This document shows, one piece after another, positions 1-29,275 of a stretch of 29,275 nucleotides of DNA. Where the stretch lies: contig JAAUPN010000024.1 in assembly GCA_012033105.1 (NCBI GenBank), positions 1 through 29,275 of the forward strand. The letters run 5' to 3'. The stretch is from Coleofasciculaceae cyanobacterium RL_1_1. Its GTDB lineage: Bacteria > Cyanobacteriota > Cyanobacteriia > Cyanobacteriales > Geitlerinemataceae. Position 1 is the stretch's first letter. Every line of letters starts with the position of its first letter. Both the position numbers and the translations under genes were made by a program. Under the pieces are notes generated by a model. The model ran no database searches. It saw only the letters and a list, made by a program, of their open reading frames with translations, and was not told the origin of the DNA.

Positions 1-122
1 GAAAGTATCGCTGATTCGTCGCTCAAACGGATTGGTGTTGAGTCACGGCAGCTAAAGCTGCGCGGGGCGTTTTTCCTCCCTGCACTGAAGTAGCAGGGTT
101 TCCAAACTACCGAGATTTTCCC

Positions 123-1032
123 ATGACTTTAACTGCGAATCTCACGGCGGCTTTACCCACCTTTTTGATCACGTTACGCGAAGGCTTTGAGGCGGCGTTG
201 GTGGTGGGAATTGTTCTGTCGTGTCTCCAAAAAGCTCAGGCGTTGCGGCTTAAACGTTGGGTCTTGGCGGGGGTGGTCTCTGGGGTGGGGGCGAGTGTGG
301 CGATCGGGGTTATCCTGTACGGCAGCTTGGCGGCGATCGAGGCGAGCGATCGCCCGGAGATGGCGATCGTCAAACCAGCCTTGGAAGCAAGCTTTTCCCT
401 GTTTGCGATCGCGATGTTGAGCTGGATGCTGGTTTGGATGACGCGGCAGGCGCGATCGCTCAAAACCGAAATTACCGGAGCGGTTACGTCCGCGCTGACG
501 GACGCGACGGCGGGTGGTTGGGGTATCTTTTGGCTGGTGATGATTGCGGTGTTGCGCGAGGGGATTTGAAACGGTGCTGTTTGTGACGGCGCAGTTTTCC
601 CAGGGGTGGCAGCCGATCGCAGGGGCGATCGCGGGATTATCTGGGGCAACGTTGCTCGGGGTGATGCTGTTGGCCTGGGGCGTGCGGATTGATATTCGCC
701 AATTTTTTCAGGTGATGGGTGTGATTTTGCTCGTGGTGGTTGCGGGTTTGGTCGTGTCGGCGCTGAAGAATGTCAATCTGGCGATCGAGCTAGCGGGATC
801 GGTTTATCCGCAGTGGTCAAGCTGGTGCAATCCCGAGGCGGATTCCTGTGTATTGGGGATGCAGCTTTGGGATTTATCGGCAATTTTGCCCGATCGCGCG
901 TTTCCAGGTTTGTTGCTGAAATTGCTCTTGGGCTACCGCGATCATTTCTATGAACTCCAGGCGATCGGCTACTTGCTTTTTCTCAGCACGATCGGCGGCC
1001 TCTACTTCCAATACCTTAAGCCCCGCCCCTAG
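123..1032 (+). CDS. FTR1/EfeU-family high-affinity iron permease, split by an apparent +/-1 frameshift near 545-570 (ORFs 123..569 and 544..1032)
   Basis: The N-terminus is polytopic and hydrophobic with the motif LREGFEAALVVG. A second REG.(F)ETVLFV motif appears exactly where the first ORF stops and the second frame begins. Two RExxE motifs are the hallmark of FTR1/EfeU permeases. Confidence 0.7.
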
Positions 1033-1085
1033 CCCACACCATGACCCTCAATCCGTAATCATCACCCCGCAAACCCCGAGCAATA

Positions 1086-1639
1086 CTACCGCGCTCGATA
1101 TTTGATCCGCAGTGCATCTAGCTCCTGCTTCAGCTCCTCCGTTTTGTCATAAATGTAAGCCTCGAACTCCTGCGGCCATTTCACCTCAGTCAGTGCCGCG
1201 ACGTGATCCGGCATGTAGGGTGCATCCGATCGCGTGCAGTACATCCCCCAAATCGTCGCCGAGGTCATGTATTCGATGAATTCTGGTGGATAGTCCGACC
1301 CTTCGATGAGGTGAGCTTTCGTTTTGAGAATGGCGATCGCTCATCGTTTTGGCGCTTGAATAAATCGATCACCTCCGCATTCACCTCCGATAATTTCCCC
1401 TCAAGCCACAGGGGATAGAGCTGCGAATTTAGCTTGAGTGATGCGTAAAGCGGGCCGTAAAACTCCTCAAGTTGGCGTTGGCGATAGGCCAGATCCGCTT
1501 CGGTCAACAAGCGCTCTTTGTGTAACACCTTCTGTAGACCCGTTTCGATGATTTTTTCTGAGGAAAATTTAAAAATCCCTGACAGACCCAGCCCACCCGC
1601 GAGAATAATGCCGATTAATTGAATGGGGTCCATAGCCAA
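1086..1639 (-). CDS. hypothetical protein with one N-terminal TM helix; reading frame broken near 1265-1330 (ORFs 1265..1639 and 1086..1268)
   Basis: Two adjacent minus-strand ORFs lie in different frames. The first begins MAMDPIQLIGIILAGGLGLSGIF, which is a TM helix. The second continues without its own plausible N-terminus. The junction lies at a HIP1 site. Confidence 0.4.
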
Positions 1640-1787
1640 TCAGACAAGAAAGATCAATATCTGAGATGATCCCATAGACCGGGAATCCCAGGCCAAAATC
1701 ATCCGGTAAAACGCCAAGGCGAAACTCAAGACCCAACCTTCAAGCCAAAACCACAGACCCAATCGGATCAAGGCTCACCCGGATGTC

Positions 1788-1905
1788 ATACGAAATCCGG
1801 TTCTATATGAGAAAAATACAAAATACTTATGAGCACTGAGCGGAGTCGAAGTGCGGTGTCCACCTAGAGCGACGATCTAAGATTATGCACAATCGGATTT
1901 CGTAT
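1788..1905. repeat. 118-bp unit bounded by a 12-bp perfect inverted repeat (atacgaaatccg / cggatttcgtat) enclosing repeat copy A
   Basis: The inverted repeat can be read directly. It lies in the intergenic region upstream of ureD. Confidence 0.4.
1831..1857 (+). repeat. structured short repeat copy A (gagcactGAGCGGAGTCGAagtgcggt)
   Basis: It shares the GAGCGGAGTCGA core with four other loci. The 5-bp stem is gcact/agtgc. Confidence 0.6.
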
Positions 1906-1984
1906 CATACCCTCGAATTCCGAATATGCCACGGATCAACCCCTTGCATTGTTCCGGATTTCCCGCTATTTCTTCATCTTCCTT

Positions 1985-2938
1985 ATGACCGACTCCCAAA
2001 GCTGGCACGGCACGCTTGAACTGCACTACCGTCCGGGCGACGCCGCCCAACACGATCGCACCCGCCTCCTCCGATCGCGCTCGACTGCACCCTTCAAAGT
2101 CCAGCGATCGTTTTATCCCGAAGCCAGCGGCATTTGTCACACCGTCGCCCTCCACACCGCAGGCGGCATCGTCGGCGGCGATCGCCTCAGCCAACACATT
2201 CACTTAGAGCCCGATGCTCAAGTCCTAATCTCCACGCCTGCTGCGACCAAGGTGTACGGCAGCCGGGGACGATCGCGGCGATCGCCAGACGGGATCAAAG
2301 CCGGTCAAGCGGTCTCGATTCGTCTCGAACCGGGAGCCTATCTCGAATGGCTCCCCCAGGAAACGATCGTCTTTGATGGCGCGGTGTTTCAGCAAGATGT
2401 ACGGGTCGAACTGGCGGCGGGGGCAACCTGGTGCGGCTGGGATATTGTGCGGTTTGGGCGAACGGCGCGGGGTGAAGGGTTTGCGCGGGGAACCTGGCGA
2501 TCGCGAACCGAGGTGTATCGCGACGGCTTACCACTGTGGATCGATCAGCAAGTGCTGGATCTCAGCGCCGATCAAACCCGCACAGATCAGGATGAACAGC
2601 ACAGCGACAAGCCCGAACGCGAAGCTCGCGCCAACCATGACACCTGGCAGAGCTACCACGGCTTAAACCAGATGCCCGTAGTCGGAACCTTGATCTGGAT
2701 GGGTACGCCGATCGACCCCAATTCCAGCGCAGACTTAATCAGCGCAGCACGATCGGCATGGCAAGATCTTGATCCCGGCGATGGTTCCGAAGCCGGGGTC
2801 AGTACCACGATCGATGGAATCATCTGCCGTTACCGTGGTCGTTCGACGAGCAAAGTGCGACACTGGTTTACGTCCGTCTGGCATCTGCTGCGTACCACCC
2901 AACGCGGCCAAACGGCACACTATCCGCGCATTTGGTAA
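1985..2938 (+). CDS. ureD: urease accessory protein UreD
   Basis: The motifs [30 protein letters not shown] and ...[10 protein letters not shown] match the conserved UreD N-terminal core. The start is probably the internal Met (MTDSQSWHG). Confidence 0.85.
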
Positions 2939-2952
2939 CTTCCCCACCGGCC

Positions 2953-3255
2953 ATGCAACTTTCCCCCCAAGAAAAAGACAAGCTGCTGATTTTTACCGCT
3001 GCCCTGGTTGCAGAACGGCGGCTCGATAAAGGCTTAAAGCTCAATTATCCCGAAGCGATGGCCTACATCTCGGCTGGCATTTTAGAAGGCGCACGCGAAG
3101 GCAAGAGTGTTGCAGAACTCATGGAGTACGGCACGACGCTCTTGGGTCGCGATCGGGTCATGGACGGCATCGCCGAGATGATCCACGAAGTTCAAGTCGA
3201 AGCCACCTTTCCCGATGGTACAAAACTCGTCACCGTCCACGATCCCATTCGCTAA
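2953..3255 (+). CDS. ureA: urease gamma subunit UreA (100 aa)
   Basis: [23 protein letters not shown]...[24 protein letters not shown] is the canonical UreA sequence. The length is typical. Confidence 0.9.
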
Positions 3256-3272
3256 TCGCCTGTTTCTGAGCG

Positions 3273-3325
3273 AAAAAAACACCTCGGTTGAGTGACGAAT
3301 ACATCATCAAAACCGAGGTGTTTTT
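3273..3325. terminator. bidirectional intrinsic terminator between convergent ureA and prk
   Basis: A perfect 11-bp stem (acacctcggtt / aaccgaggtgt) has an A-run on the left flank and a T-run on the right flank. It lies exactly between the ureA stop and the prk stop. Confidence 0.6.
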
Positions 3326-3388
3326 CATGGCTTGATCGCAGGTTGTAAGCCGCGACGTGTGCAGCATCACACGCTATAGCACGATCGT

Positions 3389-4393
3389 TTAGACGCTCAC
3401 GGCAACCTTTTTGCTTTTCGCGGTCAGGCGGTTGAAGGTGGTGCGCATCTTGAGGCCGACAATCATTTGGAACAGACCCGTGCCGTCATTTGCACCGGGA
3501 TAGTCCTTGTGTTTCAGCAGCAAGTGAGCCAATTCGCCGTGGTATTTCGCCGAGGTGTTGCTCAGGTGGCTCTCAACGTAGATCATTTCTTCGAGGTTGT
3601 CGAATTTACCATCGACTTCCACGATCGAGACATCGTGACCGTAGTAGCTATCGGGACCCGAGAACAGGCGAATACCGGGGTAAGAACAGGTCAACTTGCG
3701 ACCGCACGGCGTCCAATGAATCGTCGAACCCTCATCAAAGAGATACACCGGCTCCAGACCTTCCACGTCATTGCGTTGGATGAGACGAACGCGCAGCGTT
3801 TTATGCTCCTTATCGTCATCCAGCAGCTTCGTCGGCAAAATTTGGACGACCACATCTGCATGTTGCTTTTGCGGGTCGATGTAGGCTTCAAAGTCCGGGC
3901 GACGCGCTTCGATCGAGGCAAGAACGTCTTCATAGGTGTGACCCCGTTCAGCCATATCGCGTTGGATTTTCCAAGCGATTTTAACTTCGTCGCTGATATC
4001 GAGGTAGACACTAAAGTCGAGCAGTCCGCGCACACGCTCGTCATAAATCGGGTGTAGACCTTCGATGACAACGATGTGGTTCGGATCAATACGCTCCGGA
4101 GGATCGAGTTCGCCAGTCTCGTGGTTATAGATAGGCTTCATGATGGAGTTGCCTTCCTTCAGCGATTTGATCTGTTCGTACATCAGATCAAAGTTGTTCG
4201 CCTTCGGATCAAGGGCGGTGACACCTGCGGCTTTGCGTCCTTTCCGATCGAGGCTGTGGTAGTCATCTAGACAGATGATGGTTACCATTTCCTCGCCAAA
4301 CAGATCGAACAGTCGGCGTAAGAACGTCGATTTACCGCATCCGGAGTCTCCGGCAACGCCAATAAGAACCACGCGATCTGGCTTCGTGCTCAT
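3389..4393 (-). CDS. prk: phosphoribulokinase
   Basis: A P-loop GVAGDSGCGKSTF is followed by the cyanobacterial PRK sequence (DDYHSLDR, NHIVVIEGLHP, two Cys in the N-terminal region). The 334-aa length is typical. Confidence 0.9.
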   Translation of the reverse strand: MSTKPDRVVLIGVAGDSGCGKSTFLRRLFDLFGEEMVTIICLDDYHSLDRKGRKAAGVTALDPKANNFDLMYEQIKSLKEGNSIMKPIYNHETGELDPPERIDPNHIVVIEGLHPIYDERVRGLLDFSVYLDISDEVKIAWKIQRDMAERGHTYEDVLASIEARRPDFEAYIDPQKQHADVVVQILPTKLLDDDKEHKTLRVRLIQRNDVEGLEPVYLFDEGSTIHWTPCGRKLTCSYPGIRLFSGPDSYYGHDVSIVEVDGKFDNLEEMIYVESHLSNTSAKYHGELAHLLLKHKDYPGANDGTGLFQMIVGLKMRTTFNRLTAKSKKVAVSV

Positions 4394-5100
4394 GTTGTTC
4401 CTCTAAAACGATTTTTTTGTCTACTAGCAACTCAATTCGAGCAAGCTGAACTCAACCTCTTGGGATGCTGCCCTAGAGTTCGCGATCTTGTCAGGGATAC
4501 GCTCAGTACTCAGTACTCGGAAGTATTTATTCCGCATTAGTCGCCTCTGACCGGCTCCGTGGAGTGGCAGGTGTGCGACCCGATCGATGTGGTCTGATCG
4601 CAGTCAATCTAAATTACATCGACCGTACTATACGTTGGCTTGTCTGTTAAGCGTTTAGTCTTAAGTGTGCGATAAATTCTACCAAAAGGGGATCGACGCT
4701 ACAAGGGTAGAAAAGCGAGAAAAAAGACATCGATCAGCCTCGGAATCTGACAGCACAATTTGGGCGATTGATACCTACGATCTTTTCTTTCCCGTCCACG
4801 TCCCCCAAAGTGGACATAATTGTGTGTCGATCCATTCATTCCCATTCTGTAATCACAGTAACAAAAACGTTGACAAAAGCAATATCTTTGGTGTGGTAGT
4901 GTCGTCTGATGAAAGCGTGTCCTCGTAAAGCGCTCTGCGATTTCAGTCCGTATTTCGTGGCGATACTGTGGGTCTTTAGCCCTACGCTCTGCCTTGATCG
5001 CGCTTGATCGCGGCTCGCCTTGACGGCGGCATGGCGCTTCCATGACCCTGTTTTATGACTTATACCGACGACCATCACGCACCTAGCTCAATGACGTACT
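4394..5100. promoter_or_regulatory. about 700-bp divergent promoter/leader region between prk (-) and the LysR regulator (+)
   Basis: No convincing ORF is present. It contains a GAGGAACAAC Shine-Dalgarno sequence ahead of the prk ATG and a short tcagtac x2 direct repeat. Confidence 0.4.
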
Positions 5101-6099
5101 ATGTCTGACCTTCCGTTTACGTTAGATCAGCTCCGGATTCTGAAGGCGATCGCATCGGAAGGGAGCTTTAAGCGTGCTGCCGACAGCCTCTACGTGTCAC
5201 AACCAGCGGTTAGCTTGCAGGTACAAAACCTCGAACGCCAGCTTGATGTGCCGCTGTTTGATCGGGGTGGACGGCGAGCGCAACTGACCGAAGCGGGTCA
5301 CTTACTCCTGAGCTACGGGGAGAAGGTGCTAACCCTTTGTCAGGAAACCTGTAGAGCGCTCGAAGATTTACAAAATTTACAAGGGGGTACGCTGATTGTG
5401 GGCGCGTCCCAAACGACGGGAACCTATCTGCTGCCTCGCATGATCGGTGTATTTCGCCAGCTTTACCCGGATGTGGCGGTGCAGCTTCACGTGCATTCAA
5501 CGCGGCGCACGTCCTGGAGTGTGGCGAATGGCCAAGTGGATTTGGCGATCGTCGGTGGCGAAATGCCATCGGATTTGCAGGAATCACTAGCGGTCGTCCC
5601 CTATGCCAAGGATGAGTTAGCGCTCATCCTGCCGGTATCTCATCCGCTGGTGAAGGCGGAGGTGATCGAAAAAGAGGATTTGTACAATCTCCAGTTCATC
5701 ACCCTTGATGCTCAATCGACGATTCGTAAGGTGATCGATCAGGTGCTGTCTCGTAGCGGCATCGACACGACGCGGTTGATGTTTGAGATGGAGTTGAATT
5801 CGATCGAGGCGATCAAAAATGCGGTGCAGGCCGGTTTGGGGGCGGCGTTTGTCTCGGTTTCGGCGATCGAGAAGGAGCTAGAGATGGGCGTGCTGCACCA
5901 TGCCAAGGTGGATGGAATTGTGGTGACGCGGACGCTCAACGCGATTTATAACCCGAATCGCTATCGATCGAAGGCAGCGGATGCGTTCATTCACGAAGTG
6001 CTACCAGAGTTTGCAACGGAAGAAATCGATCCGGAATCGAGTTTATTTCGCCATAGCTCTAGCAGTAAGCGATCGGCGCGAAAATTAAAGCGACCCTAA
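5101..6099 (+). CDS. rbcR: LysR-type transcriptional regulator of the CbbR/RbcR (Ycf30) family
   Basis: The N-terminal [45 protein letters not shown] is the strongly conserved RbcR/Ycf30-type signature. A LysR substrate-binding domain follows. The gene is divergent from the Calvin-cycle gene prk. Confidence 0.65.
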
Positions 6100-6251
6100 C
6101 CACCACCTCGCTACAAAGCTTGGCGGATCTTCACTGTTGCTCTGTGATGTTCACTAATGTTTATGAACATTCACGGACATCGGCGAGTTTGCTAAGGTTG
6201 GATCGAGAGACGTGATGCGTGTCTTCTGCTGGCAAAAACAACGCTATATAA

Positions 6252-8512
6252 GTGAGGTTTGGATCGATGTTGTATTGGTTTACGCTCCTACAAACCCTGC
6301 TGGCGTTGCTGCCCGGATCATTGCCGATCGCCGGCCTTTCCCGATCGCCCCAGGACACCGTCCATCAATCCCTCCCCGCTGAGTTGCGGACGACACCGAA
6401 TCGCAGTCACCCGCACAACTCGATCGCCGTCACCTCGATCGCAACCACGGAACCCACAAATACAAAGACCCAATTTGCTCCACAGCTAGAACTCAAACTT
6501 GCCCAAATCGGAGCCACAGCGATTCTGAGCAGTACAGCGATCGGCATTGTGGGGATCATCGTCCTACTGCTCATTAGCTTTTGGGCTTATACCCGCGTCT
6601 ACCAAATCACGCCGAATAACGAAGCCTTTGTGCGTACCGGTGGCTTTCTCGCCAAGAAAAACACCGTCATTCTCTACGGTGGCTGCATCGTGCTGCCCGG
6701 TTTCCACGAGCTAACCCGCGTGCCGATGCGTGAGATCACGATCGACGTAGAACGCACCGGTAACCTCGCCGTCCGCACCCAAGACTATCTCCGCGCCAAC
6801 ATGCGCGTTACATTTTACGTCTGCGTGAATCACGACGAACAGGACGTAAAAACCGCAGCGGCTCGCCTTTCCAAAGATGGCAGCATTTCCCCCGCGCACA
6901 TCAAAGAAGCCCTGGAGAAACGCGCCGATGACGCGATTCGTGCCGCCGCAAAACGCAAAACCTTAGCGGAAATTGACTCAGATAAGTTAGGTTTTGCTGA
7001 CGAAGTTTTAAATCTAATTCAGCAGGATTTAAAAAAGGTTGGATTGACGCTCAACAATATTGCAATTTCAGAAATTGAAGAGAGCGACACCTACGACACC
7101 AATAACTTTTTTGATGCTCAAGGCGTGAAGCTGCGAACCGAAACAATTCAGAAAGCGATTCAGCAAAAAGAAGAGGTCGAGCTGACCACCGAGCAGGAAC
7201 GGCGGGATTTCCAACTGACGACACAGCTCAAAATTAAACAGCAGGAAATCGAAGCACGAAAAAAAGCGCTAGAACTCGAACAAGATGAAGAAGATGCTCA
7301 ACTCCAGCAACAGCTAGAAGTTGAAGCGTTACGAGCGCAACGAGTCCGCGAAATTCAAGACGCGAAGGACACGGAAGCGGCGAACCAAGAACGTACGAAG
7401 ATTTTGCAGCAGCAGTCGATCGAGGAGGAACAGATCCGCAAACAGCTAGCGGTACAGGAAAGCGAAATTGCAGCCGAGATCGCCCTTGAGGAGCAGAAAA
7501 AGAACTTAAAAATTGCTCAATCCACCCAGAAGCAAGAGGCGGAAATGGCGGAAATTGCCTATCAGCAGCAGGTGATGGAGTCGCAGATCGCCTCGGATAT
7601 CGCCCTCGAAGAGCAACAGAAAAAATTCAACGTCGCGAAGACGAAGCAGCAGCAGGAAGCTGAAGTTGCAGAAATTCAGCGCAAGCAAACGATCGAGGCC
7701 AACCAGATGGCGGCAGCGGCAAAGGTCGCCGAGGCACGGCAGTTATCGGAAGTGGCGAAACAGGCGGCGGAAATTGCGATCGCGGAGAAAGAGCAGGAAC
7801 GGCTAGTCGCGGAAGCACTACGGGCGCGGGCGGAAGCAGCGGTGATGACGGCGACGGCCTTGGAGCAGGCGGAACGGGAACAGCAGTTGGTGGCGATCGA
7901 GGCGGAACGAGAGGCGGCGAAACAACGAATCGCCGATAATACGTCGTGGAAATCGAAGTGTTCCGGCGGCGTCGCCAAGCGGAAAGCGCTCGACAGGCTG
8001 CCGATCTCGAAGCGGAATCCATCCGCACGTTAGCCGATGCCAATCGTGAGAAAGCCCTGGCGGAAGCGGAGGCAGAAGAGGCCAAAATCCGAGCGGGAAA
8101 TGCGATCAACACGGCAAACCTGGCGGCAGAGTTGATCCGCGAGATTGCACCGCAGTTGGTCAAAGAGTTACCGGCGATCCTGAAGGCGCTCGCCCCTCAG
8201 CCCGGAGTGTTGGGCGATGCCAAGATTTACTCGTTTCCAAGCGGTGCGGGCAGTGCGGATGAGATTGGCAAGTTGATGTTATCGACGAGCGGCATGACGG
8301 TGTTGAATTCGCTTTTGGAAGAGGGTCAGATTGTGCAGTGGATCGACACGGCGATCGGGGCGTTGCGTGCGAGCGGGACGGAGATTCCGGCATCGCTGGA
8401 GACGCTAGCAACGAAGGTGCAAGCATCGACGGGATCAACTCGATCGACAGGCGATCGAGCGATCGTCACGCCGCCACCGGCATCATCCGAAGCCACGGGC
8501 GATCTCGGTTAA
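6252..8512 (+). CDS. flotillin-like SPFH/band-7 membrane protein with a long E/A/Q-rich coiled coil; apparent frameshift near 7935-7950 (ORFs 6252..8033 and 7946..8512)
   Basis: A TM helix is followed by an SPFH core and then 250+ aa of EA/Q-rich heptad repeats. The C-terminal segment AEAEEAKIRAGNAINTANLAAELIREIAPQLVKELPAIL is typical of flotillin/YqiK proteins, and it continues in another frame. Confidence 0.75.
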
Positions 8513-8557
8513 CCACAAATCTAAAGTGCAAATCTAGAACAACCGAGGTGAATACGG

Positions 8558-9570
8558 GTGAATTCTGCCTTTCCCGTCACCCATTCCATTCTGTCGGTTC
8601 CGGCGCTGCTGGCGAAAATCGCGGTGGACTACGCGATCGGCCCGCCGATCGACGGCCATTTACTTCAGCTTGGTCTGAACGATACGTTTCGGCTACGGAC
8701 ACCGGCGATCGTCTACATCGCGCGAGTCTATCGCCACGGCTGGCGCACCCGCGCCGAAATCCTCTACGAGTTGGAGGCATTGCGACACCTACAGGCGCGA
8801 GGGATGAAGGTGGCCGCGCCGATTTTGCGTCGGGATGGCGAGCTGATCGGCGAGCTGGATGCGCCGGAGGGGGTGCGTTATCTCGTGTTATTTGACTATG
8901 CCGAGGGTGAGGAGCCGTGTTATGACGCAGAGACTGGCGCGGCTCAGTCGGGTGATCGTCGATCGGATGTGTATCTGTATGGTCGATCGGTCGCGCAGGT
9001 ACATCGGGCAAGTGATGATTTTGCCTGCGATCAACCACGTTTTACGCTGGATTTAGATTATTTACTGACCCATTCACTATCTAAAATTCAGCCGTTTTTA
9101 TCGAATCATGCGGCGGTTTGGGATGAGTTAGTGAGTTTGACAACACGTTTGCGCCAAAAGCTGAAAAACTGGCCGATCGAGCATTTAGAAACGGGGTTTT
9201 GTCACGGGGATTTCAAGGTGGGAATGCTCATATTCAGCCCGCAGATCGATCGCTGACGTTGTTTGATTTTGACTGTTGCGGTCGAGGGTGGCGGGCGTAC
9301 GATTTGGCGGTGTTTCGCTGGAATGTGGCAGTGAATGGTCTGCCGCTGCGGGTGTGGGAGGCGTTTTTGGCGGGGTATCGGGCGGAACGGGCGATCGCGG
9401 CGATCAATCTGGCGGCGATTCCGTACTTTGTGGCGGTGCGTCAGGTGTGGATTATGGGGTTACACTGCGGGAATAGTGGAGATTGGGGAGTGGGTTGGTT
9501 GAATGGGCGATATTTCGCGCGATCGTTGAATTTTTTGCGAACTTGGGAAACGAATGAATTCCCCTCGTAG
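8558..9570 (+). CDS. aminoglycoside phosphotransferase (APH)/kinase-like fold family protein; frameshift near 9215-9225
   Basis: The catalytic HGDF motif sits at the end of ORF 8558..9256. The expected continuation GGNAHIQ...LTLFDFDCCGRGWRAYDLA, which contains the DFD/DxD motif, is in the overlapping ORF 9199..9570. Start codon is GTG with GAGGTG upstream. Confidence 0.6.
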
Positions 9571-9591
9571 GGTGGGCAATGCCCACCCTAC
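9567..9591. terminator. perfect 11-bp stem-loop (gtagggtgggc aat gcccaccctac) overlapping the APH stop codon
   Basis: The inverted repeat can be read directly. No U-tract follows, so it may be a processing or stability hairpin rather than a classic terminator. Confidence 0.4.
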
Positions 9592-9603
9592 TCAGAGCAT
9601 ACT

Positions 9604-9632
9604 GAGAGCGTTGAGCGGAGTCGAAACGCGGT
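9604..9632 (+). repeat. structured short repeat copy B (gagagcgttGAGCGGAGTCGAaacgcggt)
   Basis: The core is the same. The stem is gcgtt/aacgc, which compensates for the change relative to copy A. Confidence 0.6.
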
Positions 9633-9740
9633 TCCGGGGAAAGCAAAATAGAGTCAGGATATTCCGTTTTTTATTGCTATATCCGCTGACTGTATATGCG
9701 TGATGGTGGGCAATGTCCGAAAATTGTGGATGAATACGAA

Positions 9741-9772
9741 TTGATCGCCCTACAACTTGATCGCCCTACAAC
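9741..9772. repeat. perfect 16-bp tandem duplication (ttgatcgccctacaac x2) spanning the DUF218 gene stop codon
   Basis: It can be read directly. Confidence 0.5.
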
Positions 9773-10491
9773 CAACCTCGCGCCCGATAAATAATCGCGC
9801 CGATGTATTCCTTCAGCGCCTTCGTCGTCATCATCAGATTTTCCGCATCCGGGATCACGCTCAAAATCGCACCCGCACCCGTGCTGCGTGACGCTTCAAA
9901 AAAATCATCCGCCACTAAAAAATCCGTCGGTGCTGCGATCGCCTCGATCCCCTGCTTGCGAAAAATCGCCATCGATCGCGGCATATGAAACGCCGACGTG
10001 ACCAGCAACACCTGCTTAATCCCCTCTCGATCGAGCATTGCCTTCACATTGCGGGCGTTTTCGTAGGTATTAAACGAGTCCGGCTCCTCCAAAATGGCCG
10101 ATCGCGGCACACCCATCGGCTCCATCAACTCCGCCATATCCGCCGCCTCCGACCCTTCCCCGCCGCGCCAGCGAATCCGCCCGCCCGACAGCACCACGAT
10201 CGGCGCTTTGCCCTCGCGATACAGTTTCGCCGCATACAACACCCGATCGCCCGCCTCCGACACCTCCACCCACGGGCGCGGTGGCTCCGGCGATCGCGTC
10301 GCCCCACCCAGCACCACGATCGCCTCCGCCTGTGGTAGCTCGGTCGGGAGATATTGGCGTTCGAGCGATCGGATCGCCGTCGCTGCCACCCAGCCATTAC
10401 CCGCAAAAATCAGCAGCATCAGCGCCGTTAACGTGACGCTTGCCGCTGCTCGCGGGTAGCGCCAAACCAAGATCAGCGCCGCAATCAGCAA
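9766..10491 (-). CDS. DUF218 (YdcF/ElyC/SanA-like) family protein
   Basis: An N-terminal TM helix is followed by the conserved IVVLGG..R..EA..LYREG.AP.IVLSGG...EA..M core typical of DUF218. Confidence 0.7.
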   Translation of the reverse strand: MLIAALILVWRYPRAAASVTLTALMLLIFAGNGWVAATAIRSLERQYLPTELPQAEAIVVLGGATRSPEPPRPWVEVSEAGDRVLYAAKLYREGKAPIVVLSGGRIRWRGGEGSEAADMAELMEPMGVPRSAILEEPDSFNTYENARNVKAMLDREGIKQVLLVTSAFHMPRSMAIFRKQGIEAIAAPTDFLVADDFFEASRSTGAGAILSVIPDAENLMMTTKALKEYIGAIIYRARGWL

Positions 10492-10611
10492 CAGACAGGT
10501 CAGACCGAGCGGGTAGACAACAACGGTAAAAGCTTGGACAGGAACAGAAACATGATGGCGGTTAACGCTAGGCTAAACGGTGTTGATGATTGTGGTCTAA
10601 ATTAGGTCGGT

Positions 10612-11325
10612 ATGCTCGACAAGCAAGGTATAGGGCATGGGTTACGCGAGGCGGCACGCGGCGGAGTCCGTCCGATTGCGTCAACGATCGCGCTAGTTAT
10701 GATGATCGCGGCGAATGTGATGACTGACCGTATCCCGGCGATCGCTGTCGGCAATACGAACACGACCGATCATTCCGTAACGCCATCCGCTCGCGATCGG
10801 GGTCAAACCCAGGCCAACGATCTCGACTCAGACCAAAATACAGCCCCAAACTCTAGCGATTCGACCGGCGATTCGCCTTCAATCGGCGATACGACCGAGC
10901 CGAGCTGTCCGCACGAGATCAATACCTTAGCCCGTGAGCTTCTCGACGATTTCCCGAGCTACTACAATCGCACGCTGATTCGTAGCCGTCTCCCTGGCAG
11001 ATCTGCCGGAACCACCCGCGTGTTAATTGCCAGCGATCCGAAAATCTTTGGCGCGGAGGAGCTAGCTGAGTTTGATAGCTCGGCGATCGAGGGCTTTTTC
11101 TTCACCACGCTGGAACGCACCTACCGTAATGGTCAGGCGGTGCAACAACAGGGATTTCACCAGATTTTTCTAACGCGGGATGTGATCGGTTGGCTCGTGG
11201 TGACGACGCGATCAGGGTGGGGTGATTATCCGGCGGGCGATCGAATGACGCCGCCGATCGAAAGCAGTTCGGGGCTACTCGTGCAAACGGTGCGAACTTG
11301 GTTGCGCGACTGTGAAGCGCGTTAG
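10612..11325 (+). CDS. hypothetical protein with a hydrophobic N-terminus and an S/T/D-rich low-complexity region
   Basis: This is an ORF only. I recognise no motif. The gene is divergent from the DUF218 gene. Confidence 0.4.
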   Translation: MLDKQGIGHGLREAARGGVRPIASTIALVMMIAANVMTDRIPAIAVGNTNTTDHSVTPSARDRGQTQANDLDSDQNTAPNSSDSTGDSPSIGDTTEPSCPHEINTLARELLDDFPSYYNRTLIRSRLPGRSAGTTRVLIASDPKIFGAEELAEFDSSAIEGFFFTTLERTYRNGQAVQQQGFHQIFLTRDVIGWLVVTTRSGWGDYPAGDRMTPPIESSSGLLVQTVRTWLRDCEAR

Positions 11326-11401
11326 ATGTTGTGAATCGTAAGTCAATATCGTCATTCGAGTGAAGCACGAGATATCTTGACCTAGCTGGTCGAACTCAAA
11401 G

Positions 11402-11475
11402 ACCGCACTTCGACTCCGCTCAGTGCTCTTTCGACTCCGCTCAGTGCTCTTTCGACTCCGCTCAGTGCTCTTCGG
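11402..11475 (-). repeat. repeat copy C: tandem array of 3 x 21-bp units (tttcgactccgctcagtgctc) ending in a full stem-bearing unit
   Basis: The 21-bp period can be read directly. The array lies between the hypothetical gene and wecB. Confidence 0.6.
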
Positions 11476-11575
11476 TTGGTCTCATCGTGAACGGCAATGA
11501 CGATAAATCCAATGTCAAGAGCTGTGTAGACCGATCGCGCTAAAATTGTGCGATTCATGCTCCCCTGATTTCACC

Positions 11576-12688
11576 ATGTCCGACCCCATCCGCGTTTGCA
11601 TCACCCTTGGGACGCGCCCCGAAGCCATCAAGCTTGCGCCTGTGATCCGGGCATTTCGCCAGTGCGATCGCTTTGATACTCAAGTGGTGCTAACCGGGCA
11701 ACATCGCGAGATGGTGCAGCAGGTGATGGCACTGTTTGATCTGACCGGCGATCGCGATCTCGATATCATGCAACCGCGCCAAACCCTGACGGATATCACC
11801 TGTCGCAGCTTGCAAGGGCTCGAAGCGGTGTTTCAGGAGCTTCAGCCGCAAATCGTCCTGGTGCAAGGGGACACCACCACCGCATTTGCCGCAGCTCTCG
11901 CGGCGTTTTACCAACAAATCCCGATCGGTCACGTCGAAGCGGGTCTACGCACCGATAATCTGTTTGATCCATTTCCCGAAGAGGCGAACCGGCGGCTGAT
12001 TTCCCAGATCGCCACGCTGCACTTTGCGCCCACCAACCAATCCGTCGCGAATTTGCATCATTCCGGCGTCGTCGGCGCGATTCACCAGACGGGTAACACG
12101 GTGATTGATGCGTTGCTGTCGATCGCCGATCGGCATCCGGCCTGCGATGTGCCGGGATTGGTTTGGGAGGATTATCGCGTGTTGCTCGCGACGGTACACC
12201 GCCGGGAAAATTGGGGTGATAACTTGGTCAACATCGCAGCGGGCTTTAAGGCGACGCTTGATCGGTTTCCCGATACGGCTCTACTGCTGCCGCTGCATCG
12301 TAACCCCACTGTCCGCGAACCGCTCCAAGCTGCCCTCGGCGACCATCCCCGCGCTTTTCTCGTCGAACCGCTCGACTATACGGCCTTGGTTGGCGCGATC
12401 GATCGCTGTCATTTCCTGCTGACCGATTCCGGTGGCTTGCAAGAGGAAGCGCCATCCTTGGGTAAGCCGGTGTTGGTGTTGCGCGAAACGACGGAACGAC
12501 CGGAAGCGGTGGACGCGGGAACGGCCAAGCTGATCGGCACTGATCGCGATCGTATCCTCGCCGAAGCTTCGACACTGCTTGAATCCACCACCGCCTACGA
12601 ACACATGGCGAATGCCGTCAACCCGTTCGGAGACGGTCAGGCATCGGATCGCATTGTTCAGATTGTGTCGGAGTTGTTTGAGACGTAG
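11576..12688 (+). CDS. wecB: UDP-N-acetylglucosamine 2-epimerase (non-hydrolysing)
   Basis: The sequence IRVCITLGTRPEAIKLAPVI...VLTGQHREM...DIM...HVEAGLRT...HFAPT is the WecB/MnaA signature. The start is probably the internal Met MSDPIRV. Confidence 0.85.
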   Translation: MSDPIRVCITLGTRPEAIKLAPVIRAFRQCDRFDTQVVLTGQHREMVQQVMALFDLTGDRDLDIMQPRQTLTDITCRSLQGLEAVFQELQPQIVLVQGDTTTAFAAALAAFYQQIPIGHVEAGLRTDNLFDPFPEEANRRLISQIATLHFAPTNQSVANLHHSGVVGAIHQTGNTVIDALLSIADRHPACDVPGLVWEDYRVLLATVHRRENWGDNLVNIAAGFKATLDRFPDTALLLPLHRNPTVREPLQAALGDHPRAFLVEPLDYTALVGAIDRCHFLLTDSGGLQEEAPSLGKPVLVLRETTERPEAVDAGTAKLIGTDRDRILAEASTLLESTTAYEHMANAVNPFGDGQASDRIVQIVSELFET

Positions 12689-12706
12689 GCCAAAATCTAA
12701 AACTCG

Positions 12707-15316
12707 CTAACTGCGGGGCGGCTGAGATAAGGACGACGAGGAAATCGGACTCCGATCGGACGGTAACGACTGCATCTGAGCCAGGATGCTGTGTTCGTCA
12801 GGTTGATTTGCCTGCCAGCGATGCTCAAACAAAAATTTGGCAACCTCATAGGTTGCAAGGGGAGGCGTAATGCGATAGCCCTGAGCGTGGGTACAGCCCA
12901 GCCGCTGGAGAAGCATCACCTGCTCATTGGTTTCGACACCTTCCGCCACAACCCGCAGATTTAGCCCGCGCCCCAGGGCCACGATCGTCGAGACGATCGC
13001 CATGTCCCGTGGATCTTGATGCAGATTGCAGATAAAAGCCCGGTCAATTTTAAGCGCACTCACAGGAAAGCGTTTGAGATAGCCCAGCGACGAATAGCCC
13101 GTACCAAAATCATCCAGCGCGAGATGAACCCCCATATGAGCGAGCTGCTTTAAAATTGACTGCGCCCGGTCAATATTTTTCGCCAGTACAGTTTCCGTCA
13201 GCTCAAGCTCGATAAACTCCGGGGCGATTTCGAGATCTTGGAGTAAGCGCTCTAGGGTATGACAAAAACCAGCTTTCTCAAACTGCCGAATCGATAAATT
13301 AATCGCAACTCGCAAATGGGGAAACCCCATCGCGTGCCACGCTTTTAACTGGGTACAGGCTTGGGTGATCAGCCAGCGACCGATCGGCACGATCGAGCCG
13401 GTTTCCTCCGCGATCGGAATGAAACGACTCGGCGACACAATCCCAAAATGCGGATGACGCCACCGCAACAGCGCCTCGATCAAGACCACATCTCCCGTCA
13501 TCAAATCAATTTGCGGCTGATAGTACACACTCAGCTCATCGCGATCGAGCGCGTGCTGAATCGCATACTCCAGCGAGGCTTGCTCCGTCACCTGCTCGGT
13601 TAACACCGATCGAAACAACTTGTAGACATTGCGCCCCGAATCTTTGGCATGGTAGAGCGCTGTATCTGCATGTTTGAGCAACGTCCGGCTATCCGTACCG
13701 TGAGCCGGGTACATCGCAATCCCGAGGCTACAGCCAATCTTGATCGGGCGATAGTCCGGGCCAATATCAAATGGTTCTTCCAGTGCCGTCAAAATGCGGC
13801 TGGCGATCTCCGCTGCAAGCTGCTCATTCGGCAGATCCGGCAACAAAATCGTAAACTCATCGCCACCCCAGCGGGCCACGATGTCGCTGCTCCGCACACA
13901 GTGTTCGAGTCTTCGGGCAAATTGAATAATGATCGTATCGCCCACATCATGACCGAGGGTATCGTTGATCGTCTTGAACCGATCGAGATCCGCAAACATC
14001 ACCCCAAAATGCGATCCATCTTGCGCGGCTTGATCGAGAATCAAAGCCAGATCGCGATCGAAGGCCATACGATTGGCAACACCCGTCAATCCATCCCGAA
14101 ACACCTGTTTATGAATCACCTGTTCAACGCGTTTTCGGTTCGTAATATCGCGCAAAATGACCAACACTTCATCGTCTGAGGTCGCGACACATCGACCTTC
14201 AAAAATCGAGTCTTGATCCTCCGTTTGCCAGGTCAGCTCAAAAATGTACGCCTGGGAATACCGCAGCGGTGTTTGCTCGATCGCTGTTTTGAGCGGATCG
14301 GCGACCGATACCGGTAAGCAGTTCATCAATGTATCCCCAATATGCCGCGCAAAGTCGAACGGTAACGACTTATCGAGCGGCGCATGATAACCCGCAATTC
14401 TCCCATCGCGCGACAGGCACAACATGGCATCCGGTATCGCTTCAACCAAAGCTCGTGTCGTCGCCTCGCTATTTCGTAGCGCAACTTCCGTTTTGTAGCG
14501 CTCCGTAATTTCAATGCTGTAGACGCGAACCAATTGCAAATTATGTAAGACATGGATCGACTGATCAAAAATGCGATCGCCAACACTGAGCGTGCGGCGA
14601 ATCAGACGACGACCCGACAGATGCTCCTCAAGATCAAAATCCGCCAATAGGGGATGCGGTGGTGATGCTGACTCACGGCCCGCCCCGTTCGGAAATTCAA
14701 TCAGGGCTACCGGATTAAGATACGTAATTTGTCCGTGAAAATTGAGTTCAATAATCGGATGAGGCAATAAACGCGGAAATGAAGCAAGACGGTTTAGCTC
14801 GGCTTCAGAATCCTGAGCAATTTGGTGAGGGGGAATCAGGATAGTGCCTTGAGCGCAATCATCATGGTGTGCTTTCTCAGTTTCAGAGTGGGAAGCTACC
14901 ACAGACGAGAATGGCGAAACTTCTGAAACAATACGCTCTGTGATGGATATCGCTTGAATTTGAGATAGTTGATAGAATTCGGCCTTTGCTCCTCCCCCAA
15001 AAACAATCGTATCGCCATGCTGTAATTCGTGAGACTCTTTGCGAGTTCCGTTAATCGTTAAGCCATTGGTGCTACGTTCTGACTCTGAACTTCCACCATC
15101 AATAATCCAATAGATCGGTGTACCAGAGTTTGGACTTTCGATCGCCAGTAAATGAGCATGATGTCGCGAAACAATTGGTGAGTGGAGAACAATATCGCAG
15201 TCCAAACTACGCCCTATTGAGTAAAACGAGCTATCGAGTATGATTGCACGCCGACTTCGTTCATCCTCTACAATCAGTAGCTGTTTACGAGTCGCAGGTC
15301 TAGACATTGTTCTCAT
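12707..15316 (-). CDS. multidomain c-di-GMP signalling protein: FHA - PAS - GGDEF - EAL
   Basis: The N-terminal FHA domain reads YSIGRSLDCDIVL..VSRHHAHL...NGTRING. PAS-like segments follow. The GGDEF motif reads RWGGDEF and the EAL domain reads QPQIDL..EALLRW...DDFGTGYSSL. Confidence 0.85.
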   Translation of the reverse strand: MRTMSRPATRKQLLIVEDERSRRAIILDSSFYSIGRSLDCDIVLHSPIVSRHHAHLLAIESPNSGTPIYWIIDGGSSESERSTNGLTINGTRKESHELQHGDTIVFGGGAKAEFYQLSQIQAISITERIVSEVSPFSSVVASHSETEKAHHDDCAQGTILIPPHQIAQDSEAELNRLASFPRLLPHPIIELNFHGQITYLNPVALIEFPNGAGRESASPPHPLLADFDLEEHLSGRRLIRRTLSVGDRIFDQSIHVLHNLQLVRVYSIEITERYKTEVALRNSEATTRALVEAIPDAMLCLSRDGRIAGYHAPLDKSLPFDFARHIGDTLMNCLPVSVADPLKTAIEQTPLRYSQAYIFELTWQTEDQDSIFEGRCVATSDDEVLVILRDITNRKRVEQVIHKQVFRDGLTGVANRMAFDRDLALILDQAAQDGSHFGVMFADLDRFKTINDTLGHDVGDTIIIQFARRLEHCVRSSDIVARWGGDEFTILLPDLPNEQLAAEIASRILTALEEPFDIGPDYRPIKIGCSLGIAMYPAHGTDSRTLLKHADTALYHAKDSGRNVYKLFRSVLTEQVTEQASLEYAIQHALDRDELSVYYQPQIDLMTGDVVLIEALLRWRHPHFGIVSPSRFIPIAEETGSIVPIGRWLITQACTQLKAWHAMGFPHLRVAINLSIRQFEKAGFCHTLERLLQDLEIAPEFIELELTETVLAKNIDRAQSILKQLAHMGVHLALDDFGTGYSSLGYLKRFPVSALKIDRAFICNLHQDPRDMAIVSTIVALGRGLNLRVVAEGVETNEQVMLLQRLGCTHAQGYRITPPLATYEVAKFLFEHRWQANQPDEHSILAQMQSLPSDRSPISSSSLSQPPRS

Positions 15317-15650
15317 CGTCGCTTAGATCACAGGCGAAATAAATAGACCGTCCATCACTCCTACATCAATATTGCTTCAATCATAATTCTGAATTATTCA
15401 AAGTTAGGAGTAGAAACAATATATCATATCTTTAATTCAATGAAATTAGCTTATATTGTGATCCACAAATAAAATCTAAAATCAATCTAAAATAGAGGAA
15501 TAAAAAACAAACTGAACAGATTATAAAGTTTTGACTACTGGGTTTTAAGATTTTTAGAATTACTTGTAGATAATACGTACTTGACGGGTTGTTTTGAGCT
15601 TGAAAAACGCAAGTATTTTGGTATTTAACTCAATTCTGCAAGGTGCAAAA
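15317..15650. promoter_or_regulatory. strongly AT-rich (<30% GC) leader/promoter island upstream of the FHA-GGDEF-EAL gene
   Basis: Composition drops sharply relative to the ~58% GC flanks. The island contains short direct repeats (aaatctaaaatcaatctaaaat) and a TGTTGT-caaa-ACAACA palindrome at 15677-15692. Confidence 0.4.
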
Positions 15651-15904
15651 TGTATCGATTCTATTTGTTCTCAGAGATGCGTGTTGTCAAAACAACATAG
15701 GTCACAATACCTGTGAATCATCTTCGAGCAGCCATGACAGTATTAGTAGCAGAATGACGAAGAGTATCCAGTGTGGTGGAGCGATACCCATGATGGAGTC
15801 GATCGGAATCTCGATGATGAGACGATGAGCAACGAGGCTCACCAGCACAATCAAAAAAAGCAAGACAATCGCCACAATTTCAAGATTTGAGTGGAAGGTG
15901 CGGT

Positions 15905-16813
15905 TTAAGCCATCGGTAAAGAATAGGAATCAGTATTTAGGCTTGTGGATGGATTTTGAGTCGGGCGATCGGTTTGAATGCCAAGAAGACGATTCAGCTT
16001 GCCGCTTTGCAGTCCTTCTAGATCAAGCGTGACAAATAGAAATCCAAGCTCTTGGAATTTTTCGACGAGATCGGGTAGAGCAATTTGGTTGACAAAATCA
16101 ACGATTTGCTCGGCGGGTAGTTCGATACGAGCCGTATCACCTTGCGATCGCACCCGTAGCTCGTTCCAGCCCAACCGACGCAGATGAACCTCGGCGCGGC
16201 CAACTCGTCGCAATTTGTCGATCGTGATTTCTTCGCCGTAGGGAAAGCGGGATGATAAACAGGGTTGAGAGGGTTTTTCCCACCAGGTCAGCCCGAGAGC
16301 ACGGGAGAGATCTCGCACTTCAGCTTTCGTGATCTCGACTTCCGCAAGGGGCGATCGCACACCGCGTTCTTTGGCGGCTTGGATGCCGGGTCGGTAATCG
16401 CTGAGATCATCGGCGTTCACGCCGTCGATGACGTAGGGAAAATTACGTTGGAGGGCGATCGGCTTGAGGGTGTCGTGTAGCTCGCTTTTGCAGAAGTAGC
16501 AGCGGTTGATCGGGTTTGAGGTGTAGTCGGGGTTGTCCATTTCGTGGGTTTGGACTTCTTCGTGGCGAATGCCGATCGTGGCGGCCTGCACGCGAGCATC
16601 TTCGAGATCTTCGGGCAATAGCGATGGTGAAATGGCGGTGATCGCTAGGGCGCGATCGCCAAATAAATCGTAGGCAACTTTGGCGACGAGGGTGCTGTCG
16701 ATACCGCCAGAGTAGGCGATCGGTACGGGGCCAATCTTGCGGAGTAGGGTGTTGAGGCGATTGAGTTTGGCGGTGGTCGTGGGGGAAAGATCGGTGGTGG
16801 TAGAAAGAGGCAT
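15905..16813 (-). CDS. larE: LarE-family PP-loop ATP pyrophosphatase (ATP-dependent sulfur transferase-like, TIGR00268-type)
   Basis: The PP-loop reads YSGGIDST. The motifs CYFCK, DGVNADDLSDYRPG, SRFPYGEEIT and ARIELP follow in the same order as in LarE. Confidence 0.75.
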   Translation of the reverse strand: MPLSTTTDLSPTTTAKLNRLNTLLRKIGPVPIAYSGGIDSTLVAKVAYDLFGDRALAITAISPSLLPEDLEDARVQAATIGIRHEEVQTHEMDNPDYTSNPINRCYFCKSELHDTLKPIALQRNFPYVIDGVNADDLSDYRPGIQAAKERGVRSPLAEVEITKAEVRDLSRALGLTWWEKPSQPCLSSRFPYGEEITIDKLRRVGRAEVHLRRLGWNELRVRSQGDTARIELPAEQIVDFVNQIALPDLVEKFQELGFLFVTLDLEGLQSGKLNRLLGIQTDRPTQNPSTSLNTDSYSLPMA

Positions 16814-16891
16814 GGTGGGAGAAGTTGTGAGGATCGCGATACCGGAAAATCTCGTAGTGCGGGCTGCTAGCCTGCGAGAAAACAGGCTTGT

Positions 16892-17848
16892 TTAAACATG
16901 ATGAAACGGCAGGGCTAATAGTGGAAAACAGGCGAGGACAGCCCACAGCCAGCCGTTAATCTTGAAGGTGAGTTGATCCGCTTGGTGATCGGCATTCTGG
17001 ATCATGATCATTGATTGATCAGGGTCGATTTCGGGGTCAATTAAGGCCGTGATTCGGGCTTCAAAGCTGTCTATGGATGTGAAATCATGAAAGCCGATCC
17101 CGGCAATGATGGGGGTGGAGGTCGCGGTCTGGGTGGAGTCTTGTTGAGCCGATCGCGCGACGGTTAGCAGGGTGTCAGCGAGCAACAGGGGATCGATATA
17201 CTGAGCCGCCCAGCGATCGGCGCGTAGTTCGCGCAGCAGGATCAGCTCGTGCCAAATCTCGCGCGTTTCGGGCAGCCAGCTCGTCCAGCGTCGCAGCCAG
17301 CCCAGTAGAAAGAAGGTGAGGGTGTCATGGTAGTGAGCGTGGGCGCATTCGTGGGCGATGATCGCTTCGAGTTGCTCAGACGACAGACTCGTAAGGAGCG
17401 ATCGCCCGATGGTCAATTCGGGTTTGATAATGCCGACCTGCCCTGCGAACCAGGAGGGCGAGGCAATGGTACGAAGTTCGAGGGTTTGGTCTAGGGTTGG
17501 CGAGATGAACGCTGTCTTCGGGTAGTGCTGTAGTTCGCGCTGAATCTGCCCCGATCGCCCCAAAAGTGCAATCAGCAAGACGGTAATGGCGGCGATCAGA
17601 CTGCCGCTGCACCAGAGGCCGATCGCACTGACGGAATAGCCAAACATTGTCCCGTGTGTCCCCATCACGACCACGGCTAGGACGGCGATCATGCACCACA
17701 GGGCAGGTACAACAATCGCGCCGATCGCCCACGACCAACGTTCACGCCACGATCGCGCTTCGAGATGACAGCGCTCGATCGCGCCGACACAATACCGGCG
17801 AGTTCCCCAGGCTCCGGCCACGGCCAAGAGCAAAATTGCAATATGCAT
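16892..17848 (-). CDS. BlaR1/MecR1-type M56 peptidase signal-transducer membrane protein
   Basis: Four predicted TM helices are followed by the zinc-peptidase motif HECAHAHYHD (HExxH). The gene overlaps the BlaI-like repressor at ATGA (17848). Confidence 0.7.
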   Translation of the reverse strand: MHIAILLLAVAGAWGTRRYCVGAIERCHLEARSWRERWSWAIGAIVVPALWCMIAVLAVVVMGTHGTMFGYSVSAIGLWCSGSLIAAITVLLIALLGRSGQIQRELQHYPKTAFISPTLDQTLELRTIASPSWFAGQVGIIKPELTIGRSLLTSLSSEQLEAIIAHECAHAHYHDTLTFFLLGWLRRWTSWLPETREIWHELILLRELRADRWAAQYIDPLLLADTLLTVARSAQQDSTQTATSTPIIAGIGFHDFTSIDSFEARITALIDPEIDPDQSMIMIQNADHQADQLTFKINGWLWAVLACFPLLALPFHHV

Positions 17849-18270
17849 TAACCTTCCTCCTCGCGTTGACGGCGAACATCGCGCAGACGCTGGGCGATCG
17901 CATCCAGGCGATCCAGGCTATCGCGATCGAGATTGTCGGCAAAGGCGGCGACCACGTCCGCGTTGCCCAGTTCTAAGAAGTTGCTGAGATGTTCCCGCGC
18001 CCGCAACACACGCGCCGACTGGCGATCAATGGTGGCACTCCAGAGAAACGCGCGGCTTTGTTTGGTGCGCTTGACCCAGCCTTTGTCCTCCAAGCGCTGC
18101 AAGATCGTGGTCACGGAGGAATACGCCAGTTCGCGATCGGGATCAGATAAAATCCGTTCATGGATCGATCGAGCCGTCACCGGTTCGAGATCCCAGAGGA
18201 TGTCAATAATTTCGCTTTCAAGCGAGCCGAGAAATAACCGTTTGGGCTGCGGTTCCGGGAATGCTGTCAT
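17848..18270 (-). CDS. BlaI/MecI/CopY-family winged-helix transcriptional repressor
   Basis: The sequence LGSLESEIIDILWDLEPVTARSIHERILSD..YSSVTTILQRLEDKGWV is the penicillinase-repressor fold signature. The 140-aa size fits. Confidence 0.8.
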   Translation of the reverse strand: MTAFPEPQPKRLFLGSLESEIIDILWDLEPVTARSIHERILSDPDRELAYSSVTTILQRLEDKGWVKRTKQSRAFLWSATIDRQSARVLRAREHLSNFLELGNADVVAAFADNLDRDSLDRLDAIAQRLRDVRRQREEEG

Positions 18271-18443
18271 CCGTTTTACGAGTTAATGAATGTAGGCAAT
18301 GCGACGTATCGTCTAGCTTAAACAGTTTTCGGGTCTTCGACGAGTTCGGCGAAAAGTTTGAGATCCATAGTTTCATGCAGGACCGACGTAACCCAAGCAT
18401 CCTGCCTGTCCCCGAGCAAGCTAGAGGCGTGGGCTAGGCAGAA

Positions 18444-18700
18444 AGGGCAAACGCATACTCAGTTTTCATCGCAAATCAAGTCGGGGTTCGAGCACTGAGC
18501 TTGTCGTTGGCGCAGCCTTCGCTTTGCGAATAGTGCGGCCACTTCCTACGAAAATCGCCAGCCTTCGACCAGCTCAGGCGGGACTTACGCAGAAGTCCGA
18601 CTTCTAAACGAAACGTCGTCGTTCTAACTCTCAGAACAACGGGAGAAGTCGGACTTCTCACACCCCTTGCGTAAGTCCCGGTGGGGTATGCGTTTGCCCT
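18444..18700. repeat. 257-bp nested inverted-repeat (MITE-like or structured-RNA) element
   Basis: The outer inverted repeats are perfect 15-bp terminal inverted repeats, agggcaaacgcatac at 18444-18458 and gtatgcgtttgccct at 18686-18700. Inside them are 27-bp arms (cgggacttacgc-agaagtccgacttct) with a 10-bp bulge and an inner 5-bp hairpin. Confidence 0.5.
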
Positions 18701-18756
18701 GCGATAGATCGAAAACCAGCCCCGCAACCCGGATCAGCGCAGCTATGGGCGAGATG

Positions 18757-20275
18757 TTAGCCGGTACGCCAGACCAGTTTTAAACGGAGTAACCAACGGG
18801 TAAACAGGGCGACGAAGAGTGTGTAGACGATCGCCCGCATCATGGCTAAAACGGGCGCTTGGGTGAGTAAGCTCAACCCTGGATGGAGGCGCGTCAGATT
18901 AAACAGCGGGAGCAGCACATTGGCATAGGCGACGTAGGCCACCATGGGATTGCGGCCATTGTCGATCGCCAGTTGCAGCCAGCGCCGTGTCTGAAAGGGT
19001 TGATCGAAATCCTCGATCGCGATCGTCAGATTCACCCACAAAAACAGCGACATCGCGACGGTAATGAAAAAGTAGCTTAGGGTCGGTGGATCTTTGTGAA
19101 TGCCGTCTTGAAACGGTTCAAAAATAGCCCCAGGATCAGCCAATACGATCCCCAGCGGATGAGCTGCGAGCGAAATCGATCGCGAGCGGCGAGGGTTGTT
19201 CCACGGGGTAGGCTTGCGAGGATGATCACCATGCCGCCGATCGCGATCGTCGTCGTCAGTCCGACCCAACGCCCTTGTAAACCGACCAGTAACACCAGTA
19301 ACATCACGCCCAATAGCTTGGCGATCGCCAACCAACGCCAGCGAGAGACCCGAGGAATTTCGACCTCGCGACTCGTCTCCAGCGCTCGATCGCGCCAGTA
19401 GCGCAGCAGCAAATCGCCCGCGATCGTTCCCGGCACGACGATCAACAGATATTGCAGATATTCCACCCGAAACAGCCAGGGGATCGGCGAACCATTCCAC
19501 AGTGACATAACCCAGCCGTCCGCCGTCGCCGATATTCGCAACGCCAACAGCAACACCAACGCCCCCGAGCCGCCACCGACCATCGCGATCGCGTCACCAG
19601 CCACAGCAGCGAGCCGCCCAGCGACGAGACCGCCAACAACATTAAAATCACGTCTTGCCGTGCCAGATCAAACCCGGTATCGTCACGAAACGGCAGGATC
19701 GCCAGCAAAACCACGATCGCCAGCCAGCCGCCAAGCTTGGCCGCGATCGGCAGCCAGCGAGGACACCGCGATCGCCAGGATTGCGGCCAACGCACATACA
19801 CCAACGTCAACAGCCCAAACCCAAGTAGCGTTAACCCCCAGGTGAGATCCGTGGGTTTGGCGCTGAGGTGGTTTGGGCGGAAATGTTGCAGGACGATCGC
19901 GAAGGCGCTGAGTTCGAGCCAGCGGCGGGCGATATCCCCAAGAAGACGGGCGATCGCGATCGGAGTTAACGGACGATCACCGACGAGGCGATCAATTCGC
20001 CGCGACAGTGCGAGCGGAATCGAGACGCCCATCACAAACAAAAACAGCGGAAACACCCAATCCACCCAAGTCAAACCGGGCAGCAGGGGATCAAAAATAA
20101 AATCGGGGGGCGCGACCTGGGCGTGATACATCCAGGCTGGCAGCGGCGGTTTGCGGGGAACCAGCCCGGAAAAGACCATCATCAAGACCGCAAGACCGCG
20201 CAGGGCATCGAGGGCGTCGGCGCGATCGATGCCAGGGTTAACCGAGGTGGACTCCGGAGGCGGTGAATCGTGCAT
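18757..20275 (-). CDS. DUF1624/DUF5009 (HGSNAT-like) polytopic membrane protein with C-terminal extension; two apparent frameshifts (about 19560-19600 and 19080-19130)
   Basis: Three overlapping minus-strand ORFs (19442..20275, 19077..19604, 18757..19500) are each hydrophobic and in different frames. The N-terminal motifs LDALRGLAVLMMVF and VDWVFPLFLFVMGVSIPLA are typical of DUF1624. Confidence 0.5.
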
Positions 20276-20353
20276 AGGTTAATGCCGTGGGAGCATCGAA
20301 TAGAACATCGAACCCGTGACCACTGCACTAACCTCTCACCCAACGCTCAAGGA

Positions 20354-20512
20354 TTATTGAAAGAAGAAGCCAGACAGTAACAAGGGAACGATTAATAGTG
20401 CCACGACAATGACCGTTAAGGTGGTGGGATCAACGTCGATTTCGATCGGCGGAACCGGCGTTTTTTCGCGCGTGACAACATCAGGCGAGGTCGAACGGGT
20501 AGGGGTGCTCAT
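20354..20512 (-). CDS. candidate small protein (52 aa) with a C-terminal TM helix, translationally coupled to hisH
   Basis: Hand translation gives MSTPTRSTSPDVVTREKTPVPPIEIDVDPTTLTVIVVALLIVPLLLSGFFFQ. Its ATG overlaps the hisH stop (ATGA at 20509-20512). It is below the 60-aa cutoff of the ORF track. Confidence 0.3.
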   Translation of the reverse strand: MSTPTRSTSPDVVTREKTPVPPIEIDVDPTTLTVIVVALLIVPLLLSGFFFQ

Positions 20513-21139
20513 GAGGAAGCCTCCGCAAGTTGAACAAAATTTGAAAGCAGCTTTAAGCCAGCATCGGACGATTTTTCGGGGTGAAACTGGACGGCCATCA
20601 GGTTGTCACGGGCGATCGCGGCGGTGACGTGCTGGCTGCCGTGGTGTACCGTTGCGGCTTTGATGCTGGGGTCGATCGGATCGACATAATAGGAATGAAC
20701 GAAATATACCCAAGGCGAGTCACCCAGACCGCCCCACAGTGGACTGTTTGGCTGGACATACTCAAGCTGATTCCAACCCATATGGGGAATCGTGATACCG
20801 GGTTCGGGGGGTGAAATGGCGCACCGTGCCGGGGATAATTCCGAGGCCGGGTTCGGAACCTTCTTCGGAACGGTCAAACAAAATCTGGAGTCCGAGGCAA
20901 ATTCCTAGGAACGGCTTACCGGACTCGATCACGGTCTTGATCGTTTGTTCGAGACCGCGCGATCGCAAATGTTGCACCGCCGGATCGAACGACCCCACTC
21001 CGGGTAACACCACCGCATCCGCCGCCAGAATTTCTGCGGGAACGTCAGTCACCAGGGTATGACCGCCCGCATTATCCAGCCCTTTACAGGCTGAATGCAG
21101 GTTACCCATGTCGTAGTCGATGACGGCGATCGTTGCCAT
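20509..21139 (-). CDS. hisH: imidazole glycerol phosphate synthase glutamine amidotransferase subunit HisH; frameshift near 20800-20860
   Basis: The N-terminal ORF has IAVIDYDMGNLHS...GKPFLGICLGLQ with the catalytic Cys. The C-terminal ORF has HMGWN...FVHSY...QFHPEKS with the His/Glu pair. Together they total 210 aa. Confidence 0.85.
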
Positions 21140-21240
21140 AGTTCGGTATTGAAGGCGGGATTAAGGGGCGGATTGTGGGCGGTGATTAACGCGATATCAC
21201 GCGATATCGCTGGGCTTCACCAGAGGTCGCTCAAGTCGCG

Positions 21241-21265
21241 AACACTAGTTGCTAACACTAGTTGC
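21241..21265. repeat. direct repeat aacactagttgc x2 (each with a palindromic ACTAGT core) overlapping the GNAT stop codon and upstream of hisH
   Basis: It can be read directly. The position is consistent with an operator site or a slipped duplication. Confidence 0.35.
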
Positions 21266-22421
21266 GATCGCCGTGGGCGTTATCGGAGTTATTTTCCTCT
21301 TTGTAGCTTTCCAGCTCGTATAAATGCTGAAGCCAACGACTGGGAATCGGCTTACGCGCCGGTTGGAAACCACCGAGAACATCTGACAGTTGTAAACCAT
21401 CCAGGGTGACTTGCTTGGTTTCGCGTAGCTTGTGCCACACCGATCGCGACATGAGCTGCGTATGCTCCACCGGACGCGCACCGACGCGCTGGAAAAATTC
21501 CTCGCGCTCGGTTTGGTAGTCCGCCGAGGTGAGCCGCAACGACTGCGCCGGAAGCTCGCGCGTCACCCGCGCCATCTGTGCCAACAGCTCGGGATAGAGC
21601 CAGGTGTAGGCCGGATGCACGGTGAGTTCGGCGCGGTGGGGAAAGGTTCCTTGCTGACTGAGCTGCATGTGGAAATAGCCGATCGCCGCTTTGCGTTGTG
21701 GCTCGAACACATAGCCCGCCACCGAATCGGTTTTGCTCATCCAGCGCTTGAACCCATCCATCAGCGAGTCAAACAAGCTCGTTTTGAAGTCGCACACGTG
21801 GCGATCGTACACCTGACGCACGTGGGGCAACATCGACGCCGTATCAAGTTGATAGAGCAGCGAGGCATCGGAGTTGTTCACGGGCATCAGATTCGGCAAA
21901 TCTGGTTCACGCTGACTCAGCTCTGCCAGCAGATCGGCGCTAAAGTCCCAGTGGGTCACCTGCGTCAGACATTGAAAGCCGTTTTGACGATAAATCGCCA
22001 TCGCGTCGGCGTTGCTGACCTTGACCTCGGCCAGCCAGGTTCGCGCTTTCCACAGGTTTTGTAAACAGTGGCGAATTAAGGCAGTGCTGGTATCCTGAGC
22101 GCCACAGCTCGGATCGGCGATGAGCCGATCGATCCGCCAGGTGGTCGCGCCACGGTTGGACGGCGAGACCTGAACGGCTCCCTGAATTTGGCGGTTTTTC
22201 TCCGCGACAAAGACGGAAAACAGGTGTTGATAGTGCGTTGGTAGCCAGCTCAGGCAGGTGAGTAGGCCGTAGTAGCTACGGATGCGATCGAGGTGCGTGG
22301 CGAGGTCGAGAATTGAGCTGGAACTGCGGGCAGTCAAAGCTTGAGGCAACAGCGCTTCGATCGCATCGAGATCGCGAAATTGCAAGGCACGGATATCGAG
22401 TTTGTGAGAATCGAAGGTCAT
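21258..22421 (-). CDS. GNAT-family N-acetyltransferase domain protein (387 aa)
   Basis: The central segment AVQVSPSNRGATTWRIDRLIADP...ALIRHCLQ....AEVKVSNADAMAIYRQNGFQ resembles GNAT motifs A/B. The rest is unassigned. Confidence 0.55.
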   Translation of the reverse strand: MTFDSHKLDIRALQFRDLDAIEALLPQALTARSSSSILDLATHLDRIRSYYGLLTCLSWLPTHYQHLFSVFVAEKNRQIQGAVQVSPSNRGATTWRIDRLIADPSCGAQDTSTALIRHCLQNLWKARTWLAEVKVSNADAMAIYRQNGFQCLTQVTHWDFSADLLAELSQREPDLPNLMPVNNSDASLLYQLDTASMLPHVRQVYDRHVCDFKTSLFDSLMDGFKRWMSKTDSVAGYVFEPQRKAAIGYFHMQLSQQGTFPHRAELTVHPAYTWLYPELLAQMARVTRELPAQSLRLTSADYQTEREEFFQRVGARPVEHTQLMSRSVWHKLRETKQVTLDGLQLSDVLGGFQPARKPIPSRWLQHLYELESYKEENNSDNAHGDRN

Positions 22422-22585
22422 ACTAAAACAGTGATGAGCGTCAAAGCGCGATCACCAACCCCAATCTAAATGACGAACGTTTACAACTTAAGATCGACAT
22501 CGATAACCCACGCATATTCCTTTATTATCTCGTGTCTTGAGATTCTTGCATCAAGATTGAGATTAAGCCTGATCCCAGGCTGGAT

Positions 22586-22626
22586 CTCAAGCGGGCTTGA
22601 TCGCATCGAGAGGACGCCCGCTTGAG
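22586..22626. terminator. 11-bp perfect stem (ctcaagcgggc / gcccgcttgag), 19 nt downstream of the CofE-like gene stop
   Basis: The inverted repeat can be read directly. The loop is long and there is no clear U-tract. Confidence 0.35.
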
Positions 22627-22644
22627 CGTTGCGATCGCCAGCGC

Positions 22645-23217
22645 TTAACGCAGCTTCGGACGCACGAGTACCACTGGCGTTTGCTCGTCCGCATTCCCGG
22701 CGGGATTGCTCCGCAGCGCATCTTGCAGGATGCCGTCAATCTTGGACGAGGACGACGCCAATACCTTCACGGCCTTGAGGTCATTCACATCGACGATCGC
22801 AGCTTCTAAGCCCGTTTCACGCTTGATGCGATTCACCAGACCTTGGGCATCATCAGGACCCAGCACAATGAAGCGATCGTAAGGCGGCAGCGTACCCGTC
22901 ACGTCATCGATCAAACGCGCCTGATCGCCTGCGAGTTGGTAAAACACACCGGGACGCCCGAAAATTTTGGCGATCGCGCCGATCGCAAAGGCGAAACCCA
23001 CCCGCCACGCGCCGGACACATCCACCAAGGTTTGCAGCCCGCACACCGTCGCGAGGCTCGATGTGGGCAAGAAGAAATAGCACAGGCGTTTCGCCAGCCA
23101 GCCCGGTTTCACGTCGGCGGGGTAACGCCAGCGCTGCTGCATGATCGCAATCGGGGTTTCGCCGATCGTCACAATGTCGCCCTCCTTCGAGTGGGGCAGC
23201 ACGTAACGGCGCACCAC
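22645..23217 (-). CDS. CofE/FbiB-like domain (COG1478, F420-0:gamma-glutamyl ligase family) protein. The frame stays open upstream to 23382 without any start codon.
   Basis: The motifs GDIVTIGETPIAIMQ, VDVNDL, VLASS and NPAGNADEQTPVVLVRP match the conserved CofE blocks. The only candidate start is GTG at 23217, which would truncate the N-terminal part of the domain. Confidence 0.55.
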   Translation of the reverse strand: MVRRYVLPHSKEGDIVTIGETPIAIMQQRWRYPADVKPGWLAKRLCYFFLPTSSLATVCGLQTLVDVSGAWRVGFAFAIGAIAKIFGRPGVFYQLAGDQARLIDDVTGTLPPYDRFIVLGPDDAQGLVNRIKRETGLEAAIVDVNDLKAVKVLASSSSKIDGILQDALRSNPAGNADEQTPVVLVRPKLR

Positions 23218-23240
23218 TTCGACGGGATCATCAAGATGGG

Positions 23241-23840
23241 TCAGCAGGTGGGTTTTGACGGGGAAACCTGGGCGCGATCGCGATCGAGCCAGTTCGGCGG
23301 GGCATTGCGATCGGGATAGTCCAGCGGCACAACCGCGTGACCAATTTTCGGGATACGTCCGGCGGGGCCGTAGGTCATGTAGTTAAACCGTAGCCAAACC
23401 GTTTTGAGGCAATCAAGATTCGAGCCGGTCAGCTCGATCGAGATCTTGACCCCCGTGCTGTACTTCGCTTTGACGATATAGGCAAACCAGTAGCCATCCT
23501 CACGGGCAGGCGCATCAGGATGTTGGGGTGTGATCCGAATATCCGACTCGATCGCGTGCAGATCCGCGCCGCCCAGCAACGTCACCTCCGCCGATACCTC
23601 GGGGATCATGACTTCCAGCGCGTCCGTGGCGTTGTACAACTCGGTTTCACCGACGAGCAACACCCGATCGGCGCTCCGCTCGGCGATCGTCCACTGTCCG
23701 GGCTTAAACACCAGCTCATTCCCCTGGCGCTGACGATACTTCGCCTCAAACCCCAGCAGCCCAAGGCCGATTGCACCTACGACCGCTCCGGCTCCTACTG
23801 CAATTCCTGTTGCGATCGCACGATATGGACTCTCCCTCAC
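23241..23840 (-). CDS. hypothetical protein with an N-terminal TM helix; possibly the N-terminal part of a fusion with the CofE-like domain through a frameshift at 23265-23290
   Basis: It ends inside a gcgatcgcgatcg HIP1 doublet, where the CofE-like frame is already open. I recognise no motif. Confidence 0.4.
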   Translation of the reverse strand: MRESPYRAIATGIAVGAGAVVGAIGLGLLGFEAKYRQRQGNELVFKPGQWTIAERSADRVLLVGETELYNATDALEVMIPEVSAEVTLLGGADLHAIESDIRITPQHPDAPAREDGYWFAYIVKAKYSTGVKISIELTGSNLDCLKTVWLRFNYMTYGPAGRIPKIGHAVVPLDYPDRNAPPNWLDRDRAQVSPSKPTC

Positions 23841-23999
23841 ACCGACAAAATACTCAACCGTTTATACCATTAGGCTTTACCAATGACTATTGTTCGATGT
23901 TTTTTCAGGCAGGACTTGCGCACTGACCGGCTAGAACCATGCAATACCGTGGGCGCATTGCCATGACGCCCCTACGAGTTTCGATAGCGAGGTTGACGG

Positions 24000-25822
24000 C
24001 TACGGCAGCAATGGTGACGGGTCTTGCGTTTGCAGCGTCGAACGCTTAAAAGCCTGGATAGCATAGCGAACACGGTTCAGTTCTGAGATCACGCGTTTCA
24101 CATCATCTTCTAGATCAACGTGATCGAGATTATGCGTTTTTAACTGTTGCTCTACGCCAATAATCAGTCGTTCTAACGTCTTCGCGCCGATATTCGTCGA
24201 ACCACCACGCAAAATATTAACTAAATAGAACGACAGATCGCGATCGCCAAGCTGTTGAGCCGATTGTAATTGCGACTCAAAATTCGCGTGAGTCTGGAGG
24301 AAAACATCCAGCAATTCTTGATACAGTTGTGCATCGTGATCGCAACGTTCTAAACCCGCTTCAACATTCAAAGCGAGCAATTGCGCCATCTCTTCATTCG
24401 CACAACAAATACAATTACGCCCCTGCTCCTTCGCCTGGAACAATGCCGCATCTGCCGCTAAAACAATCTCATCGGATGACGTGCCGACTTGCGGAAGACT
24501 CGACGCTACCCCCATACTGACTGTGATGCGATCGCTCGATCATGAGTGCTATGTTCGAGCGCAAGATCGGCTAAGTTTTTTTGAATCTGGCGAGCCAGAT
24601 AAATGGCTCCGGGAGCATCGGTATTGGGCAAAACAATGGTGAACTCTTCACCACCATACCGTGCCACAAAATCTGTCGGTCGATTCACTGATTGTTGCAG
24701 CAACTGAGCGACCTGAATGAGGCATTGATCACCTTGGGGATGACCATAGGTATCGTTATAGAGCTTGAAATAATCAATATCAAGCATGATGATTGATAGA
24801 CTCTGCTGCTCGCGTTGTAATCGTCGATATTCGCGATCGAGATAATCGTCTAAAGCTCGACGATTCGCAATTTTCGTCAGGCCATCTAAGTTACTCAATC
24901 GCTTTAATGCTACATTGGCTAGCTTCAAACTGTGATGTAAATTAGACTGCTGAATCGCAATGATGAGCTGGGCAATAACGGGCTCTAGTAGCTCTAAATT
25001 AATTGCATTCATCATCGCTTCTTGACCATGAATGAGCAGAATGCCCCAAAGTTGAGAATCTTGGATGATGGGCAGACGATACTCCGCCTCGATTTGGCAA
25101 CGTTGAAACCAATCGCGATCGCTCAGGGTTAAGTGATTGGGATCGGTTGTGGAGTGAATATACGGCTGATGATCGAGGGGAGCTGCAATGGGATAGTTTG
25201 CGTTTTGTAATGCGGTATCGGTCGAAGCGACAATCACCGGGGCTTTGCTTGAGGGGTAGCGAGCGATCGCAATGCGATCGGCGCCGAGTAAATTTTGGAG
25301 GTTATTGACGGTCGTTGAGAGAATCTGTTTAAGCTGAAGCGAGCCATGAATTTCTGTGACCAATTCGCGCAGAATTGATTCTTGCTTCGCTTTCAGTTGA
25401 GCTTGATGACGTAATTTTGCCAGTTCAAGATGATTCGTAATCCGAGCAATTAGCTCTTCCGTCCGAAAGGGTTTGGTCACATAGTCGCCCGCACCAACGG
25501 CAAAGGCTTGCTGTAAATGACTCACATCATTACTAGCGGTGAGAAAAATAACGGGGATATCGGTAGTAGCAGGATGTTGCTTGAGCTGCTTACAAACTTC
25601 TAGGCCATTCATCCCTGGCATCATTAAGTCTAATAGGATTAAGTCCGGTACAATCTCTGTTGCTCTTTCCAGTGCCTGGACGCCATTCATTGCAAATGTT
25701 AATCGGCACTTAAAGAACGAGAATTTTCCTCTTAAAATCTTGAGATTTTCAGGGATATCATCGACCAGTAATAACAGGGGTGATTTACTTCCTTCCGGTG
25801 ATAAATAATGCCGGTGTTTCAT
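24000..25822 (-). CDS. response regulator REC - GAF - GGDEF with a C-terminal Hpt-like domain; frameshift near 24505-24540
   Basis: The REC domain reads LLLVDDIPENL...DLILLDLMMPGMNG...TKPF. The GGDEF motif reads RYGGEEF. The ITVSMGVA block spans the frame junction. The C-terminus LVNILRGGSTNIGAKTLERL looks like an Hpt motif with Asn in place of the phospho-His. Confidence 0.8.
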
Positions 25823-25829
25823 GTTTGAT

Positions 25830-25854
25830 AATAAACAAAGATTTTTTGTTTATT
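25830..25854. promoter_or_regulatory. perfect 10-bp palindrome (aataaacaaa gattt tttgtttatt) 8 nt upstream of the REC-GAF-GGDEF start codon
   Basis: The inverted repeat sits in the 5' UTR/RBS position of the minus-strand gene. The surrounding 70 bp are AT-rich. Confidence 0.4.
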
Positions 25855-25887
25855 TACTTTCAGATAGAATTGATTAATCTAATTTTA

Positions 25888-26843
25888 CTATTGTCCTGAT
25901 CGTGTTTGACGGCTCTTGAGAACTCGCAGGAGTTTGTCAAATACTGACGGAGGATCGGCGATCGCGGCGATTTCCTGGCCGGTACGCGGGTGGCGTAGGG
26001 TTAGTTTCCAGGCGTGCAGGGCTTGGCCGGGGAGGTTGACGCCGATCGTTTGGGCGGAACTGTAGAGCGGGTCGCCGATAATTGGGTGACCGATCGCGGC
26101 ACTGTGGACGCGGATTTGGTGGGTGCGTCCGGTTTCGAGGCGAAAATGAATCAGGGTGTAGTTTCCGAGGCGATCGATGACATCCCAGTGGGTGACGGCC
26201 AAACGTCCCCCATGCTCAATGTCTAAGATGGTCATCTTTTGCGATCGGCAGGATGGCGTCCGATCGGTAAATCGATCATGCCGTGATCTTCGCGAGGGGA
26301 ACCGTAGACGAGGCCGAGGTATTCGCGGCGTGCGGTTTTGGCGGCGATCTGTGCCTGGAGGTGCTGATGGGCGAGGTCGGTTTTGGCGACGACGATCGCG
26401 CCGGTGGTGTCTTTATCGAGGCGGTGGACGATGCCGGGGCGTTGGGTTCCACCGATGCCGGATAGTTTGCCCTGGCAGTGATGCAGCAAGGCGTTAACTA
26501 AGGTGTCCTGGGTATGGCCGGGGGCGGGATGAACCACGAGGCCGACGGGTTTATTAACGATCAGCAGATCGTCATCTTCGTAGAGAATATCGAGGGGCAG
26601 ATCGAGCGGAATCAGAGCATCGAGGGGTTCGGCGTCGGGGATGGTGATTTCGAGTCGATCGCCGGGTTTGAGCTTCTGTTTTTTTTGGGTACAGGTGACA
26701 TCATTGAGGCGTACATGTCCTTGCTCAATTAGGCTTTGCAGGCGCGATCGGGATAAATCGTCAATGCGATCGGCGAGTAGGCGATCAAGGCGATCGGAGG
26801 TCTCTGCGATTAGGGTGATGGGGTCAGGCATGGCAAGGGGCAA
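25888..26843 (-). CDS. rluD: 23S rRNA pseudouridine synthase RluD (RluA family with N-terminal S4 domain); frameshift near 26230-26260
   Basis: The S4-like N-terminus reads RLDRLLA...SRSRLQSLIEQGHVRLN. The catalytic motif HRLDKDTTG is in the first ORF. The conserved C-terminal part (HGGRLAVTHW...HQIRVH) is in the second ORF. Confidence 0.8.
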
Positions 26844-26996
26844 AGGGCTCGATATTCTCGATATGATGGCCTAATAACTGGTGTCGCTTTCATCCGATAT
26901 TTCATTCAACCACAGCCACACAGCCACGCCGAACTTGTCTCGGGTTTTGTGTGCTGTTCAAGCCCTAAAAACCATGCTAATCAGGATGATCGATCG

Positions 26997-27851
26997 ATGA
27001 AACCGATCCGTACGGGAAAACTGCGTGTTGAACGCCTGACGATTCCTTTCGCCAAATTACCGCAACGACTGCATGGCCTCAAAATCGTCCAACTCTCGGA
27101 TCTGCACTACACCAACAGTCAGCTCTCCGATCGCCTGCTCAACCAGGCGATCGACACCGTGAACCGTAACGCCCCGGATATTATCGTCCTCACCGGCGAT
27201 TTTATTCACGATGAGCCGGAGCCGATCGACAGCCTAATCCCATTTCTCAAGCGGCTACACGCCCGCCACGGCATCTACGCCATCCTCGGCAACCACGATA
27301 TCTACCTGCCCGAAGCCCGCCATTACGTCACCCGAGCGCTGTCGCGGATTGGGATTTGTGTGCTGTGGAATCAGGTGGTGTATCCCGCTGGTGATGGTTT
27401 AGCCTTGGTGGGTCTCGCGGATCTGTGGTCTGGTGAATTCGACCCGCGCCCGTCTTTCGCGACCTCGATCCGGATGTGCCGCGCATCGTGTTGTCCCACA
27501 ATCCCGACACCGCCGAAACCCTGCGCCGCTGGCGTTGTGACCTGATCCTGTCCGGCCACACCCACGGCGGCCAACTTGTGTTACCGTTCCTTGGCCCTTT
27601 GCCGAAATACCTCGACTTTTCCGCTGGATCATTCCCAAGCCGCTCTATCCTTACCTGCCCCTGCTGGGGAAAGGGGACTACGTGACGCAGCACTGGGAAT
27701 GGGCGTCGGGGATGTTTCGCCTCGGTCGCAATCGGCTGTATGTGAATCGCGGTTTGGGGTCGTATTTTCCCGGTCGTTTTGGCTGTCCGCCGGAGGTGAC
27801 GGAGTTTGTGGCGATCGCCCAGCCCAATGCCCCGAAATACGGGTTTGATTA
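26997..27851 (+). CDS. calcineurin-like metallophosphoesterase; two frameshifts (about 27455-27480 and 27640-27650)
   Basis: The motifs run in the canonical order LSDLH, GDFIHD and GNHD in the first frame and ILSGHTHGGQ in the second. The conserved C-terminus YVNRGLG...PEVT is in a third frame. Confidence 0.7.
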
Positions 27852-27885
27852 AGAGTATTGCCCAAACATAATCGCCTCAAAAAAA

Positions 27886-28130
27886 GCTGAGAGCAATGAG
27901 CGGAGTCGAAGTGCGGTTCTTAACTGAGACGAGAGTGTCCTAATTTAGTCGGCTTGCATTCTATCAGGCATCATCGCCGATCTCAAGAAGTGCGACTTTT
28001 CTCAAAAGTCGCACTTCTACATCAGTCCGAAGTCTGATCGCGATAGTCAGTTCACCCAAAAAAGCAAGACCAGTTGACTCTGTTCTGTTTGCTCAAACAC
28101 CGCGTTTCGACTCCGCTCAACGCTCTCAGC
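27886..28130. repeat. 245-bp MITE-like composite element bounded by 33-bp terminal inverted repeats (repeat copies D and E) with a central perfect 15-bp hairpin at 27986-28018
   Basis: The left terminal inverted repeat is gctgagagcaatgagcggagtcgaagtgcggtt. The reverse complement of the right one is gctgagagcgttgagcggagtcgaaacgcggtg. The central hairpin is agaagtgcgactttt ctc aaaagtcgcacttct. Confidence 0.55.
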
Positions 28131-28285
28131 ATATTCTGACAATCATTGAACGGATGATAACGGTTAGGCCAACGGCGACGCGGCCAGCAAGACCCACACC
28201 CCGGCTAAACCCAGAATACAAAGCAGCCACAATACACGCCGTATGGTCATGGTTGTCTGGGATAACGGGGTCGGGTTCATCCGGT

Positions 28286-29275
28286 CTAGGACTTGGGTAA
28301 CTGGTACTGACTGACGATCTTTTTCGCGAACTCGGGGACGTGGGCGTCGAGATTTTCGGGGTGGTTGCGTTGGGTGTAGAGATAGTTGCGTGTGAAGTGC
28401 GAATCGATCGAGAATCGCGCGTATTCCAAACCCTTCGGGCCAAAGCGCTCGATAAATACACCCATGAGCCGTGCTGCCCACATCGGCAACGTCACGCCCA
28501 TATCGTAAGCCGGGATGCTTTGCTGGACGGCCTGTTTACGATCGCCGCTAGAGCTAACGGGCTGGGTTTCGAGCCGATCGCGAATCAGCTCCAACATCTC
28601 CGCCCCCGTCTCATTCCGCACCACAATCCATTGCCACTGGAACGGCGCACCCATGTAGCCCACTACCAAATCCGCCAAACCATTCGTGTAGTCAAAACAG
28701 CTCATGCAGGACGGCGCAAACACGTCTTTAAGTTCTTTTGTATTCAGGCCAAAAAACGGGACGAGTTCGATCGAGCCGTCCTCATGGCGGAAGTGAACCC
28801 GAAAATCCTGCATAAATTCGTAATGCACCACGGTTTCCGGCGATCGGCTCGTGGTTTCCAAGAACTTTTGCAGACCGGCGCGATCGACATTATCCACGCA
28901 GGGCATCCCCAACACGTAGAGCTTTTCGAGGCCAATCTCGTACTGCACGCTCGCAACGCCTGAATCTGACAGCCCACGCCGATCGCCAAGACACGCTTCA
29001 TACCTGCCTGTTCAATCTGTTCTAGCACCGACAAATTCGGCGACAGCGTCGGTTTATTCACCTTCGCCGCCAGCACCTCCGCCGGAGTTCGAGCCACGAT
29101 CGGCATCGGGCCAAAGCGATCGGTCGGCGAATTCTGCACACAGATCACGCCCTCCACCAGACCCCGTTCGAGCATTTCACAGGCCAGCATACTAACGATG
29201 CCCGTCCACTGTGCGCCCTCGATCGGCTGCGTATTACGCGCCGCAAACATCTCCTGATGCACACCAAAATACAGC
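28286..29275 (-). CDS. FrhB-family protein (coenzyme F420 hydrogenase beta-like; HCAR-type in cyanobacteria). The 5' end runs off the window. Frameshift near 28930-28960.
   Basis: The N-terminal part QWTGIVSMLACEMLERGLVEGVICVQ...VGCQIQALRA and the C-terminal part YEIGLEKLYVLGMPCVDN match conserved FrhB blocks. The frame is still open at the window edge (..LYFGVHQEMF). Confidence 0.65.

Follow-up and report, generated by a model that had tools for sequence, protein, structure and literature searches.

Sixteen one-base frame changes on a cyanobacterial MAG contig are very probably consensus errors rather than gene decay

The window that we analysed, 29,275 nt in length, is an entire contig of the MAG "Coleofasciculaceae cyanobacterium RL_1_1" (NCBI), and conserved genes are split between reading frames along much of its length. 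Do these breaks reflect the decay of a genome, or are they errors in the deposited sequence? We found 16 one-base indels (12 deletions and 4 insertions), or about 1 indel per 1.8 kb, which break 12 of the roughly 25 genes on the contig. This is far beyond chance. We propose that the frameshifts are consensus errors from sequencing or assembly and that the organism's genes are intact, and we consider this very probable. The main reason for preferring error over genome decay is that none of the indels spanned by an independent assembly of the same population is present in that assembly. An earlier first-pass annotation of the sequence, which had preferred indel-type errors of sequencing or assembly to true pseudogenes, is thus supported: the reading frame is open at 4/4 of the spanned sites, dN/dS is not relaxed, and there are no nonsense mutations.

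Frame changes along the contig

The indels were identified from Pfam, tblastn, and nucleotide alignments (Table 1). Neighboring ORFs in different frames match successive stretches of the same Pfam model, and with the intact orthologues of two relatives as tblastn queries, the frame changes at each site. Every indel is 1 nt in size (16/16). The 13 frame changes that the first-pass annotation had listed all exist, within about 25 nt of where it had put them, and three more (10519, 19576, and 23819) were absent from its list. Some of its details need to be corrected. The break in the hypothetical protein had been placed at 1265–1330 but is at about 1340; those in the metallophosphoesterase lie 12–23 nt to the left of the ranges that were given; and the break in the APH-fold kinase is not in a G-run but in the TT? 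codon of the HGD[L/F]QGGN motif. Comparison with orthologues, which had been suggested as the way to place the indels, localized the frame switch at each site. (Rfam and tRNA scans of the window gave no RNA match.)

Table 1. Broken genes in the window. Indel coordinates are on the + strand of the window and were taken from nucleotide alignments.
Gene	Position	Strand	One-base indels	Pfam match in successive frames
FTR1 iron permease	123..1032	+	insertion, G-run 560-563, G3 → G4	model 2-136 and 135-274 of 284
Hypothetical protein	1086..1633	-	deletion ~1340, edge of HIP1 site	
Flotillin (Band_7 + Flot)	6267..8512	+	deletion 7941, AA → A	Band_7 in first ORF, Flot in next frame
APH-fold kinase	8558..9570	+	deletion ~9214, HGD[L/F]QGGN catalytic loop	model 11-183 and 177-234
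DUF218 gene	9766..10553	-	deletion 10518/10519, codon 12	
DUF5009/HGSNAT-like membrane protein ("DUF1624" in the first-pass annotation)	18757..20275	-	insertion 19562 (C4 → C5), insertion 19576 (C → CC), deletion 19120 (A6 → A5)	model 1-201 and 209-259
hisH	20509..21139	-	insertion 20806, G5 → G6	GATase, model 2-88 and 99-187
CofE-like gene (NCBI name "F420-0:gamma-glutamyl ligase")	22645..23821	-	deletion 23266 (A4 → A3), deletion 23819 (directly behind GTG start)	
REC-GAF-GGDEF-Hpt regulator	24000..25822	-	deletion ~24540	first ORF ends at GGDEF model position 120/161; Hpt domain in next frame
rluD	25888..26843	-	deletion 26237-26240, T5 → T4	PseudoU_synth_2, model 1-98 and 110-152
Metallophosphoesterase	26997..27852	+	deletion 27443 (C4 → C3), deletion 27617 (T5/6 → T4)	
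FrhB-family gene	28286..29275 (runs off contig end)	-	deletion 28948, CC → C	N-terminal and C-terminal domains in two frames

Our search with FTR1 returned homologues that are only about 57–61% identical, so its insertion was located by the REGFE motif alone (it reads cgc gag ggG att tga); removing one G gives a 302-aa ORF. For the hypothetical protein, where the context of the deletion is gat ga[g] GCGATCGC, a 186-aa homologue (P0184) pairs with the first ORF up to residue ~106, while its C-terminus pairs with the third frame (AIAILKTKAHL...) and a 60-aa ORF. The repaired protein has 182 aa. The APH-fold kinase switches frame relative to its orthologue in the S16 MAG and has 337 aa once repaired, and hisH is intact at 209 aa in S16, L169, and L172. 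For the CofE-like gene, at least eight relatives are intact at 392 aa, contain the junction peptide RDRAQVFPVKTHLL, and are 96–98% identical to the repaired protein, as judged by eye. (CofE-like relatives also made up most of the results of a search with concatenated junction peptides, for which the best match came from another sample, SRR26831647.) The regulator is intact in S16, with a 540-aa gene call and a 607-aa ATG ORF, and it is a single open frame in L007, against which the window switches frame; among the matches listed for a metagenome search with the REC-GAF-GGDEF fragment, generic response-regulator and GGDEF peptide patterns brought in distant ones (27–55% identity). Both deletion positions in the metallophosphoesterase are agreed on by two relatives, and the repaired protein (285 aa) is 96.5% identical to that of S16. 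Finally, the repaired part of the FrhB-family gene is 98.5% identical to S16.

More broadly, the orthologues are intact in every relative that we fetched (the S16 MAG, PH2015_06S, and Logan contigs of three other runs), and none of the window's breaks is found in the syntenic relatives. When all 16 indels are undone, the 12 repaired genes are full-length ORFs with no internal stops, and the ten that have an S16 orthologue align to it over essentially their entire length. We also compared selection before and after the breaks. Downstream of the first break, dN/dS is 0.101 (0.085–0.118), much the same as the values for the sequence upstream (0.110) and for intact genes (0.096).

The same population in an independent assembly

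The Logan contigs of SRA run SRR11470442 are an assembly that was made independently of the MAG. Four of these contigs together align to 10,694 nt of the window at 99.8–100% identity, with 3 mismatches in total. The read set holds the same population as the MAG, and given the near-identity of the sequences, SRR11470442 is probably the run from which the MAG was built. The contigs span four of the indel sites (7941, 19562, 19576, and 26237) and are in frame at 4/4; their internal gaps relative to the window are exactly these four indels. Logan reproduces none of the 16 indels (4 sites are spanned, 2 are at contig ends, and 10 are outside the contigs).

The individual alignments are clear. L167 is the same as the window from 2970 to 9054 except for the gap at 7941 and one mismatch at 7928, 13 nt upstream of it, and it encodes an intact flotillin of 748 aa. 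L173 has no mismatches across 1585 nt, its only two gaps are the insertions at 19562 and 19576, which are 14 nt apart, and it terminates exactly at 19120, the site of the deletion in the same gene. L175 (100% identical over 908 nt) begins exactly at the DUF218 indel site, 10519. At rluD, L171 has T5 and an open frame throughout. Compared to the window, L171 has two synonymous SNPs, so there is some microdiversity among strains. The tip of L171 also bears an error of its own (T6 instead of T7 at 24576–24582), which shows that the reads themselves miscount homopolymers.

The ends of the Logan contigs tend to be near homopolymers as well. By reading the alignments, we found that 4/8 ends are in or adjoin long homopolymers (C6 at 2964–2969, A5 at 19120, T8 at about 26685, and the end at 24571, with T7 lying 5 nt inward). 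In a formal test that counted only ends with a homopolymer of at least 5 nt no more than 3 nt away, the result was 3/8 (P = 0.0025). The Logan contigs that we encountered were short (0.9–6 kb). A point against consensus error is that an exact look-up of 18 repaired protein sequences in a protein collection gave no match, which may be because complete genes are rarely assembled in such short contigs.

Decay, strain variants, or recoding

If the breaks were true pseudogenes, then genes would have been inactivated recently on a massive scale, as happens in symbionts that have newly become restricted to a host. Pseudogene-rich genomes are known from recently host-restricted bacteria such as Mycobacterium leprae and Sodalis glossinidius, and the high share of frameshifted genes on the RL_1_1 contig resembles them; also, genuine slippage mutations likewise prefer homopolymers. 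The genomes of M. leprae and S. glossinidius, however, have nonsense mutations, deletions, expansion of IS elements, relaxed selection, and lesions that are supported by reads. On the RL_1_1 contig, the 16 frameshifts are accompanied by no nonsense mutations in the genes that we compared, and no large deletions or IS in the broken genes. None of the ORFs that we scanned against Pfam matches a transposase, and selection continues unrelaxed past the breaks. The open frames at the four spanned sites in the independent assembly also argue against inactivation. Furthermore, hisH and rluD, which the first-pass annotation counted as essential, are among the broken genes, and the GC content of the window (about 54%) and its gene order are like those of free-living relatives. 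We therefore consider true pseudogenes to be highly improbable, and the suggestion that the breaks, if real, would indicate a decaying genome such as a symbiont's finds no support in the Logan frames, the dN/dS values, or the absence of nonsense mutations.

A subtler possibility is that the MAG consensus represents a minority strain with the frameshifts, while Logan assembled the majority strain. The two synonymous SNPs in L171 could be read this way, and so could the Logan contig ends that coincide exactly with two indel sites, since a bubble between two alleles would produce such breaks. But 4 frameshifting indels against only 3 substitutions over 10.7 kb is the opposite of real coding divergence, a strain with 12/25 of its genes inactivated is not expected to persist, and the error at the tip of L171 shows that miscounted homopolymers are present in the reads. 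Strain polymorphism is therefore very unlikely.

It is also conceivable that programmed ribosomal frameshifting or transcriptional slippage restores the frame at expression. As in prfB and dnaX, the frame changes lie within conserved genes, and slippage would be possible at several of the sites, which lie in short homopolymers. Programmed frameshifts are conserved among orthologues, though, and sites of the prfB or dnaX type have defined slippery motifs, whereas the orthologues of the RL_1_1 genes are in frame at every site (in S16, PH2015_06S, and four Logan samples). The changes are also of both +1 and −1 types, in unrelated genes and in varied contexts. This explanation seems vanishingly improbable.

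Origin of the errors and what they mean

Consensus error, which we prefer, would be expected to give single-base indels enriched in homopolymers, and the first-pass annotation had proposed checking whether the sites are homopolymers. This is true of about half: roughly 8/16 indels occur where a base is repeated 3 or more times, and the rest are outside of such runs. For longer runs, 6/16 indels touch a run of 4 or more in the window, as compared to 8.7% expected (P = 0.0016). Also, 5/16 indels are within 10 nt of the cyanobacterial palindrome HIP1 (GCGATCGC), which was the only motif tested that was significantly associated with the indels; GATC, CGATCG, GGCC, and CCWGG had no significant association with the 16 sites. 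There is a very slim chance that some of the indels, chiefly the five near HIP1, are real low-frequency variants in the population, in which case HIP1 would seem to mark a hotspot of indels (e.g., because of methylation, hairpin formation, or repair), and sequencing alone would not account for them.

How might the errors have arisen? We suggest that single-base miscounts, mostly deletions, were introduced when a metagenomic bin of low quality was sequenced or assembled. The reads may have been error-prone or thin in coverage, with the length of homopolymers and some HIP1-adjacent positions being miscalled, and the MAG assembler may have threaded the contig along weakly supported k-mers. The exact termination of Logan contigs at 10519 and 19120 is an indirect hint of low depth or base quality at such sites. 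A sister MAG, Acaryochloris sp. CRU_2_0, which appears from its naming to be from the same project, does not look heavily fragmented, so the problem is specific to the bin or its coverage and is not project-wide. (The names of contigs from the sister bin resemble the output of SPAdes, which would be more in keeping with short-read or flow-based data than with nanopore. Our literature searches turned up nothing on the MAG, the sister bins, or the run accession.)

Indels that fragment genes have been described as a class of assembly error, with reports from long-read assemblies (PMC12007338, PMC9262707). Like the indel errors of draft assemblies made from error-prone or low-coverage reads, those in RL_1_1 are single-base, are biased towards deletions and homopolymers, split conserved genes, and vanish in an independent or more conservative assembly, and repairing them yields ORFs of full length. 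They differ in that half of the sites are outside of homopolymers of 3 or more and five cluster beside HIP1, and perhaps also in the type of data, given the SPAdes-like contig names of the sister bin.

The practical value of this finding is as a data-quality flag for a public MAG contig. About half of the contig's genes are mis-annotated or dropped as pseudogenes, and at least one artefactual truncated protein is already in nr (NJN60799.1, NCBI's annotation of a fragment of the REC-GAF-GGDEF-Hpt regulator, with 438 aa instead of the 607 aa of the full-length reading). Estimates of completeness, pangenome analyses, and counts of pseudogenes that use the RL_1_1 bin would be misleading. Where Logan includes a read set from the same population, comparing a contig to that independent assembly is a quick check, at nearly the level of the reads, that does not require downloading them. 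The biological significance is low: there is no evidence that the genome of RL_1_1 is decaying or symbiotic, and its genes are almost certainly intact.

Gene content and frame changes

According to Pfam, the window encodes, in order, FTR1, a hypothetical protein, UreD, UreA, phosphoribulokinase, LysR, flotillin, an APH-fold kinase, DUF218, a hypothetical protein, UDP-GlcNAc 2-epimerase, FHA-GGDEF-EAL, a PP-loop/LarE-like protein, BlaR-like and BlaI-like proteins, DUF5009, a 52-aa protein, hisH, GNAT, a CofE-like protein, REC-GAF-GGDEF-Hpt, rluD, a metallophosphoesterase, and an FrhB-family gene that runs off the contig end. Six intact ORFs (PRK, LysR, LarE-like, M56 peptidase, CopY/BlaI repressor, and GNAT) are exactly the NCBI proteins NJN60783.1 to NJN60797.1. 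Scans of the window found no Rfam families or tRNAs, and its G+C content is unremarkable (about 54% by base counts, with 1-kb windows mostly at 45-60%).

The first-pass annotation claimed 13 frame changes, and taken together, Pfam, tblastn with relatives' proteins, and nucleotide alignments show that all 13 are real. For most of these genes, adjacent ORFs in differing frames match successive stretches of one Pfam model: positions 2-136 and 135-274 of FTR1, 11-183 and 177-234 of APH, 1-201 and 209-259 of DUF5009, 2-88 and 99-187 of GATase, and 1-98 and 110-152 of PseudoU_synth_2. Similarly, the N-terminal and C-terminal domains of FrhB lie in two frames, and the GGDEF match ends early, at position 120 of a 161-position model, with an Hpt domain coming after it in the next frame. 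In tblastn, proteins from Geitlerinema sp. S16 and from Oscillatoriales PH2015_06S_54_30 switch frame at each claimed place. The claimed coordinates were broadly right, but three were off by 10-25 nt, and the APH break does not lie in a G-run as had been thought.

In total, we found 16 one-base indels (12 deletions and 4 insertions), which break 12 of about 25 genes. The lesions are 1-nt indels throughout: none of the broken genes shows a large deletion, the ORFs that were scanned include no transposase, and we saw no nonsense mutations.

One-base indels and intergenic repeats in the window (indel positions are from nucleotide alignments, except for FTR1 and the hypothetical protein)
Feature	Window position	Lesion or description	Remark
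FTR1	560-563	+G	read from REGFE motif
Hypothetical protein	~1340	-1	placed with homologue P0184 (186 aa)
Flotillin	7941	-1	
APH	9214	-1	
DUF218	10519	deletion, breaks codon 12	additional to the 13
DUF5009	19120	-1	
DUF5009	19562	+1	four codons in third frame (WRLG) up to 19576
DUF5009	19576	second insertion	additional to the 13
hisH	20806	+1	
CofE-like	23266	-1	
CofE-like	23819	deletion right behind GTG start	additional to the 13
REC-GAF-GGDEF	24540	-1	
rluD	26237	-1	
Metallophosphoesterase	27443	-1	
Metallophosphoesterase	27617	-1	
FrhB	28948	-1	
Small dispersed intergenic repeat	1820-1857, 9591-9656, 11386-11482, 27876-27933, 28075-28139	core GAGCGGAGTCGAAGTGCGGT, both orientations	Logan contig L175 ends within a copy
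Stretch related to this repeat	1785-1905	~120 nt	91% identical to S16 intergenic region
MITE-like element	27877-28139	~260 nt; 41-nt terminal inverted repeats, 83% complementary	strong predicted fold (z = -7.5); insertion relative to S16, whose metallophosphoesterase-FrhB spacer is only ~21 nt

An independent assembly of the same population

Each Logan contig comes from an independent assembly of the raw reads of a single SRA run, and one from run SRR11470442 also encodes the exact PRK protein of the window. We compared four contigs from this run. L167 (6,086 nt) matches window 2970-9054 save for one mismatch and one gap, at the flotillin site; its extra A at 7941 gives an intact 748-aa flotillin. 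L173 (1,585 nt) matches window 19120-20706 with zero mismatches and exactly two gaps, one for each of the insertions (19562 and 19576), and its DUF5009 is open over 384 aa. L171 (2,115 nt) matches window 24571-26685 save for two synonymous mismatches and indel differences; its run of Ts at 26237 is T5 rather than T4 as in the window, and rluD is open throughout. L175 (908 nt) matches window 10519-11426 at 100% identity.

All four of the indel sites that are spanned by these contigs are in frame (within 10.7 kb of near-perfect identity), and with these four sites spanned, none of the window's 16 indels is reproduced. Two more contig ends fall exactly at indel sites (the start of L175 at 10519 and the end of L173 at 19120). 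Over the 10.7 kb compared, the only differences between the deposited contig and the Logan contigs, whose reads sample the same population, are these indels and three substitutions. The tip of L171 has its own homopolymer error (T6 versus the window's correct T7 at 24576-24582), which would break the GGDEF gene. This error and the two synonymous SNPs in rluD (window 26412/26415) indicate homopolymer noise in the reads themselves, together with slight microdiversity among strains. The four Logan contigs have eight ends, of which four, by our reading of the alignments, lie in or beside long homopolymers (C6 at 2964-2969, A5 at 19120, T8 at about 26685, and a T7 that starts 5 nt in from the end at 24571); in a formal test (a run of at least 5 within 3 nt), it was three of eight (P = 0.0025).

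Intact relatives and purifying selection

The closest syntenic relative among the matches listed is the MAG Geitlerinema sp. S16 (GCA_011390275.1, contig JAABST010000041.1), which has 81-90% nucleotide identity to the window and in which the claimed broken genes are intact. (The S16 flotillin gene call, at 16870-18565 of locus L001, has just 374 aa, without the Band_7 part, yet nucleotide similarity extends upstream to window 7084; this may be a defect of that MAG or a miscalled start in a repetitive coiled-coil region.) Other close relatives, on Logan contigs from SRR26831647 (94-95% nucleotide identity), SRR28370020 (93%), and SRR18885326, are all intact. Between the BlaI-like repressor and DUF5009, S16 (L001 6061-6780) and another relative (locus L169) have an ABC-transporter ATPase gene (239 aa) that is absent at window 18350-18756; the roughly 400 nt there have a sole ORF of 83 aa, without a Pfam match.

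Undoing the 16 indels yields 12 full-length ORFs with no internal stops. The 10 with an S16 orthologue align over essentially their entire length, at 80-98% amino-acid identity. The CofE-like protein is intact in at least eight relatives; their proteins all contain the junction peptide RDRAQVFPVKTHLL and, judged by eye, share 96-98% identity with the repaired protein. For one of them, P0311, BLASTP gives 98%. Pooled dN/dS against S16 was 0.096 for intact genes (95% CI 0.083-0.110), 0.110 upstream of the first break (0.092-0.128), and 0.101 downstream of it (0.085-0.118). The supposedly dead 3' parts have experienced the same purifying selection as the remainder.

Origin of the frameshifts

The first-pass annotation preferred sequencing or assembly error to gene decay, and this is supported by the Logan contigs and the intact relatives, by the repaired ORFs, and by the unchanged dN/dS: the frameshifts are an artefact rather than biology. 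Three results contradict true pseudogenisation: the spanned sites are in frame in the Logan contigs, dN/dS is unchanged, and no other type of lesion was seen. A frameshifted strain co-existing in the population is contradicted by the ratio of indels to SNPs, with four frameshifts versus three substitutions over the 10.7 kb. Orthologues that are in frame contradict programmed frameshifting.

Six of the 16 indels touch window homopolymers of at least 4 nt (8.7% expected, P = 0.0016), so the homopolymer association raised by the first-pass annotation is present, but about half of the indels lie outside runs of at least 3 nt (about 8 of 16 are within such runs, if run length is counted in the correct sequence). 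Also, five of the 16 (1340, 19576, 23266, 23819, and 24540) lie within 10 nt of one of the window's 39 copies of the cyanobacterial palindromic octamer HIP1 (GCGATCGC), where chance predicts 3.7% per site (P about 2e-4; correction for the five motifs tested raises this to about 1e-3). These could be context-specific sequencing errors, via methylated CGATCG/GATC or a palindromic hairpin. A real mutational hotspot is less likely; the HIP1-adjacent indel at 19576 is absent from the independent assembly.

We propose that, at thinly covered positions, the MAG assembler let error k-mers of single-read or low abundance enter the consensus. Logan retains only k-mers that are seen more than once, and because single-occurrence k-mers are dropped, its contigs would be either correct or broken off at the indel positions. 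The deletion bias and the preference for homopolymers fit a read chemistry, or a coverage regime, in which runs are miscounted. We found nothing in the literature about the sequencing platform of MAG RL_1_1. In a sister bin, Acaryochloris sp. CRU_2_0 (apparently of the same naming series), the contig names are in SPAdes style and show about 6.5x coverage, which hints at low coverage; by appearance, that bin is not heavily fragmented. Indels that fragment genes in this way are well described as a type of assembly error (PMC12007338, PMC9262707).

NJN60799.1, a 438-aa "diguanylate cyclase" that is annotated as a normal protein in NCBI nr, is the 5' fragment of the REC-GAF-GGDEF-Hpt gene (window 24506-25822, minus strand). 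Therefore, an artefactual truncation is already inside the public protein databases. In practice, these results serve as a warning about the quality of MAG RL_1_1 and of the truncated NJN60799.1.

Follow-up and report, generated by a model that had tools for sequence, protein, structure and literature searches.

The repeat analysed here, dispersed through a 29,275-nt stretch of DNA from a cyanobacterial relative of Geitlerinema (the window), consists of copies of one 27-nt hairpin module, which we term H, at five loci plus two more. H is a member of a hairpin-repeat superfamily that occurs in many bacterial phyla, and its characteristic place is at both ends, in inverted orientation, of a small stand-alone GIY-YIG gene. 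The link to this nuclease gene is the key new result. On balance, we lean towards reading H and the GIY-YIG nuclease as a repeat-plus-nuclease system that is built like REP/REPIN-RAYT around an unrelated enzyme. In the source cyanobacterium, at least three MITE-like families flanked by TA (A, D and E) carry H at their centre.

Each H module has a variable stem of 4-5 bp, free in sequence and closed by a T.A pair at a conserved 11-12 nt loop, GAGC-N2-3-G(T/C)CGA. An earlier note on this DNA had described a ~28-bp element at five loci with an invariant core; the repeat and its core are real, but the unit is 27 nt (GAGCRYT-core-ARYGCGGT in the window) and two divergent members, at 18490-18539 and 18565-18575, had been missed. 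Across the whole window, the core GAGCGGAGTCGA occurs exactly seven times at the five loci, with starts at 1838(+), 9613(+), 11410/11431/11452(-), 27898(+) and 28107(-), compared with about 0.3 expected by chance. When up to one mismatch is allowed, there are 8 matches compared with 0.34 expected, and none of 100 shuffled sequences reached 8. A one-mismatch match at 20012 was taken as chance, as it lies within an ORF and has flanks that are not complementary. The copies and their genomic settings are as follows.

1831-1857 (+): H copy A, GAGCACT-GAGCGGAGTCGA-AGTGCGGT; 5-bp stem gcact/agtgc with five contiguous pairs, 12-nt loop; upstream of ureD
9606-9632 (+): H copy B, GAGCGTT-core-AACGCGGT; stem gcgtt/aacgc; between an APH-family gene and a DUF218 gene
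11402-11472 (-): locus C, three head-to-tail H units of period 21, AGAGCACTGAGCGGAGTCGAA; upstream of a UDP-GlcNAc 2-epimerase gene
18490-18539 (+): divergent H, GAGCACT-GAGCTTGTCG, then a nested insert, then AGTGCGGC
18507-18531: the 25-nt nested insert, TTGGCGCAGCCTTCGCTTTGCGAAT, which splits the H loop GAGCTTGTCG
18561-18579 (-): extra H copy, gcctGAGCTGGTCGAaggc, with the 11-nt loop variant cctGAGCTGGTCGAagg (18565-18575) and a 4-bp stem
27891-27917 (+): H copy D, GAGCAAT-core-AGTGCGGT; stem gcaat/agtgc with one A.G mismatch; with copy E, between a metallophosphoesterase gene and an FrhB-like gene
28099-28125 (-): H copy E, GAGCGTT-core-AACGCGGT; stem gcgtt/aacgc

The arms of copies A, B, D and E are those the earlier note had given, including the single mismatch in D, and its placement of all copies between genes and on both strands agrees with the ORF map and the Pfam assignments of the neighbouring genes, which put every window copy in intergenic DNA near gene ends. 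The array at locus C (TRF 11409-11472, 21-nt unit, 3.0 copies, 100% matches) retains the 3' arm AGTGCGGT in its last unit only. The composite of divergent H and nested insert at 18490-18539 recurs in loci L028 and L017. The outer TGTCA/GTTCG motif, which is typical of hairpins at nuclease gene ends, is absent from the window copies, which carry GAGAGC/TATGAGC instead.

Beyond the window, we searched one genome per species with a pattern consisting of the loop plus GCGGT, the variable arm positions being left free. This census returned at least 106 genome stretches compared with about 4 expected by chance, and the matches listed span about 14 phyla. The stems differ and remain complementary (gcact/agtgc, gcgtt/aacgc, ccct/aggg, cgct/agcg, catt/aatg, agtct/agact and cgttcgtt/aacgaacg), and the co-varying arms, together with the existence of copies beyond the window, support the earlier proposal that the hairpin is under selection and not merely copied. 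Both beside the nuclease gene and elsewhere in the genome, H is present singly, in inverted doublets and in tandem arrays.

The covariation test that the earlier note had suggested was run on 206 unique instances that were collected by loop sequence alone from loci selected via the nuclease protein and not via the repeat. The four loop-adjacent pairs were paired in 88-92% of these instances compared with 43-75% after shuffling, and none of 500 shuffles matched the observed pairing. The formal covariation score was 0.512, compared with 0.195 for shuffled sequences and 0.13-0.17 with slid partners. Loop variation was concentrated at positions 5-7 and 9, the apex. Because the two stem variants in the window fall in two sub-families, the window alone holds one double compensatory event; the compensating changes reported there previously are present but amount to this single event.

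All-against-all comparison of ORFs across the loci picked out a GIY-YIG ORF with H on its flanks in L086, L011, L052 and L062, with matches to Pfam PF01541 at E = 3e-16 and 7e-18. The encoded protein is a stand-alone, minimal GIY-YIG domain of about 90-110 aa of the UPF0213/YazA/bacterial Slx1-like type, matching the UPF0213 structure 1zg2 at E = 2e-22 and also 1ywl. It is a minimal domain of the family of eukaryotic Slx1 and bacterial UPF0213 (YazA, YhbQ; PDB 1zg2, 1ywl; PMC1564403; PMC7017083), the latter having been classed as bacterial Slx1-like by Dunin-Horkawicz et al. 2006 (PMC1564403).

The association was quantified in 80 metagenome loci that were chosen by the nuclease protein alone, with hairpin-encoded tails cut from the query. 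H was present in 67 of these loci and lay no more than 150 nt from the gene in 65. It reached 5.3-5.9 copies per kb in the 150 nt next to the gene, fell to 0.08-0.5 per kb more than 300 nt away and was at 0.0017 per kb in shuffled sequence. The association is specific in orientation as well as position, with the + orientation prevailing upstream (46:15) and the - orientation downstream (47:22). Complete H(+)-ORF-H(-) units of 320-566 bp were found at 31 loci, and the two ends of one unit often have different stems, each of which is self-complementary. Nuclease identity was 56% between units with the same hairpin end type and 47% otherwise (0/1000 permutations). The pattern extends to isolate genomes: H flanks the gene for WP_347092679.1 in Sphingomonas parapaucimobilis, and a sister hairpin, TGTCATTCTGAGTGAAACGAAGAATC, flanks that for WP_083616022.1 in Planktothrix agardhii. 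Further look-ups by exact protein showed arrays next to the nuclease gene with as many as about 15 H copies. No H was found with 32 viral GIY-YIG homologues (80 kb) or near a Xanthomonas plasmid gene; B. subtilis yazA itself also has no H nearby, in which it differs from the H-linked members of UPF0213. A limited literature search yielded no description of an H-plus-nuclease pairing, and the literature examined reports no repeat association for the UPF0213/Slx1-like family.

Slx1 cuts branched and stem-loop DNA. Because stem-loop DNA is a substrate of Slx1, hairpin recognition by the H-linked nuclease is plausible. We infer that the nuclease binds or cuts H and thereby spreads it. It would recognise H extruded from single-stranded DNA or a cruciform, reading the loop by sequence and the stem by shape only, which would explain why the loop hardly varies while the stems covary. 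Once H is cut, repair or copying would cause the hairpins to spread or persist. The window copies would be non-autonomous members riding on MITEs, H may expand locally by slippage, as in the threefold array of locus C, and the source genome presumably carries such a nuclease gene. Several results count against this reading: a tblastn search that covered the window and 53 Geitlerinema loci (about 424 kb) found no GIY-YIG gene, the window copies differ in their outer motif from the hairpins at nuclease gene ends, the hairpins as free single strands are not more stable than shuffled sequence, and each of three exact nuclease proteins that were looked up occurred at one fixed genomic context, which gives no direct sign that the gene itself transposes.

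Among the known systems closest to H with its nuclease is REP/REPIN-RAYT (the 'REPtron' of Enterobacteria and Pseudomonas). In both, many short intergenic hairpins occur as solos, inverted doublets and clusters, copies crowd both sides of one small nuclease gene at a fixed locus, and the repeat sequence varies by lineage while the hairpin shape is kept. Unlike RAYT, which is an HUH-Y1 enzyme, the H enzyme is an unrelated GIY-YIG (UPF0213/Slx1-like) nuclease. H conserves its 11-12 nt loop, whereas REP conserves a 5' GTAG foot; the H stem is just 4-5 bp, unlike that of REP; and the H loop is common to different phyla, whereas REPs are species-specific.

The association of H with the nuclease is a linkage that does not give a direction, and it might arise simply because the nuclease gene homes to H sites. 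This gene would then be a homing-type selfish gene inside H doublets, with H as its target or habitat and not its cargo, and the hairpins would spread otherwise, by MITE transposition, recombination, slippage or another enzyme. The fixed loci of the nuclease genes fit this explanation, as do inverted H doublets with short spacers and no ORF (Cytophagales L046, L065, L083 and L101, and also L110), which look like empty sites of H-ORF-H units, and GIY-YIG enzymes are classic homing endonucleases (PMC1564403). The homing endonucleases I-TevI and the Seg proteins share the catalytic fold of the H-linked nuclease and resemble it in a selfish-gene lifestyle tied to a specific DNA site. However, they have long DNA-binding domains and long duplex targets in genes or introns and are not associated with dispersed hairpin repeats, whereas the H-linked proteins are minimal 90-110 aa domains that lack the long DNA-binding extension of I-TevI-type enzymes. 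Arrays of up to 15-35 hairpins stand beside the gene, as around RAYT genes, and the two hairpins of a unit have diverged independently, with the pairing intact in each, an argument for every hairpin being recognised as a substrate in its own right. We regard homing as unlikely.

In the window, the H units are embedded in longer repeats of about 85-130 nt. Carriers of the A and D types there are 112-137 nt, non-coding, and have terminal inverted repeats with TA on both sides.

1788-1905 (+): A-type MITE-like carrier of copy A, with H at its centre; inverted ends CGAAATCCG (1791-1799) and CGGATTTCG (1894-1902), TA flanks at 1789-1790 and 1903-1904
9592-9676 (+): partial E-type carrier around copy B, 76-87% identity to L004, L006, L032, L084 and others
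11346-11401 (-): E-type right-hand flank of tandem array C, matching L095, L055 and L019
27876-27966 (+): D-type MITE-like carrier of copy D, 5' truncated; right arm GTCCTAATTTAGTCGG present, left arm CGATTnnnTTAGGAC missing
28043-28163 (-): E-type carrier of copy E, 78-89% identity to L004, L006, L032, L071 and L084

The earlier note described neither these carriers nor the nuclease link. A-type copies with 77-94% identity occur at more than 20 Geitlerinema loci, and all 13 copies compared share the ends ATAC-GAAATCCGG...CCGGATTTC-GTAT and differ in their flanks. The D-type carrier of copy D is 84-94% identical to about 35 loci, and full D-type copies (n=23) end in TATAGC...CGATT..TTAGGAC / GTCCTAA..AATCG...GCTATA. 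The carrier of copy B has 65-nt arms that are 82% complementary to 28075-28139 (inverted repeat I1). Chimeric carriers, D-left/E-right and D-left/A-right, are joined at H, and one carrier insertion is polymorphic between two Geitlerinema MAGs. The A- and D-type carriers resemble IS630/Tc1-mariner-type MITEs (TA target duplication) in being non-coding, with inverted ends and TA flanks, and in being polymorphic between related genomes. This likeness extends to the carriers only, H being a 27-nt internal module common to unrelated carriers. No cognate transposase was identified for the A, D and E carriers. Because H is central in these mobile carriers, it would also have multiplied passively as a passenger, and because every A or D copy found already contains H or an H variant, spread in the source genome may need no nuclease.

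Taken further, H would be an inert internal segment of IS630/Tc1-type MITEs here, and transposition of A, D and E would explain all copies, an explanation that we consider rather improbable. A-, D- or E-type sequence contains or adjoins six of the seven window loci, and the inverted ends, TA flanks and zero coding capacity of A and D, the insertion polymorphism and the presence of H in every A or D copy found are all as it predicts. However, one 27-nt module is common to three otherwise unrelated carrier families and forms the chimera junction, H also stands outside carriers (the tandem array and the solo copy at 18565), and about 14 phyla without these MITEs have the same loop with other stems. 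Inert carriage accounts for local copy number but not for the origin or conservation of H.

The earlier note had left open an RNA or a DNA hairpin. The hairpin itself stands, but its fold has marginal stability (-3.4 to -3.8 kcal/mol, z about 0 compared with shuffled sequence). Because the fold is marginal and copies occur in both orientations, including inverted pairs, a DNA- or protein-recognised hairpin is favoured over a free-standing functional RNA. A structured RNA serving host expression, as an mRNA 3'-end stabiliser, processing site or protein-binding hairpin, would fit the covarying stem and the intergenic position of the window copies near gene ends, and, judged from the loop sequence, tandem G.A/A.G and a G-C pair could lengthen the helix. 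We nevertheless hold this to be quite improbable: H has no Rfam family match at gathering or permissive thresholds, its folding energy is no better than that of shuffles, no U-tract terminator follows any copy inspected (window and census loci), and copies are found on either strand relative to neighbouring genes, as inverted pairs that enclose a single gene, as tandem arrays and within MITEs, and some are even translated as part of an ORF.

Mobilisation of H as a REP/REPIN family by a RAYT (HUH-Y1 TnpA_REP) transposase is disfavoured and very improbable: H is short, intergenic and palindromic with inverted doublets, like REPs, and occurs in phyla that include Cyanobacteria and Bacteroidota, as has been reported for RAYT subclass 2.4 (PMC6006769), but it lacks the 5' GT[AG]G tetranucleotide, its 11-12 nt loop and 4-5 bp stem fall outside the REP rules (loop 2-5 nt, stem at least 7 bp; PMC6006769), its motif is absent from the REP tables in the text of PMC6006769, no HUH-Y1 signature turned up when 2742 ORFs from 107 sources were screened by regular expression, a weak test, and the gene really flanked by H is the GIY-YIG gene.

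In other systems, too, a small DNA hairpin is a nuclease recognition element, namely at IS200/IS605 ends (TnpA) and at HUH Rep origins, the latter also having a conserved loop and a free stem. Both involve a different enzyme class from H; the hairpins at both IS200/IS605 ends share a strand, whereas the H copies at the two gene ends are inverted, and, unlike in these systems, no transposase-sized or Rep-sized protein accompanies H. Among cyanobacterial repeats, SDR4-6 of Nostoc punctiforme are said to have been described by Elhai et al. in 2008 as small dispersed repeats of 21-27 nt that form hairpins; they reportedly occur dispersed, nested in other repeats and in tandem, with no enzyme assigned. 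Judged by description, H is like them in being cyanobacterial, short and hairpin-forming and in occurring dispersed, nested and in tandem; unlike them, it is not limited to cyanobacteria and is linked to a nuclease gene.

The 12-nt core GAGCGGAGTCGA occurs without mismatch at 1838(+), 9613(+), 11410/11431/11452(-), 27898(+) and 28107(-), and eight matches (0.34 expected) were found when one mismatch was allowed, a number that no shuffled sequence reached. These seven exact cores bear out the earlier note, which had described five loci with a shared core, and its reading of the arms of copies A, B, D and E agrees with the sequences. Because the eighth match (GAGCGGAATCGA at 20012, one mismatch) falls within an ORF and lacks complementary flanks, we regard it as chance and not as a further copy. 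The core is part of a 27-nt hairpin module, here called H, in which a variable stem of 4-5 bp carries a conserved loop of 11-12 nt (GAGC-N2-3-G(T/C)CGA). In the window, the 27-nt unit common to all copies is GAGC(A/G)(C/T)T-GAGCGGAGTCGA-A(G/A)(T/C)GCGGT, the stems have 5 bp except for the single mismatch in copy D, and the sequence 5′ of the stems is CTGAGAGC or TATGAGC.

H copies in the window
1831-1857, (+), copy A, stem gcact/agtgc
9606-9632, (+), copy B, stem gcgtt/aacgc
11402-11472, (-), locus C, perfect tandem array of three units with period 21
18490-18539, (+), extra member, loop GAGCTTGTCG split by a 25-nt insert
18565-18575, (-), extra member cctGAGCTGGTCGAagg, found by a general pattern search
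27891-27917, (+), copy D, stem gcaat/agtgc with one mismatch
28099-28125, (-), copy E, stem gcgtt/aacgc

An ORF map combined with Pfam searches of the neighbours placed every copy between genes, as had been claimed before; these neighbours are ureD, an APH-family gene, DUF218, UDP-GlcNAc 2-epimerase, metallophosphoesterase and FrhB-like genes. The composite of H and the 25-nt insert was also found in two loci fetched for comparison, L028 (1-50, 242-291) and L017 (3102-3160). The insert at 18507-18531 (TTGGCGCAGCCTTCGCTTTGCGAAT), which lies in the H loop, is itself a small hairpin (TTCGC-ttt-GCGAA), a tiny repeat in a tiny repeat in a MITE. Among the short direct repeats, the HIP1-like GCGATCGC is the commonest and occurs throughout the window, consistent with a cyanobacterial origin.

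A census beyond the window, which the earlier note had proposed, was conducted with the pattern TGAGCGGAGTCGAANNGCGGT (19 specified bases, variable arm positions free) on one genome per species (596 Gb), and at least 106 stretches from many phyla matched it, compared with a calculated chance expectation of about 4. Among the matches listed, about half belong to two Geitlerinema MAGs, and the others include other cyanobacteria, Bacteroidota, Acidobacteriota, Desulfobacterota, Pseudomonadota, Planctomycetota and Spirochaetota as well as Fibrobacterota, Eremiobacterota, Verrucomicrobiota, Actinomycetota, KSB1, Binatia and Marinimicrobia. In the matches listed, the arms vary yet stay complementary (ccct/aggg, cgct/agcg, catt/aatg, agtct/agact, cgttcgtt/aacgaacg and others), with 46 arm combinations among 99 unique instances and at least four contiguous pairs in 86 of them. 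H is present as solos, as inverted doublets making long hairpins (Cytophagales, Dyadobacter) and as 24-nt tandem arrays (L012, L041, L052, L053). In extra copies from the same loci, which the pattern had not forced, loop differences cluster at core positions 5-7 and 9, resulting in the family consensus T-GAGC-N2-3-G(T/C)CGA-A.

An all-against-all comparison of the ORFs in the fetched loci yielded a ~100-aa ORF common to Eremiobacterota, Flavobacteriaceae and Sphingobacteriaceae loci that encodes a GIY-YIG domain protein (PF01541, E = 3e-16 and 7e-18). In L086, the hairpin GTCATCCT-GAGCTTGTCGA-AGGATGAC is located ~30 nt upstream of the ATG and an inverted copy at the stop codon, and the same arrangement was found in L011, L052 and L062; the protein tail is sometimes read through the hairpin (..PPFDSAQ.., ..HPSTSSG). 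For a blind test, we aligned three proteins after removal of the hairpin-encoded tails and selected 80 metagenome loci by protein similarity only. H was present in 67 of these loci and lay within 150 nt of the gene in 65. Its density was 5.3 and 5.9 per kb in the first 150 nt upstream and downstream of the gene, respectively, 1.7-2.1 per kb at 150-300 nt and 0.08-0.5 per kb beyond 300 nt; the gene itself contained none, and shuffled sequence gave 0.0017 per kb. The orientation was predominantly + upstream (46:15) and - downstream (47:22), and complete H(+)-ORF-H(-) units of 320-566 bp were found in 31 loci. The outer ends of these units are TGTCA(Y)NNN-T-GAGC... or CCGTTCG..., and the two ends of one unit often have unlike stems, each still self-complementary. 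The outer 5′ motif, TGTCA(Y) or (C)CGTTCG, was found in 61 of the 64 metagenome loci classifiable by end type and is absent from the window copies.

The window's own 12-mer GAGCGGAGTCGA flanks GIY-YIG genes in nine loci (L107, L114, L119, L124, L129, L134, L144, L153 and L233). The link is also seen in annotated isolate genomes, where H flanks the gene for WP_347092679.1 of Sphingomonas parapaucimobilis and arrays of a sister hairpin, TGTCATTCTGAGTGAAACGAAGAATC, flank that for WP_083616022.1 of Planktothrix agardhii. In further loci retrieved by exact protein, 8-15 hairpins are arrayed beside the gene, and many of them have the exact loop of the window. No H was detected beside more distant viral homologues (n = 32, 80 kb), nor at B. 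subtilis yazA, a Xanthomonas plasmid gene or a decayed Sphingomonas paeninsulae copy. Nuclease identity was 56% for pairs with the same and 47% for pairs with different hairpin end types, and 53.6% versus 50.5% for the same and different loop classes (0/1000 permutations in each case), both comparisons being confounded by host phylogeny.

By sequence, the nuclease belongs to UPF0213 (PDB 1zg2 at E = 2e-22; 1ywl). Dunin-Horkawicz et al. 2006 (PMC1564403) class this group within the GIY-YIG superfamily as its minimal bacterial Slx1-like branch, made up of repair proteins inherited vertically, and YhbQ and YazA are listed in the Slx1 family (PMC7017083). At E <= 1e-10 the family comprises at least 7904 clusters, whose annotation goes no further than 'GIY-YIG nuclease family protein' or 'putative endonuclease'.

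From these observations we propose, with a confidence slightly on the favourable side, that H is the recognition hairpin of GIY-YIG nucleases whose action copies or maintains it, and that in this genome the module has multiplied with MITEs. The nuclease would recognise the loop by sequence and the stem by shape, and would bind and cleave H; its action at extruded hairpins would lead to copying or maintenance of H, with the causal direction running from enzyme to repeat, and this would give rise to solos, doublets and arrays. In a Geitlerinema-like genome, H may then have entered the centre of palindromic MITEs and multiplied along with them. By tblastn, no UPF0213-type GIY-YIG gene was found in the window (29 kb) or in Geitlerinema loci amounting to ~424 kb; under the proposed model, a cognate gene would be encoded elsewhere in the RL_1_1 genome.

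The linkage would also be seen if the nuclease gene homed into H doublets, with H as the landing site, and we consider this reading improbable. Inverted doublets do occur, and the complete units have the gene between inverted copies. The I-TevI type of homing endonuclease has an extended DNA-binding region fused to the nuclease domain, whereas the H-associated proteins (90-112 aa, PF01541 only, with 96-107 aa UPF0213 proteins as best PDB matches) consist of the nuclease domain alone and do not match that type. Three exact proteins followed across assemblies each had one conserved neighbourhood, one of them inside a type I restriction-modification operon, and the ORF thus behaves as a single-copy resident and not as a multi-copy IS. 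No clean unit boundaries emerged when L165 was compared with L181.

Several nuclease loci have features of their own. In L222 and L225 (gene at 1550-1858 and 699-1007, respectively), the gene for protein P0031, which was seen on 113 contigs, lies between hsdM and hsdS of a type I restriction-modification operon, and H copies are translated in the ends of neighbouring ORFs and in a downstream 51-aa ORF. In the Planktothrix agardhii plasmid NZ_LR882964.1 (L187, 1250-2050), the GIY-YIG gene and its sister-hairpin arrays are located inside a defence island, where the DISARM helicase gene drmA is on one side of them and an MmeI-type restriction-modification gene on the other. Short-read (Logan) contigs with the gene for a second protein, P0070 (L237-L242), stop 0-120 nt past the gene, and in a long contig (L236) a ~1-kb array of ~15 H copies starts where they stop; H arrays break assemblies. 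In L062 (930-1130), copies of another cross-phylum hairpin repeat, GGTCATTCC...GGGAATGAC, break up the GIY-YIG ORF and give rise to the spurious peptides VIPAKAGI and WIPAFAGMT; several unrelated hairpin-repeat families therefore co-exist and insert into one another.

Within the window, H is embedded in three longer MITE-like families (A-, D- and E-type carriers), which were defined by BLAST of the window against loci from two Geitlerinema MAGs and by alignment of the copies.

Carriers in the window
1788-1905, A-type carrier, inverted ends CGAAATCCG/CGGATTTCG, TA on each side
9592-9676, partial E-type carrier
11346-11401, E-type right flank, adjoining the tandem array
27876-27966, D-type carrier, 5′ end truncated in the window
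28043-28163, E-type carrier

The A-type ends are common to 13/13 copies with differing flanks, and full D-type copies are ~137 nt long with the ends TATAGC..CGATTnnnTTAGGAC and GTCCTAAnnnAATCG..GCTATA. H always occupies the centre of the carrier, and chimeras (D-left/E-right and D-left/A-right) have their junction exactly at H. The A and D carriers (13 and 23 copies, respectively) have terminal inverted repeats, are shorter than 600 bp and contain no ORF; inverted ends, size and lack of coding capacity are shared with IS630/Tc1-like MITEs by these two carriers only and not by H. TA is found on both sides of nearly all A and D copies, where only an empty site would tell it apart from a longer inverted repeat, and the sole filled/empty pair is consistent with a TA target-site duplication. 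In that respect, a 233-nt insertion containing a D-type element sets two Geitlerinema MAGs apart (L095 2700-2935 versus L019), which shows that the carriers are or were mobile; for H itself, we infer mobility. L054 and L002 were also compared for an empty site, and synteny breaks there. The 233-nt insertion consists of two adjacent elements, a 135-nt element with the ends CTATATCCCTTTTCT / AAAAGAGGAATATAG and the D-type MITE, and this pairing suggests preferred landing beside existing elements or at TA-rich sites. By shared MITE families, the closest relatives are the Geitlerinema MAGs CAZFJL01 and JAABST01, with no syntenic locus among those fetched. Tiny mobile elements stacked in layers shape the intergenic regions of the RL_1_1 genome: repeats sit within repeats, and these within MITEs.

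A further reading, that H is an inert MITE segment in the RL_1_1 genome, we consider distinctly unlikely. The pairing of the stem is conserved across the family. To avoid circularity, this pairing was assessed on 206 unique loop-pattern matches with unconditioned flanks from the 80 loci selected by protein. Pairs 1-4 beside the loop were Watson-Crick or G.U in 88-92% of instances, compared with means of 43-75% and maxima of 53-80% in shuffles, of which 0/500 reached the observed value. The pair types varied (for pair 3, CG 90, GC 63, TA 18 and AT 8), and pairing dropped to background from pair 5-6 outward, so that the family-wide stem is a T.A (or C.G) closing pair plus 3-4 covarying pairs directly beside the loop. 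A dedicated tool gave a covariation score of 0.512, versus 0.195 ± 0.016 for shuffled alignments and 0.13-0.17 for slid partners. The compensating stem changes in which the earlier note had seen selection on a hairpin therefore hold across the family.

Conserved pairing would also fit a functional RNA. We regard this explanation as very unlikely, since the copies are strand-symmetric, nested and tandemly arrayed, fold weakly and have no match in Rfam. The isolated hairpin is weak as DNA (-3.4 to -3.8 kcal/mol, z -0.7 to 0); pairing that is conserved and not intrinsically stable is what is expected if H is captured by a protein or transiently extruded. Rfam 15 returned no relevant match for the window at gathering thresholds, nor for the repeat regions and 12 loci when thresholds were permissive, and a tRNA/tmRNA scan of the window found none. 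Judged by eye and without scoring, the conserved positions fit neither a hammerhead core (CUGANGA...GAAA), nor a tRNA T-arm/acceptor half on the reverse strand, nor group II intron domain V or a K-turn.

The recognition-hairpin reading has its closest parallel in REP/REPIN-RAYT, and the H system works like it: H is intergenic and multi-copy, occurs in solo and inverted-doublet forms, and the single-copy behaviour of the GIY-YIG gene parallels that of RAYT. That H itself is a REP/RAYT element deserves hardly any credence. REPs have a GT[AG]G foot, a basal stem of 7-20 bp and a loop of 2-5 nt (PMC6006769), whereas H has a stem of 4-5 bp and a loop of 11-12 nt, and the tetranucleotide is absent 0-2 nt 5′ of the hairpin foot in window and cross-phylum copies. 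REPs cluster around an HUH-Y1 (RAYT) gene, H around a GIY-YIG gene, and no HUH...Y motif was found among 2742 ORFs by regular expression, which is a weak test. On these defining features, and by comparison with REP tables, H is not a member of the REP family.

H also resembles the Nostoc SDR families, which Elhai in 2008 reportedly described as 21-27 nt dispersed hairpin repeats nested in other repeats; the likeness lies in size (27 nt) and nesting (inside MITEs, and with the 25-nt insert). A search for the SDR description yielded no link between GIY-YIG and repeats. Full-text searches with the core and its reverse complement returned unrelated primer matches only, and our literature search found no text linking GIY-YIG proteins to REP-, REPIN- or MITE-like hairpin repeats; a description elsewhere is possible. 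GIY-YIG is unmentioned in Weinberg 2017. What we rate as new is a putative repeat-nuclease partnership, predicted from sequence, with an enzyme class not previously implicated.

More tentatively, and just short of an even balance, stand-alone UPF0213/Slx1-like nucleases may be dedicated partners of cross-phylum hairpin repeats, whose extruded loop they would read and whose copying or maintenance they would drive. If so, a REP-RAYT-like system would have evolved independently a second time, and a class of bacterial repeats or mobile elements would for the first time be run by a GIY-YIG enzyme, with the window hairpins as non-autonomous offspring in MITE centres. If the link is functional, it would provide a biological role for small nucleases whose family is very large (at least 7904 clusters) and which are 'hypothetical' or 'putative endonuclease' in thousands of genomes and for which two structural-genomics structures are still labelled hypothetical. 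Beside REP-RAYT, there would be a second repeat-plus-nuclease partnership, and the two could be compared with regard to the origin and persistence of intragenomic sequence populations. Such a link would also explain hairpin repeats that break short-read assemblies, account for spurious or extended ORFs, e.g., those with PPFDSAQ or HPSTSSG tails, and offer biochemistry a candidate sequence- and structure-specific DNA hairpin nuclease.

Other elements lie near H in the window. A ~105-nt long inverted repeat at 18578-18682 (gggacttacgcagaagtccgacttc ... gagaagtcggacttct..gcgtaagtccc) adjoins the two extra H copies and looks like another palindromic MITE-like element. The APH-family phosphotransferase gene at 8558-9570 is present as two overlapping ORFs (8558-9256, 9199-9570), which may reflect a frameshift or a pseudogene, and is followed by a GC-rich hairpin, gggtgggcaatgcccaccc, at 9571-9589. 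The intergenic region of copy B also contains an exact 2 x 16-nt tandem repeat, TTGATCGCCCTACAAC, at 9741-9772, and between copies D and E, at 27985-28019, there is a perfect 13-bp hairpin, gaagtgcgacttt-tctca-aaagtcgcacttc, with no T-run after it.

Follow-up and report, generated by a model that had tools for sequence, protein, structure and literature searches.

A decayed composite MITE with ISAs1-family ends as the probable occupant of the blaI upstream spacer in the cyanobacterial MAG RL_1_1

Elements of the ISAs1 family are recognised by inverted repeats of 14-22 bp which start with CAGGG and by a 10-bp direct repeat (PMC11946415), and besides ISAs1 of Aeromonas salmonicida the family includes the cyanobacterial members ISMae35 and ISAsp2 (PMC2779907, PMC3542288). 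Small non-coding elements which share their terminal inverted repeats (TIRs) with an IS, form a very stable predicted hairpin and are found between genes as multicopy families are represented by Nezha/ISNpu3 of Anabaena and Nostoc (PMC3184786) and by MaeMITEa-h of Microcystis (PMC2779907). For ISPlag1, an IS701-group element of Planktothrix with the terminal repeat CAGGACTTACGCAAG... (CAGGACTTACGCAAGCACG...), short remnants consisting only of the TIRs, 197 bp in length, have been documented in Planktothrix (PMC2464740).

The element analysed here is located in the 29,275-bp window, the whole stretch of DNA under study, which corresponds to one complete contig in the MAG Coleofasciculaceae cyanobacterium RL_1_1. 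On the - strand, a DUF5009/HGSNAT-like gene is followed by a 486-bp spacer containing the element, by blaI and by a BlaR1-like gene (Table 1). Like the ISAs1-family IS, the element has TIRs of 16-18 bp starting with CAGGG, but it encodes no transposase and measures only 259 bp, its interior is unrelated to theirs, no target duplication flanks it, and one terminus carries A for C. With Nezha and MaeMITEa-h, as these have been described, it shares a small non-coding structure, IS-shared TIRs, a very stable predicted hairpin, a location between genes and membership of a family in which some members are multicopy, while it differs from them in its parent IS family, ISAs1, in combining two or more hairpin modules and in the absence of direct repeats. 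We consider it highly probable that the element is a decayed, non-coding composite MITE with ISAs1-family ends, carried as a passenger between the DUF5009 gene and blaI.

Table 1. Features of the blaI upstream region, the 259-bp element and the dispersed stem-loop unit (positions are those of the window unless another locus is named).
Feature	Position	Strand	Remarks
M48/M56 BlaR1-like gene	17848 to 16892	-	downstream of blaI
blaI/CopY-family repressor gene	17848..18270	-	Penicillinase_R, E = 3e-27; ATG 172 nt from element
Left terminal inverted repeat aAGGGCAAACGCATACTC	18443..18460	no strand	ISAs1-type end; A at first base, C in family
Left inner TIR arm AGGGCAAACGCATAC	18444-18458		repeat search; 15 nt, 100% complementary to 18686-18700
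Subterminal region of MITE subfamily	18461..18494	no strand	common to one end of L124 and L043
Hairpin A module	18495..18577	no strand	arms 18495-18511/18561-18577, 17 nt, 82%; GAGCACTGAGC-type unit at stem base
Hairpin B module	18579..18680	no strand	outer arms CGGGACTTACGCA 18579-18591/18668-18680, 13 nt, 100%
Near-palindromic 15-mer AGAAGTCCGACTTCT, 5' copy	18591..18605	no strand	pairs with 18644-18658, 15 nt, 100%
Innermost hairpin	18617..18641	-	11 pairs; weak T-rich tail on - strand
Near-palindromic 15-mer AGAAGTCGGACTTCT, 3' copy	18644..18658	no strand	pairs with 18591-18605
Right terminal inverted repeat GGGTATGCGTTTGCCCTG (reverse complement CAGGGCAAACGCATACCC)	18684..18701	no strand	
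Right inner TIR arm GTATGCGTTTGCCCT	18686-18700		repeat search; 227 nt from left arm
DUF5009/HGSNAT-like gene, upstream	18757..20275	-	two overlapping ORFs; stop codon at 18757, 55 nt from element
Stem-loop unit copies, window	1831-1857, 9605-9632, 11402-11472, 27890-27917, 28099-28125		
Stem-loop unit copies, elsewhere	L001 34 and 7454; L043 ~737-752; L127 6198-6213		

The GTDB species-representative genomes, among which that of RL_1_1 does not figure, were scanned for both 14-mers of the terminal repeat at a distance of 212-242 nt, with one match in Nodosilinea sp. LEGE 06152 (L001:7012-7255), while a metagenome scan with CAGGGCAAACGCATACYC as query matched at least 120 loci. Pairing of the latter matches, with up to two mismatches allowed, resulted in at least fifteen full-length elements (1106-1314 bp) and at least fifteen independent short elements (141-561 bp), the window's own element excluded. 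The conserved end, (C)AGGGCAAACGCATAC(TC), belongs to a roughly 1.2-kb ISAs1-family IS which is widespread in cyanobacterial assemblies. These full-length elements share 16-18 nt with the TIRs of the window element, and among the matches listed over 100 ends of IS or MITEs, all in contigs of cyanobacteria, are identical to its left TIR. A full-length copy of 1214 bp (L021:3178-4391) encodes a 379-aa protein (ORF L021:3194-4333) which is recognised by the NCBIfam model NF033564 for the 'ISAs1 family transposase' (437 bits; cut-off: 70) and contains the Pfam domains DDE_Tnp_1_assoc (PF13808) and DDE_Tnp_1 (PF01609). The duplication around this copy is 11 bp long (CCTACAGCTAA), and those of L035 and eight MITEs are 10 bp long. 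Both the family ends (CAGGGCAAACGCATACTC) and the duplications match the hallmarks of ISAs1 elements (PMC11946415) and hence fit this family. No similarity to an ISAs1 transposase was found in the 29-kb window.

Judged against the other family members, the window element really extends from 18443 to 18701, with GCCCTG as its right end. The perfect 15-bp TIRs described in the sequence-only reading were recovered by the repeat search as the inner arms, and they are not unique, the same end being borne by the ISAs1 IS and by many short derivatives. The 16-mer CAGGGCAAACGCATAC represents a useful marker for this abundant cyanobacterial ISAs1-type IS and MITE family. A minority of the TIR matches are chance occurrences in non-cyanobacterial coding sequence, and five single-ended 17-mer matches in viral contigs, all in non-cyanobacterial sequence, were likewise judged to be chance. 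A tandem arrangement of IS and MITE was observed in L025, where a full-length ISAs1-type IS (456-1672) is followed after 10 bp by a 217-bp short element (1683-1899) whose ends are slightly mutated versions of the IS ends.

Among the matches listed, the short elements measure 141-143 bp at eight loci, one of which was sampled twice (L052 and L060), and 212, 217, 227 (two elements), 244, 371 and 561 bp. Perfect 10-bp target duplications flank 8/15 of these other short elements, while clean duplications are absent from 6/15 of them and from most of the full-length copies among the same matches, which may be an effect of assembly on short metagenome contigs. An identical 142-bp MITE is present at three JAESGV01 loci (L033, L069 and L112), each time with a different duplication. 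The short elements with ISAs1 ends are genuine, transposed MITEs.

The left 123 nt of the window element, which take in the terminal repeat, the subterminal stretch and the greater part of hairpin A, share 74% identity with one end of the 212-bp L124 element and 67% with the 371-bp L043 element, and a further L124-type copy is carried by L057. These three loci, as well as L113, L114 and L127, are contigs of assembly ERZ1740068 with ~26x coverage each; given the common assembly and coverage they probably derive from one genome, in which the subfamily would be multicopy (at least three copies: L043, L057 and L124). The 29-kb contig itself contains one copy of the element. The MITE interpretation, one of two offered when the letters of the window were first read, is thus borne out by the ISAs1-type ends, the multicopy subfamily relatives and the transposed short elements. 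The Nodosilinea element (L001:7012-7255) has the same ISAs1-type ends, (C)AGGGCAAACGCATACTC, a similar size (244 bp) and an intergenic location upstream of a gene, and also lacks a target duplication. It is, however, a perfect 244-bp palindrome, whereas the interior of the window element is different and modular. This palindrome (NZ_JADEWR010000028.1) lies ~80 bp upstream of a gene encoding a 1044-aa product and has a predicted fold of -255 kcal/mol; it shares with L009, L026 and L075 the 44 nt next to the end, which marks the palindrome as an inverted duplication of one IS end.

The left half of the element, comprising the left TIR, the subterminal region and hairpin A, belongs to a MITE subfamily that is probably present in several copies in the genome of another cyanobacterium. 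The window copy would have arrived through mobilisation in trans: an ISAs1 DDE transposase produced by a ~1.2-kb full-length copy would bind both ends, cut at the CAGGG termini and insert the element elsewhere with duplication of 10-11 bp of the target, a transposition step that we infer from the properties of the family. Hairpin B may have arrived by a second insertion, into the first element. The resulting element would now be without a dedicated function, although its structure of about -120 kcal/mol might incidentally hinder read-through from the DUF5009 gene into blaI.

A search for target-site duplications of 7-12 nt around the window copy found none, the best candidates matching at 4/7 and 6/11 positions. 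The absence of a duplication and the A for C at the left terminus suggest that this copy is probably immobile, a fossil. Since the arms are perfect and the duplication is nonetheless absent, simple age-related decay does not explain the loss, and recombination between copies, an adjacent deletion or a chimeric MAG assembly is more likely than slow decay. An assembly artefact affecting the structure or at least its junctions, with the contig joined through a repeated MITE so that the two flanks do not belong together, would account for the missing duplication. Many of the listed family matches lie ~110 nt from contig ends, indicating that these repeats break assemblies, and most full-length copies among them, on short metagenome contigs, similarly lack duplications. 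The element is, however, imperfect, modular and internally consistent, ordinary genes line the contig for 18 kb on one side and 10 kb on the other, and a misjoin would not create the homology to L124-type MITEs, so that an assembly artefact is extremely improbable as an explanation of the element.

Hairpin A is an additional hairpin which was not singled out in the initial reading, and is homologous to L043, L057 and L124; GAGCACTGAGC is found at 18490-18500. In hairpin B, the perfect 13-nt and 15-nt pairs together make up a 27-nt arm whose 3' side carries a bulge of 9-10 nt, CACACCCCT(T), in agreement with the second pair of 27-bp arms and 10-bp bulge that had been reported, and the further hairpin reported within these arms corresponds to the innermost hairpin. 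Both 15-mers conform to AGAAGTC[C/G]GACTTCT, each being a near-palindrome. Perfect inverted repeats of at least 14 nt were obtained in 0/1000 shuffles of the 486-bp spacer, the longest in the shuffles being 13 nt, which places the observed repeat beyond chance. The predicted RNA fold has an energy of -123.5 kcal/mol on the + strand (z = -7.0) and -125.0 kcal/mol on the - strand (z = -7.1), compared to approximately -89 +/- 5 kcal/mol for the shuffles. The ORFs across the element are all short (18476-18727 on the - strand, 83 aa with a TTG start; 18358-18498 on the + strand), the 83-aa product has no Pfam match, and the element is non-coding.

The two strands fold equally well and the arms are perfect Watson-Crick complements, which indicates inverted repeats at the DNA level and not an RNA shaped by selection. 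The second of the two original interpretations, a long structured transcript, accordingly finds no favour in the folds, and the Rfam search of the window was empty at the gathering score, with only two short sub-threshold matches (13.6 and 8.2 bits) at E <= 10. The same observations bear on the alternative that a cis-regulatory structured RNA or small RNA gene of blaI, of a leader or riboswitch-like kind, occupies this position, or that the element carries the BlaI operator. Its location ahead of blaI, on the strand that encodes the gene, and a fold far more stable than shuffles would accord with such a role, but the equal stability of the two strands, with their perfect stems, and the Rfam result argue against it, as do ends which are transposon ends at more than 100 unrelated loci among the matches listed. 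The GCATAC/GTATGC half-sites of the element, 227 bp apart, are unsuited to a BlaI/CopY-type operator. Together with the absence of the element from blaI relatives and the lack of a predicted promoter-like site, described below, these points make an RNA or operator of blaI very improbable. A retron ncRNA, considered because of the TIRs and long hairpin, was ruled out as there is no reverse transcriptase on either side, while an integron attC site was ruled out as the ends do not fit RYYYAAC/GTTRRRY. ARAGORN predicted no tRNA or tmRNA.

The nearest homologues of the window BlaI are encoded in L007 and L008 (81% and 76% protein identity, respectively), where the blaI upstream spacers are 140 bp and 323 bp long and the upstream genes differ from that of the window. 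Neither spacer contains comparable inverted repeats or structure, and the predicted fold of the L008 spacer is no more stable than those of its shuffles (z = -0.55). No sigma-70-like promoter was predicted between 18150 and 18900, and a search for a hybrid outward promoter at the blaI-proximal end of the element also found none. The suggestion that the element occupies the expected position of the blaI promoter or operator is not borne out by this comparison, the element lying 172 nt upstream of the ATG and the spacers of the relatives being unrelated and unstructured. The structure being absent from both relatives, the region is not conserved promoter sequence. On the sequences compared, the element is not a conserved control feature of blaI, and the appropriate annotation for the blaI upstream spacer of RL_1_1 is a transposon remnant, not a regulatory RNA or operator. 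Two partial resemblances to the element were attributed to chance. A 22-nt segment of L008 resembles the right end (CAAGGCAAACCACACCCCACC; 19/22 positions), but is not reported by blastn, has no inverted partner and lies in an unstructured spacer, while a GC-rich segment of L007 is likewise not in the blastn output and has no inverted partner. The 9-mer CTACATTCA precedes blaI both in the window (18292-18300 on the - strand, some 25-33 nt from the ATG) and in L007 (4920-4928). It possibly represents a TACA-type half-site for a BlaI/CopY operator; its sharing across two spacers of ~150 bp is only weakly significant.

A further alternative is exaptation of the MITE, which would now serve as a transcription terminator, an insulator or an RNA-stability element and keep the DUF5009 transcript apart from the blaI-blaR1 operon. 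The element lies between co-oriented genes, 55 nt after the stop codon and 172 nt before the ATG, its structure on the - strand is very stable, and three terminator-like hairpins are present on this strand within the element, compared to 0.7 expected; the title of one review (PMC10969869) concerns functional roles of MITEs in prokaryotes. The T-tails of these hairpins are, however, weak, the element is not conserved in the blaI relatives, and the position is also one where neutral insertions survive. We regard exaptation as decidedly unlikely and retain the decayed composite MITE as the preferred reading.

Hairpin B, with a length of 102 bp, has no homologue in the L124-type relatives or elsewhere in the 785 kb of fetched loci. 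Its arms, CGGGACTTACGCA(AG; AG follows on the right arm), agree with the terminal repeat of ISPlag1 in 12/13 and 14/15 positions, while they differ from it by a G at position 2 on both arms. In contrast to the documented ISPlag1 remnants, hairpin B is 102 bp in length and nested in another MITE, and no duplication, other copy or IS701 transposase was seen here. In the fetched loci these ends recur only in L113, as the (C/A)AGGACTTACGCA termini of a 92-bp element flanked by a 5-bp duplication, ATTGA. Hairpin B itself has no target duplication, its flanks (TCAGG and GTGGG) being different, and no clean empty site was identified. In the absence of a homologue or duplication, it is the similarity of the terminal repeats that argues for a nested origin, and on this basis we give even chances to hairpin B being a second mini-element nested in the first. 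A solo copy of CAGGACTTGCGCA at 23910-23922, which agrees with the ISPlag1-type repeat at 12/13 positions and has no inverted partner nearby, may be a remnant or a chance occurrence.

Small stem-loop units with the conserved 12-nt loop GAGCGGAGTCGA, or GAGCGAAGTCGA in Nodosilinea, are dispersed in the window and in other loci (Table 1). Their 5-bp stems vary in a complementary manner (GCACT/AGTGC, GCGTT/AACGC and TCCCT/AGGGA), and three exact 21-bp tandem copies are located at 11409-11472. The segment gagcactgagc, which had been pointed out as shared with repeat copy A, is confirmed as the GAGCACTGAGC unit, which is shared with the dispersed repeat family of the window. In another genome the GAGCGGAGTCGA stem-loop unit is also found beside or inside ISAs1-type MITEs. 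As for the GAGCACTGAGC(GGAGTCG) unit, it directly adjoins the same ISAs1 end in L127, the L043 MITE contains a copy, and in L124 and L057 it is located at the foot of the hairpin A stem. At 27877-28139 there is a second MITE-like element, ~263 bp in length. Its terminal repeats (41 nt; 83% complementary) are built of the stem-loop unit with loop GAGCGGAGTCGA, and it has a perfect central hairpin, AGAAGTGCGACTTTTCTCAAAAGTCGCACTTCT, whose stem is identical to the hairpin B 15-mer at 13/15 positions. The earlier observation that the arm motif nearly matches this central hairpin was therefore correct (AGAAGTCCGACTTCT; 13/15), and within the window AGAAGTSSGACTT is restricted to the 259-bp element and to 27986/28018. 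The broader suggestion that the elements are related modules stands as far as the occurrences of GAGCACTGAGC(GGAGTCG) in L127, L043 and L124/L057 are concerned, but does not extend to a common origin with the hairpin of the 27886-28130 element.

It is unlikely that the composite arose through stepwise colonisation of a mobile hairpin by an IS701-type mini-element and the GAGCGGAGTCGA stem-loop unit, or that it is a MITE exapted as a terminator or insulator which determines the level of blaI-blaR1 expression. In the former case, the GAGCGGAGTCGA unit would represent an undescribed class of very small repeats, either mobile or recognised by a protein, which target MITEs. As a decayed composite MITE, the element is of low interest beyond its annotation and its use as a family marker, and opens no new biological question alone; its modular, nested build illustrates the accumulation of hairpin repeats in the intergenic regions of cyanobacteria.

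BLAST comparison of the element and its 3.6-kb neighbourhood against plasmids resulted in no match, exact-protein look-ups of the window BlaI and BlaR1-like proteins returned no record, and none of the fetched loci overlaps the window at E <= 1e-10. The two ORFs of the DUF5009/HGSNAT-like gene (19442-20275 and 18757-19500) overlap on the - strand, which suggests a frameshift, either in a pseudogene or through a sequence error in the MAG. Another apparent frameshift is observed at 20509-21139, where two overlapping ORFs on the - strand (20762-21139 and 20509-20877) match the N- and C-terminal halves of a glutamine amidotransferase class-I domain, respectively. The cyanobacterial HIP1 octamer GCGATCGC is present in 39 copies in the window.

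Follow-up and report, generated by a model that had tools for sequence, protein, structure and literature searches.

An inverted repeat in a cyanobacterial intergenic spacer, probably formed by neighboring members of two MITE-like repeat families

Introduction

Two inverted copies of a structured repeat lie in the spacer between a metallophosphoesterase gene and an FrhB-like gene of Coleofasciculaceae cyanobacterium RL_1_1, and the question raised by this locus is whether the 245 bp that they span are one unit or a place where separate repeats have come to lie side by side. An earlier note on this DNA had read the two copies as the terminal inverted repeats of a MITE-like, non-autonomous mobile element, with a large structured non-coding RNA as the alternative. 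Here, we follow up that reading in the whole stretch of DNA that was analyzed, 29,275 nt of contig JAAUPN010000024.1 (the window), which with 54% GC and 39 HIP1 sites (GCGATCGC) in 29 kb is cyanobacterial in character, and in related loci from other genomes. We find it probable that the spacer holds three independent small repeats, namely a D-type element, a separate palindromic hairpin and an E-type element, rather than one element.

Results and discussion

The spacer and its flanking genes

As stated in the earlier note, the repeats lie between the metallophosphoesterase and FrhB-like genes. These are convergent, and the spacer that holds the repeats is 311 nt long (27853-28163; all features are collected in Table 1). 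A hydrophobic ORF of 28 codons, which may encode a small membrane protein or be spurious, lies downstream of the FrhB/BciB-like gene, its end separated from the E-type element by 4 nt. Homologs of the metallophosphoesterase reach at most 56% identity over their full length, with 75% for one fragment of 97 aa, and they stop some 11 codons before the window protein, whose 11-residue C-terminal tail AQPNAPKYGFD (27817-27858) they lack. For the BciB-like protein, identity to homologs is 85% at most, and the loci of these homologs (L114-L116) are not syntenic with the window.

Between 25888 and 29262, the metallophosphoesterase, BciB/FrhB-like and RluD-like genes are all frame-split, in the ways given in Table 1. 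Because adjacent genes read in more than one frame, this probably reflects indel errors of the assembly, or else genes in decay or pseudogenes.

Table 1. Positions of the repeats, their parts and the neighboring genes in the window
Feature	Position	Strand	Remarks
RluD-like gene, two ORFs	25888-26235 / 26232-26843		Split over reading frames
Metallophosphoesterase gene, left flank	26949-27852	+	Read in three frames; 3' end piece 27682-27852
Metallophosphoesterase stop codon	27850-27852	+	
Possible remnant of D left arm	27835-27858	+	Overlaps last six codons and stop codon of metallophosphoesterase; tentative
D-type MITE-like element	27873-27964	+	5'-truncated or decayed; central module and right arm with right terminal repeat kept
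Core hairpin of D	27893-27914	+	Stem GCAAT/AGTGC with one A.G mismatch; loop GAGCGGAGTCGA
Perfect 15-bp palindromic hairpin	27986-28018	none	Arms agaagtgcgactttt/aaaagtcgcacttct at 27986-28000 / 28004-28018; 3-nt loop
E-type MITE-like element	28042-28159	-	Complete copy; its own terminal inverted repeats present at both ends
E terminal inverted repeats	28042-28056, 28145-28159		Each with 3 mismatches to the consensus TATAGTCAGTTCAAT
Imperfect hairpin and U6 in E right arm	28058-28092	-	Hairpin 28064-28092, U6 28058-28063; fold prediction
Core hairpin of E	28102-28123	-	Stem GCGTT/AACGC, perfect; loop GAGCGGAGTCGA
Small hydrophobic ORF, 28 aa	28164-28250	-	MTIRRVLWLLCILGLAGVWVLLAASPLA; between BciB-like gene and E element
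BciB/FrhB-like gene, right flank	Stop codon 28286-28288	-	Read in two frames
Copy A, full A-type element	1786-1908		Core 1833-1854; nhmmer
Copy B, partial E-type element	9585-9678		Core 9608-9629; nhmmer
Copy C, partial E-type element	11347-11429		Core 11405-11447; nhmmer
Long-loop core variant	18490-18548		Matches L088:3102-3160
Variant hairpin gcctGAGCTGGTCGAaggc	18561-18579	-	

An inverted pair of core hairpins

The left copy (D, 27886-27917) agrees with the reverse complement of the right copy (E, 28099-28130) at 28 of 32 bases, and a repeat search extends the match to a wider inverted repeat of 41 nt at 83% (27877-27917 / 28099-28139). The inverted arrangement and the span of 245 bp thus stand as first described, while the alignment is 32 nt long rather than the 33 bp originally given. 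All four mismatches (positions 10, 11, 26 and 27) fall within a 5-bp stem, at its two variable pairs, in agreement with the claim that they are compensating stem positions, but the D stem retains an A.G mismatch; compensation is complete between families and incomplete within D. The 13-mer GAGCGGAGTCGAA has seven exact copies in the window (at 1838, 9613, 11409/11430/11451, 27898 and 28106), and at up to 2 mismatches it is matched eight times against 1.29 expected, a number reached in none of 100 shuffles. The D/E inverted repeat is confirmed as real and beyond chance, and the perfect 15-bp hairpin reported between the two copies is indeed present.

Each copy lies inside its own element

Related loci were found through the core motif, so copy counts are biased. 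Two Geitlerinema MAGs (CAZFJL01 and JAABST01), whose loci show no orthologous overlap, served as the family reference, and in them the similarity to the window copies continues well beyond the 32 nt, into the sequence that flanks the motif. With the full L010 element as query model, nhmmer aligned window D to model positions 27-118 of 121 (E = 4.7e-19), and with an E-type model it aligned window E to positions 5-120 of 126 (E = 3.7e-22). By blastn, window D is 94% identical to L010:6324-6402 and 91% to L080, and for window E the identity is 87% with L026 (109 nt) and 80% with L038 (119 nt). The homology passes both ends proposed for a 245-bp unit, reaching 27873 and 28159, and stops inside that unit, at 27964 and 28042, so the claim that the D and E copies are terminal inverted repeats did not hold up. 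Because family similarity overruns the proposed termini and ends within the unit, each copy is instead central in an element of its own of about 120 nt.

The alignments, together with a scan for terminal repeats, define the families to which these elements belong. D-type copies occur at L009, L010, L080, L081 and L086 besides window D, and E-type copies at L026, L038, L111 (a hybrid) and L080/L082 (divergent) besides window E, B and C. The arms of the D-type, E-type and A-type families are mutually unrelated, and their terminal inverted repeats differ from family to family as well (TATAGCAAAAACCGATT..., the E-type consensus TATAGTCAGTTCAAT... and (T)ATACGAAATCCGG...), which always occur as pairs 105-120 nt apart. 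All D- and E-type copies start with TATAG and end with CTATA, which fits a TA duplication, or a TA that is part of the terminal repeat. Taken singly, the D- and E-type elements are small and non-coding, with members of 115-121 nt and terminal repeats of 15-27 nt, and each family is dispersed and multi-copy among the loci found through the core motif, so that in size, structure and copy number they correspond to MITEs. The original MITE-like, non-autonomous reading was therefore right in kind and wrong in architecture, the spacer holding two elements of about 120 nt and a hairpin in place of a single unit. No autonomous insertion sequence with the same terminal repeats was found in the related loci, in which the scan gave MITE-sized pairs only.

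What the two MITE families have in common is a central module of about 45 nt, TCA..A-GCTGAGAGC-(5-bp stem)-GAGCGGAGTCGA-(stem)-GGT, and a full-length member as a whole folds into a single long hairpin whose tip carries the core (for L038, L086 and L008, z = -4.6 to -7.6). A D-type and an E-type element lying tail to tail, each with this same module, yield an inverted repeat of 32-41 nt that spans 245 bp. The stem type is ACT/AGT in every D-type and A-type copy and GTT/AAC in L026, L038 and window B, which are E-type; in the copies compared, the two stem types distinguish D-type from E-type elements. The stem mismatches between D and E follow family type, which points to two lineages of a hairpin-bearing module and not to drift between the ends of one element.

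The hairpin between the two elements is likewise a repeat in its own right. It belongs to another family of small dispersed repeats (AGAAGTSCGACTTTT-N3-5-AAAAGTCGSACTTCT; GAGAAGTCCGACTTTT..AAAAGTCGGACTTCT), with further copies of the 33-nt repeat at L008:669-701, L008:~1762 and L081:~7472; compared with these, the copy in the window shows a compensating C->G / G->C change. Related shorter palindromes, AGAAGTCCGACTTCT, lie at 18591 and 18644 of the window. Apart from this 33-nt hairpin, nothing in the 77-nt interior (27965-28041) resembles any of the other loci.

Module exchange and clustering

The same core is found in three backbones, that of the A-type included, and two further loci indicate, at the level of the sequences compared, that modules have been exchanged at the core: L111:233-350 is a hybrid whose left arm is D-type and whose right arm is E-type, with an ACT/AGT core between them, and L088:3058-3202 has an A-type backbone with a different, longer core in which a sequence of about 35 nt takes the place of the 12-nt loop. 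This longer core recurs in the window (Table 1), within a second cluster of repeats at 18490-18680 that lies in a spacer of 470 nt and also contains the variant hairpin gcctGAGCTGGTCGAaggc and the inverted repeat GGGACTTACGCAGAAGTCCGACTTCT ... AGAAGTCGGACTTCTCACACCCCTTGCGTAAGTCCC.

Other repeats adjoin the partial E-type copies of the window. Copy C, as an E-type right half, is joined to a perfect three-fold tandem repeat at 11409-11472, whose 21-nt unit TTCGACTCCGCTCAGTGCTCT consists of half the core and adjoining bases. A GTAG-headed perfect palindrome resembling classical REPs, GTAGGGTGGGCAATGCCCACCCTAC, lies at 9567-9591, where it overlaps the stop codon of the ORF at 9199-9570 and abuts copy B at the place expected for the E-type left terminal repeat; a partial second copy lies near 9705.

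Repeats of this kind were seen to cluster at few loci only, namely the window, L010 and L080. At L010:6177-6413, an A-type element abuts a D-type element, with one TATA common to both, and at L080:5984-6235, a D-type and a divergent E-like copy lie 8-10 nt apart, oriented relative to each other as in the window pair. Such adjacent elements at non-orthologous loci of a Geitlerinema MAG suggest insertion beside existing copies. The L080 pair is not a copy of the 245-bp unit, because its spacer and its E-like sequence both differ, and it gives at most a weak hint of a preferred adjacency of D-type and E-like copies.

Alternative readings of the spacer

Three other explanations of the spacer were weighed. 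The repeats could be an exapted bidirectional terminator, kept because their hairpins end or stabilize the converging mRNAs. Consistent with this idea, they lie between convergent genes, the strand of each element is that of the gene next to it, and the right arm of E is predicted to form an imperfect hairpin followed by U6 on the minus strand, which may be terminator-like for minus-strand genes and whose T-run is kept in E-type copies; such roles have also been proposed for MITEs generally (PMC10969869). However, a consensus terminator scan of the spacer flagged no terminator, the perfect hairpin and the D core lack a U-tract, and other copies in the window stand in non-3' contexts or antisense, copy A between divergent genes and copy C antisense. 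We regard it as unlikely that this explains the locus, while it is plausible, though no more than that, that the repeats secondarily help to terminate transcripts or to stabilize RNA, which is compatible with three independent repeats.

In the second alternative, transcripts that read through from one or the other gene would form a long D-E duplex with internal hairpins and act as a functional structured RNA, whether as an sRNA, as a substrate of RNase III or as an antisense regulator. The 311-nt spacer does fold far better than shuffled sequences on both strands (z about -7), and the stem differences keep pairing in E and across the whole family. Yet the juxtaposed inverted repeats alone account fully for this fold, window D by itself folds no better than shuffles (z = +1.0), and the covariation is a property of a dispersed hairpin family, not of the spacer locus. 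Rfam 15 at gathering thresholds gave nothing relevant to the core or spacer in the whole window, and at a permissive E <= 10 only chance miRNA and snoRNA matches (E >= 1) in 27800-28300; the arrangement is not conserved at any homologous locus. The repeats thus produce the strong fold as a by-product, and we consider a functional RNA here very unlikely.

The last alternative, a single non-autonomous element at 27886-28130 that moves as one unit with the 32-nt copies as its terminal inverted repeats, has on its side the inverted match of its ends, the D-type and E-like arrangement met once more in L080 and the inverted doublets of the core hairpin that are common in other bacteria, but we hold it to be extremely improbable, since family homology crosses both termini and ends inside, the interior is unique apart from an independent repeat, the L080 pair differs in spacer and E-like copy, and the usual core doublets have spacings of 3-57 nt and, for the most part, the reverse relative order. 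Two further checks went against it: there is no target-site duplication at 27886/28130, where 256 end combinations gave one 4-bp match (AATC) at shifted ends, as expected by chance, and no second full-length copy was found in the window, in 96 kb of related MAG loci (12 cyanobacterial loci), in 24 metagenome pairs or, by blastn of the unit, in a plasmid collection. The metagenome pairs came from a scan for convergent cores 180-210 nt apart, in which none of the 24 loci had the same interior and all were dense arrays of the general hairpin.

How the repeats may have come together

On the preferred reading of three independent repeats, D and E would each have arrived separately by trans-mobilized, non-autonomous transposition, and their TATAG...CTATA ends may mark a TA target as in IS630/Tc1-mariner-type MITEs, if the TA is not part of the terminal repeat. 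Elements could pile up in this spacer because the 3' ends of convergent genes would tolerate insertions, and, as a by-product, their hairpins, including the E hairpin with its U6, may stop or stabilize the two converging transcripts.

Of the two, D would have inserted earlier, given that it has lost its left terminal repeat and has a broken stem. No intact left terminal repeat is recognizable in window D, and the poor fold of D alone is consistent with loss of the left arm. A possible remnant of this arm at the end of the metallophosphoesterase gene (Table 1) aligns locally with the L010/L080 left arm at a score of 22, against a null of 12.8 +/- 2.5, a score that 0.5% of 90-nt windows reach (p ~0.005). 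Because homologs are shorter by about 11 residues and the end of the gene is left-arm-like, insertion of D may, tentatively and judging by these alignments, have rewritten the last codons of the metallophosphoesterase gene and so given the protein its new C-terminal tail. Fusions of ORFs with repeats are known for MITEs of Anabaena (PMC3184786).

Relation to known small repeats

MITEs have been described in cyanobacteria as Nezha of Anabaena and Nostoc and as the MaeMITEs of Microcystis (PMC3184786). Like the window families, these are elements of about 120-170 nt that are non-coding and multi-copy, with terminal inverted repeats and stable long hairpins, mostly intergenic and occasionally fused to the end of an ORF. 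Unlike them, the window families have one central hairpin module with differing arms, and the likeness noted here is one of description. Neither a partner insertion sequence nor a pair of empty and filled sites turned up among the loci compared. Correia-type MITEs have TATA termini (PMC4853749), and the TATAG...CTATA ends, long hairpin and implied TA-type target of the window families recall them.

The core also invites comparison with shorter repeats, none of which it matches in full. Elhai et al. reportedly described, in 2008, small dispersed repeats (SDR) of Nostocaceae with units of about 21-27 nt nested in larger repeats. The 22-nt core within unrelated MITE backbones, the variant core in the same backbone (L088) and the hybrid (L111) resemble this description. 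The core, however, is spread over many phyla, whereas SDRs are reported in Nostocaceae only (PMC5861425). REPINs, which are doublets of REPs that form hairpins and are mobilized by RAYT transposases (PMC3116915), resemble the core in having a short palindromic unit that often occurs as inverted doublets, and so match the idea of a two-copy element in the earlier note. In the window, however, 184 nt separate the two cores, an interval that contains unrelated sequence and a third repeat, and each core lies inside its own MITE, so they do not make up such a doublet. Classical REPs carry a GTAG or CGTC head (PMC3733652), and the core has neither. As for the grouping of repeats, the BOX, RUP and SPRITE repeats of pneumococci cluster as different small repeats in the same intergenic regions and insert beside or into one another, some with terminator-like hairpins (PMC10969869); the bunching in the window is similar, while sequences and host are unrelated.

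The core hairpin across bacteria

A scan with the motif GCNNTGAGCGGAGTCGAANNGC in one genome per species found more than 113 loci with the 22-nt core, GC-NN-T-GAGCGGAGTCGA-A-NN-GC, which consists of a covarying 5-bp stem and a fixed 12-nt loop. These come from Acidobacteriota, Bacteroidota, Planctomycetota, Chloroflexota, Cyanobacteria, Desulfobacterota, Verrucomicrobiota and other phyla, with many different stems, mostly of the GCCC/GGGC type among the core loci L001-L113 and L117-L152; 12 matches lie in viral contigs. At the two free stem positions, 95 of the 116 matches listed have Watson-Crick pairs and 6 more have G.U, and pairing ends at the 5-bp stem with no extension. The core lies outside ORFs of at least 300 nt in 39% of the matches listed, compared with 7% of random positions, and 20 of 114 matches listed have an inverted partner up to 80 nt upstream, compared with a background of 3%, the doublets being 3-57 nt apart. 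A generic hairpin-loop census of the loci was dominated by ascertainment. In metagenomes, inverted core doublets are repeated in tandem, about every 83 nt, at L119:3734-4199, L137:2161-2377 and L124:439-673, and these arrays recall BIME/REPIN arrays.

Several identities for the core were considered and set aside. When ORFs within 2.5 kb of the core were clustered at about 150 loci, no recurrent protein family emerged, which rules out a gene-specific cis-regulator. The likeness of GCACT/AGTGC to the CIRCE operator is coincidental, since the stem varies; a tRNA T-arm was dropped because the 3' strand is unpaired, and a hammerhead core because CUGAGCG lacks the required G8 A9. Rfam at gathering thresholds gave tRNAs only in 18 core-bearing loci, and a full-text literature search with the core and its variants, in DNA and RNA spellings, returned unrelated primers only.

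A loop that stays fixed while the stem is free to vary may mark a hairpin that is recognized by a sequence-specific protein, such as an HUH/RAYT-like nickase; the core could also be a self-contained RNA motif in which tandem G.A pairs form. It is possible, though doubtful, that the core is an undescribed pan-bacterial module, autonomous in trans, and that the core rather than the MITE arms is the selfish or functional unit. If that were so, the D/E pair would be an incidental meeting of two carriers.

Conclusion

The repeats of this spacer are additional members of an established kind of repeat, and the locus is an ordinary one of little consequence in itself, an inverted repeat made by two neighboring members of repeat families not being a composite transposon. 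The element boundaries given here guard against annotating such spacer repeats as an sRNA or a mobile unit, and the spacer is an example of MITE-like repeats gathering around the 3' ends of convergent genes. Should the core be confirmed as a specific protein- or RNA-recognition element, its importance would be wider, as a motif absent from Rfam and from the literature searched that has the same 12-nt loop and covarying stems in many phyla and in varied backbones.
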